Of a stretch of DNA of 64,000 nt, positions 1 through 64,000 are shown in pieces. The translations under genes were made by a program, and so were the position numbers. The stretch is taken from positions 1 to 64,000 of the IMG/VR virus record IMGVR_UViG_3300012983_000039; one strand, 5' to 3'. Numbering within the stretch: position 1 is the stretch's first letter; the number at the start of each line of letters is the position of its first letter. A model generated the notes under the pieces. That model did no database searches. It saw nothing but the letters and a program-made list of their open reading frames with translations, and had not been told where the DNA came from. The DNA is from a virus (lineage: Duplodnaviria; Caudoviricetes).

Positions 1-120
1 ATAAAAAATAACGATAGAATTGAATTTGTTAAAGTTAAAGGGCATACAGGAGAAAATGATTGGAACGATTATGTGGATAAGTTAGCTGTTAAAGCTAAAA
101 AAGAAAAGGTAATAGATTAA
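1..120 (+). CDS. rnhA: Ribonuclease HI, C-terminal part (truncated by window edge)
   Basis: Frame 1 reads IKNNDRIEFVKVKGHTGENDWNDYVDKLAVKAK..*, matching the RNase H KVKGH(S/T)G...N..(A/V)D.LA motif. Confidence 0.8.
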   Translation: MKNNDRIEFVKVKGHTGENDWNDYVDKLAVKAKKEKVID

Positions 121-145
121 TAAATATATTTAAAAGGAGTATAAA

Positions 146-463
146 ATGAAAAAAGTTTATATAATTTCACAACGTGCGTGGATAGGGGATACGAATACAT
201 ATTCTGAAACAACAAATCTAAGAGCTATAATAGCAACTTTAGATAAAGTGAAAGAATGGCTATCGAGTTATTGTGATTGTCTTATACAAGATGCGTATGA
301 GTACTGTAATAAGGACATTTATCTACAAGAAAAGGAACATTACACTAAAGTAAAAGAGTATTTTGAGAAATGCTTAAATCAATATACAGAAGAAACATTT
401 GGTATAGGAATAGGAATATCTATTTATGGTTTTAGTATTCAGTGTTCAAAAGTAATAGAGTAA
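146..463 (+). CDS. hypothetical protein
   Basis: 105-aa ORF with AAGGAG RBS. Confidence 0.7.
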   Translation: MKKVYIISQRAWIGDTNTYSETTNLRAIIATLDKVKEWLSSYCDCLIQDAYEYCNKDIYLQEKEHYTKVKEYFEKCLNQYTEETFGIGIGISIYGFSIQCSKVIE

Positions 464-475
464 AGGAGAAATTAA

Positions 476-1243
476 ATGAGTAATTTATTAGATCCAAATA
501 ATTTACCCCAATCCTTACCAATTACAAAAAGAATGAAGGATTATTCTAATCAAATTTTTAAAAATATTCAAATACTGTATCCTTATGAAAAAAGAAAAGG
601 TATGTATATATGGGTTTGTAAGTGTTTAAAATGTGGTAGTTTTTTCGGCTCTACTGGAACATTAGTAACAAGAGAAAATACTCAATCTTGTGGTTGTTCC
701 CGAACGAATAACTTAATAGGAAAAAAATTTGGAAAATTAATTGTTACAAAAAGAGCTATTTCAAAAAATGGGCGTAATGCTTATTGGTATTGCGATTGCG
801 ATTGCGGTAGAAAAGATTATATTGTAATGGGCAGAAACCTCATAAAAGGAGCGACAAAATCTTGTGGTTGCCTTTTAAAAGAGAAAGTATTAAATAAAAC
901 TTCAAAGGGAGAAATACAAGTCTCAAAAATTTTAAAAGAAATGGGCATAAAATTTTATGAAGAATATAATTTTCAAGATTTAAGAGGAGAATATAAAGAA
1001 TTGCGTTTTGATTTTTATATTCCAGAATTTAATATTTTAATAGAGTGTCAAGGTCAACAACATTATATGCCGGTAGAAATTTTTAATGGGGAACAACAAT
1101 TTAAAAAGCAAAAAGAATATGATAATAAGAAAAAAGAATATTGTTTAAATAAAAATTTAAAATTAATTGAAATTCCTTATTGGGATTACGAAAAAATAGA
1201 TGAAAAATATATAAAAGAAAAAATAGGAGTGACGATAGAATGA
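476..1243 (+). CDS. free-standing putative homing endonuclease (Cys-rich DNA-binding repeats plus Vsr/DUF2726-like PD-(D/E)XK domain)
   Basis: Two W.C.C.CG...SCGC repeats; C-terminal SKGE..RFDFY..IECQGQQHY..IEIPYWD. Confidence 0.7.
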   Translation: MSNLLDPNNLPQSLPITKRMKDYSNQIFKNIQILYPYEKRKGMYIWVCKCLKCGSFFGSTGTLVTRENTQSCGCSRTNNLIGKKFGKLIVTKRAISKNGRNAYWYCDCDCGRKDYIVMGRNLIKGATKSCGCLLKEKVLNKTSKGEIQVSKILKEMGIKFYEEYNFQDLRGEYKELRFDFYIPEFNILIECQGQQHYMPVEIFNGEQQFKKQKEYDNKKKEYCLNKNLKLIEIPYWDYEKIDEKYIKEKIGVTIE

Positions 1244-1791
1244 CAGTGATCATAGATGTGGACAATATAATTGGAAATCTTTGCGAGGCAGTATTGTCTG
1301 TTTATAATGAAGATAGTGGAGATAGGCTAAAGATCGAAGATATAAAAACTTACTATATAGAAAACTATGTTCTGCCGCCCTATAAAGAAACTTTCTATAA
1401 CTATTTTAAAAATAAAAGAGTTTGGAAACGTATGAAATATGTAAATGGTTGTCAGGAATATATAGCTAAACTCTTTGCTGATGGACACGATATTTATTTT
1501 TGTTCAAAAACTGAAATGATTAATGCGCCCAAGAAAGAGTCTTATCTACAGAGAACCTTTCCATATATTAATATTCGTAAGAAATTAATTATCTGTCCAG
1601 ATAAAACTATGGTGCGCGGCGACATATTGATTGATGATTGCTCCGCCAATTTTGGCGGACAAACTTATTCAATAGTTTTACACTATCCTTGGAATACAGA
1701 TTTTAAAGAAAATAATATAGATAAATTTAGAGCTTTTAACTGGGAAGAAATATACGGTTTTGTTAAGCTGATTAATTTGAATAAGACTTGA
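1240..1791 (+). CDS. 5'(3')-deoxyribonucleotidase (HAD, NT5C-like)
   Basis: IDVDNII N-terminal motif, DK..V.GDILIDD, PWN. Confidence 0.8.
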   Translation: MTVIIDVDNIIGNLCEAVLSVYNEDSGDRLKIEDIKTYYIENYVLPPYKETFYNYFKNKRVWKRMKYVNGCQEYIAKLFADGHDIYFCSKTEMINAPKKESYLQRTFPYINIRKKLIICPDKTMVRGDILIDDCSANFGGQTYSIVLHYPWNTDFKENNIDKFRAFNWEEIYGFVKLINLNKT

Positions 1792-1816
1792 AAAATTTTT
1801 AATTCTGTATTATAAT
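1788..1816 (+). promoter_or_regulatory. sigma70/SigA promoter for tnpB
   Basis: TTGAAA-17 nt-TATAAT followed by AAGGAGGTG RBS. Confidence 0.75.
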
Positions 1817-1838
1817 ATTTATAATAAAGAATAAGGAG

Positions 1839-3007
1839 GTGAAAACAATAATAATAATGATAAGATCATTTAAAGTTAGATTGTTTCCAACAAAAGAACA
1901 AGAACAAAAATTTTACCAACATATAGGCTGTTGTCGTTTTATATGGAATTATATGATAGAATTACAACAGAAGCGAAGAGAAAATAAAGAAAAACATCTC
2001 TCTAAATTTGATATGACTAAACTTTTAACTTCTTTAAAAAAAGAAGAAGAATATAAATGGTTAAAAGAAGTTTCTAACGCAAGTTTAAATATTATTTGTC
2101 ATGATTTGTCAAAAGCCTATAAAAGTTTTTTTGATAAAACAAGAGGTTATCCCAAATTTAAATCAAAGAAACATAATAATAAAAGTTTTCCAGTTAGAGC
2201 GGAAAGATTTTATTTTATGACTAATGAATTACTCAATATAGAAAAAATTGGAAAAATAAAATATAAAACTAATAAAATTTTCCAATAGGCAGAGATAGTA
2301 TTAAAGTTTTAAATACTAGGATAAAACTCATAGGTAAAAAATGGATATTAACTTTTGGAATAGAGTGTGAGAACCAAGCACTCACTCTTAATGGGAAAAT
2401 TGGGATTGATTTAGGAATTAAAGAACTTGCCTATTGTTCTTACAACGGCAAACCTCTTGTGTTTCATAATATTAATAAATCACAAAGAGTTCGTAAGTTA
2501 AAATCAAAGTTAAAACATTTACAAAGAAATGTCTCACGTAAATATGATACGAACAATAGACTTAAAGTTTACGAAGACAAATGGCACAAGTCAAATAAAA
2601 TAATTAAACTTGAAAAACAAATAGCAGAAATATATCGTAAACTCGCAAACATAAGAAACAACTATTTACATCAAACAACTCACTACTTAGTTTCACTCAA
2701 TCCTAAGCAAATCACGATTGAAGATTTGGATGTAAGTAGAATGATGAAGAACAGACATTTAAGTAGAGCAATAGCTGAACAGTGTCTTTACGAATTTCGT
2801 AGACAGATTGAATACAAATCTGAAGAACGTGGTATAAAAGTGGTAGTTGTTCCTAGATTTTACCCAAGTTCTAAAACTTGTAGCTGTTGTGGTAATTATA
2901 AAAAAGATTTAAAACTTAGTGATAGAATTTATAGATGTGAACATTGTGGCTCTGTAATTGACAGAGACTTTAACGCAGCATTAAATCTTGAAAGATATGT
3001 AGGCTAA
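1839..3007 (+). pseudogene. tnpB: TnpB RNA-guided endonuclease (IS200/IS605/IS607 family) with a -1 frameshift at about 2276-2285
   Basis: N-terminal HTH (RLFPTKEQ..GCCRFIWN). The -1 frame continues FPIGRD..GIDLGIKELA (RuvC-I), IEDL (RuvC-II), CSCC..CEHC zinc finger, DRDFNAA (RuvC-III). No tnpA nearby. Confidence 0.85.
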
Positions 3008-3150
3008 ACACAAGACCTATAGTCTGGGGAAATCATTATATCCCTGAATGACGTGGAATGCCATACAAACGTTAGTAGCTTAGGCGAGAACGGGCATGAT
3101 GAAGCGTTGAATAAAGTTCGATTATTAATATTGAATATAATGAGAAATAT
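3008..3150 (+). ncRNA. putative TnpB omegaRNA/right-end region
   Basis: GC-richer, hairpin-forming non-coding stretch directly 3' of tnpB, where omegaRNAs are located; boundaries uncertain. Confidence 0.5.
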
Positions 3151-3170
3151 ATAAAATAATTAAGAAACTT

Positions 3171-3217
3171 AGTCAAGACTAATATGTCTTGATTTTTTCT
3201 TTATATTTTGATATAAT
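3171..3217 (+). promoter_or_regulatory. fused terminator hairpin / extended -10 promoter
   Basis: AGTCAAGAC..GTCTTGATT hairpin plus T-run; TTGATT(3189)-17-TATAAT(3212) with TG. Confidence 0.7.
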
Positions 3218-3249
3218 ATTAATAGAAAAATGAAAGGAGCAAATTATAA

Positions 3250-3480
3250 ATGTCTAGTGATTTAACTCTAAAAAAACTTCGTGAAGATATTGACAAAATA
3301 GAAAACATAAATCCAGAATACTTAGATTTGCCAATATTTATAGCTACAGAGTGTGGCTATGCTGGCGCACGTTTAGTTAATGAAAATTTTTCTGGAAATT
3401 ATATTTTTGCCGGAAAGACCTATATTCATCTTTTATCTAATGATGATGATGTATCACCTGATGAAGTTCCTATTATTTAA
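3250..3480 (+). CDS. hypothetical protein
   Basis: 76-aa ORF with AAGGAG RBS behind a promoter. Confidence 0.65.
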   Translation: MSSDLTLKKLREDIDKIENINPEYLDLPIFIATECGYAGARLVNENFSGNYIFAGKTYIHLLSNDDDVSPDEVPII

Positions 3481-3497
3481 AAAGAGAGGTAAATTAT

Positions 3498-4649
3498 ATG
3501 GAAGAAATTATTATTGATGGTTTTAGATTTGATAATCTCGACGCAATGCGTTATTGGAGTCATGCTAAGTCATATGACCCAAAAAAGAAAAAAGAAGAAG
3601 CAAAATATATGTGCGTGTCCGGCACTTTTATGGGGGCTATTAAACGAGATGGTGCGTGGAATATGCTTATTAAAGACATGGACGGCAACTTCCATCTTCG
3701 TAGTCGAACTGAAAGTGTTAATGGTGGATACACGGATAAAGCCGAGTGGATACCTCGTATAACTGAAGAATTGAGCTGGATACCTAATGGAACAGTTCTA
3801 CTTGGAGAAATTTTCTTTCCAAATAATGAGGGTAGTAGAAAAATAACTTCTGTTTTGAATTGTCTTAAAGATAAGTGTCTTGAAAGACAAAAGAAAAATG
3901 GATATTTATGTTTCTATGTTTTCGATATACTTGCTTATAACGGAAAGAATTTAATAGATGTTTCTTTTGAAACTCGAATAAGAACATATCTTGAATATGA
4001 ACTTGCTGATATTACTAATAACAATACCTATGTTTTTATGGCAGAATATAAAGAGGGAGAAGAACTTTGGGACCTCTATGGTAAAACTATTGCTGAGGGC
4101 GGCGAAGGCATCGTTATTACTCGTAAGGACTGTAAATATCTTCCCGGAAAAAGAACAGCAAGAATGACTTTAAAAATGAAGAAAGAAATCAACGAAACTA
4201 TTGATGCTTTTCTTGATGGAGGGTATAAGCCCGCAACAAAAGATTATAAAGGCAAATCCAATTTAGAAGATTGGAATTATTGGATTAATGAAAAAACTGG
4301 AGAAACTTTTGATACTTGTAAATTTAATGAATATGTAAGTGGAGAACCTTATGAACCTATAACTAAAGCATATTGCTATGGTTGGGCAAGTGCAGTATCT
4401 TTCTCTGTTATGAAAGATGGAGAGCCGGTTCATATAGGTTATATTAGTGGAATAACAGATACCCTTAAAAAAGAAATCGTTAAAAATCCAGAGAAGTGGA
4501 TTAATAAGGTTGCGGAGTTAACCGCAATGGAAATTGAAAAATCAGATAGTGATAGTGGCTATTCTTTGCGTCATGGAAAAATTGTTCAGTTCAGAGATGA
4601 TAAAAGTTATCTTGATTGTGAATTTTCTCAATTAGAAAGCAATTCTTAA
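3498..4649 (+). CDS. ATP-dependent DNA ligase
   Basis: Motif I KRDG, LLGE, FDIL, EGIV, KMK, and an OB-fold end SLRH..FRDDK. Confidence 0.85.
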   Translation: MEEIIIDGFRFDNLDAMRYWSHAKSYDPKKKKEEAKYMCVSGTFMGAIKRDGAWNMLIKDMDGNFHLRSRTESVNGGYTDKAEWIPRITEELSWIPNGTVLLGEIFFPNNEGSRKITSVLNCLKDKCLERQKKNGYLCFYVFDILAYNGKNLIDVSFETRIRTYLEYELADITNNNTYVFMAEYKEGEELWDLYGKTIAEGGEGIVITRKDCKYLPGKRTARMTLKMKKEINETIDAFLDGGYKPATKDYKGKSNLEDWNYWINEKTGETFDTCKFNEYVSGEPYEPITKAYCYGWASAVSFSVMKDGEPVHIGYISGITDTLKKEIVKNPEKWINKVAELTAMEIEKSDSDSGYSLRHGKIVQFRDDKSYLDCEFSQLESNS

Positions 4650-4742
4650 AAATTTAGAGGACACAAATAAATTTTTCACTTATATAAGAAGGTTGAGGAG
4701 CAGAGATGCTCCTCTTTATTTATCATAAAGAGGTGAAAAAGA

Positions 4743-5993
4743 ATGTGTAATTGGGGAATTATTCCGTGTGATGTAGCGCCGCCACAGCATAGTAAAGTTA
4801 GAGCGAGATGTTTTACTTGTAAAAAGTGGAGTGTTTGCGAATTAAAAATTGATTATCTTAAAACTTTAAAACTAATTGAAGAAATTTTAGGCACACCAGC
4901 CGAAACATATCAGTTAATTCAACTTCCTAAAGTAGAGGGATTAGATTTTCCTTTTGCTTATAAATATATGCCGACAGATGTTAAATTTAATTTTCTTAAT
5001 AAAGAAGAATTAGGTAAGTTTTATATTTTAAAATATAGCAACATAAATAATTTTAATTTTGTTTATGATATTAAAGACTACAAAATTCTTTTTAAGGGAA
5101 TTTATGAGGGCGGCAACAACATGAAATTTAACATATCTGAGGAGGATTTGTTTAATAATATAAGTTTAAAGGAGTTTGAATTTCCAGCTAGAATTGATAC
5201 AGACGAAGGTTGGGAGTATTACTATAAACCAATTTCTTTTAGTTTAAAAGAGGAAGAGCTTGATAAAGCTAAAAATTTTTTAGATTCTATTGAAACTGGG
5301 CTTGTAAATTTAAAAATTCCATTTTTTATTAATGCGGTCTATGGAAATTATAATGGAGAAGATAGATATCCTACTTTAGAAGAAATTTTAGCGGATAATA
5401 GTTTAATTTTAAACGACTATTGCGCCGCCACCCTTAATTTACCTTTAGAAATAAAAGATAATATTGTATCTTTACAATCTAACTCTTTAATAAAAATTGA
5501 GATTGTTGATGAAGATAAAGGTCCAACTTTACTTAAAGAGAGATCAATTGAATTAAGTTTAGAAGAAACTCAAAAGGTTTTTGAACTTTTTAAGCAAAAT
5601 TCTATTAAAGATAGTTTTTCTATTTCCAATGGAGTAGATATATATTATGACTTTGAAGTTATAATGCCAGAGGAAATTAAAGAAGAAATTAAAATAGGAT
5701 TAGCTACTATAAGAGACTTAATTTTAAATGAAAACAAAGATGTAGATACAATAGACACAACTTGTTTCAAAGCAACTTTAGAGTGCCAATTTTATGAATG
5801 GGAAAAAGGACTAAGTGATGAAGATGGGTTAAAAAGGGCTTTATGTAAATATCCAAACGGTATTCCTTTAGATAGTAAAGATTTTGCCCATATAAGAACT
5901 CAACATATAGATAAACCAATTTGTTGTTATCATCCTGCGCCGCCCCACCATAAAACTAAAGGTAAAACAAGAGATGAATTAAATGAGTATTAA
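4743..5993 (+). CDS. hypothetical protein with Cys-rich termini
   Basis: 416-aa ORF with GAGGTG RBS; CFTC..C at the N-terminus, CCYHPAPPHH at the C-terminus. Confidence 0.7.
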   Translation: MCNWGIIPCDVAPPQHSKVRARCFTCKKWSVCELKIDYLKTLKLIEEILGTPAETYQLIQLPKVEGLDFPFAYKYMPTDVKFNFLNKEELGKFYILKYSNINNFNFVYDIKDYKILFKGIYEGGNNMKFNISEEDLFNNISLKEFEFPARIDTDEGWEYYYKPISFSLKEEELDKAKNFLDSIETGLVNLKIPFFINAVYGNYNGEDRYPTLEEILADNSLILNDYCAATLNLPLEIKDNIVSLQSNSLIKIEIVDEDKGPTLLKERSIELSLEETQKVFELFKQNSIKDSFSISNGVDIYYDFEVIMPEEIKEEIKIGLATIRDLILNENKDVDTIDTTCFKATLECQFYEWEKGLSDEDGLKRALCKYPNGIPLDSKDFAHIRTQHIDKPICCYHPAPPHHKTKGKTRDELNEY

Positions 5994-6393
5994 TGCGCCT
6001 TCAAAGGGTGAACAAAAGATTATAGAAATTCTTTCTAAGGCGGGTATAAAGTTTATAAGAGAATATTCTTTTAAAGATTTAAGGGGTAAAAAAGAAGCGC
6101 CATTACGATTTGATTTTGCTTTCTATTTAAATAATCAATTAATTTTATTAGACTACGATGGAATACAACATTACAATTTTACAAAGTATTTCCACAAAAA
6201 TATTTTTATTTTTAATGAGGCTAAAGAAAGAGACCGAAGAAAAAATTCCTATTGTTTAGCTCATAACATTCCCTTCTACAGAATACCTTATTGGGATTTG
6301 GATAAAATTAATATTAAAAATATATTTAATGATAACTATAAAGTGAAAACAAAATTTCACAATGATATTTTAATTAACAGGAGGGAGAAATGA
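5983..6393 (+). CDS. Vsr/DUF2726-like endonuclease
   Basis: SKGE..LRFDF..DYDGIQHY..RIPYWD; paralogous to the C-terminus of 476..1243. Confidence 0.7.
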   Translation: MSINAPSKGEQKIIEILSKAGIKFIREYSFKDLRGKKEAPLRFDFAFYLNNQLILLDYDGIQHYNFTKYFHKNIFIFNEAKERDRRKNSYCLAHNIPFYRIPYWDLDKINIKNIFNDNYKVKTKFHNDILINRREK

Positions 6394-6394
6394 G

Positions 6395-6763
6395 ATGGAT
6401 ATTCAAAACATTTTGGAAATGATAAAGCTAGTTGGTGCGGCGGCTGGAGCAATATTATCAATAATTGCTCTGATAACAGCTTTGTCTAAAAAACCAAAAC
6501 AGTGGCTTATTAATACTGTTAAAGAAGCTACAAAAGATGAATTTGAAAAAATTCATAATTTTATTGAGAAAACAGAAACTACTGACCTCAATACTTTACG
6601 CCACGAAATTACTTTAATATACGAAAAGTATAGAGATAAAAAAGAAATTCCAATGCGTTTAAGGGAAAATCTTTGTATCTTGTATGAAGACTATTCTAAG
6701 CGTGGCGGCAACAGCTATGTAAAAACAATTTATGAAGAAATGATGGATTGGAGAGTAATTTAA
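6395..6763 (+). CDS. membrane-anchored phage protein (holin-associated type)
   Basis: N-terminal hydrophobic helix, C-terminal Y..RGGNSYV. Confidence 0.5.
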   Translation: MDIQNILEMIKLVGAAAGAILSIIALITALSKKPKQWLINTVKEATKDEFEKIHNFIEKTETTDLNTLRHEITLIYEKYRDKKEIPMRLRENLCILYEDYSKRGGNSYVKTIYEEMMDWRVI

Positions 6764-6777
6764 TTTACTTTAAAAGA

Positions 6778-6819
6778 GAAGTCAAACAGCTTGACTTCTT
6801 TTTTATTTTATGTTATAAT
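6778..6819 (+). promoter_or_regulatory. fused terminator hairpin / promoter of the nrd operon
   Basis: GAAGTCAA..TTGACTTC plus T-run; TTGACT(6791)-17-TATAAT(6814) with TG. Confidence 0.75.
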
Positions 6820-6855
6820 TATACTTAGGTTAATAGAATTTTTAGGAGGAATAAT

Positions 6856-7062
6856 ATGGAATGTATATTGTATACAATTGATTGCCCAAACTGTAAAATT
6901 TTAGAAAATAAATTAAAAGAAAAAGGCATTAATTATGAAGTTTGTAAAGACATTGATATAATGGAAGAGAAAGGTTATATTCATTTGCCAATTTTATCAG
7001 TGGGCGGCACAGATTATAATTTTAATAATGCTATGAAATATATAGAAGGAGTGATAAAATGA
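6856..7062 (+). CDS. nrdH: NrdH/glutaredoxin-like redoxin
   Basis: CPNC motif, LPIL, 68 aa, directly upstream of nrdD. Confidence 0.8.
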   Translation: MECILYTIDCPNCKILENKLKEKGINYEVCKDIDIMEEKGYIHLPILSVGGTDYNFNNAMKYIEGVIK

Positions 7063-9050
7063 ATTCAAAGAAAATTGTTGACGCTTATTTAAAGCAAACA
7101 ACTTGGAAAGTTAAGGAAAATTCTAATTCGCCATATTCATATGGTGGTTTGGGCAAGCATATAGACACAGAAGTGTCGAAAGATTATTGGCTTAATACTG
7201 TTTATCCAGAACATATAAAAAAAGAATATGAGAAAGGAACTCTACATATTCATGACTTGGGTGGTTTAACTCTTTATTGTTGCGGATATAGTTTAAAATC
7301 TATTATTCAGATGGGAGTTAGAGGTATTCCTAATATACCAACTTCTGGACCAGCAAAACATTTTGACTCAATTTTAAATCAGATTTCAAATTTAATTACT
7401 GTGTTTCAAAATGAAATTATGGGTAAGTGAAAACCGTGCCCTCTCAAATTTTACCATTAATCAATGGGGTCATTTATTTGGCTAACGAGGAAGGCTAAGT
7501 CTAATGATATGCTAATCTCGTGGCAAGTTTAAGTTAATCTTAAAAAGCTGTATCGACTATTCACGTTAAGTGAAGTAAAATAACTATTGATACGTTATTT
7601 GAAATGGTTTGGCTTTAAGCTAAGAAATAGTCAGTGCCATTGGAAACAATGGATTGCCACGGCGGTGGCGTTTAGTTCTGTTGATACTTTACTTTCTCCT
7701 TTTATTAAAAGAGATAACCTAACTTATGATGAAGTAAAACAATCTCTTCAAAACTTTATTTTCTCTATAAATTCAAATTCAAGAGGCGGCGCAGAGCCAG
7801 CATTTTCAAATATTACACTTGATTTAACTCCTCCAAGAGACCTTTTAAATGAAAATGTTATGATAGGCGGCGCATTAGATAACTTTACTTATAAAGATTG
7901 CCAAAAAGAAATAGATATGTTCAATAAAGCCTTCTGTGAACTAATGATTAAGGGCGATGACGAAGGTAAACCTTTTGCCTATCCTATCCCGACTTACAAT
8001 ATCCACGAACGTTTTGATTGGGATAATCCTAACAATGAACTTCTCTGGGAAATGGCGGGAAAATATGGATATCCTTATTTTGCTAACTTTATTAATAGCG
8101 ACATGAAACCTGAAGATGCTCGTTCAATGTGTTGTAGACTTCGACTTTCTTTAAAAGAGCTTAGCCGAAGAAATGGAGGTCTGTTTGGTTCTGGTGATTC
8201 AACTGGCTCAATAGGTGTCGTTACGATTAATTTACCTCATATTGCTTATACAACAAAAGGAAATAAAGGTGAATTCTTTAAAGAGCTTAATCGAGTTCTT
8301 GAAATTGCTAAAGAAAGTCTTGAAATAAAGCGTGAATTTTTACAAAAAAACGTTATAGAAACTAATCTTGTGCCGGCATTCAATACATATGTTGGAACAT
8401 TAAGAAATCATTTCTCTACAATTGGTATAGTTTCTATGAATGAAATGTGCGAAAATTTCTTTGGAGAAGGTATAGACATTCTCACAGAAGAAGGTAAAGC
8501 TTTTAGTATAGAAGTTTCAAACTTTATAAGAGAAAAACTTTTAAAGTTCCAAGAAGAAACAGGCAACTTATATAATTACGAAGCGACACCCGCAGAGTCA
8601 ACTTGTTATCGTTTAGCATTAAAAGATAAGAAAAATTATCCAGATATAATTACAAGAGGAACAGATGACGCACCTTATTATACTAACAGTTGTCATATCC
8701 CAGTTAATAAAATTAAAACAATTCATGAAACATTTGAACATCAGGAAGATTTACAGATTTTATTTACTGGCGGCACAGTAATTCACATCTATATGAATGG
8801 CGCTATATCTGGTGAGGCAGCCAAGGATATAGTAAAAACCGTATGTAATAAGTATAAAGTTCCTTATGTAAGTATAAGTCCTTTAAATAGATACTGTCCA
8901 GAACATGGCTACGTGCCTGAAAGGGTTGATAATTGTCCTAAGTGTCAGGCTAAGCTTAAAAAATACCAGCGAATTACCGGATATTTAAGATGTGAGGATA
9001 ATTTTAATGATGGAAAGAAGGCAGAATTTCGTGAAAGAAAACAGCTTTAA
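7059..9050 (+). CDS. nrdD: anaerobic (class III) ribonucleotide reductase, spliced join(7059..7424,7662..9050), about 584 aa
   Basis: HIHDL, YCCG, splice restores NEIMG|AVAF, SMCCRL finger loop, EATPAE, YYTNS, RITGYL glycyl-radical motif; no ATP-cone. Confidence 0.93.
7425..7661 (+). mobile_element. group I intron in nrdD (237 nt, no ORF)
   Basis: P1 GGGU/GCCC with U.G; P10 ACCGU/GCGGU; P7 GACUA/UAGUC; P9 CCAUUG-GAAA-CAAUGG; P9.0 GUG/CAC; terminal G. Confidence 0.93.
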
Positions 9051-9498
9051 AATTAATTATAAATTAATAGAACATGAGAGAACTGAAGATGCCCCTTTTG
9101 TAGGGGCACTCATTTCTGCTTGTGGGTGTAATTTTAATTGCGTTAATTGTTTTAATCAAGCTGTAAAACAATTACCAACTTTAACAAGTTGCGCCGCCTC
9201 TATAATAGAAGAGGTTAAGATTAACCCCTTTAATAAAGGAATTATTTTTGGTGGATTGGAGTGGACCTTACAAGAAGAAGAACTTCTAATTCTAGCAAAA
9301 TTAGCAAAAATAAATGGTTTAAAAACAATGTTATATACAGGAAAAAATTTTGAAAATATTGAAAACTTATATAAAACAAATTTATTTGACTATATAAAAT
9401 GTGGACCATATAAAGAAGAATTAAAAAGCAATACACATTATGAATATGGTGTTAAACTTGCTTCTAGTAATCAACATATTTATAAAGGAGAAAATTAA
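8992..9498 (+). CDS. nrdG: anaerobic RNR activase (radical SAM); true start probably GTG at 9031
   Basis: CNFNCVNCFN CxxxCxxC, GGLE, LYTG, SSNQ. Confidence 0.88.
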   Translation: MRIILMMERRQNFVKENSFKINYKLIEHERTEDAPFVGALISACGCNFNCVNCFNQAVKQLPTLTSCAASIIEEVKINPFNKGIIFGGLEWTLQEEELLILAKLAKINGLKTMLYTGKNFENIENLYKTNLFDYIKCGPYKEELKSNTHYEYGVKLASSNQHIYKGEN

Positions 9499-9499
9499 A

Positions 9500-9715
9500 A
9501 TGAAGAAGAAAATAACCGATGATTTAGATTTAAAGGCTAAAATTTCTTTTGGTTTAAAAGAAAACTATCATAAATACGGTGCGCCGCACTGTCCTTGTGT
9601 TAATCCAAAATTTTATAACGAAGATACAATATGTCCTTGTAAAGCTTTTCGAGAGGAAACTCCAGTAGGAGAAAAATGTTATTGTGGACTTTATGAAAAA
9701 ATAAGTCAAGATTAG
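9500..9715 (+). CDS. ferredoxin:thioredoxin (disulfide) reductase catalytic-subunit-like protein
   Basis: CPC..CPC..CYCGLY signature; AAGGAG RBS supports ATG at 9500. Confidence 0.8.
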   Translation: MKKKITDDLDLKAKISFGLKENYHKYGAPHCPCVNPKFYNEDTICPCKAFREETPVGEKCYCGLYEKISQD

Positions 9716-9747
9716 TTCTTGACTTCTTTTTATTTTTATGCTATAAT
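9703..9747 (+). promoter_or_regulatory. fused terminator hairpin / promoter
   Basis: AAGTCAAGA..TCTTGACTT plus T-run; TTGACT(9719)-17-TATAAT(9742) with TG. Confidence 0.75.
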
Positions 9748-9780
9748 TTTAATAGAAATTTTAAAAGAAAGGTGCTTTAA

Positions 9781-10185
9781 ATGAAAAGAAGAATTAAAAA
9801 CGTTGTAAAAAACTTAGTTAAAGAAAACCAAAGGGTTCACGATTATAAAAGTCCTTATGGTGTAAAATTTTGGAATAAAATTTTAAAAGACTCTAAGGCA
9901 TATGCTAAAAACCACAAAGTTTTTGAAAAAAATGTGGCTTTAGTTATAGAGAAAGATTATAACAGATATAACCAACTTCTTGAAAATGAGGATATAAAAG
10001 ATGAACAAAGAGAAGTTTTAAAAGAAAAAATATTTCAACTTTCTTTCTTTATGGAAAAGGGTTGGGCAGAAATGTTTGATGAGGAGGCAAGACTCAAAGA
10101 AGAATTTCGAGAAATAATTTGGAAAAATAGAGTTGAGTTTGACCCATATAATATAAAAAAGGAGGCTTTACATGAAGAAAAGTAA
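9781..10185 (+). CDS. hypothetical protein
   Basis: 134-aa ORF with RBS behind a promoter. Confidence 0.65.
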   Translation: MKRRIKNVVKNLVKENQRVHDYKSPYGVKFWNKILKDSKAYAKNHKVFEKNVALVIEKDYNRYNQLLENEDIKDEQREVLKEKIFQLSFFMEKGWAEMFDEEARLKEEFREIIWKNRVEFDPYNIKKEALHEEK

Positions 10186-12486
10186 TTATTCTGCTGAAGA
10201 TATAGTGTCTTTAAGTGCCGGACGTGCTTTTAGAGAAAAGATAGGAATGTATTTATCAGCAGATAGACAAGAAGCAATAAACTTAGGATTAAGAGAATTA
10301 ATAGTTAATGTTCAAGATGAGTTTGAAGTGTATAAACCACAAAATCCTCTTTTAAAAATTACTTTAAATTCTGAAACAAAAGAAATATCTGTTGAAGATA
10401 ATATGAGAGGTATTCCTGTAGGGGTTAGAGCTGATGGAATGAACTCTTTAACTGCCGCCTTTATGATACCACATAGTGGTGGTAAGCATCAGGAAGGAGC
10501 ATATGTAAGTTCAGTCGGAATTAACGGTTAACCTGAGCCGTTGTAAAAAAGTTTGAATTGCTGGAAACCTCTTAGAGCCAAATAAACTACAACATAGAAA
10601 GCGTTTTTATGTGAATGTTTAAAAATTATTTGGATTGGACAATCAGCAGCGAAGTATCTAATAAGTGCCTCTTTGGAGGGTAATATGATTTGGAAATTAA
10701 CTTGTGGCGTAGAAGTATTGATTGATGAAGATGATTATAATAAAATTGATAAAACTGGTTGGTACTTATTAGATGAACGTTCAACGACTATTGAAAACGA
10801 ATTAATTAATAATACAAATAGTGATATAGAACAACTATTAGGTATTAATTTAAAAGAATTAATCGTGAGTAAAGTAGGCTCAAGCGAGTCGAAGTGGACT
10901 TAGAAAAGATATAGTCTGAACTTATATGGAAACATATAGCAGCACTTAAAAGTGCGGGATTAAATTAGCGATTTAATCCGAACATTTTGGAAGGGAATAA
11001 AGTAGTTAACCATACAGCAAAATGGTTAGAAGTATATGTTAAAAGAGATGGTAATATTTATTACCAAAAATTTACTTCTACTTCCGAGGGAGCTACTCCT
11101 GAGTGTGAAGTTTTAATTAAAGGAAAAACAAAAGAAACTGGAACTTTAATTACTTATGTGCCAGACCCTGAAGTATATGGTGATATATTTATCCACTATG
11201 AAAATTTAAGAAATATGTTAAGAGAGATGTCTTATTTTACAAAAGGATTAAAAATCTCACTTATAATTGACGGAGAAGAAGAAACATTTTACTCAAAAAA
11301 TGGATTAATAGATGGATTAAAAAGTGATTTTAGCTTATCTAAACCATTTTCTTATTTTTATGAAACTTCTGATTGTAAGGTTGAACTTGCTTTACAGTGG
11401 GTTTCTAAAAAAGGACAAATCAAAGGCTATGCTAATGGTCTTTATATGAGAGATGGCGGCGCCTTTATAAGTGGTTTTAAAACATCTTTAACAAGAACAT
11501 TTAATTCATTAGCCAATTCTAGTTTTTCTGGTGAACAAATCCGAAATACTCTTGATGGTTTTGTTTCAGTTAAAGTAAAAGTTGGACAGTTCTCAAACCA
11601 AGCAAAAACAGCTTTGGCAAATCCAGAAGCTAGAACCGCCACATCTACCGCAATAACACAGTGTTTAAAGGAATTTTATCAAACTCATAAAAATGAATTT
11701 ATTCAAGTTTCAGAACTTCTTAAAAAGCTAGAAAGAGCAGAGAGGGCGGCAGATAGAGCAAGAGAGGCTGTTCTCAATCATACTAAAGAAGTAAATAAGG
11801 AACTTAAAAAGAAAACTGTTTTAGCTGGAAAATTAGCAGATTGTAGATATCATGATGAAAAATCACAGCTTTTAATCGTGGAAGGATTATCTGCCTTGGG
11901 TGGAATAGTAAAATCAAGAAATAGCGACTATACTGCGGCCATACCCCTGACGGGTAAGATACAAAATGTTTTCAAAAATTCAGAAGATAAGCTCTTAGAA
12001 AATCAAGTTTTAAAGGATTTGCATACAGCTATAGGCTCTGGATTTGGAGATAGTTTCAACATAAAAAAATTAAGATATGGTAGAATAGTTTTTGTTTGCG
12101 ATGCCGATGAAGATGGATATTCTATTATGTGTTTATTGCTTGCTTTTATGTATAAATACTATCCAGAATTAATTCGTTTAGGTAAGGTTTATTGGGGACA
12201 GACTCCTTTGTTTAAAGTTGTAGCAAAAAAAGAAGTTTATTATGCTTATTCTGAATCAGAATTAAAGGAACTTCCAAAAGGCGACATTACTAGAGCAAAG
12301 GGAATAGGCGAGTTAGAGCCAGAAGACTTTAAAGCAACTCTATTTTCTGAAAAAGGACGTTATACACCTTTTACATTAGAAGATGGTGAGAAAGCAGCGG
12401 AATATTTTGATATTTTATTGGGTGAAAATATAACGGCGAGAAAGAAATATATAAGTGAAAATGCTGATTTTGATGCGTTTGACTAA
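10172..12486 (+). CDS. gyrB: type IIA topoisomerase subunit B, spliced join(10172..10528,10990..12486), about 617 aa
   Basis: ELIVN..DE, EDNMRGIP, HSGGK, splice restores VGING|EGNKVVN, TOPRIM VEGLSA and DADEDG, KGIGE. Confidence 0.92.
10529..10989 (+). mobile_element. group I intron in gyrB (461 nt) with a homing endonuclease remnant (about 10686-10780)
   Basis: P1 AACGGU/GCCGUU; P motif GAAUUGCUGGAAA, Q motif AAUCAGCAG, R motif UUCAACGACUA, S motif AAGAUAUAGUCU; terminal G; GGAGG RBS plus MIWKLTCGVEVLIDEDDY fragment. Confidence 0.92.
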
Positions 12487-12513
12487 AATTTATTTAACAA
12501 AGGAGCGAATTAA

Positions 12514-14898
12514 ATGCGAGAAAATATGAATAAGCCTAGTTTAGAAATATCAGAAGCATTACCGGAATTTTATGTTCCGTATGCTTCATATGTTATACAG
12601 ACAAGAGCATTGCCAGATGCTAGAGATGGATTAAAGACGGGCGCAAGATTTATTTTATATGCTCAATATAAAGAGAAAATAACTTTTAAGAATAAAAGAA
12701 GAAAGGCAACAGCGACTAAATCAGCAGCTATGATGTTTAGTCCACATGGCGATGCCTCAATTTATGGGAACGCAGTCAGAATGTCCCAAAATTTCTCTCT
12801 CAGATATCCGCTTATTGATACTCATGGTAATAATGGTAGTTTGATGCATAATAACGACTACGCCGCCGACAGATATCTGGAAATGAGAAGTGGTGAAATT
12901 GCCGATGAAATGACAAGATTATTGACTAAAGAAACAGTAGATAAATGGAAACTTAACTATACAGAAGAAGAGCTATATCCCACTTATCTACCTACAACTT
13001 TTCCTAATAGTTTGGTAAACGGAAATTTTGGAATTGGAGTATCTTTAGCTTCAAGTATTCCATCTCATAATTTAAATGATGTATCGGAAGCTGTAATTAA
13101 AGCTATTGACAACCCAAATGTATCTTTTGAAGATATATATTGCCCTATTGACTTTCCAACTGGTGGTATTATAATCAATGAAAATCAAGTTAAAGAAAGT
13201 CTTAGAAAAGGACACGGTCCCGCCGCCATCATTAGAGCTAATGTAGAATATGATAGTGATAAAAATGAAATTATTGTTCGAGATTTGCCTTATATGGTTT
13301 TCTCAGCAAATGCTACAATGTCTATACAGCAAGCAATTGATGATGGTAAAATTATGGGTATAGAAAGTGTTTTTGATGGTACTGATTATGATGGAGTAAA
13401 AATTGTTATAAAACTAAGTAAAAATGCGAACCTTAATAAAATACTGAAGTTGTTATATAAACATACTCTTTTACAGAGTAGTTTTAGTATTAACATGAAC
13501 GCACTAGATGAGGGAAAATATCCTAAGACTTTTACTTGGACAGAATTAGTAATGGCTTATGTAAAACACCTGAAAGATGTAATAAGAAAAAGCTTTTTGT
13601 TTGATTTAAAACAGATTAAGGAAAGAATACATATCCTTGAAGGATTAATTATTGCTATTATAAATATTGAAGAAGTAGTAAAGATAATAAAAAATTCTTC
13701 CACGCCGGCATCAGCTAGACAAGAATTATCTAATCGTTTTGGTTTATCTGATAAACAGACTAAAGCAATTTTAGATTTAAAGCTTTCAAGATTAGCTAAT
13801 CTGGAACTTCAAAAAATTAAAAATGAAAAAAGTGATTTGGAAAAAGAAAAGGAGAGAATTGAAGAAATTCTCAATAATGAAACTAAATTTAACACAGAAG
13901 TAAAAAATGAAGTTCTTCGTATTAAGAATAAATATGGAGACGAAAGAAAAACTAAAAATATATCTCTTGATTTTTCTTCTGAAGAAGAAGACGCCGAACC
14001 TATTGAGAAGAAAGAGCTTTTAATACACTATACAAATCTTGGAAACTTTTATACCCAAGAATCTACAACACTTCTAACTTCTCGTAGAGGAGCAAAAGGA
14101 ACTAAAGTTAAGCTTGCCGCCAATGAAGTAATAGTTCAAACTATTAATGATAATAACTTTAATTCTATCCTAGCCTTCTCTAATAAAGGTAAAATGTATT
14201 TTATTGCTATAGATGATTTACCAATTAATAGTAAAGCTAATATAGCACAGCTATGTTCATTAGAGGGCGATGAAACAATTACAACTATTACTTCTTTAGA
14301 AAAGAAAAATAATACGGAATTTTTTGTTTTTATAACTAAGAATGGATTAGTAAAGAAAACAAAAGCTAAAGAATATGAAATGAGACGTGGTAAATCAATA
14401 AAAGCAATTAATTTAAAGGATAATGATGAAGTTGTAGAAGTTTTGTTTATTAATAATGAAAATATAGGAATTTTATCTTCTGATGGAAACTTTATTACTA
14501 TAGAAACTTCTGATATTAATTCAATAGGTAGAGTCGCCGCCGGCATAAAAGGAATTAAACTTAACAAGGATAGTTCTGTTATTGCGGCAAAGCCAATCAA
14601 AAATTTAGATAAAATGCTGATATCCATAAGTAAAAATGGATTAATAAAGAAAACGGATATAGAAGAATTTCCTCTATGTAATAAAAATACCAAAGGAAGA
14701 AAAATAGCTGGTGTAAGAGACGGAGATTTAATTGTTGACTTCTTGACAATTAAAGAAGACTGTGATATAATAAATATAAGCTCAAAAAAGACTTTAAAAA
14801 TTAATTCTTCAGAACTTCGAGTTTTATCTCGTGATGCTACAGGAGTTAAAGCTTTAGAGTTAGATAATGGTTATGTAGTAAAGATTTTAAAAAGCTAA
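12514..14898 (+). CDS. gyrA: DNA gyrase subunit A-like topoisomerase with C-terminal beta-pinwheel
   Basis: RALPDARDGLK, PHGD, AADRY catalytic Tyr, GyrA-box-like SRRGAKG, repeated GR.A.GV blades. Confidence 0.92.
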   Translation: MRENMNKPSLEISEALPEFYVPYASYVIQTRALPDARDGLKTGARFILYAQYKEKITFKNKRRKATATKSAAMMFSPHGDASIYGNAVRMSQNFSLRYPLIDTHGNNGSLMHNNDYAADRYLEMRSGEIADEMTRLLTKETVDKWKLNYTEEELYPTYLPTTFPNSLVNGNFGIGVSLASSIPSHNLNDVSEAVIKAIDNPNVSFEDIYCPIDFPTGGIIINENQVKESLRKGHGPAAIIRANVEYDSDKNEIIVRDLPYMVFSANATMSIQQAIDDGKIMGIESVFDGTDYDGVKIVIKLSKNANLNKILKLLYKHTLLQSSFSINMNALDEGKYPKTFTWTELVMAYVKHLKDVIRKSFLFDLKQIKERIHILEGLIIAIINIEEVVKIIKNSSTPASARQELSNRFGLSDKQTKAILDLKLSRLANLELQKIKNEKSDLEKEKERIEEILNNETKFNTEVKNEVLRIKNKYGDERKTKNISLDFSSEEEDAEPIEKKELLIHYTNLGNFYTQESTTLLTSRRGAKGTKVKLAANEVIVQTINDNNFNSILAFSNKGKMYFIAIDDLPINSKANIAQLCSLEGDETITTITSLEKKNNTEFFVFITKNGLVKKTKAKEYEMRRGKSIKAINLKDNDEVVEVLFINNENIGILSSDGNFITIETSDINSIGRVAAGIKGIKLNKDSSVIAAKPIKNLDKMLISISKNGLIKKTDIEEFPLCNKNTKGRKIAGVRDGDLIVDFLTIKEDCDIINISSKKTLKINSSELRVLSRDATGVKALELDNGYVVKILKS
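14743..14771 (+). promoter_or_regulatory. consensus promoter inside the 3' end of gyrA
   Basis: TTGACA-17-TATAAT with TG. Confidence 0.65.
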
Positions 14899-14902
14899 AT
14901 AG

Positions 14903-14931
14903 TTGACACTTTATTAAAATTATGTTATAAT
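14903..14931 (+). promoter_or_regulatory. consensus promoter
   Basis: TTGACA-17-TATAAT with TG. Confidence 0.8.
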
Positions 14932-14946
14932 AAAGGAGTAATAAAA

Positions 14947-15321
14947 ATGAAAAATAAAATTAATATTGAAAATAAGGAGTTATTTATCTCTGCGATAAAT
15001 AACTACCTAGATTTAATTTATGGAATTAAAGAGAAGATGGATGAGGCAGTTGCCCTCCAAAAAGAAACTGGAGAAATTGTTATTCCAGAAGATGATAAAC
15101 TTAAAAAATTTTTTGAGTCTACTATAGAAACTTCTGGAATTTATGAAGATATTAGAAAAAAACTTATTGAAGAAAAAGAATTGAGTTTATCAGAACTTCT
15201 TTTAATTAAAAATGTTCTTATCTTTATAAAAGAACAATGGATTAAACAAAATAAGAAATTAAAAGAAGCAATTGATTTAATTGAAGATTTTCTTAATAAG
15301 TTTGAAAATTTAAATAGTTGA
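14947..15321 (+). CDS. hypothetical protein
   Basis: 124-aa helical ORF with AAGGAG RBS. Confidence 0.7.
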   Translation: MKNKINIENKELFISAINNYLDLIYGIKEKMDEAVALQKETGEIVIPEDDKLKKFFESTIETSGIYEDIRKKLIEEKELSLSELLLIKNVLIFIKEQWIKQNKKLKEAIDLIEDFLNKFENLNS

Positions 15322-15625
15322 CAAATTTAAGTAAATATGATATAATATTTATAGAAATTAAATTTAAAAAGTTTTAAAAAACTTTAAGAAAATAAGATTT
15401 TAAAATAGTTGACAAATTTAAATAAATATGATATAATATTTACAGAAAATAAAATCTAAAAGTTTAAAATTTTTAAATAAATTAAAGTTTTAAAGTAGTT
15501 GACAAATTCAAGTAAATATGATATAATATTTACAGAAATAAAATTTTAATTTTAAGTTAATTTTAAATAAATTAAAGTTTTAAAGTAGTTGACGAATTCA
15601 ACTAAATATGATATAATATTAATAG
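15312..15625 (+). repeat. four tandem ~90-bp repeats, each carrying a consensus extended promoter
   Basis: TAGTTGAC(A/G)AATT(T/C)AA..AAATATGATATAATATT with TTGAC at 15318, 15409, 15499 and 15589. Confidence 0.9.
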
Positions 15626-15693
15626 TTAATAAATAGCTAAGAGCTATTTAAAATAAAATTAAAAAATTTTTAAAACAATTGGAGGAAATTAAA

Positions 15694-15960
15694 ATGGCTA
15701 AGATGACAGAAAATTCAAGAAAGGTACTCGATTATCTTAAGAACGCAGGTGTAGGAACAAAGTTTACAACTAAGGAAGTTCAGGAAGCTCTTGGTTTTGA
15801 AAAGGCAGGTTCGGTAACCGGCTCTATTACAGGTCTTGTAAAGAAAGGCTGTGCTGTTAGAGAAAAGGCTACTGTTGAAGTAGACGGTAAGGAAAAGGAA
15901 GTTTCAGTATTCTACCTTACTCAGGCTGGTATGGATTACGATCCAGACGCTCAGGACTAA
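15694..15960 (+). CDS. small winged-helix-like DNA-binding protein
   Basis: GGAGG RBS before ATG 15694; MTENSRKVLDYL..TTKEVQEAL..GLVKKG..YLT pattern. Confidence 0.6.
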   Translation: MAKMTENSRKVLDYLKNAGVGTKFTTKEVQEALGFEKAGSVTGSITGLVKKGCAVREKATVEVDGKEKEVSVFYLTQAGMDYDPDAQD

Positions 15961-15976
15961 TTAAAAAAATTTTTTA

Positions 15977-16006
15977 AAAGTGAAAAGGTTAATGCCTTTT
16001 CACTTT
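15977..16006 (+). terminator. intrinsic terminator
   Basis: AAAGTGAAAAGG-TTAATG-CCTTTTCACTTT. Confidence 0.7.
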
Positions 16007-16056
16007 AACTTTTCTTAAACTTAAAACTTTTTTTAAAAATTGGAGGAAATAATAAT

Positions 16057-16962
16057 ATGATGGAAGTAAAGAATAGAGAAAGTATAAATGATGTATCAAT
16101 AATTGGAACTTTAAGCCAGATGGAAATTAGTGAAAAAAGTTCGACAGTTAATGGAGAAAAGAGAGAATTTATTATTGGCAAGCTTGTTATTAAAGTTGAC
16201 CAAGAAGTTGACGGCAAGGTTGTTGAAAATGAAATTCCTGTTGACGCAATAGCTAATAAGCTTAAGTCAGATGGTAGTCCAAACGCAATTTATAAGTCAA
16301 TTCAGTCTTGGAAAGATAATTTTGTTTCTCTTGCGGCGGCAGATAAGCCAACTGATGCTTCAAGAGTTTCAATTAATGGAAAGTTGGGAGAAAACATTTG
16401 GATTGATACGTCAGGTATAGCGAGAACGAATGTTTTTCAGGTAAAAACAAATTTCCTTAATAAAGTAAAATCCGCAGACGAAGAAGACAGAGCAGAATTT
16501 GATCTCACTGGCGTAATCGGTGAGATTAAGGACGAAACAGATAAAGACGGCAATGACACTGGTCGTATTATTATTCAGTTTATAGTTGTTGGTTGGAACG
16601 GTAAGGTAGATGTTATCAACCTTATAGCTGAGTCGCCGGCGGCAGTAAACCATATTCGTCAGAATTATAACAAGGGAGATACAGTTGGCGTTTCTGGTAT
16701 TATTAGAATGACAACAAAGGAAACTATTATAGAAGAAGAACAGGGCTTTGGTCCTGCAAAGAAGAGAAAGAAAACTACTTATACTAAGGAGCTTATCATT
16801 ACTTCTGGTTCACACAGTGGTTTTGACGATGACGATGCTTATGATCCTGACAGCGTAAAGGTTGCTCTCGTTGAAAGAAAGGAAGGCATCGAAAAGCGTA
16901 TAGCAAAAAGCAAGGAAAAGAATAAGCCATCTACTACAAAGAAAGTAGATTTGGGATTTTAA
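16057..16962 (+). CDS. single-stranded DNA-binding protein (tandem OB-fold)
   Basis: Beta-rich duplicated OB pattern, aromatic C-terminal tail (DLGF), upstream of Sak4-like ATPase. Confidence 0.6.
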   Translation: MMEVKNRESINDVSIIGTLSQMEISEKSSTVNGEKREFIIGKLVIKVDQEVDGKVVENEIPVDAIANKLKSDGSPNAIYKSIQSWKDNFVSLAAADKPTDASRVSINGKLGENIWIDTSGIARTNVFQVKTNFLNKVKSADEEDRAEFDLTGVIGEIKDETDKDGNDTGRIIIQFIVVGWNGKVDVINLIAESPAAVNHIRQNYNKGDTVGVSGIIRMTTKETIIEEEQGFGPAKKRKKTTYTKELIITSGSHSGFDDDDAYDPDSVKVALVERKEGIEKRIAKSKEKNKPSTTKKVDLGF

Positions 16963-16984
16963 TTTAATTTAAGTAAAAATTCTT

Positions 16985-17014
16985 TATAGCCATAACAACT
17001 AAGTTATGGCTATA
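16985..17014 (+). terminator. hairpin (terminator or processing site)
   Basis: TATAGCCATAAC..GTTATGGCTATA. Confidence 0.55.
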
Positions 17015-17041
17015 TTCTTAACTTTAAGGAGGAAATAATAG

Positions 17042-19283
17042 ATGGCTATTGATTTAATGACACTTGAACCGCAGAAGATTTCGAGAGATTTAAAAGGAAA
17101 ATTTAGTTTATTTTATGGGTCGCCTAAATCCTTACACTGGGCAACTATGTAAATAGTTAAAATGGAGTAAAAATCGGGGAAGCTGAAACGCCAATCCGAG
17201 CGGAAGTTAAAATATAATAGTTTTAACACGCACAACGCATAGGAAAAATAACTTTAATAGGAGGTTTGTCCAAGAATGGAGGAACTAATTAATGATTATT
17301 GTAAAAATTTTTTAACTTTGAAAGAATTATCATCAAAATATCATATAGGACAAGATAAAGCAAGAAAAATTTTAAAAGAAAATAATATTTATATAAGAAG
17401 TTCTTTTGAAACTACTTTATTGAAGAGAAATCCAAACTTATCTCTTGAAGAAATAGAAAATAAAGTAATTGATAACTATGTAAATAAAAAATATGGACAA
17501 TTAAAGTCGGGAAGAGAATTTGGATTATCAGCAACTGCTGTAAAAAATATTTTATTGAAGAATAACATTCAAGTTCGAGATTTACATGAGTCTATACGTT
17601 TAGCTAACCAATCTAATGATAGAACCAGACAATATTACTTTAAAAATCCCGATTTCTTTAAAACTGAAAATTCCAATATGGCTTGGATATTAGGTTTTTT
17701 GGCGGCAGATGGTAATGTATCTAAAAACGGAAATAAAATTAGAATTGAATTATCTTATGTAGATAAAGAAATTTTAGAGCGCATAAAAGAGATTATGAAA
17801 ATAGACAATCCTATAAAAGAAAGAGAAGATAAAAGAGGATTTTGTTTTGTTTCATTAGAGTGGTCTTGTAAAGAACATAAAGAAGATTTAAAAAAATATT
17901 CAATTGTTCCTTGTAAAACTTATATTTTAGAGCCGCCTCTAAAATTAAATCCCAAATATTATATTGATTATATTCGTGGTTATTTTGATGGAGATGGAAC
18001 GGTTAATATTAATACTTACCAAAATAAAAAATCAATTCGTTGGAGTATTTGCGGCGCATCTGAAACAATGTTAAGATGGATAATATCTGTGTTATCAGAA
18101 CAATATAATATTCCTAAAGTAAATCTTCATAAAGATAAATCAAAAGAACAAAATTTTTATTCTTTTGTTTATAGCACTAATTCTTCAAAGAAAATTTATG
18201 ATATTTTGTATACAGAAAATTCGCTCTTCTTAAAAAGAAAAAAAGAAAAATTCGACAAAATCATTCAAGAGTTCTGTTAAAGAATAAAATCCCAAGAGAC
18301 TCCAGCACTGAATAGTGTGAAAGGTATGCTGAGCTTATTAGAAAAACAATAATAAGAAGTAAGAAATAAAAAATTCTTACGATAACAAAATGGGTGTAGG
18401 TAAGACATCTCTTGCCGCAAAGTTTGATAAATCTCTTATATTAGGATTTGAGTCAGGCACGAATGCTCTGAACAATGTATATGTTCTTCCAATCAAGACT
18501 TGGAAGGATTTTAGACAAGCTGTTTCTCAGTTAACAAGAAACGAAAAATTAAAAGAAAAATACCATAGTATCGCTTTTGATACTTGCGATGAAGCTTACA
18601 AACTTTGTGAAAGATGGTGTTGTGCCGAAGCGGGTGTAGAAACAGTAAAAGAAATCGCCGCCTATGGTGGTGGCTATAAAATCGTTGAAGATGCTTTTTC
18701 TCAGCCTCTTCGTGATTTGGCTTATGCCGGCTATGGTTTGATTTTTATTTCTCATGAAACTGAAAAACCATATGTAGATGACAATGGTGAGGAATATAAT
18801 AAAATTGTTCCCGCTCTTGCTAACCGACCATTTAATGTTATAAATAAAATGGTTGATATAATAGGCTACGTAAGAGAAATTCCTATTAAGGAAGGGGAAG
18901 AAGTTCATCGAGAACGTTTTATTTTTCTTAGAGGAGATGAAAGATTTCTTACTAAATCAAGATTTAAACATATTAAACCAAGAGTTAAACTTGATTACAA
19001 TGAATTTGTTGATGCCATTTATGAAGCAATTGACAAAGAAATTCAAGAGAGTGGCGGCGAAGCCACGGAAGAGGCAAATCCTTATCTTGAACAGTCTTTT
19101 GATGATTTAATGGAAGAAGCTAAAGAATTGTGGATTAAAGTTTCAAACTTGGATAAAACAGATGAAGCTCTTAAAATTCTTGAAGAAGAGTTTGGTAAAC
19201 CAACTCGTTTTTCAGAAATTACGGCTGAAGGTTTAAATGAATTAAAGAAATCAATCCTGAGAATAAGAGAAATTACAGCGTAA
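17042..19283 (+). CDS. Sak4-like AAA ATPase/recombinase, spliced join(17042..17125,18393..19283), about 324 aa
   Basis: Exon 1 MAIDLMTLEPQKISRDLKGKFSLFYGSP (not in the ORF track; AAGGAGG RBS); splice restores Walker A GSP|GVGKT; IAFDT, FISH. Confidence 0.85.
17126..18392 (+). mobile_element. group I intron in the Sak4-like gene
   Basis: P1 GCCU/GGGC; P10 CCUUACAC/GGUGUAGG; terminal G; carries a LAGLIDADG ORF. Confidence 0.88.
17276..18280 (+). CDS. intron-encoded LAGLIDADG homing endonuclease with N-terminal HTH repeats
   Basis: WILGFLAADG and YIRGYFDGDG. Confidence 0.9.
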   Translation: MEELINDYCKNFLTLKELSSKYHIGQDKARKILKENNIYIRSSFETTLLKRNPNLSLEEIENKVIDNYVNKKYGQLKSGREFGLSATAVKNILLKNNIQVRDLHESIRLANQSNDRTRQYYFKNPDFFKTENSNMAWILGFLAADGNVSKNGNKIRIELSYVDKEILERIKEIMKIDNPIKEREDKRGFCFVSLEWSCKEHKEDLKKYSIVPCKTYILEPPLKLNPKYYIDYIRGYFDGDGTVNINTYQNKKSIRWSICGASETMLRWIISVLSEQYNIPKVNLHKDKSKEQNFYSFVYSTNSSKKIYDILYTENSLFLKRKKEKFDKIIQEFC

Positions 19284-19289
19284 AAGTTA

Positions 19290-19320
19290 AAGGAGAGATT
19301 TTATATCTCTCCTTTTTTTA
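19290..19320 (+). terminator. intrinsic terminator
   Basis: AAGGAGAGAT..ATCTCTCCTT plus T-run. Confidence 0.8.
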
Positions 19321-19344
19321 TTATTATTTTAAGGAGGAATTTTA

Positions 19345-20592
19345 ATGCAATTTATAATTGACTCTTGTGTTCTTTTAGATTATCCACTTATTATTGAGGA
19401 TAAAGATAAAGAAATTGTTATTACCTTAGATGTACTAAAAGAACTTGATGGGTTGAAAAAACACACTAATCCCGAAATTGCCTTTAAAGCACGTAGGGCG
19501 GCGGTTTATATATCCAGAAACATGGATAAGATAAATTTTCATGAAAATACGTTTAATAAGCCGACAGATGATAAATTAATTGATGCCGCAAAAGAGCTGG
19601 GAGCAACGTTAATAACCAATGACGTATATTTAAAGGTTAAAGCAACTTTAGCTAATGTAATGACAAAAGGATATAGTCAGAAAGACTCTTATAGTGGTGT
19701 ATTCTATTGGTATCCAGAATTTACAGAAACTTTTACTAATGAACAGCTTGAAAATATTTATGAAAAAGGAGAAATTCCAGAGGCATTAGTCAATGAGCAG
19801 TTTTATGAAAACCAATATGTTATTATTAAAAATAAGGAAATTGCTGTTGAAGATAAAAATGGAGAAATTGATTATGAAGATATTGGCGCTTTTGTAGTTA
19901 AAGATGGAAAACTCAAAGGAGTAGGGCGGCAGAAAATTTCTAATATGTATATAGATAAGATTTTCCCTAAAAATATAGAACAAACTTGTTTGTTTCATGC
20001 TTTAAATAATAAAGACAATACTATTATTTATGCGGGAGGCTCATATGGCAGAGGCAAATCTTTCATATTAAATAACTATGCCCTCCAAGAACTTGAACAA
20101 GGTTCTATTAATAAAATAGTTTATGTTCCAAACAATGCCTTTACCGAAAATACAATGGACATTGGTGCTTTGCCGGGTGGTCTATTTGAAAAAATAGAAG
20201 GTCAAATAGGACCTCTTATTGACTTAATTGGAATTGACGCAGTTCAAAGATTAATTTCTCAGGAACAGCTTGAAATTGTTCCAATGGGCTTTATAAGAGG
20301 TAGAAGTTTTACAAACTCAATTATAATTGTAAATGAAAGTCAGAATTTAACAGAAGACCATTTGAAATTGCTAATTGGACGTTGCGGCGACAATTCAAGA
20401 ATTTTCTTTGATGGAGACATTAAGCAAGCTGATAGTCAGCTATTCCGAGATAAAAATGGACTTAAACTCCTTTTAAATTTAAGAAAATCTCCAATTTATT
20501 CTAAGATGTTTGCTACTGTTAAACTTACAAAAACAGAAAGAAGCCAGACTGCTCAGGCGGCTAGTTATCTCGACCAAGTAATTCCAGAGTAA
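19345..20592 (+). CDS. phoH: PIN-PhoH protein
   Basis: PIN IDSCVLL..ELD..ITND; Walker A GSYGRGKS; IRGRSF, NESQN, GDIKQ. Confidence 0.88.
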   Translation: MQFIIDSCVLLDYPLIIEDKDKEIVITLDVLKELDGLKKHTNPEIAFKARRAAVYISRNMDKINFHENTFNKPTDDKLIDAAKELGATLITNDVYLKVKATLANVMTKGYSQKDSYSGVFYWYPEFTETFTNEQLENIYEKGEIPEALVNEQFYENQYVIIKNKEIAVEDKNGEIDYEDIGAFVVKDGKLKGVGRQKISNMYIDKIFPKNIEQTCLFHALNNKDNTIIYAGGSYGRGKSFILNNYALQELEQGSINKIVYVPNNAFTENTMDIGALPGGLFEKIEGQIGPLIDLIGIDAVQRLISQEQLEIVPMGFIRGRSFTNSIIIVNESQNLTEDHLKLLIGRCGDNSRIFFDGDIKQADSQLFRDKNGLKLLLNLRKSPIYSKMFATVKLTKTERSQTAQAASYLDQVIPE

Positions 20593-20671
20593 AGAAAGGG
20601 GCTTTATAGCCCTTTTCTACAATAAATTAAATTTAATAAAATATATTTAAAAGAAAGGAAATAACACGAAT

Positions 20672-21253
20672 ATGTTTGAAACTCTTGTTGAAGAAAAAGA
20701 AAAAGAATTGATTAAAAATAATCTTGAAGATTTGAGAAATAATATCTCTGATTCAGATTATCAATATAAGATAGATAAATATTGTGAAAAATTTAATTTT
20801 AAAAAAGAAGAAGTCATAGAACAAATAAAAGAAAATGATATAGTAGCTTCTTTCTTTATGAAAGACCCTCTAAGACAAAATTTTATAGAAAAAATGGTGG
20901 CAGAATTATTAAATACAAACACCCTACCTCAAGCGGGCAAGAATAGTATTCGTTTTAACTCAAAGGGAGAATTGGGTCATTTAAAAACTCCAAACACCTC
21001 TAAGGCGGCAGACTTTTATATTAATAATACTTATATAACTCAAAAATATACAAGAGGCTTTGGCGGCGCACAAGATAATCAATATAATGATGTAGTTGAT
21101 TTTTTGTTGAAAGGAAGTCAGCAATATAAAGTAGGAGCTATTTTAGACGGAAGTTATTGGGAAGAAAAAAGAAAGGAGTTAAAAGATTTTTTCCAAGATA
21201 ACGAAAATGTTTCTATTTATTCAATGGACGATTTCTTATTAAAGGAGGATTAA
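20672..21253 (+). CDS. putative type II restriction endonuclease
   Basis: KAADF..QKYT..GGAQDNQ PD-(D/E)XK-like core; translationally adjacent to a methyltransferase. Confidence 0.5.
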   Translation: MFETLVEEKEKELIKNNLEDLRNNISDSDYQYKIDKYCEKFNFKKEEVIEQIKENDIVASFFMKDPLRQNFIEKMVAELLNTNTLPQAGKNSIRFNSKGELGHLKTPNTSKAADFYINNTYITQKYTRGFGGAQDNQYNDVVDFLLKGSQQYKVGAILDGSYWEEKRKELKDFFQDNENVSIYSMDDFLLKED

Positions 21254-22258
21254 ATGAAAGATATAGAAAAAACTCAACATTTTTCAAAAGAAGCTTTATT
21301 AATTGATGGATTAGTAGAATATATTCCAACCGATGCTATTTTAATTGAGCCTTTTTATGGTAATGGCGACCTAGCCCAAAATTCAAAGCGCTCGTTTTCT
21401 GAATATTATGATTTACTTTTTAAAGAAGGAGAACATTATAGAGATACTTTAAAAAATCCGCCTGACTATAAAAATAAATGGGTAATTACCAATCCGCCCT
21501 ATTTAGCAAAAAATAAAGCTAAAGATAAAAGTTATTTCGTTAATAGTAAGTATGACGATTTATATAAAATTGCTATTTCTACTTTACTTGAAAGCGAAGG
21601 TGGAATTTTAATAATCCCAATTAACTTTTTTGCTGACGAGCGTTCCAAAAATATTCGACAAGTCTTTTTTAAAAACTTTATTATCAAAAGATTAAACATT
21701 TATTTAGACTCTATGTTTGATAATACAAATTATAATGTTTGTTCTTTCTTCTTTGAGAGAGGAACTTCAAAAAATATCTCTATACCGACATACATATATG
21801 AAAATTCAACTATAACTAATACCATAATAAATTTAAATCAAGATTTCGATTACCGATTGGGCGGAGATTTCTTCCATTTATTGAAATCCAATAAACCTCT
21901 TTTTTCTCGAATTACTATTAATAAACCACAAAACGCAACTAACATTTCTGTAGTCTGTATTGACAAGACAAATGAACCTCTACATTTTTATTATACGGAA
22001 GAACCTTATTTTGGTAAAGATAGTGATAGAAATATAGCTACTTTATCTTATAATGGAGTTTTAACAGAAGAACAACAGAAAAAAATTATAGAAAAATCAA
22101 ATGAGATTATAAACTCTTTTAGAAAAGAAACCTTTAATTTATGTTTAACGAACTATAGAGATCGTAGTAGAAAGAGAATAGGATTTATGGAAGCTTATCA
22201 AGTAGCAACATTAGCTTTTAATGAAATAATAAATGCTGTGCCGGCACAGCAAACTTGA
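21254..22258 (+). CDS. DNA amino-methyltransferase (N6-adenine type)
   Basis: Motif I IEPFYGNGDL, motif IV TNPPY, DDLYK, IIP.NF. Confidence 0.8.
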   Translation: MKDIEKTQHFSKEALLIDGLVEYIPTDAILIEPFYGNGDLAQNSKRSFSEYYDLLFKEGEHYRDTLKNPPDYKNKWVITNPPYLAKNKAKDKSYFVNSKYDDLYKIAISTLLESEGGILIIPINFFADERSKNIRQVFFKNFIIKRLNIYLDSMFDNTNYNVCSFFFERGTSKNISIPTYIYENSTITNTIINLNQDFDYRLGGDFFHLLKSNKPLFSRITINKPQNATNISVVCIDKTNEPLHFYYTEEPYFGKDSDRNIATLSYNGVLTEEQQKKIIEKSNEIINSFRKETFNLCLTNYRDRSRKRIGFMEAYQVATLAFNEIINAVPAQQT

Positions 22259-22283
22259 CTTTTTTAAAAAAATATGTTAAAAT
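22234..22283 (+). promoter_or_regulatory. 18-bp perfect palindrome immediately upstream of a promoter
   Basis: TGCTGTGCCGGCACAGCA (22234-22251); TTGACT(22255)-17-TAAAAT(22278) with TG. Confidence 0.65.
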
Positions 22284-22322
22284 ATTAATAGAAACTTAAA
22301 AAAAGAAAGAAAAGGTGATTTT

Positions 22323-23078
22323 ATGGACGCTATGGAAATAAGTTTTATGCCTAAGAAAAAGAAAGCGGTTTCAGAAATAACGCCAGATATAATTAGAGAT
22401 ATAAACCGAATTTATCGAGAAACTCTTAATAAAACTGAAACTGCTCGCCGCCTCAACATAACAACATATTTAGTATCTAAATACTTAACCGATGAAAATA
22501 AAAGCTTAAAACAGTCTAAAGCAAAAATTACAGATGAAGTTAAACAGCAAATTAATGAAATTTATCAGCAAACAAGAAACAAAACAGAAGTAAGCCGACA
22601 GTTGGGAATAAGTTTTTCAACTGTTGAAAATTATTTAACAGATGAATCAAGAGCATTGGTAGAATCAGAGTGGGACGACAGAGATGCTCTATGGTATTAC
22701 ATTTATCGTTTATTTGGACAAGTTTCGGAAACTAATCCAGTAAGCACTTGGAATATAACTCAAATGAATAAATTCAAAGCTCAAGGAATGAGTTATAGAG
22801 GACAGCTTTTAACTTTAAAATATTTTTATGAAGTTAAAAAAGGTTCTATAGAAAGAAGCAAAGGAAGTATTGGTATTATTCCTTATATTTGGGACGAATC
22901 GAAAGCCTATTATTTAAAACTTGGAGAAAAACAGCAAGAAGTCGCTGACGCAATAAAAGCTCAACTTGAAAAAGATAGAGTAGAAATAAAATATACTCCT
23001 TCAAGTTATATGAAAAAAAGAAAAAAGAAAAAGCAGGAAATTGATATTTCAAAAATAAAGGAAGAGGAAGATAAATGA
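22323..23078 (+). CDS. tandem-HTH DNA-binding protein preceding the helicase
   Basis: Two ~48-aa repeats IT....IN.IY..T.NKTE..R.L.I....V..YLTDE. Confidence 0.6.
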   Translation: MDAMEISFMPKKKKAVSEITPDIIRDINRIYRETLNKTETARRLNITTYLVSKYLTDENKSLKQSKAKITDEVKQQINEIYQQTRNKTEVSRQLGISFSTVENYLTDESRALVESEWDDRDALWYYIYRLFGQVSETNPVSTWNITQMNKFKAQGMSYRGQLLTLKYFYEVKKGSIERSKGSIGIIPYIWDESKAYYLKLGEKQQEVADAIKAQLEKDRVEIKYTPSSYMKKRKKKKQEIDISKIKEEEDK

Positions 23079-26000
23079 TAGAAGTAGATAGACCCACAAT
23101 TATCCAAATTTTCGGGGCTTTAATGAAAGCCCCTAATCTACTTTCTGATATTGACAAATATCAGTTAGATATGGAGTCTTTTAATAGACCATTAGACCGT
23201 TTTATTTTTTCAGCTATTTACAATCTTTATGTCAATGGAGCTGAAAGAATAACAACAGTAGATATTGTAAATTATTTAACTCCTAATACTTATGCTTCAA
23301 ATCTTATTGAAAAAGAAAACGGAATTGTTTTTCTTCAAGACTGTGAAACTTTAGTAGAAAAATCAAACTTTGATTATTACTATAATAAATTTAAAAAAAT
23401 TAACTTAGTAAGAGAACTACAGCTTGCTAAAAATGATGTTGATAAAATTTATTCAGACGATCCATTGCGAGATGATAGTCAAGTAATCAATGCGAACTTT
23501 GAAAAAATGAGTTCGCAGGATATTTTAAATTTATTTAAAGGTAAATTAGAAGTCTTGGAGAAACGCTACGTTATTAATAATGTAGTAGAAGAAAGTAGTC
23601 CCGCTGCCTCAATAAGACAAAAGCTTAAAGATTGGAAGAAAGAACCAGAAGTTGGTTGTAGGCTTCAGGGAGATATTTTTAATACAATAACGAGAGGCGG
23701 CAGAAGAGGAAAACTTTATTTAAGGTCTGCGGGAAGCGGCGTGGGCAAGTGCGTCCCCAATTATACTAAAGTTCCAACTCCAAAAGGTTGGACAACAGTT
23801 GGAGAAGTTAAAGTGGGGGATTATCTATTTGATAGATTAGGTAATCCAACTAAGGTTTTAGCAATATATCCTCAAAAAGAAAAGAAACAAATTTATAAGG
23901 TTTACTTTAAAAGTGGACGAGTTGCTGAATGCTGTAATGAACATTTATGGAGCTATTATAGTAATAAAAACGATAAAAATCCAAATAAATTAATTACTTC
24001 AACTTTACAGGAAATAATTGATAACCCGAAAGGACTTAAGGATAATAAAGGAGCTTATCGTTGGAGTATTCCAATTTGTGAGCCAGTTCAATATAAAGAA
24101 AAAGAATATTCCGTTGATCCATATGTAATGGGATTAATTTTAGGAGATGGAAGTTTTAGATATCAAGATAATAATAAGAGTTTTTCTTTTAGTTCAAGTG
24201 ATGAGGAATTGGTTAATTATATTAAAGAAAAAATGAATTATGATTTGTATAAAAAATATAAAGGAAATAATTACTCTTGGTATTTTGAATCAAATTTTAA
24301 AACTCATAAAAATGTTTGGGTAGAAGATATTTTAAAAGACTATCCTGAACTTTGGAATAAAAAAAGTGAAGATAAATTTATTCCGCAAGAATTTTTATTT
24401 GGCTCTATAGAACAGCGTTTTAATTTACTTGCTGGGCTTCTTGATACAGATGGAACAATAGACAAAAAAGGGAGAGTTAATTTTACTACGATTAGTCCAA
24501 AATTAAGAGATAATATTATTGAACTTTGCGAATCTTTAGGTATGACTTGTTCATGTGTGGTTGATAAAAGAAGTGAAAAATATACAACCAATGAATGCTA
24601 TAACATTAATATTAAAACAACCCAAGAAAACAAAGTAAAAATGTTTAAACTTACAAGAAAATTAAATATTGCTCATAATTATTTAAACAATAATAAGAAA
24701 AAAGAGCGTAAAGATAGAGACTCTATCATAAAAATCGAACCCACTAATAATTATGTTGATATGACTTGTTTTTATGTAGATAATGAAGAACATTTGTTCT
24801 TAATGAACAATTTTATTTGCTCTCACAACACTAGGTCAATGGTTGGTGATGCCTGCAATCTAGCTTATCCAGAACGATATAATCCTCAAACTGGAGAGTG
24901 GATACAAAACCCATCTACTGAAAAAGTTTTGTATATAATGACAGAGCAAGACACAGAAGAAATTGATACAATGATAATGGCTTATTTGACGGGTTATAAC
25001 GAAGAAGTTTTTACTTACGGAACTTTTGATGAAGATGACCCAATTATTCAAAGAGCAATAGAAATAATGGAACAAAATTCAGACAATATGAATTATGCTA
25101 GAATACCAGACCCTAGTAGTTCAGTTGTTAAAAATTTGATTAGGCGTAGATTTTTACAAGATGAAATTGAATATTATTTTTATGATTATATCTTTTCTTC
25201 ACCGGCTATGCTTAATGAGTATAGAGACTTAGGTATAAGAGAGGATGTTGCTCTTAGATTATTCACCACAGCTTTAAAAAATATTGCTGTTGAGCTTAAT
25301 ATATTTTTATTAACAGCAACTCAGATATCTAACGATGATGAAAATAAAAATGGTGGTTTTCGAGATTTTCGTAATATTAGAGGTCAATTTTGGGCCTTAA
25401 TATACTTTTTCCTATTTTATTAATAGGGGTTGATTTTTAATCAGCTAACGGGGAAGCCTAATTTATTATAAACGGCAATCCCGTGGGAATTAAATCCTGT
25501 ATCGACTATCCCTTAAGTTGAAATGCTGGGGAGTAGGGACACTATTAATACGTGTCTTGGTTTTAGGAAACGAAGCCAGTGAGAACCGAAATGGGTATAG
25601 TGTTTAATTTTAAACATTAAAAGATAGTCAGTGCCTTATGGAAACATAAGGAATTCATGTCAAGAGCAATAGTTGATCTAGTTGACTTTGCCGCAATAAT
25701 GTCTCGACCATCGGTTGAGGAACTTAATACTATAGCAAAATATTCAAAAGAATTTTTTGTTCAACCAAACTTAATTACAGATATTTTTAAAAATCGTAGA
25801 GGACGTTGGAATATGGTAAGAGTTTGGTCTTATTGGGACGCCGGCACGTGTAGAAAGCAAGATTTATTTATTACAGACTCTAGGTTAGAACCTTTAAAAG
25901 ATTTTACAGTTTTTAATTTTATAACAGATAAAGAAGATGAACAACGAAATGAAGCTGAAATTAATGTAGTGCCGGCACAGCATCAAAAAATTGATGTTAA

Positions 26001-26118
26001 TTCCTATTCTTATGAAATAGAAGCTGATATTACACCAGATATGATACAAGATGCCTTCGCAATGTCAGAACAAAAACTAAAAGAATTAATAGAGAAAGAT
26101 TGGGGTGAACTTATATAA
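23075..26118 (+). CDS. dnaB: DnaB-like replicative helicase, spliced join(23075..25384,25660..26118), with intein
   Basis: Walker A GSGVGK|intein|TR, FYDYI, ATQIS, splice restores IRG|SRAIVDLVD, KNRRG. Confidence 0.9.
23750..24829 (+). mobile_element. intein (360 aa) with LAGLIDADG endonuclease in the DnaB Walker A motif
   Basis: Starts CVPNY, ends SHN followed by Thr; GLILGDG and LAGLLDTDG blocks. Confidence 0.93.
25385..25659 (+). mobile_element. group I intron in dnaB (275 nt, no ORF)
   Basis: P1 AGGU/GCCU; GCUAACGGGGAA..AAUCCCGUG; UAUCGACUA/AAGAUAGUCA; P9 CCUUAUG-GAAA-CAUAAGG; terminal G. Confidence 0.9.
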
Positions 26119-27185
26119 ATAAAATAGATTTAAAAAGTTTACAAGAAAATTTAAGCCCTCAAAGAGTTATTGAGTTAGTTTTAGAGTTAGGTAGTGATGG
26201 TTATATAGATAAGCAAGATTATATAATCTTTAAAACAATTTGTCATAATAAAAATGCTGAAGATGCTTCTTATAAACTCTATTACTATAAAAATTCTCAT
26301 AATTTTGTTTGCTATACAGATTGCGGCGACACCTTTAATATTTTTGAACTCTTTAAAAGACGATATGAAATACTAGAAATTTCATATAATTTTTATAAAG
26401 ATATTGTATTAAAAATAGCTGGAACATCATATAGCAAATATTTAATTAACCAAGATGGATTTTTAAATCCGTATGAAAGTAATTCTTATCTTTTTCAAAA
26501 ACAAAAAGCTAATATAGAATATAAAATTTATAACGATTGTGTCTTAAATTGTTTTACTTTTAATCCTAGACCAGAATGGTTAGAAGATGGAATAAGTGAG
26601 GCGGCGATGAGAAAATTTAATATTTTGTTTTCTTCTGCTCAAAATAAAATAATAATTCCACATTATGATATTAACTCTAATCTTATCGGTATTAGAGGGC
26701 GTGCCTTAAATGAAGAAGATATTTTAATAGGTAAATATATGCCTATTGAAATTGAAGGAACAATTTACTCTCACCCCTTGAGTTATAATCTTTATGGGCT
26801 TAATGTGGTTAAGGATAATATCTCTAAACTTAAAATGGCAATTATTGCCGAGGGAGAAAAAAGTTCACTTCAATCAGAAACAATGTTTGGAGATAAAAAT
26901 GTATGTGTCGCCGCCTGTGGTAGTAATATTCACAAACATCAGTTAGATTTATTAAAACAATTAAAAGTAGAAAAAGTTTTAATAGCTTTTGATAACGAAG
27001 GAAAGAAAAATAATAAGGAGAGAGAAAAATATTTTAATAAATTATTTCTCATATGTAAAAAATATAGTAATATGTTTAAAATGGGTTTTATTTTTGATAC
27101 TAAATATTTAAAAGACAAAGAAAGCCCTTTTGATAGAGGAAAAGAAACTTTTTTAAAAATTTATAAGGAGGCAGTTTGGGTTTGA
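26115..27185 (+). CDS. dnaG: DNA primase (zinc-binding plus TOPRIM), probable ATA start, about 356 aa
   Basis: Frame is open from TGA 26106 to the ATG at 26607 and encodes ICHN..CYTDC zinc ribbon; IRGR, LYGL, AEGEKS, AFDNE. Confidence 0.85.
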   Translation: MNKIDLKSLQENLSPQRVIELVLELGSDGYIDKQDYIIFKTICHNKNAEDASYKLYYYKNSHNFVCYTDCGDTFNIFELFKRRYEILEISYNFYKDIVLKIAGTSYSKYLINQDGFLNPYESNSYLFQKQKANIEYKIYNDCVLNCFTFNPRPEWLEDGISEAAMRKFNILFSSAQNKIIIPHYDINSNLIGIRGRALNEEDILIGKYMPIEIEGTIYSHPLSYNLYGLNVVKDNISKLKMAIIAEGEKSSLQSETMFGDKNVCVAACGSNIHKHQLDLLKQLKVEKVLIAFDNEGKKNNKEREKYFNKLFLICKKYSNMFKMGFIFDTKYLKDKESPFDRGKETFLKIYKEAVWV

Positions 27186-29696
27186 AGTATATTCAGAAAA
27201 CGTCAAAAAAGATTACTTCTAATTTTTTAGAAGAACTTTTAATTGACAGAGGTATTTTGAGAAACGAGGTGGAGTTTAAGGTTAACTTTTTTAAGCCATC
27301 AAAAGAAAATTTAGAGGATTTTCGACATCTTGATAATATAGAAGAAGGAGCGGATTTACTCGAAAAGCATATTTTTAATGGAAGTAAAATTTATTTAGTA
27401 GTGGATTGAATGCTTGGGTTCACTTTAAATTCCTTAAATTGCGGGGACACCCTTAGAGCCTTAATAACCAAACATTAACAGCGATGTTAATGCGGCGGCT
27501 AGTAACGGAGTCGGTATGGTAAAATCATTAAGGATTGGGCAATCAAGCGCATCGAAATTTCTCTCTGAGAAAGACGTTCAACGACTATAATAGGAACATC
27601 AAAAAAACGATGAAGGTATAGTCTACTCCCTATCTGAAATTTTATAAAATCTATCCATTAATTTTACCTCTACTTATGAAATGGTTTGTTGGTTAAAAGA
27701 CATATTCGGTTTTGGTTCTATAGTAAAAGAAAAACGCCGAGAAAAAATATATTATTTTAATTTTGGTGGTAATAAACAAATTGAACTTTTTTATCATTTA
27801 TTATATGATAACGCGACAGTCTGGATGGATAGAAAATATAATAAATTTCAAGATTTTTTTAAATACGTCGAAAGACGGGGTATAAAAGCCAGATATGGAC
27901 GGCTTCACAAGTAGTGCCATTCTATACAACTATTTAAGGCAAAACTATATCGACTATAATTTTGAACTTTCATATCATATTCCAGAAGGAAAAGAACACG
28001 GTTTGGAAGTTCTAATGCCACTTCTTCAAAAAGAAAAAATATGTGATTTAATTATATGTCCAGACTCATCTTCTAATGATGAAGAGTTCCATAAAATTCT
28101 GAGTGAAATGGGCTATGAAATTTTGGTTATTGATCACCATTTAGCTTCGGGATATAGTCCTTATGCTACAGTAATCAACAACCAACTTTCAGAAAAATAT
28201 CAGAATAAAGAATTATCTGGTGTAGGAGTTGTATATAAATTACTCCAATTACTTGATGAAAGAAACGATACACGAGACGCAGATAATTATTTAGATTTGG
28301 TTGCCGCTGGCATATGCGCGGATATGTGTCCTCTTTTAACTTTGGAAAATCGCTTTATTTCAGAGTATGGTTTTTCTCATTTATATAATAGTGGATTAAG
28401 AGAATTAATTAAATATCAAGCTTATTCAATTTTAGGTGTGGCGGCAAGTGAGATAACAGATTGGAGTGAAGTTAAGGTTAATCCAATTGATATTTCTTTT
28501 TATATAGCTCCTTTGGTAAATGCTTTAATAAGAGTAGGCACTACAAAAGATAAAGAAACTTTGTTTGAAGCTTTTATTAATGGAAGGAAATTGGTTGACT
28601 CAACAAAAAGAGGACATAAAGGAGAATTGGAATCTATTGCCGAACAAAACGCAAGAAATTGTGCTAATGCTAGAGCCAGACAAAATAAGGAAAAAGAAAA
28701 AGCTACAGAATTACTCGATATCCAGATTTTTAATGATAATTTAGATGAAAATAAAATTCTTATATTAAATGCTGACGAGCTGGAAACTCCTAATACTTTA
28801 ACTGGACTATGTGCCATGAATGTTGCGGCGAAATATAAAAAGCCAATTTTGTTAGGAAGGACTACACCAGATGGACAGTATCTTAAAGGTTCTATGAGAG
28901 GACAGAATGGTTCGGAACTAAAAGATTTTAGAAAATTTTTGTTAGATAGCGGATATATGGACTACGTTGAGGGTTAACACCATGGCCCGAAAATACTTTT
29001 ACCATTAATCAATGGGGTCGAAAAAAATTCGGCTAACGAGGAAAGCTAAGTCTAAAGGATATGCTAATCTCGTGGGAAAATTAAACCTGTAAAGACTATT
29101 CTCTTTGAGAAGTACAACTACTATTGATACGTAGTTGGAAACGGGTATTCTATCAGTTAGATAGTAAGAAATAGTCTGTACCATTGGAAACAATGGACTA
29201 TACACATGCTAATGCTTCGGGTTTTAGTCTAAAAATTTCAGACATACCTAAGCTCTATGATTATGCTAATAAACAACTCGCTAATATTAATTTTAACGAA
29301 GGTTTTTACGAAGTTGATTTTATAGTTAATAACAATTGTCCATATTTAAAAGATTTAATTTTTGAACTAGATAAAGGTAAGTCAATTTATGGACAAGATT
29401 GTGATGAGCCACTTATTGTAGTAGAAAATATATCTGTTGCGCCGGCTAACATATCTTTTATAGGAACTAATAAAGATACTCTTAAAATTTCAAGTGGAGA
29501 TATGACCTTTATTAAATTTAAGGCAAAAGAATTAATAGAACAACTTCAAGATTTGTTAAAAAGTTTAAAATCAACTGATAAAATTAGCTTTACAATAATA
29601 GGAAAAGGAAATATTAATACTTGGTGCGGCAGAAAGACAGCTCAAATTTTTATAGAGAGTTTAAAATTTGAAAAGGTTAATAAATATACATTTTAA
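27182..29696 (+). CDS. recJ: RecJ-like DHH exonuclease, spliced join(27182..27406,27889..28974,29205..29696), about 600 aa
   Basis: Splices restore VVD|PDMDGFTS and VEG|HANASG; EHG, IDHH, LSGVGV, GSMRG. Confidence 0.88.
27407..27888 (+). mobile_element. group I intron 1 in recJ with a degenerate LAGLIDADG C-terminal remnant (27681..27914 frame)
   Basis: P1 GUGGAU/GUUCAC; AAAUUGCGGGGA, UUCAACGACUA, AAGGUAUAGUCU; terminal G; remnant ..LYDNATVWMDRKY. Confidence 0.88.
28975..29204 (+). mobile_element. group I intron 2 in recJ (230 nt), terminal nucleotide A
   Basis: P1 GGGU/GCCC; P10 CAUG/CAUG; core close to the nrdD intron; P9.0 GUA/UAC then A. Confidence 0.87.
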
Positions 29697-29708
29697 GGAG
29701 GATTTATA

Positions 29709-29897
29709 ATGGGAGAAATAATGAAGAGAACAGAAGAAATAAGAGTTGAAACAGAAGAAGAAGCAATGGCACTTATTGAAAGTTTTAAGGAAAAATCTAA
29801 GACTGAGGGATATGAAATTGTTTCTTATTGTTCAACACATAAAGTAAAAAAAGATGATGATTTTTATATTGTTAAAATTATTATGAAATGGTGCTAA
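29709..29897 (+). CDS. hypothetical protein
   Basis: 62-aa ORF with AAGGAGG RBS. Confidence 0.65.
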   Translation: MGEIMKRTEEIRVETEEEAMALIESFKEKSKTEGYEIVSYCSTHKVKKDDDFYIVKIIMKWC

Positions 29898-29904
29898 TTT
29901 ATTG

Positions 29905-29951
29905 AAGTCAAGAGTTTAACTCTTGACTTTTTTTATGAATTATGATATAAT
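29905..29951 (+). promoter_or_regulatory. fused terminator hairpin / promoter
   Basis: AAGTCAAGAG..CTCTTGACTT plus T-run; TTGACT(29923)-17-TATAAT(29946) with TG. Confidence 0.78.
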
Positions 29952-29979
29952 TATATTATAAAATAAAAGAGGTGAGAAA

Positions 29980-30843
29980 ATGGCAAAAAGAAAAGAGTTA
30001 AATGAATATTATCGTAATAAGTTTGGAAAAGATTTTTCAAGTTCAACTCTTAGTAAATGGGGCAAAGAAGGGAAGATTAGGCGAGAAATCCTGCCAAATA
30101 AAACTTATGATTGGAATTTTGAAGATTTTAAGAATATTGTTGATTCAGAACAATATTATAAAAAATTAAAAGCAAGGAAACAAAAGCCACAAGATTTTAT
30201 TGGAAAAACAAAAGGATATTTATATATCAAAGGGATTGTACCCGTGGAAGAACGGAATCAAGAATATCTTGGAACAATGATGTATTGCGATTGTTTAAGA
30301 TGTGGAAAGAAGAATATTCAAGTTAGATTCACATACTTGTCTGATAATGGAAATTATCATCAATATGGCTGTGGATGTGAGAGAAAAGAAAGAGCTTTTT
30401 TAGCCAGTGCAAGAAAAGGACTAACATCAGAACTATTATTTTCTTATAAAGACGATTTTGAAAAGTTTCTTTTTATTCATAAAGCATTGGTGGGAAATAC
30501 AGACAAATATTATACAACTTGTGCAATTGAAGAATATATACAGACAATAGATTATTTTTATAACAATGAACAATTTAACCAATTATATCTTTTTTTGGGA
30601 AAAAATAAAAAAGAGAACACTTTTTATGACTGGGGTAAACCAAGCTTAGACCATATAATCCCTAAATCAAAAGGTGGCGGACATAATAAAGAGAATTTAC
30701 AATTTTTAACTGTTTTTGAAAATTTAGCAAAAAGAAATATGACATGGGCTGAGTGGGAAAATTTTAAAGAAAAAACACATATAACGTCAGATTATTTTAT
30801 CGAAAATATTATTACGAAGAAGGGAGGGGTGGATTATGAATAA
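29980..30843 (+). CDS. free-standing HNH homing endonuclease
   Basis: SLDHIIPKSKGG...NLQ....EN..K; CDC.RCG..GCGC. Confidence 0.8.
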   Translation: MAKRKELNEYYRNKFGKDFSSSTLSKWGKEGKIRREILPNKTYDWNFEDFKNIVDSEQYYKKLKARKQKPQDFIGKTKGYLYIKGIVPVEERNQEYLGTMMYCDCLRCGKKNIQVRFTYLSDNGNYHQYGCGCERKERAFLASARKGLTSELLFSYKDDFEKFLFIHKALVGNTDKYYTTCAIEEYIQTIDYFYNNEQFNQLYLFLGKNKKENTFYDWGKPSLDHIIPKSKGGGHNKENLQFLTVFENLAKRNMTWAEWENFKEKTHITSDYFIENIITKKGGVDYE

Positions 30844-33800
30844 TATTGCAAGATTTGATTGTCATTCACATAGCGAATATTCAAACATCCGCTTACTTTG
30901 ACAGTATTAATCGTCCTAGAGATATGATTTTAACAGCTCATAAATTAGGTATGAAAGGTATAATTTTAACAGACCATGAATGTCTATCTGGTCATGTAAA
31001 ATGGCTGAACGAAGAAAGAGACTTAAAAGAAAAAGGGTTGATCCCTCCTGAATTTAAATGTGGTTGTGGCAATGAAATTTATTTAGTGAATGATAGAAAT
31101 AATATTCAATGTTATTGGCATTTCATTTTGGCAGCAAAAAACACAGAAGGACATAGAGCTTTAAGAGAATTAAGTTCAATTGCATGGCGTAATAGTTATT
31201 CATCAAGAGGTTTAACAAGAGTGCCAACTCAAAAAAATGAACTCAAAGAAATTGTTAATAAATATCCAAATACTTTAATTGCTACGAATGCCTGTCTGGG
31301 CGGTGAGCTTCCGCATTTAGTAGAAGAACTTGTAAAAGCAGAAAAAAGAAATTCAGAAGATGAAATAATTAAAATTAAATTAGAAATAGTGGATTTTTTA
31401 AACTATTGTCTCGAATTATTTGGAGAAGATTTTTATATTGAAATCGCCGCTGCCCCAACAAAAGAACAAAAACTTTTTAATCAAAGAGTGAAAGCAATTG
31501 CGAAAGCTTATGGAATAAAGATAGTAATTGGTTCAGACGCTCATTATCTTACTTCGAACGAAAGAGAAGTTCATAAAGCTTATCTTAATTCAAAAGATGG
31601 GGAACGAGAAGTAGATAATTTTTATTATTATGCTCATATGATGGATAATGAGGAAGCTTATAATAATATTTCAGATATTTTTACAGAAGAAGAATTTAAA
31701 CAAATCTGTGAAAATTCTATGGAAATTTATAATAAAATTGGGAGTTATGATATCTTTAGAAATCCTATTATACCAGAAGTTCAGGTAAAAGATTACCCTC
31801 CATTTACTTGTGAAACAGATTTTACTGGGGGCTATAACCCAGATTGGTATTTCCCCACAATTGATGATTTATTGTGTAGTCAAGAAATTCAAGAAAGATA
31901 TTGGATTAATGAATGCTTAAACGCATTGCGTGAAAAAGATTTATACAATACAAAATATCTTGCTCGTATCGAAACCGAAGCGAAAGTAATTAAAACCATC
32001 GGAGAAAAACTTGGAGATTGTTTGTTTAAATACTTCAATACTTTTCAACATTTTATTGATTTATTTTGGAATTGTGGGTCTCTTGTTGGACCCGGAAGAG
32101 GGTCAGCAGTATGTTTTTTATCAAATTATTTATTGGGTGGACAATAATAGTAACGCCCATTAACATCTAATTATTTATTAATAATGTTATTTAAGCAGCT
32201 TAAAGTGTAAGAAACACATTCTTAAATAGCATCGGGGAAGCCTAAATCTTTACAAATGAGATATGGTAATCCCGAACCAAGTGTTAAATATTCAAAAAGG
32301 GAAAATAAAATAAAATAAAAGAAGGAGGTGAAAGATATATATATGTTTTGTTATAGAATAGTAAATAATATAAATAAAAAGGAATATATTGGAATAACTG
32401 CTGATTTTGAAAGAAGAATGAAACAACATAAAAATCAAAAATCCAATAGTTTGATTCACAACGCTATCTTAAAGTATGGTAAAGAAAATTTTACTTATGA
32501 AATTTTAGCTTCGGAATTATCTATAGAAGAAGCTGAAAAAATGGAAATTGACTTGATTAAAAAAAGAAATACTTTAGCTCCAAATGGATATAATTTAGCA
32601 AAAGGCGGATTACATGGCGGCTCTAAAATAAAAATAACAGATGAACAAGTAGCTTATATAAAAAATAATCGAAATTTGCCTTTATATGTTCTTTATGATG
32701 AATTTTCAGATTTAATTTCTTACGGGTATTTTAAAGAAATATATAAAAATAATGTAAGACCAGACATTAAGCCTGCAGTAGAAATGTATCCATACAATTT
32801 AGAATTTTCAACTCAATTTACTAGAACTAAATTAACTTATCAAAATGTTGTAGATATAAGAAAAGCTTATGCCAATATGATAGATTGGAAAGAGATATAT
32901 CCTAAATATAAAGACAAAGTTGCCGAATCTACATTTTTCGATGTCTACAGAGGTCAAAGCTTTATGTTGATAATGCCAGAAGTATTTTCAGAAGAAAATA
33001 AAAAGAAACATTTTTCATTATCTCGTTCTGGTTCTAAAAATGGTAATGCTAAATTAAAAGCTGATGATGTTAAATTAATACGAAAAATGCATGAAGATAA
33101 GAAAACAAATAAAGAAATTAATGCTTATTTCCCTCAAGTATCAATTGATACAATACGTGATATAATAAATTATCGAACTTGGAAGAATATTTAACAAAGG
33201 TGTATCGACTATCCTAGTTAATAGGAGTAGAGCTACTATTGATACTTAGCTCGAAATGGTGTTCTTTCTATAAACAAATAGAAAGTAAGATATAGTCAGG
33301 TCTTATAGAAATATAAGAATAACCGATTACGCAACTAGACCCAGTTAAATGGGGTTTACATTATTGGAGATTTTTAAACGAAGAAAGAATAGAGCTACCT
33401 GATATTGATATCGATCTTGCTCCGTCAAAGAGAAAAAAAATTTTTGAGGAAATTAGAAAAGAGCGTGGAGAATTAAATTGTATTCAGGTTTGTACTTTCG
33501 GTACAGAAGGGACTAGATCTAGTATAGCAGCTGCTTGTAGAGGATATAGAAGTTCAGAATATCCCAATGGTATTGATAATGAAATTGCTTTATATTTAAG
33601 TGGATTAATTCCTAATGAAAGAGGTTTCTTGTGGTCAATAAAAGAAATGGTTTATGGAAATCCAGAAAAAGGTAGGAAACCAAATGAAACATTTATAAGA
33701 GAACTCAACAAATATCCCGGACTATTAGAAATTATTGAGTCAATAGAAGGATTAGTGTGCCGCAGAGGACAACACGCGTCTGGTGTAATTTTCTATAACT

Positions 33801-36800
33801 CAACTCCTTATGAGACGAATGCGATAATGAGAAGCCCAAATGGTGATTTAACAACTCAATTTGATCTCCATGACTCGGAACAGTTAGGGGACGTTAAATA
33901 CGATAAGAAAATAATTCTTCAATAAATTAAAAGTGAGGTGACTTTATGTCCCCAAGAAAAAATTTCCCTATAGAAACTATTGAAGAACTTTTATTTAAAG
34001 GATATAATATTACTCAGCTTGCAAATCATTTTCAAACAAGTAGACAAACAATGTCAAAATTTTTAAAGCCAATTCTTTAGTTACAAATAAAGAGAAACAA
34101 TTGATTAAATGTAAAGAAGTAAGTAGTCAATATGTTTCAGAACTTTATCTTGAAGGAAAAACCATTAAAGAAATTTCTATTCTACTTGGCGTAAGTAATA
34201 CAGTTATAAAGGATCGATTAAAAGTAGCTAACTGTAAAACAAGAACAAATTCAGAAGCACATAAAAAATATTTTGAAGATTTTCGATACTTTGACTCTAT
34301 AAATACCTATGATAAAGCCTATTTATTGGGTTTTATTTGTGCAGACGGGTGGGTGTCTCGTAGAAATGAATTAGGAATTTCACTTGCTTTAAAAGACAAG
34401 GGAATGGTGTATTGGTTTAAAAATCAATTAAAGACGGATAAGCCAGTAATTGAAAAAGAAAACAGCGCGACTTTAATAATTCAAAATGAAAAAATTACAC
34501 ATCAATTAAATCAATATAATATAATTCCAAACAAAAGTTTAACACTGGACATTAAAACAGTGATAAATAAGGCCAATATTTCAAGAGAATTAATTCCAGC
34601 ATTTTTATTGGGTTATTTTGATGGAGATGGTGGAATTTATAAAACAATTACTAAAAAAGGGTGCGTTCAATATAGTTGTTCAATTACTGGCACCTATGAA
34701 ACTTGTTTGTATTTTAAAGAATATTTTGATAACATTGGTTTCTTTACTAAAAGACATCAAGATGATAAAAATAATTATACTTATCAAATTGGTGGGAGAA
34801 ATCAAGTTAAAAAAGGACTGGGTAAATTATATCAGATAAAAGATAAGTTAAGTTTCTATTATGAAAGAAAATATAATATTTATTGTGAATTATGACTAAG
34901 GTCCTAATATACAGTGATGTATATTTGAAAGGGATTGAACCTGATTACTCAAGGGTGTAGAAAGAGCGTTTTAGTTTTTAGTAGGAAATGACTAATTAAT
35001 CTTTTTGCTAACTGGGAAACCTGACCAAGTTATGTTGAAGGCAATCCAGTGCCAAGCTCACTTTGAGAAGGTCTATCGACTATCCGCTGAAATGTGGTTA
35101 GAGGTGAAGATGAGTTACACCTCGAAGTGGTCCCCTCTTATGTTTATATAAATGTAAGATGAAGATATAGTCAGTGCCATTAGAAATAATGGAATAACAC
35201 GTTGCTTGTGACTGAAATAAGTGATAAAATTACAGCTTGTATTGAACTTTTGGTTGAAGATAAAATACTAGAAAATAATCTAAGTTTTAGAGAAATTTAT
35301 AACAAATATCTACACCCTGAAAAGATAGATACTACTGATGAAAAAATTTGGAATGCTTTAGGTGAAGGAAATATTATGGACGTTTTCCAATTTAGTTCAA
35401 AAGTTGGTTTAGCTACAGCTCGACAAATAAAACCTAAAGACCCTATTCAAATGACATCTGCTAATGCGTTAACATTGGCGCTTACACAGCTTTACTACTA
35501 ATCAGTAGGGTACATTGAATAATGTGCTAACGGGGAAGCCTGAAGCTCCTGCCGTGAGGTATAGGTATGGTAATCCCGTGGGAAATATCAATTCATCTCC
35601 ATACAGAGGTGATTTTATGTGAATAGGAAATATTAAAAAATTGAGAAAATTATTTCCAGATTTAGTATTTCCTATTCGCAATAGATGAATTGATAACTCC
35701 TGTAGAGACTATCCCGAGTGAGATTGGGAGTACGATTACTATTGATACGTAATTGGAAAAGGCGTGCTTTTTACAAAGAGTAGAAAGTAAGAGATAGTCC
35801 AGACCACAAACAATTATTATAATTGGCAGGGAAACTTGTAGTGGTATGTAATGCGATTAATGGGAGAAAAAGGAAAAGAAAGTCCAATAGATAGATATTG
35901 TCGTTTAAAAGATGATATGTCATTGTGGTATAAAGAAGTAAGAAGTAAAGGTTTGTCTGAAGAAGAAATAAAAATTCTCGAACCATATTATCTTCCCAAT
36001 TTTGGTGTTCCATGTAGTCAAGAAGATTTAATGGAAGTTTGTCTGGATAAAAATATTGCCAATTTTACATTGAGTGAAGCTAACGCCGCCAGAAAAATAG
36101 TTTCAAAAAAATTAGTAAATAAAGTTCCTGAACTTAAAGAAAAATTTATCTCTCAGTGTGGTAGTAGAAATTTGGGTGAATATGTATGGCAAACAGTAAT
36201 GGAGCCGCAGATGAGTTACGCGTAAAGCACTTGCGCCCTTATACAGTAATGTATATTGAACAACTTCGTGAATTGCTGGAAAATCTGAAGCCGCTGTTGT
36301 GAAACATAGGTATGACAATCAGCAGCCAAACCGATTTAGCCAATCGGAAGGTTCAACGACTATCCTATTTAGGAGTAGGCTTTATGCCGAAGTGCGAAGT
36401 ATCAACACAGAGCTAATAAATAAAAATAAAAGGAGGTGAACTAAATTATGAAAAGAATATCAATAGAAATAGAGAAGAGGATATGTAATGATTATTCGAC
36501 AGGTAAATATTCATCGAGAGAATTGGGAGAAAAGTATAGTCTATCTAAATCAACAATATTAAGAGTATTAAAAAGAAACAATATTGAAGCGAAAAATAGA
36601 AGACTAGTAAATACAAATTTGGACATAAATTATTTTAAAGAAATAAACACAGAACAAAAAGCATATTTTCTTGGTTTTATTTTTGCGGACGGTTGTGTTT
36701 CAAATGAAGAGCTTTTTATTGATATTAATGAAAAAGATATTGATATTTTAGCTAAATTTAGAGAAGAAATAAATAGTCAAGCAAAAATATCAACAAGAAT

Positions 36801-38745
36801 AAAAGGAAAAAGCTCTATGAGTAGAATTGTTATTAAAAATAAAACATTCACAGATCATCTATCTAAATATGGTATTATTAAAAATAAAACTAAAAATACG
36901 AAACATCTTCCATATGAAATAATCCCAAAAGAATTATGGAGACATTTTTTAAGAGGACTGATCGATGGAGATGGATGGATTACAAAAACAAAGGAAAATA
37001 GATATCATATTGGATATATCACTCAATATAATTCTACAGCATTGGATTTTATCTATATGATGAATGAACTCATAGAAGATAAATGGAAAAACAGAGTAAT
37101 AAACAAAGATAAAAAATATTCTGTTGTTCAAATACAAAAATCTGAGCAAGTAAAACAGTTGGCAACTGTTTTATATATGAATAGCAATATTCATCTTAGT
37201 CGTAAATTTCAATTAGCTCAAGAAATTTTAGACTCAAAAAGTTGATAAAGATATAGTCTGGACTTTATGGAAACATAAAGCTCGAAAGAGATCACTATAT
37301 GTGATAACACATTCGTTGCAAAACCTCATGCCTTAGCCTATTCATTTACTGGTATACAAACTCTTTATCTAGCAACAAATTTCCCCGAAATCTATTGGGA
37401 TTGCTCTTGTTTGATTGTAAATTCTGGTGGAGCAGATTTGTTAGATATTGATGATATAGAAGAAGAAGATAATGAAAATGAAGAAGATGAGGCATTAAAG
37501 AAGAAAAAGAAAAAGAATAAAACAGTTAACTATGGAAAAATAAGCACGGCAATTGGTGAAACAAAAGCAAAGAAAATACAAGTATTACCACCCGATATAA
37601 ATAATTCATCTCTTATATTTAAACCAAGTTTAGAAAAAAATGCTATTCTCTATGGACTTAAGGGATTAAATCGTATAGGTTCTCAATTAGTATTACAAAT
37701 TATTTCTAATCGTCCTTATTCTTCAATAGAAGACTTTCTAACTAAGGTGAAAGTAAATAAACCACAAATGATTAATCTAATTAAAGCCGGCACTTTTGAC
37801 GAACTTTATCCAGATAAAACTCGTTATGAAGTAATGGATTTATATATAGATTTAATTGCTGATAAGAAAAAAAGAATTACTCTACAAAATATGATGATGT
37901 TAATTCGATTTGATTTAATTCCACAAGAACTTGATTATGAGCGCCGCCTCTTCAACTTCAATAAGTATTTAAAAGGTTTTAAATCAGAAGATGATTATTT
38001 ATTGGACACAATAGCTATGAACTTCTTTGAAAACAATTACGATACTTCTCTTCTAAAAGAAATTCTAGTAGACGATGAAGGAAAAACCGGTGTTATTTCT
38101 CAAAAAACTTGGGATAATATTTATAAAAAGGGAATGAACCCATTGAGAGATTGGATTAAAGCTAATCATGATGAGATTTTAAATACTCTTAATCAAAAAC
38201 TTTTGAATGAAGCGGCGGAAAAGTATACTGAAGGCAATATAAGTAAATGGGAAATGGATAGTTTAAGTTTCTATTATCACGAACATGAACTTGAAAATTT
38301 AAGAAAAGACTTATATGGAATTTCAGATTACTCTAAACTTCCTAAAGAACCTGAAATTGATAGAAGTTTCTTAACTAAAGATGGAAGCAATATTACTATG
38401 TATAAAATTACACGTATTGCCGGCACAGTAATAGATAAGAATAAAGATAAGGGATTGATTACTTTACTTACTACAGATGGTGTAGTTTCAGTTAAAATTT
38501 GGAAAAACCAATTCGCCGCTTGGGATAAACAAATTTCTGAAAGAGATAGTGAAGGTAAAAAACACGTTATTGAAAAATCTTGGTTTACTAGAGGAACTAA
38601 ACTAATAATAAGTGGAGTTAAACGTGAAGACAGTTTTATTCCTAAAAAATATAAGAGTTCTGAGTATCCATTGTTTGAAAAAATAATAGAAATTGATGAT
38701 AAAGGTTTTATTATCAATTCAACAACAGAAAGAGCAGAAGAGTAA
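30836..38745 (+). CDS. dnaE: DNA polymerase III alpha subunit: join(30836..30898,+1 shift,30900..32138,33326..33904,35202..35469,35849..36223,37316..38745), about 1317 aa
   Basis: PHP HSHSEYS..TDH..GNE..DAHY; GPGRGS; junctions LLG|ITQLDP, KYD|LLVT, NA(L)MR, YA(F)AKPHALAY; PDIDID; HASG; PPDIN. Confidence 0.93.
32139..33325 (+). mobile_element. group I intron 1 in dnaE
   Basis: P1 UGGGU/GCCCA; UAUCGACUA/AAGAUAUAGUCA; terminal G; carries a GIY-YIG ORF. Confidence 0.9.
32328..33194 (+). CDS. intron-encoded GIY-YIG homing endonuclease
   Basis: CYRIVN..KEYIGIT..RRMKQH..E..NGYN. Confidence 0.87.
   Translation: MKDIYMFCYRIVNNINKKEYIGITADFERRMKQHKNQKSNSLIHNAILKYGKENFTYEILASELSIEEAEKMEIDLIKKRNTLAPNGYNLAKGGLHGGSKIKITDEQVAYIKNNRNLPLYVLYDEFSDLISYGYFKEIYKNNVRPDIKPAVEMYPYNLEFSTQFTRTKLTYQNVVDIRKAYANMIDWKEIYPKYKDKVAESTFFDVYRGQSFMLIMPEVFSEENKKKHFSLSRSGSKNGNAKLKADDVKLIRKMHEDKKTNKEINAYFPQVSIDTIRDIINYRTWKNI
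33905..35201 (+). mobile_element. group I intron 2 in dnaE, endonuclease gene inserted in the P1 loop
   Basis: Ribozyme core lies entirely after the ORF (34900-35201); IGS GUCCUA pairs with exon UACGAU; P9.0 GUG/CAC, terminal G. Confidence 0.88.
33946..34895 (+). CDS. intron-encoded LAGLIDADG endonuclease, split by a -1 frameshift near 34062-34068
   Basis: GAGGTG RBS and ATG 33946, stop 34080; -1 frame continues to YLLGFICADG and FLLGYFDGDG. Confidence 0.8.
35470..35848 (+). mobile_element. group I intron 3 in dnaE (379 nt, no intact ORF)
   Basis: P1 GCGU/GCGC; P10 CAUUG/UAAUG; GCUAACGGGGAA..AAUCCCGUG; AGAGACUA/GAUAGUCC; terminal G. Confidence 0.9.
36224..37315 (+). mobile_element. group I intron 4 in dnaE
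   Basis: P1 GCGU/GCGC; GAAUUGCUGGAAA, AAUCAGCAG, UUCAACGACUA, AAGAUAUAGUCU; ORF inside P8 (UAUCAAC..GUUGAUA); terminal G. Confidence 0.9.
36448..37245 (+). CDS. intron-encoded LAGLIDADG homing endonuclease
   Basis: YFLGFIFADG and FLRGLIDGDG. Confidence 0.9.
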   Translation: MKRISIEIEKRICNDYSTGKYSSRELGEKYSLSKSTILRVLKRNNIEAKNRRLVNTNLDINYFKEINTEQKAYFLGFIFADGCVSNEELFIDINEKDIDILAKFREEINSQAKISTRIKGKSSMSRIVIKNKTFTDHLSKYGIIKNKTKNTKHLPYEIIPKELWRHFLRGLIDGDGWITKTKENRYHIGYITQYNSTALDFIYMMNELIEDKWKNRVINKDKKYSVVQIQKSEQVKQLATVLYMNSNIHLSRKFQLAQEILDSKS

Positions 38746-38748
38746 TGG

Positions 38749-38776
38749 AAAGACACAAGTTAATCTTGTGTCTTTA
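38749..38776 (+). terminator. hairpin after dnaE
   Basis: AAAGACACAAG..CTTGTGTCTTT. Confidence 0.65.
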
Positions 38777-38797
38777 CTTTAAAGGAGGAAAATAAAA

Positions 38798-39256
38798 ATG
38801 GTTGAAATTAAAGATGGAAATTTACTTGAAGCTAAAGATGTAGATATTATTCTCCATCAGGTTAACTGTATGGGAGTTATGGGTGGCGGCATAGCAAAAC
38901 AAATAAAAGGAAGATATCCTTATGTTTATGAGGAATACTTAGCTTTCTGCCAAGAAAGGACAGATAGACTAGGAGAAATTTTAGTTTGTGAAACGCCAGA
39001 CTTTTTTATAGCAAATTGTTTCGGGCAATATGGCTATGGAACTTACAAAACTTTTACAGATTATGAAGCCTTAAGAGAGTGTTTTAATAAAGTAGCAAAA
39101 CTGGTAAAAACAATGGAGAAAGACTATAATCGTCATTTAAGAATTGGGATACCTTATAAAATTGGTTGTGGCTTGGCTGGAGGAGATTGGCAAATTGTAT
39201 ATAGAATAATTTGTGAAGAATTTAATAAGCTTGACGTTATTCTTTATAAGTTATGA
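38798..39256 (+). CDS. macrodomain (ADP-ribose-processing) protein
   Basis: GNLL, HQVNCMGVMGGGIA, PYKIGCGLAGGDW. Confidence 0.88.
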   Translation: MVEIKDGNLLEAKDVDIILHQVNCMGVMGGGIAKQIKGRYPYVYEEYLAFCQERTDRLGEILVCETPDFFIANCFGQYGYGTYKTFTDYEALRECFNKVAKLVKTMEKDYNRHLRIGIPYKIGCGLAGGDWQIVYRIICEEFNKLDVILYKL

Positions 39257-39267
39257 GGTGAAAAGGA

Positions 39268-40194
39268 TTGGCAAGTATATGTTTATATGATATTGATTTT
39301 TTACATGGAGCAAAGTTTTCAATTAATTTAGAATTAATGAAGATTTTTAATTATTATTATACACAAGGGCATAAAGTAAGGTTGGCAAAGAAAAATGATA
39401 CAGAAGAGTGGTATGACCAAAAAATCTTTTTTCTTCAAAATCCAAAATGTCGTTTTCCTCAAAAATTAAAGTTAACTGGTGATAATATTACTTTATATGG
39501 GTATGGTTTTTATAAAGACTTTAAAGATTTAAAAAAAGAAATCAAGGCTGTGCCGCCCAGCTTTATGGTTTATGATACTAGCTATGACCTAATAAAAAAT
39601 AAGAATATCTATGAAAAGATAAAAGACTCTTCTTTAATAAGAGTAGAAAACAGAGATTTCTCTTATTATAATCCAAATAAAAAAGCTTTATATGTAGCAG
39701 ATTACGATTTCTTTTCAGTTTCTAATAATTTTGAATTTTTAGAAGAATATTCTAAACATAATATAAGTTTTCTTTGGGGATTAAGAGCAAAAGATAAGGA
39801 TACTTTTTTAAAGCTATTTCGTTATTTACATAACGTAAATAGAAGAATTGTTATTGATTTTGATTATGATGTTAACTTCTTTAAAACTTATTACAATGAA
39901 AACATAATGTTTTTATTCGATAGTGAAAAAGAAAAAGATTTATTAAAAATAATTCAAATGATTTTATACGCAAAAAATAAAAATCAAATACTATTTTTAG
40001 AACAAAGCTCTAAACCTATTTTATCTAATTTATCTAAATGGAGTTCTTCAAAAGATAAAATTTCCTTTTATGATTATTGTATTAATAATAATAAAAAAGA
40101 TTGGTTTATTAATAACTTTACTGATAGAAAAGAATTAAGACTTTTACTTAGACAAAATCCACAGTTTTTTGATACTCAAAATCTTGACTTTTAA
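39268..40194 (+). CDS. hypothetical protein
   Basis: 308-aa ORF with GAGGTG RBS; N-terminal YDID..NLELMKI. Confidence 0.65.
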   Translation: MASICLYDIDFLHGAKFSINLELMKIFNYYYTQGHKVRLAKKNDTEEWYDQKIFFLQNPKCRFPQKLKLTGDNITLYGYGFYKDFKDLKKEIKAVPPSFMVYDTSYDLIKNKNIYEKIKDSSLIRVENRDFSYYNPNKKALYVADYDFFSVSNNFEFLEEYSKHNISFLWGLRAKDKDTFLKLFRYLHNVNRRIVIDFDYDVNFFKTYYNENIMFLFDSEKEKDLLKIIQMILYAKNKNQILFLEQSSKPILSNLSKWSSSKDKISFYDYCINNNKKDWFINNFTDRKELRLLLRQNPQFFDTQNLDF

Positions 40195-40212
40195 AGCAAA
40201 AAATGTTATAAT
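40184..40212 (+). promoter_or_regulatory. promoter
   Basis: TTGACT-17-TATAAT with TG. Confidence 0.75.
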
Positions 40213-40240
40213 TATATTATAAAATAAAGGAGGAAAAATT

Positions 40241-40423
40241 ATGGAAAAGAGTAGGTTAGAAACTTTGAAGTTTACTTACGAAAATAAAGAGAAGAAGCTA
40301 AAAGAATTAACTTCTAATCAAACCAATTTTGTCTTTAATAAAGAAATTAAAACGCTTATACTAGAAATGGAAAGTTTAAAAACAGAAATCGAAAGTATAG
40401 AGGCGGCAGAAGGAGGAAACTAA
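40241..40423 (+). CDS. small coiled-coil hypothetical protein
   Basis: AAGGAGG RBS. Confidence 0.6.
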   Translation: MEKSRLETLKFTYENKEKKLKELTSNQTNFVFNKEIKTLILEMESLKTEIESIEAAEGGN

Positions 40424-41182
40424 ATGATAGATAAGGTTAAATTAAATGACGGAGCTTTACTTATTCCATATGATAAATATGAAGAGTTTATGAGAGAGTT
40501 CTTAGCTATAGAAGAAGAAAAGGAAAAAGAAACTATAGAAATTATAAAAGATAATGTTGCGCCGCCCACTGATGAACCTATAGATTATTTCTCATTATTT
40601 TCTGACCCAGCTCTACAGATTAACGAAGAAAATACTATTGAAACTTTCTCGTTAGTAGAACGTTCAATTTTAATTAATGAAGAAATTGAACCTTATACCG
40701 CAACTTATGTTTTTAATCTTATAAGGTTCTGGAATACAATTGATGATATGGAAGATATACCAATTGAAGAAAGAAAACCGATTAAAATTTATATTGACAG
40801 TCCGGGTGGCGACTTGGACGCAACTTTCAGTATAATTGACTCGATTAAGTTAAGTAAAACACCAGTTTATACAATAACTTATGGCATAGGCCATAGCGGT
40901 GGCTTTTTTATTGGTATTGCCGGACACAAACGTTATGGTATGCCGCACTCCTCTTATATGTTCCATGAGGGTTGTGGACAGGGCGGCGGAGATGCTCATA
41001 AGTATATACAGAGTGTTAAATTTTATGAGAAACGTTTATCTCAGTTAAAAAAGCATACTCTTAAAAACACAAAAATATCAGAACAGAGCTATAATAAACA
41101 TCGTAAAGATGATTTGTGGCTAACAGCGGACGAAGCTTTAGAGCTTGGTATTATAGATGAAATACTAACTGAATTTATATAA
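40424..41182 (+). CDS. clpP: ClpP-like serine protease
   Basis: IYIDSPGG, GHSGG (Ser), MFHE (His), DLWLTADEALELGIIDEI. Confidence 0.85.
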   Translation: MIDKVKLNDGALLIPYDKYEEFMREFLAIEEEKEKETIEIIKDNVAPPTDEPIDYFSLFSDPALQINEENTIETFSLVERSILINEEIEPYTATYVFNLIRFWNTIDDMEDIPIEERKPIKIYIDSPGGDLDATFSIIDSIKLSKTPVYTITYGIGHSGGFFIGIAGHKRYGMPHSSYMFHEGCGQGGGDAHKYIQSVKFYEKRLSQLKKHTLKNTKISEQSYNKHRKDDLWLTADEALELGIIDEILTEFI

Positions 41183-41196
41183 AAAGGAGAAAAAAT

Positions 41197-41952
41197 ATGA
41201 AAGAAATGATAGATAATGTAGCAAATATAGAAATAGTAAATGATTTGCTGGAATTGCCAGATGAGCAGTTCCACGCAGCTTATTCAATGATGAAAGAAGA
41301 AATTGATAAAATGCTAACTTCAAAAAGAGCAGAAGCAAGTATAAGAGACAATATTCGTTTTGGTGAACTTGATATTGAAGAAGAAAGAGAAAACATAAAG
41401 AAGTCTAAAGAGAGTCTTAAATCTCTCGATTTTTCTACTGAAAAAGAAAATTTTCTTAAACAGCTTTTTGATACTAGTTTGAAAACAGTAGAAAAGGTTT
41501 ATGCTAATCCGATAGAAGAAGTTAAAGTTGATATAGTTCTTACAGATGAAAACGCTAAACTTCCTACTTACGCTCATTTTGACGATGCGGCGGCAGATAT
41601 ATATGCTTTAGAAGAAACAACAATTAATCCTAATGAAACTAAGATAGTAAGAACTGGATTGAAAATGGCAGTTCCGGTAGGATATAGAGTAGAAATTTAT
41701 CTTCGTTCTGGAGTGGGAGCTAAAACTAAACTTCGTTTAGCAAATGGAGTAGGACAGATAGATAGCTCTTATCGAGGAGAAATTGGCTTGATTATAGACA
41801 ATATTGGAGATACACCTTATACAATTGAAAAGGGTGAAAGAATATGTCAAATGATGATTGAGCCGGTATATCATATAGGATTTAATAAAGTAGAAACACT
41901 TAACTCAACAGAACGTGGGGAAGGCGGTTTCGGTAGCACAGGCAAGAGTTGA
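41197..41952 (+). CDS. dut: trimeric dUTPase with an N-terminal helical extension
   Basis: AAADI, RSG, GQIDSSYRGEI, RICQ, RGEGGFGSTG. Confidence 0.92.
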   Translation: MKEMIDNVANIEIVNDLLELPDEQFHAAYSMMKEEIDKMLTSKRAEASIRDNIRFGELDIEEERENIKKSKESLKSLDFSTEKENFLKQLFDTSLKTVEKVYANPIEEVKVDIVLTDENAKLPTYAHFDDAAADIYALEETTINPNETKIVRTGLKMAVPVGYRVEIYLRSGVGAKTKLRLANGVGQIDSSYRGEIGLIIDNIGDTPYTIEKGERICQMMIEPVYHIGFNKVETLNSTERGEGGFGSTGKS

Positions 41953-42689
41953 TTAGCTTGAAACTAAAATATGAAGAAATTAAAAAAACTATTGAAGAAG
42001 CAAATTGGACTTTAATTTCAGAAACCTATAAAAATTTGAACACAGATTTACAACTGCTTTGTCCGCTAGGTCATGAAGTATATATGACCTATGCTGACTG
42101 GCGTAATAAAGCTGAATGTTTAATATGTAAAAAATCTCCTATTGTTAAAATCAATGAAAAACCTAAAAAAAAGAAAGGTTATAGAATATTAGCTTTAGAC
42201 CAATCTACTAATACTACAGGTTGGAGTTTATTTGAAGATGGAAAGTTGTTGAATTATGGACAATGGACTTCTACCGGAAATGAAACAATACAGAAAATTA
42301 GCTGTGTAAAGACTTGGTTATCAACTATGATTGATAAACACCAACCAGATAAAATTATTTTAGAAGATATACAATTACAAAGTTATATTACTAGCAATAA
42401 CAATAGTGGAGATATGGTTTTAACATACAAAAAACTCGCCGCCCTACAAGGAGTTTTATGTAATTTCCTCTATGAAAATGGAATTTCATATACAATTGTG
42501 CCACCAGCGACTTGGAGAGAACACAGTAGTATCAAAGGAAAAACTAGAAACGATAAAAAGAAGAGCGCTCAAATTCGAGTTAAAAACATTTATGAAATAG
42601 ATGTTAATGTGGACGTAGCTGAAGCTATTCTGATTGGTGATTGGGCTACGGAAAAAATAAAAACAGTAGAAAAAGTAAGTTTCTACTAA
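41949..42689 (+). CDS. ruvC: RuvC-like Holliday junction resolvase with an N-terminal zinc finger
   Basis: CPLGH..CLIC; LALDQSTNTTGW, ILED, DVAEAILIG. Confidence 0.78.
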   Translation: MISLKLKYEEIKKTIEEANWTLISETYKNLNTDLQLLCPLGHEVYMTYADWRNKAECLICKKSPIVKINEKPKKKKGYRILALDQSTNTTGWSLFEDGKLLNYGQWTSTGNETIQKISCVKTWLSTMIDKHQPDKIILEDIQLQSYITSNNNSGDMVLTYKKLAALQGVLCNFLYENGISYTIVPPATWREHSSIKGKTRNDKKKSAQIRVKNIYEIDVNVDVAEAILIGDWATEKIKTVEKVSFY

Positions 42690-42696
42690 TAAAAAA

Positions 42697-42730
42697 GAAG
42701 AGGAGTAGATTAATTTCTACTCCTCTTTCT
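42697..42730. terminator. bidirectional terminator where the + and - strand blocks converge
   Basis: AGAGGAGTAGA..TCTACTCCTCT flanked by A and T runs. Confidence 0.8.
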
Positions 42731-43092
42731 TATTTTACTTTGTAAATATTCCATATATATCTGTCTGAACAATCGAAGGTATCATAAAGAGTTCCATTTA
42801 AAACGCAAGTAATATGACCGTTCATAGTAATAAGCCATCTACCTTTTAAATTTAATTTTAAAAAATCCTCTACCGTTTTAACTCTTTCTGTTGGATAAAA
42901 TTTTTCAAATCTTTCTGCTAGATATTCGTTAATGAAATCTACTTCCGTAAAAGTAATTCCTTTTCTACACCCATAATCAGATAGCATTTTATAGGTCTTG
43001 GTCCAACTCCAATTTAAAGCTAATGAAATTGCTCGAACAACACAGTCATTAACTTTTCTTCCTAAAGGATTGGCATTGTAATATTCCCACAT
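42730..43092 (-). CDS. putative papain-fold (C39-like) cysteine peptidase
   Basis: NDCVVRAIS (Cys), GHITCV (His), YDTFD (Asp) in catalytic-triad order. Confidence 0.55.
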   Translation of the reverse strand: MWEYYNANPLGRKVNDCVVRAISLALNWSWTKTYKMLSDYGCRKGITFTEVDFINEYLAERFEKFYPTERVKTVEDFLKLNLKGRWLITMNGHITCVLNGTLYDTFDCSDRYIWNIYKVK

Positions 43093-43637
43093 TAGATTTT
43101 TTTCATTTTTTCTAAATGTTTCCTTATTACTTCTTTTTCTTTAGGAGTTTCAGCAAAGTCAGCAAGAGACTCTACAAACATACAAACCGCCGCCATAGCC
43201 ATTTCAATACCATCTATCATACGGCTTTCACCGTCTCCATGGCGATATCTGTCTCGTCCTTCGTTATAGGCGTCCATACCTTCCATCATTCTTTCCATAT
43301 AACGTTCGGAGCGTTCGTCTAAATAAGGATAATTTCCATATCTACCTCTTGCTTCCCAACGACCATCGTTATAACCTCTTTCATTATAACCTCTGTCATA
43401 GCCCCTTTCATTATAACCATCTTCCATATATCTTCCTCTACTATCACGTCTTTGGAACATATTATAATCACCACCCTTTTCTTCATCAATTTCAGATTGA
43501 TAGTATTTAGCTTCTTTTATATCCTTGTAAATATCTATAAGCTTAAAAGTAGTTTCAAGATTAGAAGAACTTATCCCTTTTTCAGCTATAGCTCCTAATT
43601 CTTTTTCTACTTTTTCAAGCAACTTGTTCATATCCAT
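43092..43637 (-). CDS. hypothetical protein with RGYNE/RGYD repeats
   Basis: RRDSRGRYM, (RGYNE/D)n, helical termini. Confidence 0.7.
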   Translation of the reverse strand: MDMNKLLEKVEKELGAIAEKGISSSNLETTFKLIDIYKDIKEAKYYQSEIDEEKGGDYNMFQRRDSRGRYMEDGYNERGYDRGYNERGYNDGRWEARGRYGNYPYLDERSERYMERMMEGMDAYNEGRDRYRHGDGESRMIDGIEMAMAAVCMFVESLADFAETPKEKEVIRKHLEKMKKI

Positions 43638-43640
43638 TTC

Positions 43641-44036
43641 TTATCCCTCCTCTGTAGTAGTTTCAATAGGTAATGCTGAGGCGGCACGAGAACATCCAGA
43701 ACAACCTGTCTTAGCTAATAGTTTAAAAACTCCGCTTTGAATATCTGTATGAACTTTTACAGGATAAATTTTTCTAGGGTAAATCTGACAAGCATTTACA
43801 TTAGAACAATTACAATTTACTAAAGGATAAGCTGTTGTATCTGTTCCAATTGTAATTGATACTGTCGCCGCAATTGTTGTTTCCTCTGGAATTTCCTGAG
43901 CAATTAGTAAACAATATCTTTCGCAATTACCATAAGAACCTTCTGGCAAATTAATAGTTAATACTCCATCGGCAAAAGTAATTGCTTGTGAGAGAACAAG
44001 TCTCTCACAAACACATTTAACACTAGGACAACTCAT
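43641..44036 (-). CDS. Cys-rich beta-sandwich-like hypothetical protein
   Basis: 11 Cys in 131 aa; GGAGG RBS. Confidence 0.7.
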   Translation of the reverse strand: MSCPSVKCVCERLVLSQAITFADGVLTINLPEGSYGNCERYCLLIAQEIPEETTIAATVSITIGTDTTAYPLVNCNCSNVNACQIYPRKIYPVKVHTDIQSGVFKLLAKTGCSGCSRAASALPIETTTEEG

Positions 44037-44049
44037 ATGTTATCCCTCC

Positions 44050-44946
44050 TTAGCAGCAAGCGCCGCAACCGTTATTTAAAAAAGCATTAACTGGAAAAGT
44101 CTGATAAGGACTCATTACCGGATAAGCTGGCTTAGGACAAGGCTGAAGTTGTTCAATTAAAGCTCTTGTCTGTGAGTTCTGAGAAAGCTGGAATTGAGCA
44201 GATTGAAGTTCTGTTCTAAGCTTATCCATTTCAGACTGAACAAGATGATTGATTATTCTATCTGTGTTTCTATCAGCATTAGTAATAATATCACAAGTCT
44301 GTTGAGCTAAAGCATACTTAATATTTTCTTGTCCTCTTTCAAGATTGCAACAACAGCTTGCTAACTGATTAGCTAATGAATTGAAGCCAGCCTGTGTATT
44401 AAATCTGCTTTCCATAAGTCCCTGTTTAGTTTCACAGCAACAATCTTTGATGTTGTAGTTAGTCTGCGCTATAGCGGAATTAATTCCATTAAAGCCTTGA
44501 CACAGTGTTGACTGTAAACCATTAAAACCTTGAAGATTTGCTCTATCTGCCGCACACATAGCTTGCTGGAACTGAGTGCCAAGATTTGTTATACCGAGAT
44601 TTACGCTATAAAAACCATCACACAGACCTCTTTCAAGACCTCTCTGTCCATTATCTAACTGATTAAAGTTAAAAGCATCAGTTAAACTTTGCTGAGTTGC
44701 CGGAACACAACAAGCATTATAGCCAAAGCTGCCAAAGCCACCAGTTGGAACTACTACTGTATTTGTGCCGCCATCGCAACCACAACCATTTCCACCGTTA
44801 TTGCCCCAGCCACGACCATTCATTCCTAAGAATAATATAAGAACGATAATCCACCAACCAGAGCCATCACCAAAACCATTATTCGAACCATTGCCACCAT
44901 TTCTGAGCGCCAATGCGTCCGCCACCGTAAGACCTTTTTCTTCCAT
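44050..44946 (-). CDS. Gly/Asn/Cys-rich protein with a hydrophobic segment and long coiled coil
   Basis: GGAGG RBS before MEEKG; GWWIIVLILFLG; two CCC motifs; heptad-like Q/N-rich helix; C-terminal GCGACC. Confidence 0.75.
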   Translation of the reverse strand: MEEKGLTVADALALRNGGNGSNNGFGDGSGWWIIVLILFLGMNGRGWGNNGGNGCGCDGGTNTVVVPTGGFGSFGYNACCVPATQQSLTDAFNFNQLDNGQRGLERGLCDGFYSVNLGITNLGTQFQQAMCAADRANLQGFNGLQSTLCQGFNGINSAIAQTNYNIKDCCCETKQGLMESRFNTQAGFNSLANQLASCCCNLERGQENIKYALAQQTCDIITNADRNTDRIINHLVQSEMDKLRTELQSAQFQLSQNSQTRALIEQLQPCPKPAYPVMSPYQTFPVNAFLNNGCGACC

Positions 44947-44974
44947 AAATAAAACCTCCATTAAAATATATTTA

Positions 44975-45202
44975 TTACTTTAATAGACTTAGAAAATTAT
45001 TTAACTCCTGACCAAAGTTCTGTCCTCTTTGTCTAAAAAAGTTTTCAGCTATTGAATTGATACTATTAGTATCTCCTTTTTCGGCATATTGAATAAGTTC
45101 ATTAATCATAGGATCATTTATATTATTATTTTTAATATAAGACATCACTATTTGCTGAGGGTTTTGCCCTTTAACTAAATTAATAAAATCCATATTTATC
45201 AT
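44975..45202 (-). CDS. small hypothetical protein (GQNPQQ type)
   Basis: Coupled to neighbouring genes in the operon. Confidence 0.65.
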   Translation of the reverse strand: MINMDFINLVKGQNPQQIVMSYIKNNNINDPMINELIQYAEKGDTNSINSIAENFFRQRGQNFGQELNNFLSLLK

Positions 45203-45621
45203 AAATTCCAATCACCCTTTCCTTTTGAAGTGTTTTGTATATCAGATATCTTTTGTTCTATCTGACTTAATCGTTTTTCATATTGTTGGAGCTGAGAAAC
45301 TATTTCATTTTCTTCTTGTTTTACTTCCTCTTGTGTTGACTGTGTTTTGTTTATATCCAAGGGAGCAATTTTATAAGCCCAAAATAAAGGGTTTCCATTC
45401 TGCATGGTTTTAATATACATTACTCCTTCCTGTAGACATAAAGCTACTGAAATTCCCGCTCCCACCGGAACATTAGCCACCTCTAAAGTTGAGTTAATAT
45501 TATATACATTACCTTGAGGTTGGGGAAATAAAGGCTGAACATTCTGTTGAAATTGCGCCGCCCCTTGTGAAAAACACATATTTTGATTTTGACCTTGATT
45601 TGTATTATAATTGTAGGACAT
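45199..45621 (-). CDS. Gln/Asn-rich hypothetical protein with a C-terminal coiled coil
   Basis: GAGGTG RBS; YIKT..NG.P motif. Confidence 0.7.
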   Translation of the reverse strand: MSYNYNTNQGQNQNMCFSQGAAQFQQNVQPLFPQPQGNVYNINSTLEVANVPVGAGISVALCLQEGVMYIKTMQNGNPLFWAYKIAPLDINKTQSTQEEVKQEENEIVSQLQQYEKRLSQIEQKISDIQNTSKGKGDWNL

Positions 45622-45678
45622 TTTATCACCTCACTTATCCTTTCACCTAATAGTGAATTTTAAAAACCAAAAATTAAA

Positions 45679-45750
45679 AAAATTGGATAAACATAAGGAA
45701 AGTTCTATTTTTTAGACAATTTCATTTTCCTTATATTTATCCATTTTTTA
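45679..45750 (-). terminator. long imperfect hairpin separating tail genes from the six-gene module
   Basis: TGGATAAATATAAGGAAA..TTTCCTTATGTTTATCCA plus T-run on the minus strand. Confidence 0.6.
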
Positions 45751-45754
45751 CAAA

Positions 45755-46120
45755 TTATTCTTTAATAAAAGGCATCAGAACCTCTAATGTATCCCAGCTT
45801 AATTGAATTGGTTCTAGCTCTTCTAAATTAATATAGACTTCCGGCATTTCTATTTCTTCATTTTCAAAACAAGTTAACTCTAATCCTAATTCTTCCACTC
45901 TATCATCTGGAAATTGAATAGACTTTGTTTCTTCATTATAAGTGCCACCATAACGTTCTCTTAATTCCTCTATTAAAATTCCATAATATTCTAATTCTTT
46001 TTTAACAATATCTTGTATTTTTAATATTCTATATTTTGTTGAAATTTTTAAATTCTCTTTTGATTTAATTTCTTCAAGGGCAGCGCCAAGTGGTGCTATT
46101 AATCTTCTTTTAATTGTCAT
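45755..46120 (-). CDS. hypothetical protein
   Basis: 121-aa ORF with GGAGG RBS. Confidence 0.7.
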   Translation of the reverse strand: MTIKRRLIAPLGAALEEIKSKENLKISTKYRILKIQDIVKKELEYYGILIEELRERYGGTYNEETKSIQFPDDRVEELGLELTCFENEEIEMPEVYINLEELEPIQLSWDTLEVLMPFIKE

Positions 46121-46131
46121 ATTTTTCCTCC

Positions 46132-47286
46132 TTAAAATTGAGAAATTAAAATTTTATTTTCTGGATAATTGCTTATATTAGAAACAGCGTCCGAGGCTGT
46201 AAAAAAACCTGTGTTCGCAATACAACCTATTAACCTAGTTGGTCCAGAATTAATTGTAATATGGCTTCTTATTTCTCTATTCACAATTTTATTTTCCAAT
46301 TCAGTTTCAATTGAACGATAAGGACCATAACCGTATCCAGAGTATCCGAAGTTTTGAAAAGGATAACAGCTTGCTATTTGATAGAATTTTCCCTGTAGAT
46401 TATAAATATTTCCATTCATTAAGTTATTATACACATAATCTTTTATTTCTGTTGGGTAGCTATATGAAGATGAAAGAGTTGGATATCCTCTGCCGCCCCA
46501 ACCAGAAAAACCACCATCTCTTTTTAAAGTTGTTATAATTGATTCACCATTACGTCCATGAAGAAAATAAACTGAACGTAAGAGTTTCGCATATACTCCA
46601 AAATTCATTAATTGAGTTTGTTTATCTCCTATGTCTCCCAATTCATCTCTACATAGTTGACACATTACAGATAATTCATAATCTGTAATTAAATTTTCAT
46701 CAAGTTTTTGAGAATAATAATGTTCCATTTTTGAAGTTGGTATCAAAGATGTTTCAACTGGAAAATTTCCATTGACTTCCTTAACTTTTAAATATCTAAA
46801 AAGTTTATTTAAAAAGCCACATGGATTAGAAGGAGGAGTTAATCTAAACTCCTCTCTATCCGTCCATATTCTACTTACATCAGAACCATACCAAGTTCCT
46901 TTTCTTATCTGTAAATGTAAATGAGGTCCAGAACTATAACCGGTATTACCAGAAGTTCCTATAATCTGTCCATTTTTAACTATATCGCCTTCATTCACAT
47001 CAACTGTTTTGAGATGCATGTATGTAGCATAGTAGGTTTCTCCTAAATTTTGAAATTCAATTACAATACAATTGCCCGTTTCCGTAGTGCTTCCGCCATA
47101 CCAAGTATTATAATTTCTATCTTTTCGAGTTAAGAAAATTTTTCCGTCTGTAATCGCATAAATTGGAGTGCCTTCTGGAATGGCAAAATCAACAGAGTCT
47201 GTTCCATCGTGTGAATGGTAGCCCGGCACATCATCATCATTAACAAAACGTCCATTTTGAATTGGAAAACTCCATATGTGTTTCAT
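46132..47286 (-). CDS. M23 family peptidoglycan peptidase (virion- or lysis-associated)
   Basis: H..DSVDFA, YMHL, GNTGYSSGPHLH. Confidence 0.88.
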   Translation of the reverse strand: MKHIWSFPIQNGRFVNDDDVPGYHSHDGTDSVDFAIPEGTPIYAITDGKIFLTRKDRNYNTWYGGSTTETGNCIVIEFQNLGETYYATYMHLKTVDVNEGDIVKNGQIIGTSGNTGYSSGPHLHLQIRKGTWYGSDVSRIWTDREEFRLTPPSNPCGFLNKLFRYLKVKEVNGNFPVETSLIPTSKMEHYYSQKLDENLITDYELSVMCQLCRDELGDIGDKQTQLMNFGVYAKLLRSVYFLHGRNGESIITTLKRDGGFSGWGGRGYPTLSSSYSYPTEIKDYVYNNLMNGNIYNLQGKFYQIASCYPFQNFGYSGYGYGPYRSIETELENKIVNREIRSHITINSGPTRLIGCIANTGFFTASDAVSNISNYPENKILISQF

Positions 47287-50200
47287 TTATATATCCTCCT
47301 CTACATAATAAGTTATATTACTTATATTAGTTTGTGCCGCCGACCCAGCATTTTCTGTTGTTTCATTAGGAGCAATTCGTAAATTTAATTCGTCTAAAAA
47401 GTCTTGAATTGGTATCCAAGTTATTTCATTATATAAAGTAGCTGAAGAAGTTCCGGCATTTTCATATTTAGAACTCATTAATCCAATATAACCATTTTCT
47501 AAAACTGTTTTAATTAATCCTTCTTCTCTTAAAAAACTTTTTACTTTTGTCTCACTTATTTTCCCATCTTCGATTTTTTCAGAATGTTGATAAACTGTTC
47601 TACCAGAATAACCTTTTACCTCGTTTTCAACTTTCTTTCCACCTATGTCGTGATAGTGAGTAATAAGCCCCAAATTTGAAACCGTTTGAATAACTTCATC
47701 GATACGATCTTCTACATATTCTTTAATATTAAGATTACCTATTGTAATTCCATTTTTATTTAAGGTAATTGTATTATTATCTTCTTCTATTGAAATTTCA
47801 TCTGAAAAATTTGATAGAGTATTATCTTCCTCTTTATCTCCTAGTTCTTTTACCTTACCGCCTATATACAAACTACCATCATCTAAAATTGAGAATAAAT
47901 TCATATATTGATTGTTCTCTAATTTTACACAACTAAACAGTCGTTCAGTATTAACCTTATCAGTTCCTTTATTCTTTTTATTATTAATAAAGATACCAAT
48001 ATTTTCTGTTTCAGTAGTCAATGTTTCTTCTGAACCTTCTATTTTTTCTGTATAATATATGATCGATGGTCCGGCGGCGCTCACATATAAAGTTTCGTGT
48101 ATAGTAGATACAGGAAGAGTTTTAAACTTTTCATTATATAAATGAACATTAATAAAATAACTTAATTCATTTATAGTATTAAGGTCTTTATCAGTAAGAA
48201 GTTCAAAATCTTTTTCCTCTAAAGTTTGAGAAAGAGCTATTGGGCGAATGCCTTGACCAGTTTCATAAAGTTTATTATTATTTGTGTTATAAACATATTG
48301 TTTATCTAAATATTCTAAATAGGAATTTTCGCCTAAGAATGTTTGCTTAAAAATAAATTGATAAGTGATGCCTAAATAATAGTAATCACCTAGATAATAA
48401 TATTCTGAAAATTCTTTTAAATTTGAAATTTCAATATAATCTTCTTCTGTTTTATAGAAATTTATACCACTATAATTTAAAAGCTCTTCTTGTGGATTAT
48501 CAGCTAAAATTATTTTTTCAATAGCTTCGTATAACGTTTCGTTATCTTCTGTTTTATATAAATAAAGTAAATTATCTCCTAAAATTGAAACTAAAGGATA
48601 ACAGCTACGTTGGGTTGTTTTAACTTTAGGCTTTTGATATTTATTAGGATTATAAATTTTACTTTGTAATTTATCAGCTACAAACATTTCACCGCCCAAT
48701 GATAAACGAGCCGCATATCTAGAGTTTGTTGTTTCAGTTTTAAAAATTGGCTGTCCTTTATCATCGTAAAGAAAGAAACCTATGGAATTTTCTTTGGTTA
48801 TATCTTGTTCTTTACTAAAATCACCTTGTGCTGCCGCCTCAGCATTATAACTATATCCAGCTCTTAATCTTAATTTTTTATCTTCAACTAATGATAAACC
48901 ATATTTATTAAATTTAACAAAATCTCCAAATTGTTCTTTATTTTCATCTGTCGCTTGCGGCGAGCGATAAGCTGTAATACCAGAATTATCCCACAAGAAA
49001 TAAACATATTTTCCATCTATAATCTGTATTTTATTAGTATCAAGAGTGCCGGCATTAATATAAGTAGCATTAATTCCTTTTGGAGATACTCCAGTATCCC
49101 AAGTTTGTCCACCATTATTTGAGAAAAATAAACCCTGACCATTAAGCTTATATTTACAATTGTGGTTATTTATGTCGCTACCAGATTGTCCATTATAATC
49201 TATTTTTAAATTATCCTCTTTAGTTTCTAATAAAATTAGTTGATTATCCAATAAACTATTTTGAAGAGAATTAGTTGTGATATTTTTTGTAGCTGTAAAA
49301 TTATTAGAACGCTTATATGTGTTCTCATTCATTGTAATAGATTGAACTGTAGCATTTATTTTTTCAAATAATTCTTCAAAATCAGATTTATAATTCTGAA
49401 CTTTTATTGATGTTTGATTTTGTACATCTAAATGCTCAGTTATTTCTACAACCATTACTTTAATTTTATTAGGTAAACCATTAATTTTATTTATTCCTAA
49501 TAAATCTTCGTCTTCAATAAAAGAAGTATCGCACAAATCCATTGAGTAATCGTCATCTAATATAGATAAATCTGTTATGGTTATATTATAACTAGCTTTC
49601 GGTTTAGAGCTTTCTTTTTCGGCGGCTAATGCCCCATGATAGTAAGCATTTCCATTTAAATAATTACTATCAACCCAAGTTCCTTCCTTTAAAAAAGGTT
49701 CGTATTTTTTAAAGAAAGTTAAGGATAATTTATTAATCGCATTAAGATATTTTACCTTTTCTTTTGTCCATTTTTGAATTTGTTTATATTGTTCTGAGTA
49801 AAGTCCCATTAGTCCATAGTTAGTGTATTTATAATTATCTAAAAATTCTTTTTTATATTCAGAGAAAGTAGTTCCTTCAAGTTCTTTTAAAAAGTCCTCC
49901 GCTGTTCCACTTGTTGTAATAGGTTCTCCAGTTAAGAAAGAATTGTAGAAGCCATTAGTGAAAAAAGTCTTTTCAATTAATCCAAACAAAATATTTTTTT
50001 GCTCACTGAACTTTATTTCATAAGAAGAATAAACTTCACTTTTTTCTTCATTCTCTTTGGGCATAAATTTTAACATTAAATTTTTTATTCGATTAAGCTC
50101 TTGTTGAGCTACCTCAATTCCCGTTAAATTAACTTCTATATTTGCAGATAACTCTATCAACGACTCTTTTTGTAGATTAATTATTTTATTAGATAGTATA

Positions 50201-52938
50201 TCATATTGTGTATTATAGTAGCCCATTTTCTTTAGATAACTCATATCATCACTATTTATACCATATAAATCAGCATTTACCTTGTCTTTATCTAATAATC
50301 CTTTTAAGATATAGTAGGAAAAATCAATTATATAATTATCTTTTGATGGGTTGTCCGCCGCAACCTTAATTGAACAAAGTCCATTTTCAGATAATTCACT
50401 GTCTACATCTTCCACATATAGTTTTGTTATAATTTGTTTACTATCTAAAGTTCTCTGAATGTTTTTAAGGTTCTTACCATATCTAAAGCCGAGTTTATTT
50501 TCTTTACCTTTTTCTGTTTGAAAATAAAGTGTTTTTGGCTTTTTTCCGCTATCAGCTTTAATTTTACCATTAGGATAATGTTCAATAAAAAAAGCTGGAA
50601 AAACTTCAAATACATTACTAATTTCTTGAATTAGATTAAAGCGATTTGATTTCTCGCCTTGTAAAGTCCTAATTTTTCTACAATGTTTTTGAGTTTCAAA
50701 ACGATAAGGGCAGTATCCATATTTTTGATAGATACATATTTTATCTGTGCCGCCATATGAACAATCTTTCTCAGCTTGGTCTTTATAGAATTTACATTTA
50801 TTTAAATCAAGGTAGTCTGTTAATATTTTATAGTCATCATCTGTATATTTTTCAGGGTCTAATCCATTTTTTTCATATTCGTTATTTAAATAAGATTTTA
50901 AACCAAAAGTATCTTGCGCCGCCCCATCATATTGAATTTGTTGTCTAAAGTATTTTGTATATGTGTAAGTCTCTCCTAATGTAATATCTGTTTCATCAAG
51001 AAATTCATTTATATTAGTTTCTTTATAATAAAAATTAGCACCTGCGGTCCAAGTATTTATATCAAAAAGAATATCTCTACCACTATATTTAAAGAAACCT
51101 TTAGAAAAATAATCTTTTCCTTTAGTGTAGCCTTCAAAGAACTGTGCGGAAGTTAAATTAAATATGGTTTCTTTTTCAGTTATTATGCCAAAATATGGAT
51201 TAGATATAGTTAATTGGGTTTTAATAAAGTAATATTTGTTGAGTTCTATTTCAATTTTAATTCTTTTATTTTTATCAATAAAATAATCTCCGTTTGAAGT
51301 ATATCCACCTTCGCCAATTACTATTTTAATATTCTTTAAATCTGTATCAATATATTCTCCATCTATATAAAGAACATATGTTTGTTCTTCTTTTATTTCT
51401 TTTTCTTGTCCTATTATTCCGAAATTTAAAAAAGTATGGTAATCTTCATTTTCTTCTTTAGTTTTATAGCTAGAATTAAATAAAAGTCCTTTTGTTGAGT
51501 TAGTATTTTCTTCTATTTTAACTTCAATTAAACTAGAAATATCCCCAATCTTATTGCTAATTTTCATAACTTCCCAACCTGTAGTTTCTGAAATATTAGT
51601 TCCGTTTTGAAGTAAGTTTCTAGCTAATTGAGGAGTTATAACCCTGCTTGTTTCATAAGAGCAAATACGAAATTTTTCGTCAGTATTTATCCAATCTTCC
51701 ATATTGATAAGGTCTTTATAATCTTGGTCTGATTTATTATAAACTTTTACATATCTATCTATATCTTCTGAAATATTTATTTCAGTTCTATCACTAATAG
51801 AAAAGTTTTTTCCATAGCTTGCCGGCACATCGTTTATTTTACTTAAATAATCTGTATAATAAACAATTTTATTTCCATCGTTCTTAACTATTTTTTTATT
51901 ATCTATATCATAACATAAATCTGTTTTAACAAGTTTATTCCAATCTTCAACAGTCATCACATAAGAAAAATTTTTGTTTAAAATCAATTCTTCTTCATCT
52001 ATTAAAACTTCTTCTCCTTTAGGAATTGCTATAAACTGAATTAAAGCTTTTGGATTATTTGTGTTAGGAGTTAAACAATAATAATTCTCATTCCACATTG
52101 CCGGCTCTTCTGTTGCGTTGGCGGCGCTACTACTTGATTTAACATAACATAAACTTAGATTATTATAAGGTACATAAATAAATCCATCTGTCTTGACTTC
52201 TTCTAAAATTTTATTTAAAGGTTCTCCATTATCAAAGTTTCCATTGTCCCAAAAATATTTTTCTTCTCTAGCTAAGTCATCTGAAATCTCCATAGGTCTT
52301 TCTTCTTTTGAATTTAAATTAATAATTTTATGAGAACTTTCTAATGTAAAATTAATTCTATACGCCTTTATTTCATGAAACTGACTAACTGGAATTTTAT
52401 AAAGTTTTTCTTTAGTATATTCAGTATAATCTCCCCAGTTATTCTGAGGAGAATAAGTCCACATACTGTCTTTTAAGACTTCGTTGACAAAAACACCAAT
52501 TTCTTCAACATTATTATATAATTCTGTATCGAAAGTAAGACCATAACCATTTCTGGAAAGCTCATCAATAAAAGCATCTTCACATTTATAAGTATAAATT
52601 ATTCCATGATGATTTTTTTGTTCTGTTATTTCTTTAACATAAAATTCAAACCATTTATCATTATAATTTAATTTAATTTTACTTTCATTAAAAATATAAT
52701 CGCAATATTCATTGTGAATATAATCGTTATCTATTTCACTAAAAAAGTTTGAATATAATTGGAAAGTCAAAGAATTAGTTCCATTCTTTTTTCGTATGAG
52801 CTGCGGCGCAATAGCTTTACCTTTATAGTCCATATCATGACCGCCAATTATATAGGTTTTAGTTTCTTTTTTATTTCTATTTAAATCTAATTCTTCTTTC
52901 CAAATACTTATTTCATATTTCTTTTTTATTAAAGCCAT
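47287..52938 (-). CDS. large tail/baseplate hub protein (Tal-like)
   Basis: 1883 aa downstream of Dit; GKNLKNI.R..D...IITKLYV and GINATYI.AG.L motifs. Confidence 0.7.
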   Translation of the reverse strand: MALIKKKYEISIWKEELDLNRNKKETKTYIIGGHDMDYKGKAIAPQLIRKKNGTNSLTFQLYSNFFSEIDNDYIHNEYCDYIFNESKIKLNYNDKWFEFYVKEITEQKNHHGIIYTYKCEDAFIDELSRNGYGLTFDTELYNNVEEIGVFVNEVLKDSMWTYSPQNNWGDYTEYTKEKLYKIPVSQFHEIKAYRINFTLESSHKIINLNSKEERPMEISDDLAREEKYFWDNGNFDNGEPLNKILEEVKTDGFIYVPYNNLSLCYVKSSSSAANATEEPAMWNENYYCLTPNTNNPKALIQFIAIPKGEEVLIDEEELILNKNFSYVMTVEDWNKLVKTDLCYDIDNKKIVKNDGNKIVYYTDYLSKINDVPASYGKNFSISDRTEINISEDIDRYVKVYNKSDQDYKDLINMEDWINTDEKFRICSYETSRVITPQLARNLLQNGTNISETTGWEVMKISNKIGDISSLIEVKIEENTNSTKGLLFNSSYKTKEENEDYHTFLNFGIIGQEKEIKEEQTYVLYIDGEYIDTDLKNIKIVIGEGGYTSNGDYFIDKNKRIKIEIELNKYYFIKTQLTISNPYFGIITEKETIFNLTSAQFFEGYTKGKDYFSKGFFKYSGRDILFDINTWTAGANFYYKETNINEFLDETDITLGETYTYTKYFRQQIQYDGAAQDTFGLKSYLNNEYEKNGLDPEKYTDDDYKILTDYLDLNKCKFYKDQAEKDCSYGGTDKICIYQKYGYCPYRFETQKHCRKIRTLQGEKSNRFNLIQEISNVFEVFPAFFIEHYPNGKIKADSGKKPKTLYFQTEKGKENKLGFRYGKNLKNIQRTLDSKQIITKLYVEDVDSELSENGLCSIKVAADNPSKDNYIIDFSYYILKGLLDKDKVNADLYGINSDDMSYLKKMGYYNTQYDILSNKIINLQKESLIELSANIEVNLTGIEVAQQELNRIKNLMLKFMPKENEEKSEVYSSYEIKFSEQKNILFGLIEKTFFTNGFYNSFLTGEPITTSGTAEDFLKELEGTTFSEYKKEFLDNYKYTNYGLMGLYSEQYKQIQKWTKEKVKYLNAINKLSLTFFKKYEPFLKEGTWVDSNYLNGNAYYHGALAAEKESSKPKASYNITITDLSILDDDYSMDLCDTSFIEDEDLLGINKINGLPNKIKVMVVEITEHLDVQNQTSIKVQNYKSDFEELFEKINATVQSITMNENTYKRSNNFTATKNITTNSLQNSLLDNQLILLETKEDNLKIDYNGQSGSDINNHNCKYKLNGQGLFFSNNGGQTWDTGVSPKGINATYINAGTLDTNKIQIIDGKYVYFLWDNSGITAYRSPQATDENKEQFGDFVKFNKYGLSLVEDKKLRLRAGYSYNAEAAAQGDFSKEQDITKENSIGFFLYDDKGQPIFKTETTNSRYAARLSLGGEMFVADKLQSKIYNPNKYQKPKVKTTQRSCYPLVSILGDNLLYLYKTEDNETLYEAIEKIILADNPQEELLNYSGINFYKTEEDYIEISNLKEFSEYYYLGDYYYLGITYQFIFKQTFLGENSYLEYLDKQYVYNTNNNKLYETGQGIRPIALSQTLEEKDFELLTDKDLNTINELSYFINVHLYNEKFKTLPVSTIHETLYVSAAGPSIIYYTEKIEGSEETLTTETENIGIFINNKKNKGTDKVNTERLFSCVKLENNQYMNLFSILDDGSLYIGGKVKELGDKEEDNTLSNFSDEISIEEDNNTITLNKNGITIGNLNIKEYVEDRIDEVIQTVSNLGLITHYHDIGGKKVENEVKGYSGRTVYQHSEKIEDGKISETKVKSFLREEGLIKTVLENGYIGLMSSKYENAGTSSATLYNEITWIPIQDFLDELNLRIAPNETTENAGSAAQTNISNITYYVEEDI

Positions 52939-52950
52939 TTGTTTACCTCC

Positions 52951-54996
52951 TTAATAGAATAAAGGATTGTATTCTATCTCTGCTTTATTTAAAATATCAG
53001 CATACCCATAATATAAAGGAGGAAAGTTAGCCCAGATATAATTACAAGCGTAAAACCACCATTCTTTAATTTCTCCTTTTATATTATCTTTTCCTTTTTG
53101 AGCATACCAATATAATTGAATTGTTTTTAGAAATTTATACTCTTTTTGAATAGAAAGTTCTCTTAATAAATCATGGGCAAATTTATTATCCTTATATTTT
53201 TCGAGTTCACTATCATTTCTAAAGTTAAGTTCTTCTTCATCAAATTGTTCTTTCCCTAAATAATCCTGTGCCGCCCTACGATAAACTTTATCAAAAAGCT
53301 CTTTTATTTCTTTGTCTTCTCCATATCCCCATTGAAAATCTCTAGCATCTAACCAAGTCTTGCCTCCCCAATCTTCATCATCACAAACTGGGATTATATC
53401 TATTAAAGACCAGCCAGTTGGAATTTTAAACCAATGCCCCTCTTCAATAGCCTCATTAAAGATATTTTTAGTTTTTTTAATAGGAAAAGTATTTTCGATT
53501 GTTTCATTATATAAAATTCTTTTTTCTGTATCTAAAAATAAAACATTTTCCTTATTGTCTTTTAAATTTATTTTCAAGTAATCGTCTGTATACCAAATAG
53601 GCAAACTATTTATATTAAAATTAATTTGAGGATATAATAGTTCAAAATTTTGTCTAAAAAACTCTGGAGGGTTATTAATATAATTATCTAAAAATTCTGA
53701 AAAATCTTTTTCTTCAAAAACTATATTAGATTTATAATTAGACAAAAGCATTATCAGAGTTGTCCAATATAATTCATAGATTTCTCTATTTGTAGAACAA
53801 TTATTGTAAAGTTCTTCATATCTGTTGGCTATATATTCTCCCTCTTCAATACAATAACTATTATCAATTAAAGAAGATTGGTAATAGAATAGACGAATGT
53901 AATCTCCTAGTTTTTCTCTAGGAATTGGTTCTGCTACGTAGGCAAAATCGGGATGTAAATCTTTTATTTCTTCATATTCTACTGTATTTATATCTTCTTC
54001 ATTTTCATTAATTTTTATTTTTTTAAAATACTTATTACCATACTTAAAATTCTTATTATCTTCTAAGTTTTGAGTTTTCATAAAAGTATAATCTACTGCC
54101 ATAGATATCGGAAGTTGCTGAACATTATAGCGCCGAATACAGAACTTAGAACCTCTTTGTTTTAAAGCATTATCTATTTTTAATTTAAAATCAATTGGAA
54201 TATCTCCCGGATTATAAACTAAAATTCTACTACCAATCATTCCATTTTCTTTTTCTACACCTATGTCCATATTTATATTATTAATTTTAGAATATTGAGG
54301 CATATATATTAAACCTTTTTTATTATCCAAAGTAGGAGAATACAGTAATCCACTACTTTCTGCCCATTCTGGAACATTATCAAAATAATTTCGAGTATCA
54401 GAAAGTTGTTTTTCTCCATTTAAATTAAAAAATAACTCTCCATCTTGGGCTTGTTTGAAAGATGGAAAACCGCCTTTCCAAACTTCACTATTATTATAAT
54501 TTACATTAAAGAATTTACGAACTCCATTTTCTTTATAATAGTCCGCCGCCTTAACTAAATATTTGTTAAAACAATAAGCATAGGGGAAATAACAAACAAA
54601 AGTTAAACTACCTTCTCCTTTATAAACTCTTTGTTTCAATTTTTCATCATAAAAACAAATCACTTTAAACTCTGGCTTGCTTTTTAATTTAGCTTTATAA
54701 ACTTTATAAGGCAGTTCATCAAAAATCAAGTCTTGTAATTTATCTGTAGAGAAAATCTGAGAAATTTTTCTCCAAATTTTTTCACTTACGCTATCAAAAG
54801 CTACTTCTATTTTAAAATCTCTAGGTTCAAAAGTTGAACCAAAATAAGCACTGCCATCACCGCCAGTTATAGAACTGGTATAATCTTTATGGGGCGGCAC
54901 AACTTGTTTTTCATATCTATCACTTACGCTTATTACTTTTAAGTGTAAATCTTCTGAACTTACATTTCCAAAGCGAAAAGATAAAAAATCTTCCAT
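52951..54996 (-). CDS. distal tail protein (Dit), evolved with insertions
   Basis: F.FG..SS..L.L, GGDG.YFG, LIFDE.PYK.Y, F.C..PYAY, YNPGD; follows tape measure. Confidence 0.75.
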   Translation of the reverse strand: MEDFLSFRFGNVSSEDLHLKVISVSDRYEKQVVPPHKDYTSSITGGDGSAYFGSTFEPRDFKIEVAFDSVSEKIWRKISQIFSTDKLQDLIFDELPYKVYKAKLKSKPEFKVICFYDEKLKQRVYKGEGSLTFVCYFPYAYCFNKYLVKAADYYKENGVRKFFNVNYNNSEVWKGGFPSFKQAQDGELFFNLNGEKQLSDTRNYFDNVPEWAESSGLLYSPTLDNKKGLIYMPQYSKINNINMDIGVEKENGMIGSRILVYNPGDIPIDFKLKIDNALKQRGSKFCIRRYNVQQLPISMAVDYTFMKTQNLEDNKNFKYGNKYFKKIKINENEEDINTVEYEEIKDLHPDFAYVAEPIPREKLGDYIRLFYYQSSLIDNSYCIEEGEYIANRYEELYNNCSTNREIYELYWTTLIMLLSNYKSNIVFEEKDFSEFLDNYINNPPEFFRQNFELLYPQINFNINSLPIWYTDDYLKINLKDNKENVLFLDTEKRILYNETIENTFPIKKTKNIFNEAIEEGHWFKIPTGWSLIDIIPVCDDEDWGGKTWLDARDFQWGYGEDKEIKELFDKVYRRAAQDYLGKEQFDEEELNFRNDSELEKYKDNKFAHDLLRELSIQKEYKFLKTIQLYWYAQKGKDNIKGEIKEWWFYACNYIWANFPPLYYGYADILNKAEIEYNPLFY

Positions 54997-55013
54997 ATTC
55001 TCACCTCATATAA

Positions 55014-55048
55014 AAAGAAGCATAGAGCTTTTTACTCTATGCTTTTCT
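55014..55048 (-). terminator. hairpin between tape measure and Dit
   Basis: AAGCATAGAG..CTCTATGCTT. Confidence 0.6.
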
Positions 55049-55052
55049 TAAA

Positions 55053-58000
55053 TTAATTTAAAATAATTGTTCGACCTATTGATTTAGATACATCAACAAT
55101 ATCTTTCTTAACTCTTTCTACCATATTGTCTATATCATAATCCGATGTTATTTTGTCTACATTTATGTGAATTTCTATAGATGTATCTCCAATATTTGTC
55201 GACATATTTCCTTTATCAAAGTTAGATTTAAATATAGGTAAATTAGACAACAACTTTGCCGCCGCACCTATACGAGCCGTATCCTCAGAATTAAGGAAAG
55301 CTTCTGGTTTATTAGGCGTTCCATCTACCCAAGCTGGTCCAGTATAATCAACTAGTCCACCATTTTTATAGGCAATAAATTTATCTTGTTTTACATCTAG
55401 TAAACGTAATGTATCCAAGCCCGGCTTAGCAATTTTAGCCTTTTTAAGTTTTTCAATTTCATCAAGAACTTGTTGATAAGTAGAATATTCTGATATACTA
55501 CCATCACTCCATATTATTCCGTGAGCAAATTTTGAACTATTACGCTCAGATACAGTTGAATTATCAACAGTTTCCTTTACATATCCGCCATAACTCTTAT
55601 TTTTACTTTTATAAGCCTCCAAAAAAGCTTGAGCAGCGTCTTTAGAACCAAAAGATTTTCCAATAGCTGATGGTTGAGAATTTGCTGTTTGAGCTATAAA
55701 CACTTTATAAGCTTGTGTAAGAGATTTTCCCGCAATGGTAGCATCAACTAAATCTTTAGAAATTCCATAAGTCTTAGTTAAATCATTGGGGCTATATCCC
55801 ATATCAAGCATTATCTTAATTGAGTTTTGCGCCGCCATAATAGTGCTTTCTTTAGCATATTCAACTAGCCTTTCTAAAGCAACGGCAGTAGCATCAGCGC
55901 TATTAACTCTTGACTTAGCCAATTCTTTTTCTTTTTCTTGCCAGTCTTTATAAGCTTCATCTACTTCTTTTTCGCCTTCTCTTAATGCTTCAAGTGCTTC
56001 ATCTCTACCTTCAAGGGCTTTTTCTATTAACTCATTAGCTTTTCTTTCGGCATCAGCTAAAATCTGTGTACCAGCGTTTTCAGCATTATTAACAAGTTCA
56101 TTATAGATTTGTTCAGTAGCATTTGCCAAGTCTTGTTGATTAAAGGTAAAATTAGTTTGTTGTAAGCCCATATAATTAATTAAGTCATTATATTGATTTT
56201 TCAAATCATCAATATATTTTTGACTTTGAGCAGAAGTCATATCCTGTGCGGCTGGGTCATTTTGTGTGTACCAATTCTTCATATCCTCAAAGGAAGTCCA
56301 AGAGGACATAATATTTTCTGCCCATTTAGCGAAATACTGAGTTTGTTCAGAAACTTCTTCCATATATTCAATTTCCGCATCTCTAGCTTCCTTTTGTTTT
56401 TCATAAAGTTCCTTTAATGAATCAATTATTGAGTCAACTTCTTCATCTAAGATTTCTGTGCGACTTTCTTCTACTTCTTTTTCTAAAGATTGGATATCTT
56501 TTCTTCTACTACCAGAAGTATCTCTTTGTAATAAAGCAAGTTTCTTTTCTTTTGTAGCAAGCTCTTCATAACTTTTTTCTCTATCTCTTAATTCTCTTTG
56601 TTTTTCAATTGCCGCCTCAAGAGCATCAAGATATCTATTATCTTCTTCTTCTAAAGCGTCATACTTATCTTTCGTAATATCAATTTCTTCTTCTGCTTTT
56701 TCTTTTAATATATCAATTAATCCATTTTGAACGGCAATAAAGTTATCAAGATTTTCTTTATAAAATTCTTCTCTTTCTTTTTCAATTTCTTTTATTTCTT
56801 TTAAATTCTCTTGTTTCTTTTTTCTATATTCTTCATATAATCCATATTCTGTTTCAAAAGCTTTTCTTATTTCATCATTTCTAGCCATTTCTTGATAAGC
56901 AAAGTTTATTGTAGCTAATCCATTTTCATCGAAAGAAATATAATTGCCATAGCTTTGTTCCAGAGTGTTTCTAATATTTAGTAAAGCTGAGTCTAAAACT
57001 TTGTTTTCTGCCGAGATATGTGCTGTTTTATTTTGATAAGAGGTATTAAGAGAACTAAATAATTGTTTAGAAGATGAAATAGTTTCAATTTCTTCTAACT
57101 GTTCTTTAGTTTGTTCCAACTGGTTGTTTAAGTTTTCTAAGCGAGCTGTATAGTTGATTAACCTATCTAAACCACTTGTGAAATCATCTGAACCATATTG
57201 AGCTTCGTGAAGTTCTTTTTCCGCTTCTTTTAATTTTTTGTTTAAATCTTCAAGTTCTTCTTTTGCTTTTTCGTATTTATCTTTTGCTTTATCAACATCA
57301 TCTACTATATCTTCTGTTGTATCTTTAATTTCCTCTAGTGCGGCGGCAATAGCATTAATATCAAGAAGTTCTTCTTTGCCTAAACTTTCTCTAGCAAATT
57401 CTGTGGCGGCAATAGTATTAGTAATTTGTAATTCTAATTCTTTTAGTTCAACTCTATATTGATTAAGTTCTTTGTTTTGTTCTTCATTTAACGATTTTTC
57501 GGCTTGTAAACGTTCAATGTTTTCTTTTAAAACTACTGTTCGAGCTTTATCATTTTTAAGACGCTCTTCATTCATTTTAATTTGTTCTCTAAAGGCTTCG
57601 CCGCCTACAGCCATTGAATCGAAATAAGCTTCAAGTATCTTTCCACTATCTAACTGTATACCGTCAATTCCATATTTTATTGCGTCTTCAAAACCTTTTT
57701 CTAATAAAAAGTTAATTGACTCAGAAGATATAAAGCCTTTTTCTATTTGTTCTTCGTAAGCTCCAATAATATCTTTCCAATTTTCACTGGCGTCTTTTCG
57801 TAATTCAGCTAAGTCTGTAGAAAGTTGTTTTATACCTACTGTAGAGGTAATAGCTAAATTACTTCCATAGCCGGCAACAGTATTAATAAAGTCTTTCCAA
57901 ATTTGTTCTGCTTGTTCTGTAGTATGACTAATTTCTTCCATCGAATCAATATACTGTTCTTTAAATTTCTTTAAAGACAATACATCTAAATTCTCAAGAT

Positions 58001-61000
58001 TAATTCCCAATAAGAAAGAACTTTCTTGGGCAGTTAAATTTTTATCTTGAATAAATCCTTCTAATGCTTTTCCATATTCTTCTCTTAAAGTTTCCGGCAT
58101 AGCATCAATAGCATTTTTAAAAATTGTTAATTGTTCTGTTGTCCAATTTTCAAAAAACTTTTTGCTATTTTCTTTAGAACGATTATCTTCAAAAGATATT
58201 GGACCATTCATATCTGGATAGAGATATTGATACAATCCATTTTTTCTTGTTCCATTTTCTTGTAAAACACCAAAGAATATAGTATCCCAATTCTTTACTT
58301 GTTCTTCTATATAAGTTTTGGCATTATCTTCGTTTTCTGTTCCGGCAAAAGTTTTGAGGAAAGTTTGTCCTATTTGTCCTTCTAAATCAGCTTTTGTATA
58401 AGTTGGTAATTTTTCCGCAAATTCAGTTATAGTTAAACGTTGGAGAGGATTAAGTGCTTCAATTAATTCTTGTCCTTCTTTTGATTTATAATATGCCTCA
58501 GCCGCAGATTTATAATCCGATTGGAGTTTTTCGATATCCTTTTTAGCTTTTCTCTTCTTTTCGTAAGTTTCAGCTTCGTAGCCGGCATATCCAAGAATTT
58601 CTCGTTGTTCTGTAGTTAAATCTGAATACGCTAAAAGATTATTGCCCCATCCATTTGTACTTATTTTTCCTAAATGTTTACCTTTAATCTCATTGTCTGC
58701 CGCCTCAGATATAACAAAATTAACTATTTCTTCTTGGGCATCTGTAAGACTTGTTAAAGCAGTAGCAAGCGCCGCCTTTTTTAAAGCTTCAAATTCTTTT
58801 GTTTCTATTTCCGTCTGTTTTTCATTTCTCTTAATTTCATCTTCTACGTATCCATTAGCTGCTCGCCAACCCTCGTGTCCGGGGTCATCAATTTTATAAA
58901 GGAGGTCAATCCAACCTTCTTTATTGAGATTTTCGAGATTGTCTACTCCAAAATAGCTGGCAATTTTTTCTACTTCTTCTTTATTAATTTTTTGTAAAGC
59001 AAAACCTAAAGTCCACGCATCATTTTCCAACATCATTCTTATTTCTGGAATAGAAGAGTCAGATGTAAAGTCTAAATTATTTAGTTTTTTAATATCTTTA
59101 TTCCTATTTTCTTTTTCTAATTTAGCTACTTCAATTTCTTTATCATATATTGTAGAAGTAGTAATAAAACTTTCTAAAGCTTTTTCTTTAGCCAACTGTT
59201 TAGAAGATTTAAGAATTTGTTCCCACAAATCAGTTTGAATTTGAAGTTCTCCAGTCATTTCATTATAATAATTAACGATTTCTGGATACTCGTCTTTTAT
59301 TTCTTTAATTAAATCATTATATCTTTCTTGTTCTTCAGAACTTAAAACTTGTTTACTATTTAACTCATTAAATTCTTTCTTAAGTTCTTCTGCCTTTTCT
59401 ATAGCTTCTTTTTCTGTTTTAATTAAATTCTCAAGCTCATTTTTCTTTGAAGTTAGTTCTTCAATTTCTTTATTAAGTTGATTAATTTGACGATTAAGTT
59501 TGCCTATTTGCATCTCCTTAATCGCATTAGATGCGGCTTTGATACCAGCAGCTAAAGCACCGATGGCTAAGCTAATTCCCATAGCTACGCCGCCAGCCTT
59601 TAAGCTTGAGAATAAAGCTGTCAACTTACTAGATGAAGCATCTAATACTGTTTTGAAAGTATTAACAATTTGTGGAACGCTAGAGACCAATCCAGTTATG
59701 ATTGTATCTTTTAATACTTCCCCCGGATTATTTCTCAATACATAAGAAGTAATAGCACTAGTTAACCCCATAGAGAAAGAAGTTCCAACAGCAACACCCA
59801 TGGCTGAATAGTTGGCTTTCTTAACAAGATCTTTTGAAAGGTCTTTTGATTGTAATTTAAGGGCTTCTTCATAACTTTCTGGAGTATAGCCTCTTTTTGC
59901 TAAAAATCTAGCCAAATGATTATTTACATAATCAGAAGATTTGTTTAAAGATTGAAGTTTTTGTGAAAGAGCTGTATATTCAATAGAAACTTTTCTTATA
60001 TCGGCAATAGGTCTTGTGATATCAATTGCCATAGTCATTGGTGTTCCTATTAAATTACGAGCCTCTATTATCTTATTATTTACTGCTTGAATTTGTGCTT
60101 CTATTTCTTGTGTTGATAAATTTAAATTAGTATTAATACCTAAAAATGAACCAAGTTTAGTTTGAGAAACTTTTTTCATTATAATATTGCGTAAAGTTGT
60201 AAAAGCTCCTAATACTGTTGAAGAGGCATCTCTCATTCCTTTTGCGAACTGTGTAATCGCAGTTCTTCCTAAAGTAAACCACATTACCGCAAAGCCAGTA
60301 AAATTAAGTCCACTTAAATCACCGAGTTTATTTACAAGATTATCCAAGAAAACAAGAACATCTTTGTAAACTTCACTATTGAGAAAGCTTGTTCTTAATT
60401 GTTCCCAACTATTTTTTAACTGGTTTAATCTAAATTCAACAGTATCTTGATATTTTACGAATTGTTGTTCTGCCTTTCCTGAAGCTTCGCTCGCAACTTC
60501 AATTAATTCAGTTGTTCTTTCGTAGTTATCCATTAAGGCAAGAAATCTACTTTGCTCGTTTATCCAAATAAGTTTCCCTATTTGACAGACTATATCTTCA
60601 CTAAAAAGTGTCTGGCACTTCGAGAATTTAACTTCTCTACAATTAGTCGTTGAACCTTATACTTAATCTTCAATATTTTTCCAATAAAAGCCGCAACTAC
60701 AATAACCTTTTTTTATTGCCGCTTGAATAGACTGTGGCTTTACTCCCATATGTCTCGCCGCATCAGCATTATTTTCAAATATTTGAATTAGATTTCCTTC
60801 TTTATCATAACAAGCAGTTCTTTTAAATTTAAAAGTTTTAGTTTCATAAATAGCTTTTAAAACATTTTCTTGGTTTGTAATATTTTCTAAATTACTAAGT
60901 CTATTATCAAGTTTATTACCATTAATATGATTAATAATTTTTTGTTCAGTTCCAACCCAAGTTTCCCAAACTAATTTATGTCCTCTCAAACTATGGCTTT

Positions 61001-64000
61001 TGTTATCAAAAGTTAAGTTAAACTCTCGATAACCAGCATCGGTTATTTTCCCTTTTAGCATTTTTTCTGTTTTAGCATTTTTTACTCGTCCTAAATTAGA
61101 AACCATATAAACAGTATTTCTAAAAGTTCTCCATTCTTCCTGAGATAAATCATAATCAAGATAATCTGTATGGTCTTTAAAATTTAATTTTTTGTTAATT
61201 TTTAAATTATTTTCCGATGGACTTACCCATTGTAAATTTTCAATTTTATTATTAAGTCTATTTCCGTCTATATGATGAACATATTCTAAATTTTTAGGAT
61301 TTTCAATAAAAGCTTCAGCAATTAATCTATGTTGACTTCGAGCATATTTTTTATTCTTCCATCTTAAGTCAAACCATCTATATCCATTTCTAATAGTGCC
61401 TTTGTAATATCTTCCGGTTTTTTCATTCATTACTCTACCATCATCATAAATTCTATATGTTGTTTCCTGCTGTTCAATAAAAATTTTTTTATACATATTC
61501 TCACCTCTCTTAAAAAGAGGAAATCTAATATAAGTATCTTGGCTGCGGATTACCCAATCTTTTCTCTTTTTACCATACCGAAGTAATTACTTTCGCCATA
61601 TAATATGTTGCCATTTATATTTGGTAAGAAAAGCTCTAAGGAAGTCCCCGCAATTCACCAGATTTTTGTTTTCTTGTATTATTAGGCTACAAGAGGTAGT
61701 GGGTTAGCATTTAGCCTACTACCTGCCGATTGAGTGGCAATGTATCTTTGAGCGTTTCGGGACAATTTAGACCAGTTCTTATTTAATTCAATAAATACAT
61801 CGTCCAAATCTCGGAATTGTCCATTAGTATCTTTCAATTGAATTCCGACAGATTTTAAAGCTTCGTCTACTCGGTTGTAGTCCATTGCTTCAATTTCTTC
61901 TTCACTTAAATCAGATACATTTTCTTTAAGCTCTGTGAATCTCAAATTTTGTTACGATCATTCGCTACATGACCTCTTAATATTTCTATTAAGTTCAGAC
62001 TATATCTTCATCTTTCGATGTTGGGCACTTCGAAACGCTTGTTTCTACATAATAGTCGTTGAACCTTGAGGATAAAAATTCGGGAATATTTTTTAAATCC
62101 CAATAAGGAATTTCTATTAAGATAATATTATTAGCCTCGCAAAAATCTCTTTTCTTCTTATCTCTTGTAATTTTAGTTGACTTGGGCATTTTATCCTCCT
62201 TGGCTGCTGATTGTCCATTAAATCAAACTTAGGTATATATTTTCCATGTTATATTTACGATATAATTTAGGAAAATGATGTTCTTCCATATTCTATCCCC
62301 TTATTTATTTCTACTTTCGCAACCTTTTCTTTTATTATATCATTTTTTTAGATAAAAGTCAAAGGTATAAGGGGCTTTAGGATGTCCCAGCAATTCACCC
62401 AATTTTGCATCGCCAAATTCACATCTCAGCGATTATACTTTTCATCGCAGTTCCTAGGTTTTCTGGAGCCTCCTGAGTTGTTTCAATCATTTGAGTAAGG
62501 AAAGCTGCGGTATTTTCAAAGGACATACCAGCTGAATAAGCAATTGATGATGTTTTACTCATAGCGTAAGCTATACCTTGAACATCCGCTGCCGCCTTAG
62601 CTGCGAGTTCTGAGTAAACGTCGGTAACTCTCTGTCCTTCGTCCATTTCAAGTTTAAATCCTCTTAAAGCAGAGGTCATTTGTGAAGTTGCTTCTTTAAA
62701 GTCTAGTCCGGCTAAAGTAGCCAATTTCATTGTTTCTTCTGTAAGTTTAAAAGTTTCATCTATTTCCAAGCCCTGTTGAACGTAAAGTCCAGATGCTTGA
62801 ATAACAGAAATTGTGGTTTGTCCAAGACGATTAGCTATCTCAGCATATCGGTCATATCTATTCCACATATCTTTGATTGTTAAATCGGTTACCATCGCTA
62901 CTTGAGCAAAAGCTTTATCAAGTGTCTGTATATCATTAAAAGTTGAAGTAATAACTCTTCTTAACAACCTAAATCCATTAGCCAAAGATAAAGTATATTC
63001 AGCATAACGTTTTAAATAAGAAAAACTATTATCTAAATCTCTTTGCTTGTTAACCAAGTCAGAAGTTTCTCTATTTAATAAAGTTGTGCTTTCTCTTTGT
63101 GTATTAATTAAATTGTCAATACTTCTTAAACTGTTCTGTTCTCTATTTAATAAAGCTAGAATACCTTTGATTTGCTGACTTGTCTGATTTACATTGTTAT
63201 TTTCTCTTTCAACTTTTTGTTGCTGTTGATTTACTAGATTAAAAGCATTTAAAATTTCTGGGGAATTTAAAATCTGTTCTCTACTAATTCTTTTATCTTG
63301 GGCTTTTGTTAAACTACCTTTTGCGGCACTTAAACTTGCTTTAAGACCATCTAAATCTTGTTTAGCTCCACTGATTGCCGCCTTCACTGTTTTAAATTGG
63401 TTTGCCATATTGGCGGTTAAACCTTTTTCATTTTTTATTTCAATATTCATTTTCTTTAAAGCTTCGGTAAAGTTCTTATAAGCTATAGTAGCATCTTTAA
63501 CTTGTTTACCTTGAGCATCAAAGAAACTGTCAGCATAGGCTAATTTAACTTGTTCAAGTTGCTGAGTAGTTATATTTTCTCCAGTGGTGGTATTCCTAAA
63601 ACTTGTAGTTTTATAGTTATTTAAAGGTAAAATTTGTTTACGTCTTTCAGACAACTCTTTCTTAGCCAAATCATAAGATTGTTGTTTTCTTGCTACTTCG
63701 GCATCTAAGCCGGCAAGAATTTTAGATTGAACTTCTTTTAAAGACTTCGCATCTACAATTTGTTTAGCATAGGTTTCTCTTGTTTCCCGAGAAACCTTTT
63801 GTTGTGCTAAAAAATTTTTAATTTGTTCTTTTTGTTCATCCTTGGTTTTCTTTAATAATCGTTCTTGTTCTTTTAAAGCTGTGTTTGCCTTGTCTAAATC
63901 GTTTTCTAAATTCTTCGTGTTTAAATCTTGTAATTTTAAAGAAATTTTAGAAAGGTTAGAAAAGAGTTTATCAACTTCTTTTTCATAGTTAGTAAAATCT
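55053..64000 (-). CDS. tail tape measure protein, spliced join(>64000..62428,61942..61714,60556..55053), 5' end outside the window
   Basis: TP901-type core; junctions SIIA|RFTELK and AGSR(Q)QSRFLALM; long coiled coil; C-terminal GGLVDYTGPAWVDG; frame open to the window edge. Confidence 0.9.
60557..61713 (-). mobile_element. group I intron 2 in tape measure gene (C-A pair at the 5' splice site)
   Basis: GUGAAUUGCGGGGA, AAUCCGCAG, UUCAACGACUA, AAGAUAUAGUCU; P10 UGCU/AGCA; terminal G; carries an HNH ORF. Confidence 0.88.
60663..61496 (-). CDS. intron-encoded HNH homing endonuclease (two NUMOD4/HNH units plus NUMOD1-like tail)
   Basis: HRLIAEAF..VHHIDGNRLNN..NLQW; INHINGNKLDN..NLE. Confidence 0.88.
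   Translation of the reverse strand: MYKKIFIEQQETTYRIYDDGRVMNEKTGRYYKGTIRNGYRWFDLRWKNKKYARSQHRLIAEAFIENPKNLEYVHHIDGNRLNNKIENLQWVSPSENNLKINKKLNFKDHTDYLDYDLSQEEWRTFRNTVYMVSNLGRVKNAKTEKMLKGKITDAGYREFNLTFDNKSHSLRGHKLVWETWVGTEQKIINHINGNKLDNRLSNLENITNQENVLKAIYETKTFKFKRTACYDKEGNLIQIFENNADAARHMGVKPQSIQAAIKKGYCSCGFYWKNIED
61995..62189 (-). pseudogene. internally deleted Vsr/DUF2726-like homing endonuclease remnant
   Basis: AAGGAGG RBS; RDKKKRDFC..NIILIEIPYWD matches the C-terminus of 476..1243. Confidence 0.65.
62334..62362 (-). promoter_or_regulatory. consensus promoter inside the tape measure intron
   Basis: TTGACT-17-TATAAT with TG on the minus strand. Confidence 0.7.

Follow-up and report, generated by a model that had tools for sequence, protein, structure and literature searches.

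A phage of the Caudoviricetes with only 30.0% GC in the stretch analyzed here carries a family of GC-only quasi-palindromic words at 5-10 times every coding-aware expectation, and does so at a measurable cost to its protein sequences. As these words go far beyond any need of protein sequence, codon usage or restriction avoidance, some force acts on the DNA itself. The window we analyzed comprises positions 1-64,000 of the record IMGVR_UViG_3300012983_000039; the full contig of 91 kb is about 56% complete, the genome being approximately 160 kb, of which about 70 kb are missing. In the window GCCGCC, GGCGGC and GCCGGC occur 38, 35 and 17 times, against mononucleotide expectations of 0.62, 0.82 and 0.72. 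This bears out the original prediction of a window-wide excess of these hexamers in an AT-rich genome, where composition alone would give fewer than one of each, and all six positions at which it had placed a copy indeed carry one. Among the remaining all-GC hexamers, GGGCCC, CCCGGG, GCGCGC and CGGCCG are absent from the window and GGCGCC occurs once. Across the whole contig GCCGCC and GGCGGC together reach 105 copies versus 2.3 by composition (in genes, 97 versus 11 by synonymous shuffle), GCCGGC reaches 32 versus 2.9 in shuffles, and the hexamer excess corresponds to z = 16-22 relative to shuffles. The pentamer GCSGC is found 153 times with 44 expected, so that overall there are 1.15 hexamers and 1.8 GCSGC per kb. 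The spacing of the words is near Poisson (CV 0.87-1.04); a search for regular spacing among them found none, so that nothing points to selection for even coverage. Their density in non-coding DNA is no higher than in genes.

The 68 ORFs of the window contain 26, 43 and 16 copies of GCCGCC, GGCGGC and GCCGGC respectively. Shuffling of synonymous codons yields 3.0, 5.4 and 1.8, shuffles that keep both the amino acids and the dinucleotides yield 3.1, 5.7 and 2.2, and the highest count among 200 shuffles was 13. Accordingly, shuffles preserving codons and amino acids, the comparison proposed along with the original prediction, do not match the observed counts (3-6 versus 16-43 in genes). The words had also been described as independent of reading frame. 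This holds for the enrichment factor, with every frame on either strand enriched 2-24x, but not for the raw counts, as frames 0 and 2 account for about 90% of the copies (Gly-Gly, Ala-Ala, Ala-Gly, x-Ala-Ala, Pro-Pro and Pro-Ala). The observed-to-expected ratios on the coding strand are equal for GGCGGC and GCCGCC (8.5x and 9x in the phage; 6.0x and 5.8x in a relative discussed below), and the orientation of the words tracks only the coding strand and GC skew. This strand symmetry, together with the quasi-palindromic nature of the family, argues against a signal read on one strand. The words sit in tolerant protein positions, mostly Ala-Ala, Gly-Gly, Ala-Gly and Pro-Ala, and the otherwise rare Arg (CGG/CGC), Pro (CCG), Ala and Gly codons are concentrated in them; 89 of the 112 Ala-Ala pairs begin with GCC or GCG. 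Ala-Ala dipeptides are present at 1.74x in both motif-bearing genomes and at 0.88x in motif-less relatives. No tRNA genes were found within the window and none for GC-rich codons; those of the relative are limited to tRNA-Gln and an odd one. Five results thus support the proposal that it is the DNA word, rather than the protein, on which the force acts: the excess persists whichever of codons, amino acids or dinucleotides a shuffle preserves, all frames show it, rare codons cluster in the words, a relative with saturated synonymous sites has the excess too even though the individual sites are not positionally conserved, and the inflation of Ala-Ala is restricted to motif-bearing genomes.

The real unit is not GCCGCC alone but a family of words built on a GCSGC core with G/C flanks, namely the quasi-palindrome GCSGC with at least one flanking G or C, of which GGCSGCC is the ideal form. 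The flanking G/C is needed for strong enrichment. GC runs that lack GCSGC, including those with GGG or CCC, are not enriched (0.1-1.2x), except for the GCCGGC family in the phage. A 157-kb relative carries the same words without the phage's avoidances, and in it GGCGGC, GCCGCC, GGCCGC and GCGGCC all stand at 4-11x. Palindromic members are likewise enriched, GCCGGC in the phage and CGGCCG in the relative; GGCGCC is not, though a purely symmetric GSCGSC rule would include it. Members containing a genome's own avoided tetramers are missing from that genome: the phage, which avoids GGCC and CGCG, shows GGCGGC/GCCGCC, GCGCCGCC and the palindrome GCCGGC, whereas the relative, which avoids CCGG, GCGC and CGCG, shows GGCGGC/GCCGCC, GGCCGC/GCGGCC and CGGCCG and, as a CCGG avoider, has no copy of GCCGGC.

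Table 1. Members of the word family and motif-free stretches in the window
Feature	Coordinates	Strand	Remarks
GCCGCC/GGCGGC, 73 dispersed copies (38 + 35)	1374..63382	.	About 1.1 per kb, genic and intergenic; ORFs 26 + 43 versus 3.0 + 5.4 in synonymous shuffles
Palindrome GCCGGC, 17 copies, mostly YGCCGGCA	8372..63714	.	Specific to the phage under study
8-mer GCGCCGCC/GGCGGCGC, 16 copies	4776..58776	.	Commonest long island form; the window would be expected to contain about 0.03, the whole contig has 23
GCCGCC read as xxG-CCG-CCx (Ala-Pro-Pro)	4778..4783	+	Among the 7 sites with the hexamer kept in the relative
GGC-GGC encoding Gly-Gly in frame 0 of ORF 4743-5993	5109..5114	+	Asp-Lys (GATAAG) at the aligned residues of the relative
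Motif-free: IS605-type TnpB in two ORFs	1839..3007	+	Inside a 2.0-kb gap between GC runs (1614-3632)
Motif-free: LAGLIDADG intein region within the gene for the DnaB-like helicase	23737..25838	+	
Motif-free: HNH endonuclease ORF (29980-30843) and surroundings	29447..31297	+	
Motif-free: GIY-YIG and LAGLIDADG endonuclease ORFs with the inserted DNA around them, within the split polymerase region	32622..36083	+	Longest (3.5 kb)

Although the word family is common to the phage and its relative, the sites themselves are not. Just 7 of 92 aligned sites (at 50% protein identity) are present in both, and 70 of the 92 fall on different amino acids in the relative. Alignments of 99%-identical strains made with BLAST show a word loss of 9.3%, equal to that of other GC-rich 5-mers, and of all classes compared, the center of GCNGC varies most between two strains (5/64); the relative is represented by only two haplotype groups in collections. 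Members of the lineage are present in the IMG metagenomes 3300035520, 3300035502 and 3300043080. Neither the 7 of 92 nor the 9.3% loss indicates positional conservation beyond neutral expectation, and the gain and loss of sites is rapid. The words are absent from other relatives that are just as AT-rich, and the distribution among equally distant relatives is patchy. The words are also scarce in recently arrived mobile DNA: homing-endonuclease and insertion-sequence DNA in the phage is poor in them, and for the endonuclease genes 4 GC runs stand against 11.2 expected (P=0.013), as anticipated by the suggestion that native genes be compared with acquired endonuclease genes.

Avoidance of restriction sites, as known from virulent phages, is strong in this phage, and it dictates the membership of the word family. 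About ten restriction-type words are avoided (TGCA, GATC, GTAC, CATG, GGCC, CGCG, GCWGC, GAWTC, CCWGG and GTNAC), with GCWGC, for instance, observed 26 times against 88 expected. It could be argued that the GC-only words are a by-product of such avoidance, or of codon-pair or translational preferences, with Ala-Ala being forced into GCS-GCN because GCWGC and TGCA are forbidden, and Gly-Gly avoiding GGA-GG. The strong deficits of GCWGC, TGCA, CCWGG and others and the preponderance of GCC and GCG at the start of Ala-Ala pairs are in line with this. Moreover, when synonymous codons were reshuffled with the avoided words held at their observed level, GCSGC, observed 153 times, climbed from about 45 to about 95 copies, and part of the pentamer excess in the phage is indeed compensation for the avoidance of GCWGC and TGCA. 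The same constrained shuffles, however, leave the three hexamers at 5-11, 8-13 and 1-3, far below the 35, 62 and 32 observed. Furthermore, the frames without synonymous compensation show the largest enrichment, the words are where the rare Arg codons CGG and CGC and the rare Pro codon CCG cluster, and relatives with no TGCA deficit and with GCWGC above its base-composition expectation still bear about 0.9 hexamers per kb. Avoidance removes words, whereas here words have been added well beyond compensation; the constrained shuffles and the relatives without those avoidances largely refute it as the main cause, and we consider it highly improbable. Nearly as improbable is a physical or replicative role, in which the words would be GC clamps stabilizing an AT-rich duplex or start sites of a phage DnaG-type primase that needs a stable GC-rich primer. 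A Toprim primase, a DnaB-like helicase and a DnaE-type polymerase are indeed encoded by the phage itself, one word per 0.5-1 kb is on the scale of Okazaki fragments, and by published nearest-neighbor values the enriched words are built from the strongest stacking steps compatible with restriction avoidance. More than duplex stability must be at work, though, because GC-only runs without GCSGC are not enriched, which rules out generic GC clamps; the lack of strand bias beyond coding composition speaks against a lagging-strand signal, the spacing is irregular and the words are missing from equally AT-rich relatives.

Two further alternatives deserve more weight, although we regard both as unlikely. 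One holds that GGCGGC, or GCGGC with a flank, is a Chi-like signal read on single-stranded DNA by a host helicase-nuclease of the AddAB/RecBCD type, which would attenuate degradation and favor recombinational repair of a phage under heavy exposure to restriction breaks, with both orientations being needed as breaks expose both directions. The word is G-rich and GC-only, and the Chi sites of Firmicutes (AGCGG in B. subtilis, GAAGCGG in S. aureus) have in common with it a GCGG core. Density rather than position counts, as in a Chi-like system, patchiness among equally distant relatives is what a host-specific signal would produce, and some ten avoided restriction-type words imply that double-strand breaks are a real threat. 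A precedent exists in lambdoid phages, which can strongly over-represent the Chi of their host (Bobay 2013, PMC3784561), and there too a short G-rich word is made dense by selection at the DNA level, is specific to host or lineage and is free in position. Yet Chi is asymmetric, oriented and, in lambdoids, concentrated between ori and pac (Bobay 2013, PMC3784561), while the phage family is evenly spread and symmetric, as seen in the four GGCSGC/GCSGCC hexamers of the relative, the palindromes GCCGGC and CGGCCG and the equal ratios on both strands, and has no orientation bias beyond the coding strand and GC skew. The phage also has its own Sak4-like recombinase, SSB and RecJ-like nuclease, a combination that goes with the absence of Chi (Bobay 2013, PMC3784561). 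No AddB/RecB-type nuclease was found in the phage or the relative, and none of 301 sampled Bacillota genomes, all from outside the Clostridia, shows GGCGGC both at phage-like density and at a high ratio relative to the control word. The other alternative, also unlikely in our estimate, is that the words have no function and arise from a context-specific bias in mutation or repair, such as correction of mismatches to G:C in GC-rich contexts or a change from GCWGC to GCSGC, operating during replication or in heteroduplexes formed by co-infecting phages. Absent positional conservation, loss rates equal to those of other GC-rich words, near-Poisson spacing and the variability of the GCNGC center are all consistent with such a bias, and scarcity in new mobile DNA fits slow accumulation. 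Likewise, GCWGC is depleted and GCSGC enriched in both genomes, the shift in the relative being confined to the synonymous Ala-Ala frame, and a model of the same kind has been advanced by Elhai (Elhai 2015, PMC4390886). Against it, one-step neighbors of GCSGC other than GCWGC are not depleted, non-coding DNA is no denser in words than genes, the effect is missing from equally AT-rich relatives, and a strong bias would be required to alter amino acids at most sites and about double Ala-Ala. A very-short-patch-type repair signature was rejected, as only the neighbors with W at the center are depleted and a search found no Vsr-type repair gene or the like.

A lineage-specific force acting on duplex DNA keeps the GC-only words at 1-2 per kb. 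The explanation that we favor, albeit tentatively and at less than even confidence, is that they are the phage counterpart of the highly iterated palindromes of cyanobacteria. Among these, the sites of HIP1 (GCGATCGC) are conserved in related genomes to a degree that neutrality would not predict (Xu 2018, PMC5861425), and alternate iterated palindromes, GCsGC in Cyanothece PCC 7822, rCCGGy/GCCGGC in Oscillatoria PCC 10802 and GGCGCC in Calothrix PCC 7103, are reported at 1-2 per kb, cognate m5C methyltransferases accompanying each of them (Elhai 2015, PMC4390886). Iterated palindromes are further marked by a large-scale periodicity of 10-90 kb, a range that is wide beside a phage genome of about 160 kb. 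The phage words are identical to two of these (the GCSGC core and GCCGGC), are 100% GC and (quasi-)palindromic, and display an order-of-magnitude excess. They likewise occur at about 1-2 per kb (1.15 hexamers and 1.8 GCSGC) inside ORFs in all frames, are not explained by codon usage and are lineage-specific. The differences are that the phage belongs to an AT-rich lineage, that its cognate methyltransferase is only putative, that a G/C flank is needed for strong enrichment, that membership is pruned by the restriction avoidance of each genome, and that the site conservation of HIP1 is not seen. Behind the force there may be selection on copy number, or else biased repair by which the words are continually regenerated. 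The uptake sequences (USS/DUS) of Pasteurellaceae and Neisseriaceae provide another parallel: these words of 9-12 nt, which spread in naturally competent bacteria through biased uptake and recombination, are similarly iterated in coding DNA at tolerant positions and in versatile frames, reshape peptides and lack positional conservation across species. We know of no biased-uptake route for a phage.

If the words are indeed such iterated palindromes, their putative reader would most likely be a symmetric duplex-binding enzyme of the kind found in restriction-modification systems, a cytosine methyltransferase being the leading candidate, and the density might reflect the need for a mark every 0.5-1 kb or biased repair coupled to methylation. 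The complete relative encodes an M.HhaI-like m5C methyltransferase at its positions 117323-118249. None was detected in the 91 kb of the phage, a contig that does not cover the region where the gene lies in the relative, or in the motif-less clade, which includes two complete genomes. The best solved relative of the enzyme is M.HhaI, yet GCGC is avoided in the genome of the phage relative, and even the nearest homologs from cultured phages share no more than 37% full-length identity with the enzyme. Methyltransferases 54-57% identical to it occur in three other large phages, whose GCSGC excess is weak (1.0-2.4x). In these phages the hexamers stand at 0.5-1.1x in 6 of 8 loci and at 2.3x and 3.8x in the other two, while one genome lacking the gene reaches 3.1x in one region. 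Because of the weak excess in carriers and the 3.1x in a non-carrier, the methyltransferase is neither clearly sufficient nor clearly necessary. An apparent association based on base-composition expectations (5.5-11x in seven loci with close homologs versus 0-2x in 20 others) shrank to 1.0-2.4x with codon-aware expectations and regions far from the gene, and we no longer count it as support. A bolder version, which we think rather doubtful, is that the words constitute a genome-wide identity mark of the phage lineage, read or modified by a candidate lineage-specific duplex-binding enzyme, perhaps a methyltransferase. About one word per gene would be needed to tell own from host DNA, be it for protection, choice of the repair strand or host shut-off, and selection for density would be strong enough to rewrite protein sequences.

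To our knowledge, phages are noted for deleting short palindromes and not for accumulating them, and a literature search for GCCGCC in phages returned nothing relevant. The occurrence of words identical to the unexplained iterated palindromes of cyanobacteria in a small phage, with close and distant relatives in which the trait is present or absent, offers a system possibly more tractable than a cyanobacterial chromosome, which could settle whether selection or repair drives such words and help find their reader. It also serves as a warning that forces at the DNA level shape the statistics of codon usage and dipeptides in phages of this kind. As a signature of lineage or host, the word family could help in host assignment. 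Homologs of the TnpB encoded in the window reach no more than 54% identity and stem from rumen MAGs representing several phyla.

All hexamer coordinates quoted in the original prediction proved correct, and the window holds 38 GCCGCC, 35 GGCGGC and 17 GCCGGC against 0.6-0.8 of each expected from base composition. Other all-GC hexamers are mostly absent or nearly so, and G/C runs of 6-10 bases exceed expectation 3- to 30-fold. The 101 ORFs obtained by greedy calling, which cover 91% of the 91,305-bp contig, were shuffled synonymously within genes, synonymously across genes and by codon permutation; they contain 35 GCCGCC, 62 GGCGGC and 32 GCCGGC against 2-7 in all three shuffle types (z = 16-28). 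With every dinucleotide preserved in the shuffle, the window's ORFs hold 26, 43 and 16 copies, respectively, vs 3.1, 5.7 and 2.2. The excess is real, and codon usage, amino-acid content and dinucleotide bias do not account for it. Codon- and amino-acid-preserving shuffles had been named as the decisive comparison; counts this far above them bear out the central proposal that a force acts at the level of DNA. Outside the ORFs, 8 hexamers in 8.8 kb give the same density as in genes. Several of these non-coding copies are located in repeated intergenic elements.

The closest complete relative (G001), a 157,483-bp phage genome with terminal repeats that carries 160 GCCGCC/GGCGGC, allows the word to be defined more closely. 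Among all GC-only words of both genomes, the enriched ones are built on GCSGC, or on its half CGGC/GCCG, flanked by G/C, and in both the family members that include a genome's own avoided tetramers are missing. Thus, this phage, which avoids GGCC and CGCG, is without GGCCGC/GCGGCC and CGGCCG, and has 23 copies of GCGCCGCC and 32 of GCCGGC on the whole contig; the relative, which avoids CCGG, GCGC and CGCG, is without GCCGGC and GCGCCG, and has 103 copies of GGCCGC/GCGGCC and 34 of CGGCCG, with all four hexamers of GGCSGCC at 4-11x in frames with any expected copies. When pentamers are classed by S and W, only the all-S class is enriched (2.25x here, 1.82x in the relative). Only those maximal GC runs that contain GCSGC are enriched (4-9x); runs with GGG/CCC or otherwise without the core stand at 0.1-1.2x, the exception being the GCCGGC family here (2.7x). 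On these word and run comparisons the signal is sequence-specific and essentially symmetric, and does not reflect a general need for GC clamps. A pyrimidine precedes GCCGCC in 99 of 105 contig copies and 37 of 38 window copies; the relative has no such flank preference, and the preference here partly reflects the GGCC ban. A more fitting description of the word is a quasi-palindromic family that is centred on GCSGC and has been pruned by restriction avoidance.

About ten restriction-type words are in very strong deficit throughout the window: TGCA occurs 25 times vs 171 expected from synonymous shuffles, GATC 27 vs 150, GTAC 16 vs 125 and CCWGG 0 vs 27, with CATG, GGCC, CGCG, GCWGC, GAWTC, GTNAC and several 6-mers including TCTAGA also depleted. 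Tsp45I cleaves GTSAC, and GTNAC words are depleted in a phage which itself has a weakly matching Tsp45I-like ORF. Avoidance of GCWGC forbids GCW-GCN, so that Ala-Ala must be written GCS-GCN, as it is in 89 of 112 pairs. When shuffles were constrained by accepting a swap only if no avoided word exceeded its observed count, GCSGC rose from ~45 to ~95, vs 153 observed, and the three hexamers reached 5-11, 8-13 and 1-3 vs 35, 62 and 32. Related phage contigs L009-L011 (67% topoisomerase identity, 30.4% GC) have 18-21 hexamers per 23 kb, with GCCGGC at zero, no TGCA deficit and GCWGC above base-composition expectation. Avoidance is rejected as the origin of the family because the constrained shuffles fail on the hexamers and L009-L011 carry them without the TGCA deficit; restriction avoidance shapes the family and does not create it.

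About 90% of copies read GGC-GGC (Gly-Gly), GCC-GCC (Ala-Ala), GCC-GGC (Ala-Gly) or, in the +2 frame, x-Ala-Ala, Pro-Pro and Pro-Ala. The claimed independence of reading frame thus holds for enrichment, every frame being above shuffles and the rare frame most strongly (GGCGGC 4.9x, 23x and 15x in frames 0, 1 and 2), but not for raw counts, which are very uneven. The coding-strand ratio GGCGGC:GCCGCC of 62:35 follows from codon content (O/E 8.5 vs 9.0), and plus-strand counts switch at ~42.7 kb with gene direction, so the two strands carry the signal symmetrically. The copies are spaced almost as in a Poisson process (CV 0.87-1.04).

Against the relative, 57 reciprocal-best orthologues gave 18,174 aligned columns at 50% identity, with four-fold sites saturated (44% identical). 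Of the 111 sites here 92 could be aligned: 7 keep the hexamer, 6 of them as Gly-Gly, 15 encode the same amino acids with a different choice of codons, and the remaining 70 are aligned to other residues, e.g. GGCGGC Gly-Gly vs GATAAG Asp-Lys. Two ~99%-identical strains of the relative show GCSGC loss of 9.3% vs 9.5-10% for other GC-rich pentamers, the least stable word being GCWGC; the GCNGC centre is the most variable class (5/64, P=0.035 vs other G/C sites), a weak result. Ala-Ala dipeptides stand at 1.74x compositional expectation in both motif-bearing genomes vs 0.88 in motif-less relatives, and Gly-Gly at 1.22 and 1.11 vs 0.87. The largest motif-free gaps coincide with IS605 TnpB, helicase intein, HNH, GIY-YIG and LAGLIDADG genes, and the comparison with recently acquired endonuclease genes, proposed at the outset, finds 4 GC runs in mobile ORFs vs 11.2 expected (P=0.013). 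Taken together, turnover, dipeptides, spacing and mobile DNA describe words maintained in number, not position, which use tolerant protein positions and accumulate with residence time.

The hexamers are in strong excess in this phage, in the G001 group and in a 13-kb contig with 40% DnaE identity (GCSGC 2.9x, hexamers 4.9x). At the same distance, a clade of phages of 166-198 kb (L012-L016) has no hexamers, and a mild shift with GCSGC up (1.3-2.4x) and GCWGC down (0.5-0.8x) is widespread across the whole group. Cyanobacteria without HIP1, the highly iterated palindrome, carry the alternates GCsGC, rCCGGy (GCCGGC) or GGCGCC, which are 100% GC, occur at 1,000-2,000 per Mb and each have cognate m5C methyltransferases (Elhai 2015, PMC4390886). 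These closely match the phage words in sequence, density and coding-frame behaviour, and by this analogy the family would be a phage equivalent of these alternates. HIP1 itself is argued from site conservation to be under selection (Xu et al. 2018, PMC5861425); unlike its sites, the phage words are not positionally conserved.

The relative encodes an m5C methyltransferase that resembles M.HhaI along its full length. None was found in the motif-less clade, of which two genomes are complete, or in the present 91,305-bp contig, which does not cover the region corresponding to the relative's gene. Loci with 54-96% identical methyltransferases appear 5.5-11x enriched by base composition, in genomes as distant from this phage (33-37% topoisomerase identity) as the motif-less clade. 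When expectations took codons into account and sampling was done at a distance from the methyltransferase gene, the values were only 1.0-2.4x for GCSGC, with no hexamer excess in 6 of 8 loci (0.5-1.1x) and a weak one in two (2.3x, z 2.3; 3.8x, z 2.2). Because this enrichment is weak and one methyltransferase-less region reaches 3.1x, the association is unproven.

Among the explanations, we tentatively place first a mark read on duplex DNA. A Chi-like recombination signal ranks second and is doubtful: the GCGG core that it shares with Firmicute Chi sequences, the patchy, host-like distribution, maintenance by density and the strong restriction pressure on the phage all favor it, but the family is symmetric and partly palindromic, both strands are equally enriched, no AddB/RecB-type nuclease was found in the phage, and the phage encodes its own recombinase, while recombinase-encoding phages avoid Chi (Bobay et al. 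2013, PMC3784561). Among 301 sampled Bacillota genomes, all outside the Clostridia, no phage-like density was found at low overall counts (word to reversed-control ratio 0.6-2.8). A repair drive without function, ranked third by a narrow margin, is likewise doubtful; a methylation-directed repair ratchet was proposed by Elhai (2015, PMC4390886), and a search for a Vsr gene found none. A physical or priming role comes fourth and is improbable, and a by-product of avoidance or codon-pair preference is the least probable of all.

The contig (30% GC, ~56% complete by CheckV), whose first 64 kb make up the window, has no close cultured phage (best topoisomerase II identity <=36%). The window's replication module comprises topoisomerase II, NrdD/NrdG, ATP-dependent ligase, Toprim primase, PhoH, an intein-bearing DnaB-like helicase, a split DnaE-type polymerase, a RecJ-like nuclease and a Sak4-like AAA_24 recombinase; several homing endonucleases are encoded, and the minus-strand tail module includes Dit, an M23 peptidase and proteins of 1,826 and 1,883 residues.

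Features of the window and of the contig beyond it (contig coordinates)
Feature	Position	Remarks
IS605-type TnpB, HTH part	1839-2288	first of two ORFs
IS605-type TnpB, RuvC/zinc part	2459-3007	second of two ORFs
RAGATH-18 RNA match (Rfam, 54 bits)	3050-3110	3' of split TnpB
Tsp45I-like endonuclease ORF (weak match)	20672-21253	adjoins N6-methylase-like ORF
N6-methylase-like ORF	21254-22258	beside weak Tsp45I-like ORF
DnaB-like helicase ORF with intein	23075-25423	LAGLIDADG/Hom_end domain at ~residues 350-520
13-mer CGGGGAAGCCTAA, three copies	25449, 32233, 35531	beside endonuclease ORFs, split primase/polymerase region
Intergenic repeat regions with the word	85400-85790, 89200-90560	
~30-nt repeat ending GGGCGGC	85423, 85701	beyond window; beside Shine-Dalgarno sequence
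Repeat TAACGGTGGGCGGCG	85727, 85766	beyond window; holds non-coding word copies
TCTAGGACCAC-type palindromes	89222, 90536	beyond window; hold non-coding word copies

RAGATH-18 is an RNA class accompanying IS605-type TnpB genes, and the best homologues of this TnpB (53-54% identical) are from rumen MAGs (Selenomonadaceae, Synergistaceae). The PHROGs name 'terminase large subunit' for parts of the helicase ORF looks like a family-naming artefact. The 13-mer, in one copy of which G replaces the last-but-two A, looks like the conserved core of inserted intron-like elements; searching the window against Rfam at its gathering threshold gave no group I intron. A 181-kb viral contig differs between the neighborhood of its methyltransferase (163-181 kb, 32% GC) and 60-80 kb (42.5% GC), also in word statistics, reflecting either strong compositional mosaicism or chimeric assembly. 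This phage uses the standard genetic code. In the relative TAG codes for an amino acid; translation on this basis raises coding density from 0.81 to 0.89 and is the only one that leaves its 1,9xx-residue tail proteins whole; an obvious TAG suppressor tRNA was not called there, and tRNA-Gln(TTG) and one odd tRNA are present. Many other large AT-rich phages in the fetched set are better fitted by TAG or TGA as sense, among them L012-L016, L052 and L053 for TAG and L055 and L093 for TGA.

Follow-up and report, generated by a model that had tools for sequence, protein, structure and literature searches.

Twelve putative group I introns and an intein interrupt replication and tail genes of an uncultured phage

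We analysed a window of 64,000 nt (IMGVR_UViG_3300012983_000039:1-64000) from a phage contig of ~91 kb, which derives from a metagenomic virus record and is estimated to be 56% complete. The phage is large, siphovirus-like and uncultured, infects low-GC Gram-positive bacteria, and has a polymerase of the Pol III alpha type, ~41% identical to those of the closest cultured relatives. Intervening sequences interrupt nrdD, gyrB, an AAA_24 ATPase gene and a DnaB-like helicase gene (one each), recJ and the tape measure gene (two each) and dnaE (four), and the helicase gene also carries an intein (Table 1). Together the introns and the intein take up ~10.5% of the 91-kb contig. Within the window, the introns are concentrated in replication genes. 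Group I introns within phage replication genes are textbook elements.

Table 1. Candidate introns, the intein and the short AAA_24 exon, with positions counted from the first nucleotide of the window; slashes mark splice junctions and scores are in bits.
Feature	Position	Strand	Site	RF00028	Own td-like model	Encoded gene (Pfam)
ORF-less class A intron	7425-7661	+	nrdD after codon 122	41.2, E 2e-9, full-length		
Class B intron	10529-10989	+	gyrB after codon 119	29.8, on 3′ domain		no recognisable endonuclease gene
First exon of AAA_24 ATPase gene, 28 codons	17042-17125	+	spliced product aligns from residue 1 with 28 relatives			
Divergent group I-like intron	17126-18392	+	AAA_24 gene, splits Walker A GSP/GVGKT	no match	no match	LAGLIDADG gene, 17276-18280 (LAGLIDADG_3)
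Intein, 360 aa	23750-24829	+	P-loop of DnaB-like helicase			LAGLIDADG endonuclease domain (Hom_end, 1.9e-13; LAGLIDADG_3)
ORF-less class A intron	25385-25659	+	helicase after codon 770 (intein counted)	38, E 1e-9		
Class B intron, 240-nt 3′ tail	27407-27888	+	recJ after codon 77, splits DxD motif	40.4, full-length, at 27398-27646		
ORF-less class A intron	28975-29204	+	recJ after codon 439, splits GGH	38.1	160 (training member)	
Class A intron	32139-33325	+	dnaE after codon 431	18.7 and 16.9 (weak)	73, E 5e-12 (outside training)	GIY-YIG gene, 32328-33194 (GIY-YIG)
Class A intron	33905-35201	+	dnaE after codon 624	40.6, at 34937-35193	61.9 (outside training)	44-aa HTH ORF (HTH_7) and LAGLIDADG ORF (LAGLIDADG_3)
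ORF-less class A intron	35470-35848	+	dnaE after codon 713, phase 1		67.8 and 35.2 (outside training)	
Class B intron	36224-37315	+	dnaE after codon 838, phase 1	45.1 + 31.8, two halves		LAGLIDADG gene, 36448-37245
Class B intron	61943-62427	-	tape measure, first of two	35.6		no recognisable endonuclease gene
Class B intron	60557-61713	-	tape measure, phase 1	33.6 + 21.2		HNH/NUMOD gene, 60663-61496 (HNH_3, NUMOD4, NUMOD1)

An initial annotation of the window had proposed twelve introns at these positions, and all twelve coordinate pairs held when tested. In-silico removal of each intron left an open frame with no stops, and alignment to uninterrupted phage homologs showed zero indels at 12 of 12 junctions. 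The comparators were ten relatives for each of the four dnaE, two recJ, AAA_24 and helicase junctions, five (L086, L087 and L089-L091) for gyrB, 14 for both tape measure junctions, and for nrdD the gp46 of Clostridium phage phiCTP1 together with close viral homologs, in which the intron site is empty in 42 of 42. The nrdD junction VFQNEIMG/AVAFS is identical in phiCTP1 NrdD. Colinearity was also found in 49 relatives for the helicase intron (FRNIRG/SRAIV), in 57 for the first recJ intron, in the five gyrB comparators, in the 14 tape measure relatives at both MKSIIA/RFTELK and AGSR/QQSRF, and in relatives for the first and third dnaE introns. The junctions had been said to restore conserved motifs in frame, and GSP/GVGKT, VVD/PDMDG, EG/HANASG, LG/ITQLDP and YA/FAKPHA are indeed rebuilt. 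Two exons described as missed by ORF callers, 17042-17125 and 33326-33628, are both real: the spliced AAA_24 product aligns with its relatives from the first residue, and relatives have dnaE residues 432-624 without a break. In seven of the twelve introns a stop ends the upstream frame within 9 nt, compared with 19% expected.

At the splice sites, a U precedes 11 of the 12 introns and a G (omega G) closes 11 of the 12; ten have, within 30 nt, a P1 guide that places a G opposite the exon U. For the nrdD intron, the guide at nt 14 is GCCC, pairing with GGGU in the exon; the gyrB and first recJ introns have a P1 of 7 bp, and that of 61943-62427(-) is 6 bp with a U-G pair. A P1 had been claimed for each intron, which stands for ten of them. 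The exon upstream of 60557-61713(-) has a terminal C in place of U. For 33905-35201 no convincing P1 was seen: its exon U is present, but a contiguous guide sequence was sought and not found, and the only guide is imperfect and lies ~1 kb downstream. A further intron, 28975-29204, ends in A rather than G; its 3′ boundary is fixed by the invariant His, and the homolog in the relative L006 also ends in A.

Covariance models support 11 of the 12 as group I introns. No group I match came from Rfam scans of the entire window, run at the gathering score and at E ≤ 10, or from a 4-kb scan, so that such matches at first appeared to be absent. This was a filter effect, since matches emerged from a 301-nt scan and from a genome search, and Infernal searches, which the initial annotation had named as a check, matched RF00028 to nine introns when short stretches were searched (30-45 bits, E 1e-10 to 7e-5). 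None of the 12 reaches the RF00028 gathering score of 50 bits with a single match, the best being these 30-45 bits; halves exceed 50 bits only when summed, for 36224-37315 (76.9 bits) and 60557-61713(-) (54.8 bits). We also built a td-like core covariance model of 157 positions, with three of the window's introns among its training members. Three window introns outside the training set score 62-73 bits with it, and it recovers 60 cores in related loci, every one in the sense orientation. The core support for 32139-33325 and 35470-35848 comes solely from this model.

Across 53 distinct cores, 92.5% of cells are paired, against ~40% with partners slid; alignment A4 was fitted to our model. For the class A cores, none of 500 shuffles reaches the observed pairing level, and P4, P5, P6, P7, P7.1 and P7.2 show double changes in 26 of 29 pairs. 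RNAalifold reports compensatory changes in 22 of 44 pairs. Class A P3 was sought repeatedly and could not be pinned down. Covariation of the core across 53 distinct copies implies selection on the RNA. Six introns resemble T4 td (subgroup IA2-like, here class A), with P4 and P7-P7.1 sequences that we take to be very like those of td, and five carry a textbook P/Q/R/S core (class B); the gyrB intron, for example, contains AATTGCTGG, AATCAGCAGC, GTTCAACGACTA and AAGATATAGTCTGAAC as its P, Q, R and S elements. The P, Q, R and S motifs are confined to the claimed introns, in the correct order and strand. A group II identity is not supported: Rfam group II models gave no match, the encoded proteins are homing endonucleases instead of reverse transcriptases, and the introns do not begin with anything resembling GUGYG.

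The remaining intron, 17126-18392, is of a divergent type, matching neither RF00028 nor our own model. It follows a U at -1, ends in G and has a GGGC guide. A pattern search for homologs gave 37 matches, of which 30 were discarded as chance, and the seven kept lie at the same site. Compensatory changes are found in its P2, P3, P6, P8 and two P9 helices; P7 was sought in this type and not identified, so the earlier claim of core motifs in every intron holds only partly here. Comparative structure thus suggests that 17126-18392 is a group I intron.

The intein, also predicted earlier, proved to be present and canonical. Its boundaries, GSGVGK/CVPN...CSHN/TRSM, give a Cys1, a terminal His-Asn and a Thr+1. 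The insert (residues 226-585) is absent from ~45 relatives, in which the flanks abut exactly. Similarity to solved DnaB and gp41-1 inteins (E 5e-10 to 6e-6) is seen at the N-terminus, and similarity to PI-SceI (E 1.5e-4) in the middle. In block B the canonical TxxH motif is not present as such, with CNEH in its place.

At the intron sites, most relatives have no insert and some have one. A 1.1-kb intron lies at the first recJ site in L022, introns lie at the second recJ site in L006, L015, L022 and L023, and the third dnaE site, where the window's intron has a ~110-nt insertion after P4-P5, holds an insert in L045. The fourth dnaE site is occupied in ~8 relatives. We found ~40 inserts in four genes of 80 relatives, and comparable introns, absent from the annotations, occur across the wider clade, cultured phages of Enterococcus and Lactococcus among them. 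When the dnaE region was compared with cultured phages at near identity, nothing matched. The remark that most phages have no introns needs qualifying, since in this phage's own clade introns at the same or nearby sites are common. The density had also been called extreme, and it is exceptional relative to the literature compared. A 2025 survey counted over 100 group I introns in phages altogether, and the classic extreme that it cites is three introns in one Twort gene (PMC11878797). The number of introns per genome is far above that of any phage named in the literature compared, while the kind of element is itself familiar.

We conclude, with a probability of about 0.88, that all twelve are self-splicing introns of group I which have built up in conserved parts of essential genes. 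Each gene would be transcribed through its introns and the RNA would fold; an external guanosine would attack after the exon-terminal U held in P1, and the freed exon would then attack after the last G of the intron, giving a joined mRNA that encodes the uninterrupted protein. Judging from the sequence, all twelve elements are probably removed at the RNA level. Homing endonuclease genes are found in five introns (three LAGLIDADG, one GIY-YIG, one HNH), and the intein adds a further LAGLIDADG. In one of the five, 33905-35201, both ORFs come after the 5′ splice site and ahead of the ribozyme core. These endonucleases may cut empty alleles in co-infecting relatives, with repair copying the element in, so that the elements are predicted to home. 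The other seven introns could have lost, or never had, an endonuclease gene; remnants were sought in the ORF-less recJ introns and none was convincing. The simpler reading is that these are selfish mobile elements accumulated at conserved sites.

It could be asked whether the genes are truly split, with fragments translated separately and assembled as proteins while the RNA cores persist as relics, as happens in certain T4-like phages whose nrdA or gene 43 is split by free-standing endonuclease genes. Fragmented phage genes are reported to exist (PMC3045599), and ORF callers find start codons for several of the fragments here. However, three of the junctions interrupt a codon, the splits disrupt catalytic motifs, the first AAA_24 exon is 28 codons long and the next one begins in the middle of the P-loop, and dnaE exon 2 has no start within its first 100 codons. 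The within-codon junctions, together with a startless 28-codon exon, mean that separate translation cannot replace splicing, and the cores are conserved with covariation; we regard truly split genes as very improbable. The claim that replication and tail genes depend on splicing is borne out by these same features, and RNA or protein splicing is supported as a requirement for intact NrdD, GyrB, AAA_24, helicase, RecJ, Pol III alpha and tape measure. Still less credible, to the point of being negligible, is that the inserts are chimeric joins in the contig. Its metagenomic origin and incomplete state would allow such an artefact, but the boundaries are exact to the nucleotide and homologous inserts occur at identical sites in many independent metagenomes and in the cultured phages LW81 and EF1.

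Other alternatives accept the introns and concern what became of them. Some may have decayed and no longer splice properly, leaving the host gene crippled or its product altered, and the likeliest candidates are 28975-29204 with its A end, 60557-61713(-) with its exon C, and 33905-35201 without a clear guide. Conserved protein motifs dictate their non-canonical splice-site nucleotides, the lack of a contiguous guide in 33905-35201 points the same way, and RecJ may be dispensable to the phage. Against this, the coding sequence that follows each atypical intron is intact and conserved (RecJ exon 3 shares 57% identity with that of L006 and has no stops), two of the affected proteins, Pol III alpha and the tape measure, are essential, and the atypical ribozyme cores score as well as canonical ones. 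The same terminal A in L006, a diverged relative, argues for persistence under selection. Decay is a serious prospect for these three introns, yet on balance unlikely, and we expect that they splice. We considered whether recJ exon 3 might be translated separately, starting at an in-frame ATG within the intron, and rejected this, as L006 has an in-frame stop and no start there. It is less probable again, and in our view quite unlikely, that the introns are kept because they are useful, as a conditional switch timing replication or tail assembly, or as a weapon or shield among co-infecting phages. Their concentration in replication genes would suit such a role, similar proposals exist for other phages (PMC11878797), and intron endonucleases are reported to be able to mediate phage competition (cited in PMC3888941). 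Conversely, insertion at conserved sites is what is expected of selfish homing elements (PMC2814812), and the same genes are uninterrupted in most relatives, which indicates that the introns are not needed. Immunisation of conserved sites, which the initial annotation had proposed along with a gating of replication by splicing, is partly trivial, because an occupied site is no longer a target of its own homing endonuclease, which is established (PMC3943268); gating and protection from rival nucleases are conjectures.

We tentatively raise the idea, doubtful as it is, that ORF-less td-like introns have multiplied to new sites matching only the 4-nt GGGU under relaxed splice-site rules. Spread to GGGU-only sites such as that in nrdD, empty in all close homologs, would fit RNA-level reverse splicing over endonuclease homing. 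A FastTree placement of the nrdD intron as sister to a recJ intron of the same genome was not retained: maximum-likelihood bootstrap was 40-65% with another placement, and the 76% identity of the two is not above that of same-site introns of different phages. Given this weak and conflicting tree support, we name no donor for the nrdD intron.

About a tenth of this genome would be self-splicing parasite, with four introns in the polymerase gene, two in a tail gene, and an intein. Many such elements go without annotation throughout an uncultured clade and in its cultured relatives, phages of Enterococcus and Lactococcus; standard gene callers and default Rfam thresholds miss the introns, so that proteins are mis-annotated as fragments. 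The clade supplies dozens of empty and occupied site pairs for the study of homing and intron turnover, and the three rule-breaking introns and the Rfam-invisible type are candidates for probing how strict group I splice-site rules are. Spread to GGGU sites, if true, would provide a natural system of intron proliferation inside a viral genome. Because EF1-like Enterococcus phages can be grown and have one dnaE site in common with this phage, splicing predictions are directly testable.

The closest cultured relatives by polymerase (41%) are the Enterococcus phages EF1, EF5 and VRE9 and Lactococcus 949-group phages (LW81, AM1 and others). In EF1, dnaE has interruptions near residues 457 and 838, of which the second coincides with the fourth dnaE site of the window, and LW81 gyrB contains a 312-nt class A intron scoring 112 bits with our model. 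In these phages, which belong to different lineages, the introns are unannotated in the records and fewer per gene. The intein shares with DnaB-type inteins (6rix, 6bs8; gp41-1, 6riz) the P-loop insertion, Cys1, His-Asn, Thr+1 and the N-terminal splicing domain, but carries a full LAGLIDADG endonuclease domain, unlike the solved DnaB-type and gp41-1 mini-inteins. The T4 introns td, nrdB and nrdD (sunY), of subgroup IA2, are comparable self-splicing elements that interrupt genes of nucleotide metabolism in a virulent phage; some carry GIY-YIG or HNH endonuclease genes in peripheral loops, as here, and nrdD is an intron host in both. T4 has three introns in 169 kb, whereas there are twelve in 91 kb here, and the host genes extend beyond those of T4 to dnaE, gyrB, recJ, the helicase and the tape measure. 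In the Bastillevirinae, 45 intervening sequences were found in 37 genes of 52 genomes, and RF00028 matches are also partial and split by endonuclease loops (PMC11878797). By secondary accounts, Twort has three introns in the tail-tube gene orf142 and two in nrdE, so that Twort and the Bastillevirinae resemble this phage in having multiple group I introns per Firmicutes phage genome, including in a virion structural gene. By those same accounts, the four introns in the window's dnaE exceed the three that Twort has in one gene.

The ORFs on either side of each proposed intron matched successive pieces of a single Pfam family: NrdD (profile positions 1-104 and 102-560), GyrB (ATPase domain in one piece, remainder in the other), AAA_24, RecJ (DHH and OB domains), Pol III alpha (five consecutive pieces) and the phage tape-measure domain (positions 4-145 and 149-197). 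In silico excision of all twelve intervals gave open frames with zero stops. Three junctions interrupt a codon, and all spliced junctions aligned to uninterrupted genes with zero indels, within highly conserved motifs. The twelve introns placed by the initial annotation are thus borne out at the nucleotide level. Alignment to uninterrupted relatives also confirmed two coding stretches said to escape ORF callers, namely exon 17042-17125 (28 codons) and that portion of dnaE exon 2 for which no ORF had been called. We infer splicing of the twelve introns from these sequence comparisons.

Introns, intein and RAGATH-18 RNA in the window, with Rfam covariance-model scores
Feature	Position (strand)	Gene	Match (bits)
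Intron	7425-7661	nrdD	RF00028, 41.2
Intron	10529-10989	gyrB	RF00028, 29.8
Intron	17126-18392	AAA_24 ATPase	
Intron	25385-25659	DnaB-like helicase	RF00028, 38
Intron	27407-27888	recJ	RF00028, 40.4
Intron	28975-29204	recJ	RF00028, 38.1
Intron	32139-33325	dnaE	
Intron	33905-35201	dnaE	RF00028, 40.6
Intron	35470-35848	dnaE	
Intron	36224-37315	dnaE	RF00028, 45.1 + 31.8 (two halves)
Intron	60557-61713 (-)	tape measure	RF00028, 33.6 + 21.2 (two halves)
Intron	61943-62427 (-)	tape measure	RF00028, 35.6
Intein	23750-24829	helicase, residues 226-585 of the 23075 ORF	
RAGATH-18 RNA	3050-3110 (+)		RF03064, 54.4 (gathering score 44.9)

The covariance-model check proposed for group I identity looked negative at first. 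With Rfam, neither the full window nor a 4-kb portion of it returned an Intron_gpI match, even at E ≤ 10, while a genome search and short excised stretches matched RF00028 in nine introns. We rejected the blanks as a sign of absence and ascribe them to a filter effect, since the genome search and the short stretches did give matches. The single matches all fall below the 50-bit gathering score, with E-values from 1e-10 to 7e-5. Partial RF00028 matches split by endonuclease loops, the same behavior as found here, have been described for Bastillevirinae introns (PMC11878797). The sole Rfam family above threshold within the window was RAGATH-18, lying in the intergenic space that separates ORFs 2459-3007 and 3250-3480.

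The introns form three sequence groups: class A (n = 6), class B (n = 5) and intron 17126-18392. Class B introns contain the textbook elements AATTGCKGG, AATCAGCAGC, GTTCAACGACTA and AAGATATAGTCTGAAC, which are absent from the rest of the 91 kb. The six class A introns have a common core, which we take to resemble T4 td closely. A covariance model of this core, trained on six introns (three of the window and three of relatives), recovered the three class A window introns not used in training (62-73 bits), detected no additional intron over the remaining 27 kb of the contig and picked out 60 cores at related loci, every one on the sense strand. In an alignment of 53 distinct cores, itself fitted to the class A model, 92.5% of cells were paired versus ~40% with partners slid, and double changes were present in 26 of 29 pairs; unfitted MAFFT/RNAalifold analysis of eight full introns showed 22 of 44 pairs to be compensatory. 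The upstream exon ends in U at 11 of the 12 introns, the last intron base is G in 11, and a guide sequence with G opposite the exon-terminal U lies within 30 nt in 10. In seven of twelve, the upstream frame closes no more than 9 nt from the splice site (19% expected), and such an early stop is a feature of T4 introns.

Intron 17126-18392 gave no match in a covariance-model search, nor did the 580-nt version of a relative. At least eight copies of this type were found. Each copy sits in the same codon of the P-loop, follows a U, ends in G and has a GGGC guide. P2, P6, P8 and two P9 helices show compensatory base changes, and a long-range helix (UGGAGU/ACUCCA versus CGAAGU/ACUUCG) occupies the expected place of P3; P7 was looked for in this type and not found. 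Weighing these features, we consider it quite likely that 17126-18392 is a group I intron.

Three introns depart from the usual rules. The GGH motif of RecJ, through its invariant His, pins the 3′ boundary of intron 28975-29204, whose last base is therefore A; introns at the same site end in G in related loci L015, L022 and L023 and in A in L006, the closest relative. In the window phage and in L006 alike, the recJ exon downstream is conserved and intact. The exon preceding 60557-61713 (-) ends in C, a boundary forced by the conserved AGSR|QQSRF. In 33905-35201 both ORFs follow the 5′ splice site but precede the ribozyme core, and the only visible guide sequence is imperfect. Splicing of these three may be unconventional, poor or absent. 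A second site with a non-G end was observed at the position of the first recJ intron, where L022:6034-7131 is also A-terminal, with its boundary set by the DxD motif.

The proposed intein was likewise upheld. It is missing from ~45 relatives, whose flanking sequences abut exactly; it begins with Cys and ends in His-Asn followed by Thr, and its excision restores GSGVGK|T. Similarity to solved DnaB and gp41-1 inteins lies at the N-terminus (E = 5e-10) and similarity to PI-SceI at the center; the host protein matches DnaB_C weakly. In-frame dnaE inserts of relatives at L006:6043-7299, L075/L076:11752-12819 and L082:8540-9589 also resemble inteins, not introns; that of L006 reads C...HN|C across 1,257 nt, stop-free.

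The contig (91,305 bp, 30% G+C, estimated completeness 56%) is a single IMG/VR virus contig with the window as its first 64 kb; contigs of uncultured relatives span 100-190 kb. No cultured phage has a Pol III alpha more than 41% identical to that of the contig; the nearest are the large Enterococcus siphophages EF1, EF5 and VRE9, then Mammaliicoccus and Bacillus SPbeta-like phages. When relatives are aligned to the contig's Pol III alpha, the match starts no earlier than residue 18-19 of the ORF whose called start is TTG 30846 (window 30846-30910). A Sipho_tail protein and the ~2,400-aa tape measure indicate a predicted tail that is long and non-contractile. Comparison loci were taken from viral metagenomes (80 around dnaE, 6 gyrB, 19 tape measure and 42 nrdD). 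In some, in-frame stops occupy conserved positions of genes that are otherwise intact: dnaE of L010, L012 and L017, recJ, AAA_24 or helicase genes of L012, L017, L020 and L023, and the tape measure of L098 and L099. Those in dnaE are TAG codons replacing the Q, N or E of other phages, a pattern suggestive of a recoded stop codon in part of the clade. Unlike these relatives, the window has reading frames that are open under table 11.

Five introns carry endonuclease genes (three LAGLIDADG, one GIY-YIG and one HNH). Relatives have ~40 more inserts in the same four genes, a few of them inteins, at sites partly identical and partly different; the AAA_24-to-dnaE region holds eight introns and the intein in the window versus four in the richest relatives. 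Several class A target sites have only GGGU before the splice site in common. We interpret the nrdD intron as an ectopic gain because it is missing in 42 of 42 close homologs, and no source can be assigned to it because trees conflict and support is low. The nrdD homologs of L203, L204 and L208 have a ~1 kb insert at residue 279/280, a different site. L140, which also has the P-loop intron, contains two more RF00028 matches ~100 nt apart (3546-3753 and 3859-4199; 45 and 39 bits), which again points to a clade very dense in introns. That most relatives manage without the introns of the window favors reading them as selfish elements rather than as the possible gates of replication or shields against rival nucleases suggested in the initial annotation.

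Unannotated introns were also present in cultured phages. Lactococcus phage LW81 has the same kind of intron in gyrB (L112:2474-2785), a gene recorded as two "subunit B" CDSs. In Enterococcus phage EF1, dnaE holds two, at about residues 457 and 838, one of them at the window's fourth dnaE site, and the later dnaE pieces are labeled hypothetical in its record. A published survey puts phage introns at "over 100" in total, most of them in genes of nucleotide and DNA metabolism, and cites the three-intron gene of Twort as the striking case (PMC11878797). Together the twelve introns (8,549 nt) and the intein (1,080 nt) account for 10.5% of this contig, and the density called extreme in the initial annotation is exceptional by comparison with that survey. 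We conclude that the kind of element is already known; what is new is the element load, a polymerase gene with four introns, a tape-measure gene with two, and the members that are unrecognized or atypical.

Follow-up and report, generated by a model that had tools for sequence, protein, structure and literature searches.

The +1 frameshift at CUU-UGA-C is a textbook recoding signal that is known from essentially one gene, prfB, and all cases of CUU-stop +1 frameshifting in the RECODE database are prfB genes (PMC10885494). In prfB, the site is located early in the gene (codon 26 in Escherichia coli) and consists of the slip codon CUU and an in-frame UGA, with C preferred after the stop codon, a weak, A/U-rich codon in the E site, and an internal Shine-Dalgarno sequence (AGGGGG) three bases upstream of CUU. 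The prfB-type sites that lack this internal Shine-Dalgarno sequence shift much less well. A different kind of translationally mended gene is represented by gene 60 of phage T4, with its bypass and the homing endonuclease MobA; in the account of Bonocora 2011 that is given in PMC5009743, the interruption has been proposed to serve as a defense against the nuclease. A broader class, the "savior" indels with compensatory frameshifting, has been described in PMC5009743 as well. The polymerase analyzed here belongs to the same family, and shares the N-terminal motif, with YorL of SPbeta and other phage DnaE-like PHP polymerases, the genes of which are often interrupted by introns and endonuclease genes. 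Literature searches yielded no description of the polymerase slip site analyzed here.

The window, that is, the entire 64,000-nucleotide stretch that was analyzed, comes from an uncultured phage, represented by a metagenome assembly of 91 kb that is 56% complete. The relevant features, in window coordinates, are the following.

29980-30843, plus strand: HNH homing-endonuclease-like ORF, 287 aa (Pfam HNH, PF01844, E 4.5e-5)
30822-30834, plus strand: G-rich ribosome-binding motif GGGAGGGGUGGAU (family form GAGGG-N1-3-G[G/A]AU)
30836-30898, plus strand: frame-0 leader of 21 codons, HxH start of PHP motif I
30887-30902, plus strand: predicted recoding site AUC CGC UUA CUU UGA C, with the CTT TGA C heptamer at 30896-30902
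30896-30898, plus strand: predicted P-site slip codon CUU
30899-30901, plus strand: frame-0 stop codon UGA, the next base being C (30902)
30900-30902, plus strand: first +1 codon, GAC
30900-32138, plus strand: polymerase block 1, +1 frame, rest of PHP and start of the Pol III alpha NTPase domain
32328-33194: GIY-YIG ORF (Pfam), in the gap ahead of block 2
33326-33949, plus strand: polymerase block 2 (tblastn, residues 409-614 of the L108 polymerase)
34101-34895: LAGLIDADG ORF (Pfam), in the gap ahead of block 3
35205-35471, plus strand: polymerase block 3 (tblastn, L108 residues 603-691)
35848-36222, plus strand: polymerase block 4 (tblastn, L108 residues 691-815)
36448-37245: LAGLIDADG ORF, in the gap ahead of block 5
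37318-38745, plus strand: polymerase block 5, HHH_6 and C-terminus (tblastn, L108 residues 817-1282; Pfam HHH_6)

Translation from ATG 30836 gives a frame of 21 codons that ends in ...HSHSEYSNIRLL and is closed by TGA at 30899-30901; the +1 frame reads DSINRPRDM... from 30900 and is open to 32147. This is the layout that the original prediction had described from the ribosome-binding site onward, and its statement that the PHP motif continues as DSINRP in the +1 frame across CTT TGA C is confirmed by the domain comparison: the PHP domain resumes at GAC 30900 with no other indel. The extra base, one T after polymerase codon 21, falls within PHP motif I and separates the HxH residues from the conserved Asp. 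Given that YorL of SPbeta reads ...SNIRLLDSTN in a single frame, the junction between LL and DS is exact. A Pfam search with the +1 product alone detects PHP only from profile position 12, with 62.4 bits, whereas reading CTTT as one Leu extends the match to profile position 1 and raises it by 15 bits, to 77.3 bits, the frame-0 leader supplying profile positions 1-11.

The read-through product matches PHP profile positions 1-160, and DNA_pol3_alpha and HHH_6 are present as well, as befits a PHP-domain polymerase of the DnaE/YorL type; identity to YorL and to the polymerase of Enterococcus phage EF1 at the protein level is 36-41%. Block 1, with its Pfam PHP and DNA_pol3_alpha matches, corresponds to residues 1-408 of an uninterrupted homologue of 1286 aa, from the relative L108, that served as the tblastn reference, and all five blocks are collinear with this protein. 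No group I intron model in Rfam matches positions 29000-39500 at E 0.01 or better, so that it is only the collinearity of the blocks that points to the four splicing events proposed for this gene.

The site itself is closely similar to that of prfB. CUU is followed by U (CTT T at 30896-30899), so that re-pairing on UUU is possible; the A-site codon is an in-frame UGA followed by C (30899-30902); the E-site codon is weak and A/U-rich; and the site lies at codon 18-24 in the phage polymerases. Unlike prfB, the phage site contains no internal Shine-Dalgarno sequence, as had been correctly noted before: the six bases at -9 to -4 read AUCCGC in this gene, all shifted relatives conform to AUYCGY, and AGR codons for Arg never occur there. 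The phage genes further differ from prfB in their distinct G-rich initiation region, in the patchy distribution of the site and its linkage to a homing-endonuclease-like gene, and in their product, a DNA polymerase, for which no autoregulatory loop exists.

About 45 distinct polymerase genes contain the same CTT-TGA-[C/T] break at the same residue. They come from more than 25 assemblies, including rumen and human gut sources and two MAGs, and the hosts span Erysipelotrichaceae and Clostridium MAGs. Of the hits of a degenerate search pattern that fixed only CTTTGA and the flanking amino acids, 31 of 36 in viral contigs, 35 of 35 in metagenome contigs and 2 of 2 in prokaryote genomes are polymerase N-termini, and, on these counts, the occurrence of CTTTGA at the polymerase N-terminus is far beyond chance. 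In an unbiased, protein-based sample, CUU-U is invariant in seven of seven shifted relatives; a variant relative, L029, has CGA in place of UGA. Among the relatives, the nearest ones, L012-L014 with 76-77% identity, are in frame and lack the extra T, and the cultured members of the family that were compared, from SPbeta, EF1 and Mammaliicoccus phi127, likewise are in frame at this position. A nucleotide search of 50,697 cultured-phage records identified neither a close relative nor a copy of the site. On the tree of the polymerases, 10-13 changes between the shifted and the in-frame state are counted. The original prediction regarded relatives with CTTGAC as evidence against a recoding site, and on this point the outcome is mixed, in that the nearest relatives are of this kind but some 45 more diverged ones share the extra T; mostly they also have C after the stop codon. 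Taken together, the comparison strongly supports the core of that prediction, namely, that CUU-UGA-C is a real prfB-like +1 recoding site rather than a stray T, and most likely, ribosomes slip by one base at this site to make the polymerase.

Comparison of 27 shifted and 57 in-frame sequences reveals a restricted choice of codons around the break. C follows the stop codon in 23 of the 27 shifted sequences and GAT is dominant in in-frame genes, the ratio of GAC to GAT for the Asp being 23:4 and 15:42, respectively. The Arg codon before the site is CGC in 17 shifted sequences, CGT in 8, CGA in 2 and never AGR, compared to AGR in 21 of the 57 in-frame sequences; the E-site Leu codon in shifted genes is always UUR and the preceding Ile codon is never AUA, the restricted set ahead of the site being AUY CGY UUR. 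ATC, CGC and GAC are rare codons in this phage with its 30% GC, where ATC accounts for 7% of Ile codons, CGC for 2% of Arg codons and GAC for 23% of its family. The G-rich ribosome-binding motif is found in 21 of 23 shifted rows and 3 of 53 in-frame rows. When these associations were assessed with ten phylogenetically independent contrasts, the motif showed 8.8 in the same direction and none in the opposite one (p ~0.004), followed by CGY (p ~0.03) and UUR (p ~0.06); the preference for GAC was non-significant (p ~0.22).

Analysis of the region upstream of the polymerase reveals an association with a nuclease gene. The last codons of the HNH ORF overlap the ribosome-binding site and start codon of the polymerase, and positions 29963-30834 have no counterpart in the in-frame relatives L012 and L013, in which homology covers 29694-29962 and starts again at 30835; by this comparison, the HNH gene is a clean insertion of about 870 nucleotides directly upstream of the polymerase. 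Of 24 shifted rows, 12 have a homologue of the HNH gene immediately next to the polymerase start, compared to one of 55 in-frame rows (L085 is the single in-frame case), with independent contrasts of 5.0 against 0.1 (p ~0.06). Judging from these numbers, the association is real but partial, and, half of the shifted genes being without an adjacent HNH gene, the link to the nuclease is statistical. Close pairs of shifted and in-frame genes are 90-97% identical downstream but only 56-64% identical in the leader; the diverged patch starts at the ribosome-binding site and its far end lies no more than about 20-45 nucleotides from the slip site, which places the recombination breakpoints at the latter. 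The locus thus combines an adjacent free-standing nuclease gene, its co-occurrence with the break and a gene-conversion tract between the two, as in endonuclease cassettes. Recent transfer of the whole patch among shifted genes was considered and rejected: identity of their leaders from the ribosome-binding site to the slip site is 74%, the same as among in-frame genes.

In our judgment, it is quite probable that the break is a real one-base insertion in PHP motif I, that the full-length polymerase is made only via a +1 slip, and that the break marks the end of a small mobile patch beside the HNH gene and is kept for altering the target of the nuclease while frameshifting repairs expression. 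A ribosome that carries peptidyl-tRNA-Leu on CUU, with UGA in its A site, would slip forward by one base, the tRNA re-pairing from CUU to UUU in competition with RF2, as in prfB, and GAC would be read next, so that only slipped ribosomes would produce the full-length polymerase. The C after UGA is a weak context for RF2, and in place of the internal Shine-Dalgarno sequence of prfB, shifted genes retain the weak UUR codon in the E site, the preceding AUY-CGY and the special G-rich ribosome-binding motif. The shifting itself and its efficiency are inferred. The mobile patch, which would span the region from the ribosome-binding site to the slip site and adjoin the free-standing HNH gene, most likely persists because it alters the nuclease target in the polymerase gene, with frameshifting restoring expression; the HNH nuclease would cut the in-frame allele and the break would protect against the cut.

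As far as the published account of T4 gene 60 and MobA goes, the similarity extends to a free-standing homing-endonuclease gene next to an essential replication-related gene, to a coding sequence that is broken at a conserved spot and mended by translation, and to presence-absence polymorphism among relatives. Unlike the hopped 50-nucleotide gap of gene 60 in that account, the gap in the polymerase is a single base crossed by a +1 slip; hence, no ribosome hop is needed and the locus falls outside long-range bypass. Compared to MobA as described there, the polymerase-linked nuclease is of the HNH type and is encoded upstream of the start codon, and its cleavage and the ensuing protection are putative. 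As with "savior" indels, an indel that is advantageous at the DNA level for another reason would be offset by ribosomal frameshifting, the non-shifted product being useless; the polymerase indel, however, coincides with a canonical high-efficiency slip core and is flanked by conserved features, a combination suggestive of selection for efficient shifting.

The foremost competing explanation holds that the site was selected as an RF2 sensor, such that the polymerase output increases when the RF2 activity of the host is low, as in prfB autoregulation. The core is indeed that of prfB, C is favored after the stop codon, and, with 15 of 53 long ORFs in this phage ending in TGA, this codon functions in termination, so that RF2 must compete at the slip site. 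However, the product is a polymerase of the PHP/Pol III alpha type rather than RF2 and does not act on its own stop codon, which leaves no feedback loop; 10-13 switches of state have occurred among close relatives, the nearest of which are without the break; and the distribution of the break follows that of a selfish nuclease gene and a swapped leader patch. The earlier proposal that synthesis of the polymerase is tied to host RF2 is therefore unsupported as the reason for the site, although dependence on RF2 is mechanistically implied by its competition with the slip. Selection as a sensor appears unlikely to us, and we read the break as an indel that is compensated in translation and belongs to a selfish-nuclease cassette akin to T4 gene 60 with MobA, and not primarily as an RF2 sensor.

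We find it very unlikely that the locus encodes two products, a free 21-residue peptide and a polymerase started within the +1 frame, with the HxH strand lacking or borrowed. The +1 frame is open from 30840 and contains TTG at 30846, but the shifted relatives show no conservation of start codons in the +1 frame ahead of the site. The leaders of these relatives retain HxH..(Y)SNIRLL while the codons vary, Ser being encoded by both TCN and AGY, and by this measure the short frame-0 leader is under selection at the protein level; conservation of HxH in frame 0 would have no point unless this motif is linked to the following Asp, and Pfam gives a single continuous domain. A polymerase pseudogene produced by a frameshift mutation, as the stop after 21 codons and the lack of a prfB-kind stimulator might suggest, is still harder to accept, considering that, in many lineages, the break is followed by an intact +1 frame of more than 1250 codons (1256-1344 codons), that the five blocks in the window are collinear with a full homologue, that the break is always at one site, and that the metal-binding motif of the leader has been retained while its codons turn over synonymously. 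Decoding of CUUU as a four-base codon by a special tRNA-Leu, one in which the anticodon loop is enlarged, instead of slippage of a normal tRNA, would result in the same protein but is hardly credible: no tRNA genes were found in the whole 91-kb record (itself 56% complete), the hosts span Erysipelotrichaceae and Clostridium MAGs, and the preference for a stop codon in a weak termination context fits competition between slippage and release. Finally, one spurious T in the TTT run, a caveat of the original prediction to which the single-base difference from CTTGAC and the incomplete metagenome assembly lend some color, is contradicted by the comparative data and can practically be dismissed: more than 25 independent assemblies contain the same base, in about 45 distinct sequences overall, and the ribosome-binding site and codons have changed in correlation with it.

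The prfB core recurs, without its Shine-Dalgarno stimulator, in an unrelated essential gene of many gut and rumen phages, which provides a natural test set for the other drivers of +1 shifting, namely, the E-site codon, the upstream context and, possibly, a cis duplex. If the break is a compensated indel of a nuclease cassette, the locus would also represent a second kind of cassette that combines a selfish nuclease with a translationally repaired interruption, beside the long-isolated T4 gene 60, suggesting that homing endonucleases can leave recoding sites behind as scars of immunity. As such polymerases will be truncated or split by gene callers, annotation pipelines for phages need knowledge of the site.

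With regard to the stimulator, a duplex located upstream and adjoining the E site can replace the Shine-Dalgarno duplex for +1 shifting at CUUUGA on 70S ribosomes (PMC6321510). A tentative possibility, which we regard as rather doubtful, is that the ribosome-binding strand GAGGG..G[G/A]AU pairs with AU[C/U]CGY at -9 to -4 behind the paused ribosome and thereby replaces the helix between the Shine-Dalgarno and anti-Shine-Dalgarno sequences of prfB; the efficiency of shifting would then be coupled to the occupancy of the initiation site, and the module would have been spread by the homing endonuclease as an immunity device. Ribosome collisions caused by the strong ribosome-binding site were dropped as a stimulator of the slip in view of the work of Smith et al., in which high ribosome load lowered prfB-type shifting in reporters (PMC6815119); for the same reason, a very strong ribosome-binding site sits uneasily with a sole role in raising shifting. 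In most sequences, the predicted duplex has a low stability (-5 to -8 kcal/mol, loop penalty not included), RNAalifold detects no consensus structure in 23 shifted leaders, and the local fold in the 64-kb window is no better than that of shuffled sequences (z -0.57). The idea that all four codons of the site maximize pairing with the ribosome-binding site was rejected, with a median of 40% of synonymous variants pairing better; there is no overall pairing optimum because UUA is kept where CUC would pair best. The G/A position of the ribosome-binding motif co-varies with C/U of the Ile codon before the site, a pattern that amounts to only three independent contrasts (p 0.25). The Ile and Arg codons alone are nearly optimal for pairing with the ribosome-binding site, with a median of 1.5 of 18 variants pairing better, compared to 10 of 18 in in-frame genes.

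The polymerase gene carries one extra T at CTT-TGA-C (30896-30902), where CUU would be the P-site slip codon and UGA is the frame-0 stop. The start of the gene is organized as follows.

30822-30834, + strand, G-rich ribosome-binding region (RBS) ahead of ATG 30836
From ATG 30836, + strand, frame-0 leader of 21 residues ending ...HSHSEYSNIRLL, with the stop TGA at 30899-30901
From GAC 30900, + strand, +1 frame (DSINRPRDM...), open to 32147

The PHP match of the +1 product begins only at profile position 12 (Pfam, 62.4 bits); when CTTT is decoded as one Leu (protein P0004), it begins at profile position 1 and the score rises to 77.3 bits. SPbeta YorL reads ...SNIRLLDSTN in a single frame at the corresponding place, so the junction is exact and one T is the difference from an in-frame gene. 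Frame reading, the PHP match and YorL thus bear out the layout given in the original prediction (RBS, ATG 30836, a short frame and continuation in the +1 frame), as well as its remark that the internal Shine-Dalgarno of the bacterial release factor 2 (RF2) gene prfB is missing: AUCCGC occupies the position where prfB carries AGGGGG.

Queried at the protein level with the +1 product, viral contigs yielded 80 loci, six of which, 38-65% identical to the window, have the identical break at the same residue (CTT TGA followed by C or T in five, CTT CGA T in L029). A degenerate pattern in which CTTTGA and the amino acids on either side were the sole fixed elements matched polymerase N-termini in 31 of 36 cases among viral contigs, in 35 of 35 among metagenome contigs, human-gut and giraffe assemblies included, and in both matches among prokaryote genomes (a rumen Erysipelotrichaceae MAG and a Clostridium MAG). 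The pooled searches give about 45 distinct shifted sequences, which rules out a sequencing error. The proposed check for conservation of CTTTGAC in related dnaE genes was largely borne out; the refuting condition, that relatives read CTTGAC, gave a mixed outcome: it holds for the three nearest ones (76-77% identity), which lack the extra T, but not for the roughly 45 diverged sequences with the break. A dead gene is ruled out by leader conservation and by the intact +1 frames of 1256-1344 codons downstream of the break in many of these sequences. The frame-0 leaders diverge widely between clades (e.g., MKRFECHSHSHY..., LLQDKDFVHLHVHSEY..., MTTTNLRLDYHCHSSL...), but all keep HxH and SNIRLL despite codon turnover, in which Ser appears both as TCN and as AGY; the only sensible reading is that ribosomes translate the leader and fuse it to the polymerase that follows. 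On the polymerase tree, the shift state changes 10-13 times. The cultured relatives checked (SPbeta, EF1 and Mammaliicoccus phi127) are in frame at this position, and a nucleotide search of 50,697 cultured-phage records gave no match to the site.

Several loci depart from this pattern. In L029 (IMGVR_UViG_3300045988_159916, 2966-3040), which has the same special RBS, CTT CGA T replaces CTT TGA C and frame 0 extends four codons further, to TAA; this gene would still need +1 shifting, perhaps at CUU followed by the slow CGA codon, or else it may have mutated recently. L028, a near-identical sister, is in frame. L053 (IMGVR_UViG_3300026549_000326, 1-140) is in frame at LLD and is broken in another way two codons before it, where a 5-nt insert that opens with a stop codon, TAACC, separates HSHSEYS from AAC ATC CGC TTA CTT GAC; the insert looks like a short stop-started coding gap. 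The in-frame polymerase of L044 (IMGVR_UViG_3300037400_001561, 2925-3010) has TAG at the relatives' Glu (MAKRF-TAG-VHSHS), before an otherwise open frame of 1328 codons, and could reflect amber recoding by the phage or a nonsense mutation.

Codon choice around the site was compared between 27 distinct shifted and 57 in-frame sequences. The Asp codon after the site is GAC or GAT at 23:4 in shifted vs 15:42 in in-frame genes, a preference that creates UGA-C, a weak RF2 context. In shifted genes, the preceding Arg is CGC (17), CGT (8) or CGA (2), never AGR, which accounts for 21 of 57 in-frame cases; the E-site Leu is UUA (24) or UUG (3), never CUN; and Ile is AUC or AUU, never AUA. The phage uses CGC for 2% of Arg, ATC for 7% of Ile and GAC for 23% of Asp, and all three occur at the site. 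Shifted genes also share the initiation region GAGGG-N1-3-G[G/A]AU, at variable spacing from the start codon. Across ten phylogenetically independent shifted/in-frame contrasts, the RBS motif (8.8 vs 0, p ~0.004), CGY (6.3 vs 0, p ~0.03) and UUR (5 vs 0, p ~0.06) go with the shift; the association of GAC is not significant (5.1 vs 1). Shifted genes do not resemble one another unusually closely in their leaders; selection therefore maintains the shared site and RBS motif, beyond mere joint inheritance.

The RBS might also pair with the site. The variable base of G[G/A]AU tracks the Ile codon (GGAU with AUC, GAAU with AUU) in 22 of 22 shifted rows tested, with only three independent contrasts (p 0.25), and further metagenome sequences obey the same rule. 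For pairing with their own RBS, shifted genes carry near-optimal Ile and Arg codons, and in-frame genes do not. Base pairing between GGGGUGGAU (30826-34) and AUCCGCUU (30887-94) is possible in the window, and the resulting helix is present in the minimum-energy fold; that fold is no better than those of shuffled sequences, no consensus structure is predicted, and the RBS-site duplexes are mostly weak. An upstream hairpin abutting the E site can mimic the SD duplex and stimulate +1 shifting at CUUUGA on 70S ribosomes (PMC6321510), so the possible role of the RBS-site helix as a cis stimulator is testable.

The break is linked to a neighboring gene.

29980-30843, + strand, HNH homing-endonuclease-like ORF directly upstream of the polymerase

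Relative to the in-frame L012 and L013, 29963-30834 is a clean insertion of ~870 nt between conserved flanks. Homologs of the HNH ORF lie directly against the start of the polymerase in 12 of 24 shifted vs 1 of 55 in-frame rows (independent contrasts 5.0 vs 0.1, p ~0.06), and their tree roughly agrees with the polymerase clades. In the single in-frame exception, L085 (2295-3050), the site residues are changed to SNTRFRDAI; substitution, in place of a frameshift, may be another route to a changed nuclease target. Close shifted/in-frame pairs share 90-97% identity in the flanks and 50-83% in the RBS-to-site patch; the diverged patch terminates within ~20-45 nt of the site and is the footprint that would be expected of repeated double-strand-break repair there. 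In L014 (2000-2970), the nearest in-frame relative, the polymerase start is abutted by a different 294-aa ORF, of a family common to L057 and L070, that is not HNH-like by BLAST and is absent from the window.

On the most economical reading, the extra T would be a real interruption of a conserved target sequence, ancient and exchanged many times; it would belong to a free-standing homing-endonuclease cassette, and a prfB-type +1 slip would repair it during translation. The same logic of interruption plus translational repair applies to T4 gene 60/MobA and to "savior indels" (PMC5009743), with a one-base slip here instead of the 50-nt hop of gene 60. This phage uses TGA as an ordinary stop (15 of 53 long ORFs), so RF2 must compete at the site; nothing points to RF2 sensing as the reason for the site, and the proposed tie of polymerase synthesis to host RF2 activity is implied only through this competition. 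In RECODE, prfB accounts for every CUU-stop +1 case (PMC10885494), and the surveys and reviews searched mention no polymerase case. This analysis contributes the RBS motif, the statistics from independent contrasts, the argument from codon usage and the clean boundary of the insertion.

The source record (a 91 kb IMG/VR virus, 56% complete, 30% GC) encodes a DnaE/YorL-type polymerase, 36-41% identical to its counterparts in Enterococcus phage EF1 and SPbeta. The gene is split into five blocks, which are collinear with a 1286-aa homolog that has no interruptions.

30900-32138, + strand, block 1
32328-33194, GIY-YIG ORF in the first gap
33326-33949, + strand, block 2
34101-34895, LAGLIDADG ORF in the second gap
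35205-35471, + strand, block 3
35472-35847, third gap, no ORF
35848-36222, + strand, block 4
36448-37245, LAGLIDADG ORF in the fourth gap
37318-38739, + strand, block 5

At a cutoff of E 0.01, no Rfam group I intron model matches the gaps (32139-37317), so the intron cores have either diverged or been interrupted by the ORFs. Selfish elements generally favor this polymerase family: in the cultured phage EF1 (L001, MF001358.1, 3069-3560), too, the polymerase is split, and an annotated HNH homing endonuclease separates its two 'DNA polymerase III alpha' CDSs.

Follow-up and report, generated by a model that had tools for sequence, protein, structure and literature searches.

The window analysed here, a 64,000-nucleotide stretch of a Caudoviricetes genome, contains a cassette of six minus-strand genes (A to F, 42730-45621) that may, as a tentative reading, represent a self-contained mobile accessory unit encoding an envelope-directed rod-and-knob complex that acts late at the host envelope. 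The genes are translationally coupled, with junction gaps of -4, 28, 13, 3, and -1 nt from A-B through to E-F, and comprise A (45199-45621; 140 aa with 37 Q + N residues), B (44975-45202), C (44050-44946; 298 aa), D (43641-44036; 131 aa with 10 Cys), E (43092-43637; 181 aa with RGYNE/RGYD repeats), and F (42730-43092; 120 aa). For gene B, a 75-aa product from the predicted start ATG at 45202, within an ATGA overlap with the stop codon of A, is more likely than the 78-aa product of the ORF as listed. Gene C begins with an ATG preceded by GGAGG, and the start of an alternative 303-aa ORF falls inside this SD sequence.

Both ends of the cassette are marked by strong secondary structures. Upstream, between a 121-aa ORF and gene A, the minus strand carries a hairpin followed by a U-run (45676-45743), in which the AT-rich 18-bp stem (about 45684-45743) has a folding energy of -23.8 kcal/mol (z = -6.65), matched by none of 200 shuffled sequences. 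Downstream, a bidirectional intrinsic terminator (42697-42728, both strands) with a 13-bp stem (-21.9 kcal/mol on each strand; z = -5.9 and -6.2) is common to the cassette and a convergent RuvC-like gene. An earlier note on this DNA had described six tightly coupled genes between a hairpin and a bidirectional terminator; all six ORFs were recovered where it had placed them, and the coordinates, gaps, and folding energies agree with its description.

The same gene set was found again in dozens of divergent phage contigs, and the cassette is therefore not a chance arrangement. Among 67 phage loci with full flanks, C is accompanied by A in 66, by a gene at the D position in 64, and by E and F in 59 each. 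When these loci are collapsed to 18 C lineages, the corresponding counts are 17 for A, 15 for the D position, 13 for E, and 11 for F, leaving seven lineages without F nearby. These counts (59-66 of 67 loci for the four partners) bear out the statement in the earlier note that such cassettes recur in gut Firmicutes phages without an assigned function. Two gene orders occur, with F either last, as in the present window, or first. The cassette proteins have median identities of 50-59%, exceeding those of the neighbouring ClpP, RuvC-like, dUTPase, and M23 genes, and the carriers range from 40-kb to 90-170-kb Firmicutes phage genomes of very different build. C and D are also present in crAss-like phages, and C homologues extend to Pseudomonas and Vibrio phages. 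At the whole-genome level, C occurs without F in Dulem virus 36, KPP23, and crAss cr115_1, and F occurs without C in PAK_P1 and Bacillus phage Nate.

Protein C matches phrog_16490 (1.1e-23). One search with it gave 2067 hits, and its family comprises 1,738 clusters at 50% identity (E ≤ 1e-3), with no match in Pfam, NCBIfam, or PDB. From its N-terminus, the protein is made up of an acidic tail (N-tail), a linker of Gly and Asn, the hydrophobic core, another Gly-rich stretch, a helical rod rich in N/Q, and a C-terminal tail rich in Pro and Cys that ends in GCGACC. The N-tail carries a conserved motif (M-E-E-x-G-L-S/T-V-A-D-A-L-A-L), and the conserved N-terminal helix is present in Dulem 36, which lacks F, and absent in Ceridwen, which has F. 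The hydrophobic core (44818-44856, minus strand), a putative single membrane anchor that is Gly-rich on both sides, spans only 12-13 residues (WWIIVLILFLGM, residues 31-42, or WWIIVLILFLGMN, residues 31-43); across the family its hydrophobicity is kept while its sequence is variable. Among 229 relatives, the N-tail contains 268 K + R versus 867 D + E residues, and the C-side of the core is neutral. This charge bias points to a rod that is predicted to be cytoplasmic rather than periplasmic.

The 18 cysteines of C include a CC pair at residues 79-80 and CCC motifs at residues 169-171 (44434-44442, minus strand) and 198-200 (44347-44355, minus strand). The first CCC lies within a family signature, [S/D/N]-CCC-[E/D/N], that is also kept in the crAss and Pseudomonas homologues, and in the second CCC only C200 is invariant. 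The rod is N/Q/S/T-rich with low charge, and its length varies in whole repeat units across the family, as in fibre shafts. In the fusion protein P0503, a single natural case, the anchor of C is swapped for a 290-aa N-terminal part plus a charged coiled coil matching tail-fibre PHROGs, and D and a DUF7841 gene are retained downstream. The proposal that C is cross-linked by disulfides is unproven: disulfide chemistry is doubtful because the partners have no visible export signals, the charge bias suggests a cytoplasmic rod, and the cysteines could just as well be metal ligands.

Protein D is modelled as an all-beta sandwich (pLDDT 78) of the fold type seen in virion fibre proteins. The only clear match to a solved structure is bead III of Pa193 gp47 (residues 242-340; Z 5.1 over 93 aligned residues, with the next match at 3.2-3.4), which is a modest match to a target obtained by fitting an AlphaFold model to density. 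The Pa193 paper supports the identity of this target as a fibre bead. Searches of BFVD returned many tail-fibre, collagen-like, and coiled-stalk proteins (E 1e-4 to 1e-3), as well as a protein in which DUF7841 is fused to a D-like domain. The modelled domain resembles the trimeric bead or knob of a tail fibre. The D sequence was found in 10 phage records, at least nine of which also carry C, and the gene lies directly downstream of C in every examined locus. Two families, D1 and D2, alternate in this slot with no detectable homology; a distant relationship between them received no support (hhalign probability 1%). D1 has a median identity of 58%. We infer a trimeric state for C and a contact between C and D, and the view of the large protein as a hydrophobically anchored rod with a fibre-type partner has held up, through the layout of C with its putative anchor and the modelled fold of D.

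Protein F is modelled as a papain (clan CA) fold of minimal size (pLDDT 88), with a Cys17/His93/Asp104 triad that is invariant in 39 sequences. In the model, Cys17 (43042-43044) is at the start of helix 17-26, His93 (42814-42816) at the start of strand 93-98, and Asp104 (42781-42783) at the end of strand 101-104, all encoded on the minus strand. The sequence matches phrog_3754 (1.1e-23). PeiR is the top structural match, followed by the C39 domains of PCAT1, ComA, and LahT, and by Josephin (Z about 6), and the top VIA matches of recognised fold are all papain-fold enzymes. The NlpC/P60-Tae-type peptidoglycan amidases Tae4, Tse1, and Tae3 score lower (Z 4.0-5.1) than C39 and Josephin, and the sole Pfam match is to Tae4 (E 0.018; 15.5 bits versus a cut-off of 27), with no Pfam C39 match at E ≤ 1. 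The last gene thus appears to encode a peptidase-like Cys-His-Asp protein, as had been proposed from its sequence. On the other hand, the idea that this enzyme matures the 298-aa protein has fared poorly, given the seven of 18 C lineages without F nearby, the genomes that carry one gene without the other, and a leader that does not co-vary with F. Cleavage of a double-glycine leader by F was discarded, as the GG after the N-terminal helix of C is not conserved in the family and the presence of the leader does not follow that of F.

The remaining partners are of low complexity. Protein A has a Q/N-rich disordered N-terminus, a small beta-rich middle with an invariant Y-x-K...G, and a C-terminal coiled-coil helix, and its positional homologues in Dulem 36, CPD1, Ceridwen (phrog_21718), bajarodcaudo 2, and Dulem 35 align with it; Pfam gave only coiled-coil noise. 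A ubiquitin-like GG at its C-terminus, as a target for a DUB-like F, was excluded because the C-termini show no such conservation. Protein B is small and Q/N/M-rich. Its HMM matches bajarodcaudo 2 (2.8e-27) and Dulem 36 (4.6e-7), with weak matches in L042, L041, and L007 to the ORF that immediately precedes C; each of the seven F-first phages that were inspected (Ceridwen and six further loci) has an ORF of 66-76 aa at the B position. Protein E has helical parts at either end of a low-complexity centre rich in R/G/Y/N/E/D, and matches phrog_28802 (1.5e-16) and, by HMM, L042 (1e-45), L002 (5e-43), L040, and Ceridwen. Its identification as a DUF7841 protein was not supported (hhalign probability 0.1%), the two having in common only their position and an RG/Y-rich tail.

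None of the six proteins has a match in Pfam, NCBIfam, PADLOC, annotated PHROGs, or PDB sequences, beyond the sub-threshold hits noted above. The PADLOC search, which covered the six proteins and two relatives, returned zero families at E ≤ 0.01. Nothing useful came from blastn against phages, the ESM Atlas (C and D), PDB sequence and profile searches (A, C, D, and F), or Foldseek against PDB (F and D). Sequence comparison with the chains of solved phage atlases gave no match, no C homologue was found in the cultured crAss phages with proteomics (crAss001, crAss002, and DAC15), and full-text literature searches found no study of the C family.

The genomic position of the cassette differs among carriers. 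In the present window it is preceded by the tail fibre and an M23 peptidase and lies at the end of the late strand, and no other holin-like ORF was found on the late strand of the 91-kb genome. In Ceridwen, L058, and L074 it comes after an endolysin/amidase gene and genes for small single-TM proteins. The order in L058 and L074 is endolysin/amidase, coiled-coil/TM protein, single-TM protein, cassette; this pair of single-TM proteins recurs ahead of the cassette in L087 and L095, and in Ceridwen a single small TM protein accompanies the endolysin. In L058, L074, L087, and L095 the cassette lies behind lysis and non-structural genes (metallophosphatase and HTH protein) and beside recombination genes. 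In crAss cr115_1, C follows a holin and a LysB-like gene. Bajarodcaudo virus 2 and Dulem virus 35 carry the cassette between the genes for the portal/minor-capsid and major capsid proteins; in Dulem 36 it comes behind the receptor-binding protein, and in KPP23 it is at the head of an operon running toward DNA-metabolism genes. The KPP23 protein ORF074, a distant C homologue, is not one of the nine proteins that mass spectrometry identified in virions. The notion that the cassette is itself the lysis cassette of the phage is weakened by the endolysin/amidase and TM genes upstream of it in L058 and L074, and by similar genes in L087, L095, and Ceridwen. C has one hydrophobic segment and no match to holin families in Pfam or PHROG, and no ORF with a lipobox, as expected of a two-component spanin, was found in or beside C.

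In the preferred reading, the cassette would lie outside the core virion and would not be a canonical holin-endolysin pair. C would be held in the cytoplasmic membrane by its one Gly-flanked hydrophobic segment, with the short acidic N-tail probably outside, and would form a parallel, probably trimeric, N/Q-rich coiled-coil rod stabilised by Cys layers through metal or disulfide. D may be an exchangeable tail-fibre-type beta domain, drawn from two unrelated families, that caps the Pro/Cys-rich C-terminal tail of C; A, B, and E may be low-complexity coiled-coil partners or assembly factors; and F may be a minimal C39-like papain-fold cysteine hydrolase, frequent but dispensable, that processes or trims a component or an envelope substrate. 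The complex would assemble at the cytoplasmic side of the membrane and would act on the host envelope at the end of infection, aiding envelope breakdown or progeny release as XhlA and XepA do alongside the PBSX holin and lysin.

Observations that count for this envelope role include the coupling, own boundaries, and conservation of the gene set, the modelled folds of F and D, the unit-wise rod length of C, P0503, the DUF7841-D fusion, the D1/D2 slot swap, the charge bias, the tail-fibre and lysis-gene neighbours, the lack of another holin-like ORF, and the absence of the KPP23 homologue from the virion list. On the opposite side, no cassette protein is homologous to any lysis protein, and basic lysis in Ceridwen-type phages does not need the cassette, as these phages already have their own endolysin and small TM proteins. 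The portal-capsid position in two phages and the KPP23 operon also count against it, as do the modest structural match of D, the shortness of the C core, for which membrane insertion and topology are predicted, and the lack of an obvious target for a cytoplasmic fibre-type knob.

An accessory virion fibre, in which C and D form a trimeric rod and knob as a head, neck, or tail appendage, is an unlikely alternative. A, B, and E would then be assembly chaperones and F a maturation protease, and the Gly-flanked hydrophobic N-terminus would serve for attachment as a buried element or, at infection, as a tip active on membranes. The bead fold of D with its many fibre matches in BFVD, the low-charge rod with length changes typical of shafts, the fibre-like N-terminal half of P0503, and the late-strand, receptor-binding-protein, and portal-capsid positions are all consistent with such a fibre. 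However, the cassette moves among phages of very different build, each of which would need a docking site for the add-on, and it sits beside recombination genes in four contigs; moreover, the KPP23 homologue was not detected in virions and the atlas chains gave no sequence match. A device for envelope masking or exclusion, which blocks rival phages or masks receptors against progeny loss on debris with D as its exchangeable specificity domain, is less probable still. The predicted single-pass anchor with a conserved, exposed N-terminal helix, the two unrelated beta proteins that fill the D slot, as expected of a specificity module, and the accessory slot between lysis and early genes in small phages would fit this role. 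Known exclusion proteins are single small proteins, whereas the cassette has six genes including an enzyme; D1 shows good conservation instead of hypervariability, an export signal is missing from D, and PADLOC gave no match. A comparably low probability attaches to a new phage-built intracellular scaffold or condensate on the inner membrane face, in which the membrane-tethered C-D rod would recruit self-associating partners: A and B through prion-like Q/N regions, and E (or, in crAss-like phages, the DUF7841 proteins) through an RG/Y-rich region. Such a scaffold would organise assembly, packaging, release, or another step late in infection, and F would tune it by proteolysis.

The remaining explanations are more improbable. 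In the model drawn from the earlier note, F cuts the C leader, and C then forms a membrane-inserting coat or fibre, cross-linked by disulfides, that shields virions or the spores of the host; in a variant, F is a transglutaminase that cross-links Q-rich partners. The papain/transglutaminase-type triad, PeiR as the top structural match, Q/N-rich A, B, and C, Cys-rich C and D, and the proximity of F to C in 11 of 18 lineages favour this very doubtful idea, but C-D and F each occur without the other, the leader neither follows F nor contains a conserved cleavage motif, and the partners lack export signals. Protection of spores or against oxygen is unlikely because crAss-like, Pseudomonas, and Vibrio phages carry C homologues, including phages of non-sporulating Gram-negative hosts, and no protein matched coat, exosporium, or transglutaminase families in Pfam. 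Least credible is a bacteriocin-like toxin, in which F, as a C39 peptidase, removes a double-glycine leader from C and frees a peptide or protein that is rich in Gly and acts on membranes. The best fold matches of F include C39 domains, and the C of the window has L-x-x-x-D-A-L-A-L-R-N-G-G before its Gly-rich hydrophobic stretch; however, the hydrophobic spacing misfits the -4/-7/-12 rule, the GG varies, F reaches no C39 Pfam model, no ABC transporter or immunity gene is present, and C is a 300-aa rod protein rather than a peptide.

Several known systems resemble parts of the cassette. The C39 domains of PCAT, ComA, and LahT (papain clan CA; 125-150 aa, versus 120 aa for F) align with F over about 100 of 120 residues (Z 6.0-6.2), and the order and spacing of its Cys, His, and Asp are close to theirs. 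In C39 domains the oxyanion Gln stands six residues before the Cys; the corresponding residue 11 of F is Gly. Unlike C39 domains, F is free-standing, without a Pfam-model match, a transporter gene in the cassette or its flanks, or a conserved double-glycine substrate nearby. Trimeric phage fibres, such as Pa193 gp47 and the collagen-like and coiled-stalk proteins of BFVD, are similar to the D fold and the C rod, as if a fibre were split over two genes. However, where such a fibre has its domain for attachment to the virion, C has an anchor of membrane type; it also has conserved CC/CCC motifs, and the cassette is usually outside the tail module.

The XhlA and XepA/YomS accessory lysis proteins of PBSX/SPbeta-type cassettes in Bacillus and the single-TM holin T of T4 combine a single-pass protein bearing a large coiled-coil or soluble domain with, in the PBSX/SPbeta systems, a beta-sandwich protein and genes beside those for tail fibre and lysin. 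The cassette is similar in its apparently single-pass rod protein C, the beta-sandwich D, and its proximity to tail-fibre and lysin genes, but it differs in being Pfam and PHROG negative, in the absence of XepA from the fold matches of D, in the probably reversed topology of C relative to XhlA, and in its larger size with an enzyme. Two-component spanins (Rz/Rz1 and LysB/LysC) share with C the N-terminal anchor, the conserved Cys in a long coiled coil, and the Pro-rich C-terminus, and C neighbours a holin and a LysB-like gene in crAss cr115_1. In contrast to spanins, C has no lipoprotein partner gene and a charge bias suggestive of a cytoplasmic rod. The majority of carriers seem to be gut phages of the Clostridia type, and their hosts lack an outer membrane. 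The likeness to Tgl-GerQ spore-coat cross-linking, CotY/ExsY, and CdeC is in composition only, with Q-rich, Cys-rich, and R/G/Y-rich proteins beside a Cys-His-Asp enzyme; no protein belongs to the Cys-rich spore coat/exosporium or Tgl families of Pfam and NCBIfam.

The C family is among the larger function-less phage protein families, spanning phages of Clostridia, Bacteroidota, and Proteobacteria, and in gut Firmicutes phages C travels with five fixed partners as one unit. Assigning it a function would annotate thousands of gut-phage genes and could expose an unrecognised infection step at the cell envelope. The novelty of the cassette rests on negative searches, and it may still be an unusual lysis accessory or add-on fibre. 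Cultured carriers include Butyrivibrio virus Ceridwen and the C. perfringens phage CPD1.

Recoding of TAG to Q in relatives was considered as a marker of late expression and set aside, as in-frame TAGs are equally common in the convergent RuvC-like gene. An Rfam search of intron-bearing relatives returned nothing useful. The cassette is a target of homing endonucleases and introns.

The six cassette genes (A to F in order of transcription; 42730-45621, minus strand) are coupled and lie on one 91.3-kb phage contig with a G+C content of about 30%, the first 64 kb of which make up the window. All six ORFs have exactly the positions that an earlier note, made from the sequence alone, had assigned to them. 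The stop codon of A overlaps the start codon of B (ATGA), and B is therefore probably 75 aa long. Gene C begins at an ATG located 8 nt past a GGAGG, giving a protein of 298 aa as in its homologues, and is followed by D after 13 nt and by E after a further gap of 3 nt, while the E/F junction (TAATG) has one base in common. The unit is bounded 5' of A by an AT-rich hairpin that has a stem of 18 bp and a U-run (z = -6.65) and 3' of F by a bidirectional terminator (z about -6), which is common to the cassette and the convergent RuvC-like/dUTPase/ClpP arm. The 130-nt spacer contains no conspicuous sigma-70-type promoter. On the minus strand, the cassette is preceded by tail genes (1826, 681, and 1883 aa), a 384-aa M23 peptidase (Pfam E 1.1e-23), and a 121-aa ORF. 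The M23 peptidase (46132-47286, minus strand) occupies the usual place of an endolysin and has a 250-aa C-terminal part of unknown family. The end of the convergent arm (39268-42689, plus strand) encodes a 308-aa ORF, ClpP, a dUTPase/dCTP-deaminase-like protein, and a RuvC-like resolvase whose N-terminal stretch resembles a Zn finger, and this set also flanks the cassette in relatives.

Searches against Pfam, NCBIfam, PADLOC, and PDB sequences assigned none of the six proteins to any model or deposited sequence. Clear matches to PHROGs of unknown function were found for C (phrog_16490), E (phrog_28802), and F (phrog_3754), and a weak match for D (phrog_31654, E 0.004). In protein A, a Q/N-rich stretch is followed by a small beta-rich part, in which the motif Y-x-K...G is invariant, and by a terminal helix. 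Protein B is small and rich in Q, N, and M, and E has an R/G/Y-rich center between two helical ends.

The cassette is a real, mobile, and strongly conserved unit. A word-based search recovered 2,067 relatives of C, and 1,738 clusters (E ≤ 1e-3) were recovered when 1.84 billion representatives were searched with a profile. We scanned 96 C-bearing loci from viral, genome-bin, and phage collections with HMMs of each cassette protein. Among the 67 loci flanked by at least 3.5 kb on either side, an A-type gene (66/67), a gene in the D position (64/67), E (59/67), and F (59/67) occur within 4 kb; because many of the loci derive from metagenome bins and are mutually related, the counts for 18 lineages collapsed at 60% identity in C are the safer figures (A in 17, D in 15, E in 13, and F in 11). 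Within the clade of the window, the cassette proteins have median identities of 50-59%, compared to 48% for ClpP and RuvC, 40% for dUTPase, and 32% for the M23 peptidase. The cassette genes of the window are open under table 11; in close relatives (L003-L006, L020-L026, L034, L035, L038, L052, L053, L055, and L056), TAG must be read as Gln for them to be open, and in-frame TAGs occur on both arms (per 1000 aa, 10 in the RuvC-like gene, 11 in the tail-fiber C-terminus, and 10.9 in gene A).

The order A-B-C-D-E-F is found in the clade of the window, on contigs of 80-180 kb, and F-A-B-C-D-E on many contigs of about 40 kb. In some loci, E is replaced by a protein of either DUF7841 or phrog_17879. 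The genes in the E position beside C and D in crAss-like phages encode DUF7841 proteins, some with an RG/Y-rich tail (L009:2741-3376, which is gp42 of crAss cr115_1, and L045:2247-2687). Among annotated phages, D was matched in 10 records, at least nine of which also contain C, with D directly downstream of C at each locus examined; in seven records, F is found upstream of C, at a distance of 1-2.2 kb.

The F protein (120 aa) has seven invariant residues (N6, N8, R12, D16, C17, H93, and D104), and its AlphaFold model (pLDDT 88) places C17 at the N-terminal end of a helix, with H93 and D104 on successive strands. Foldseek returned no significant match for this model. An exhaustive structural aligner returned almost solely papain-fold enzymes (Z 6.3 to 4), namely PeiR, the C39 domains of PCAT1, ComA, and LahT, Josephins, staphopains, and Tae3, Tae4, and Tse1, which supports a papain fold for F; peptide, isopeptide, and peptidoglycan are candidate substrates. 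The earlier note proposed that this enzyme matures C. The idea that it does so by cleaving the leader failed the phyletic test, since F occurs without C in PAK_P1 and Bacillus phage Nate and C without F in KPP23, crAss cr115_1, and Dulem virus 36.

In addition to this enzyme, the unit encodes a putative rod (C), with conserved Cys and a predicted hydrophobic anchor, and a fiber-type beta protein (D). The N-terminal helix of C (M-E-E-x-G-L-S-V-A-D-A-L-A-L) is nearly invariant across the family and is followed by a Gly/Asn linker, a hydrophobic core of 12-13 residues between Gly-rich stretches, and a conserved CC-x-P-A-T...D-A-F-N-F-N block. The helical N/Q-rich region that comes next varies in length by whole G-F-N-type units, and the protein ends in a canonical heptad stretch and a tail (P-x-P-K-P-A-Y...S-P-Y...G-C-G-C). 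Across 229 relatives, N-tails with a median length of 32 aa contain 268 K and R versus 867 D and E, and the 20 residues past the core are neutral, a charge bias that fits a putative single-pass anchor oriented N-out/C-in.

The model of D is an eight-strand beta sandwich (pLDDT 78), for which the only outstanding solved match is bead III of the Pa193 tail fiber gp47 (Z 5.1 over 93 aligned residues, next 3.2-3.4), a region that is a fitted AlphaFold model in the matched entry. In BFVD, the D family itself ranks first, followed by many long tail-fiber, collagen-like, coiled-stalk, and hyaluronidase-fiber proteins (E 1e-4 to 1e-3); a crAss-like protein joining DUF7841 and a D-like domain (A0A8S5LXP6) is also matched. 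The D slot is filled by either of two families with no detectable homology to each other, the second of which (D2) is represented by QHJ73769 of Ceridwen. C and D may form a two-piece rod and knob, since a D-like domain is part of single-chain fibers in BFVD, the content of the D slot can be exchanged, and in the natural fusion P0503 a fiber-like N-terminal half stands in place of the anchor of C, with D and DUF7841 retained downstream.

The fold evidence favors the main rival explanation, in which the cassette is an add-on virion fiber. We consider such a fiber unlikely because the cassette is portable between unrelated phage types and has non-structural neighbors. The adjacency of lysis genes in many cases, the membrane anchor, and the hydrolase suggest, tentatively and at less than even confidence, a role directed at the cell envelope in the last stage of infection. 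No export signal is visible in any partner protein of C, and the charge bias of C points to a rod in the cytoplasm; together, these suggest that the complex would probably assemble on the inner face of the membrane. As for the other parts of the mechanism proposed earlier, a role in spore or oxygen protection is made unlikely by the host range, and disulfide cross-linking is hypothetical.

The neighbors of the cassette differ among phages. In the Butyrivibrio virus Ceridwen, which is cultured on B. fibrisolvens DSM 3071, an endolysin, a small single-TM protein, and a small HTH protein are encoded ahead of it. In L058 and L074, it is preceded by an endolysin or amidase, a coiled-coil/TM protein, a single-TM protein, a few enzymes, and an HTH protein of the Ceridwen kind, with recombination genes downstream, and L087 and L095 have the same TM pair and HTH protein. 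The order in crAss cr115_1 is holin, LysB-like gene, DUF7841, C, and D. The cassette comes after the receptor-binding protein in Dulem 36; in bajarodcaudo 2 and Dulem 35, it has a portal or minor-capsid gene on one side and the capsid gene on the other. The KPP23 genome has a distant homologue of C as the first gene of a divergent operon, and the product of this gene was absent among the virion proteins detected by mass spectrometry. No other holin-like ORF, and no small multi-TM candidate, was found on the late strand of the 91-kb genome.

The TM pair of the F-first loci (L058:3307-3864, L074:2913-3433, L087:1779-2442, and L095:2478-3128) consists of a coiled coil with a C-terminal TM segment and a protein with CxxC motifs and one central TM segment. 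The pair has no Pfam match, comes after an endolysin-type gene in L058, L074, and L095, and is probably the lysis set of those phages. In 19 of the 34 F-first loci (e.g., L058:4100-4351, L074:4452-4667, L087:3573-3785, L095:4254-4469, and L041:5049-5270), the gene immediately 5' of F encodes a sigma-70 region-4-like HTH protein of 70-83 aa, sub-threshold in Pfam, which may be a cassette-linked regulator.

The cassette is also a target of mobile DNA. Gene C is interrupted after an N-terminal exon by an ORF-less insert in L027:5630-6000 and by an insert with a 156-aa HNH-type ORF in L028:5130-6000. No Rfam intron model reached its gathering score in the intron-bearing relatives. A Zn-finger-repeat ORF of about 345 aa is located between C and D in L021:7047-8093 and L015:6935-7963, and HNH/AP2-like genes flank C in the cultured C. 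perfringens phage CPD1/17DYC and in Ceridwen (L007:4116-4739; L041:7929-8723).
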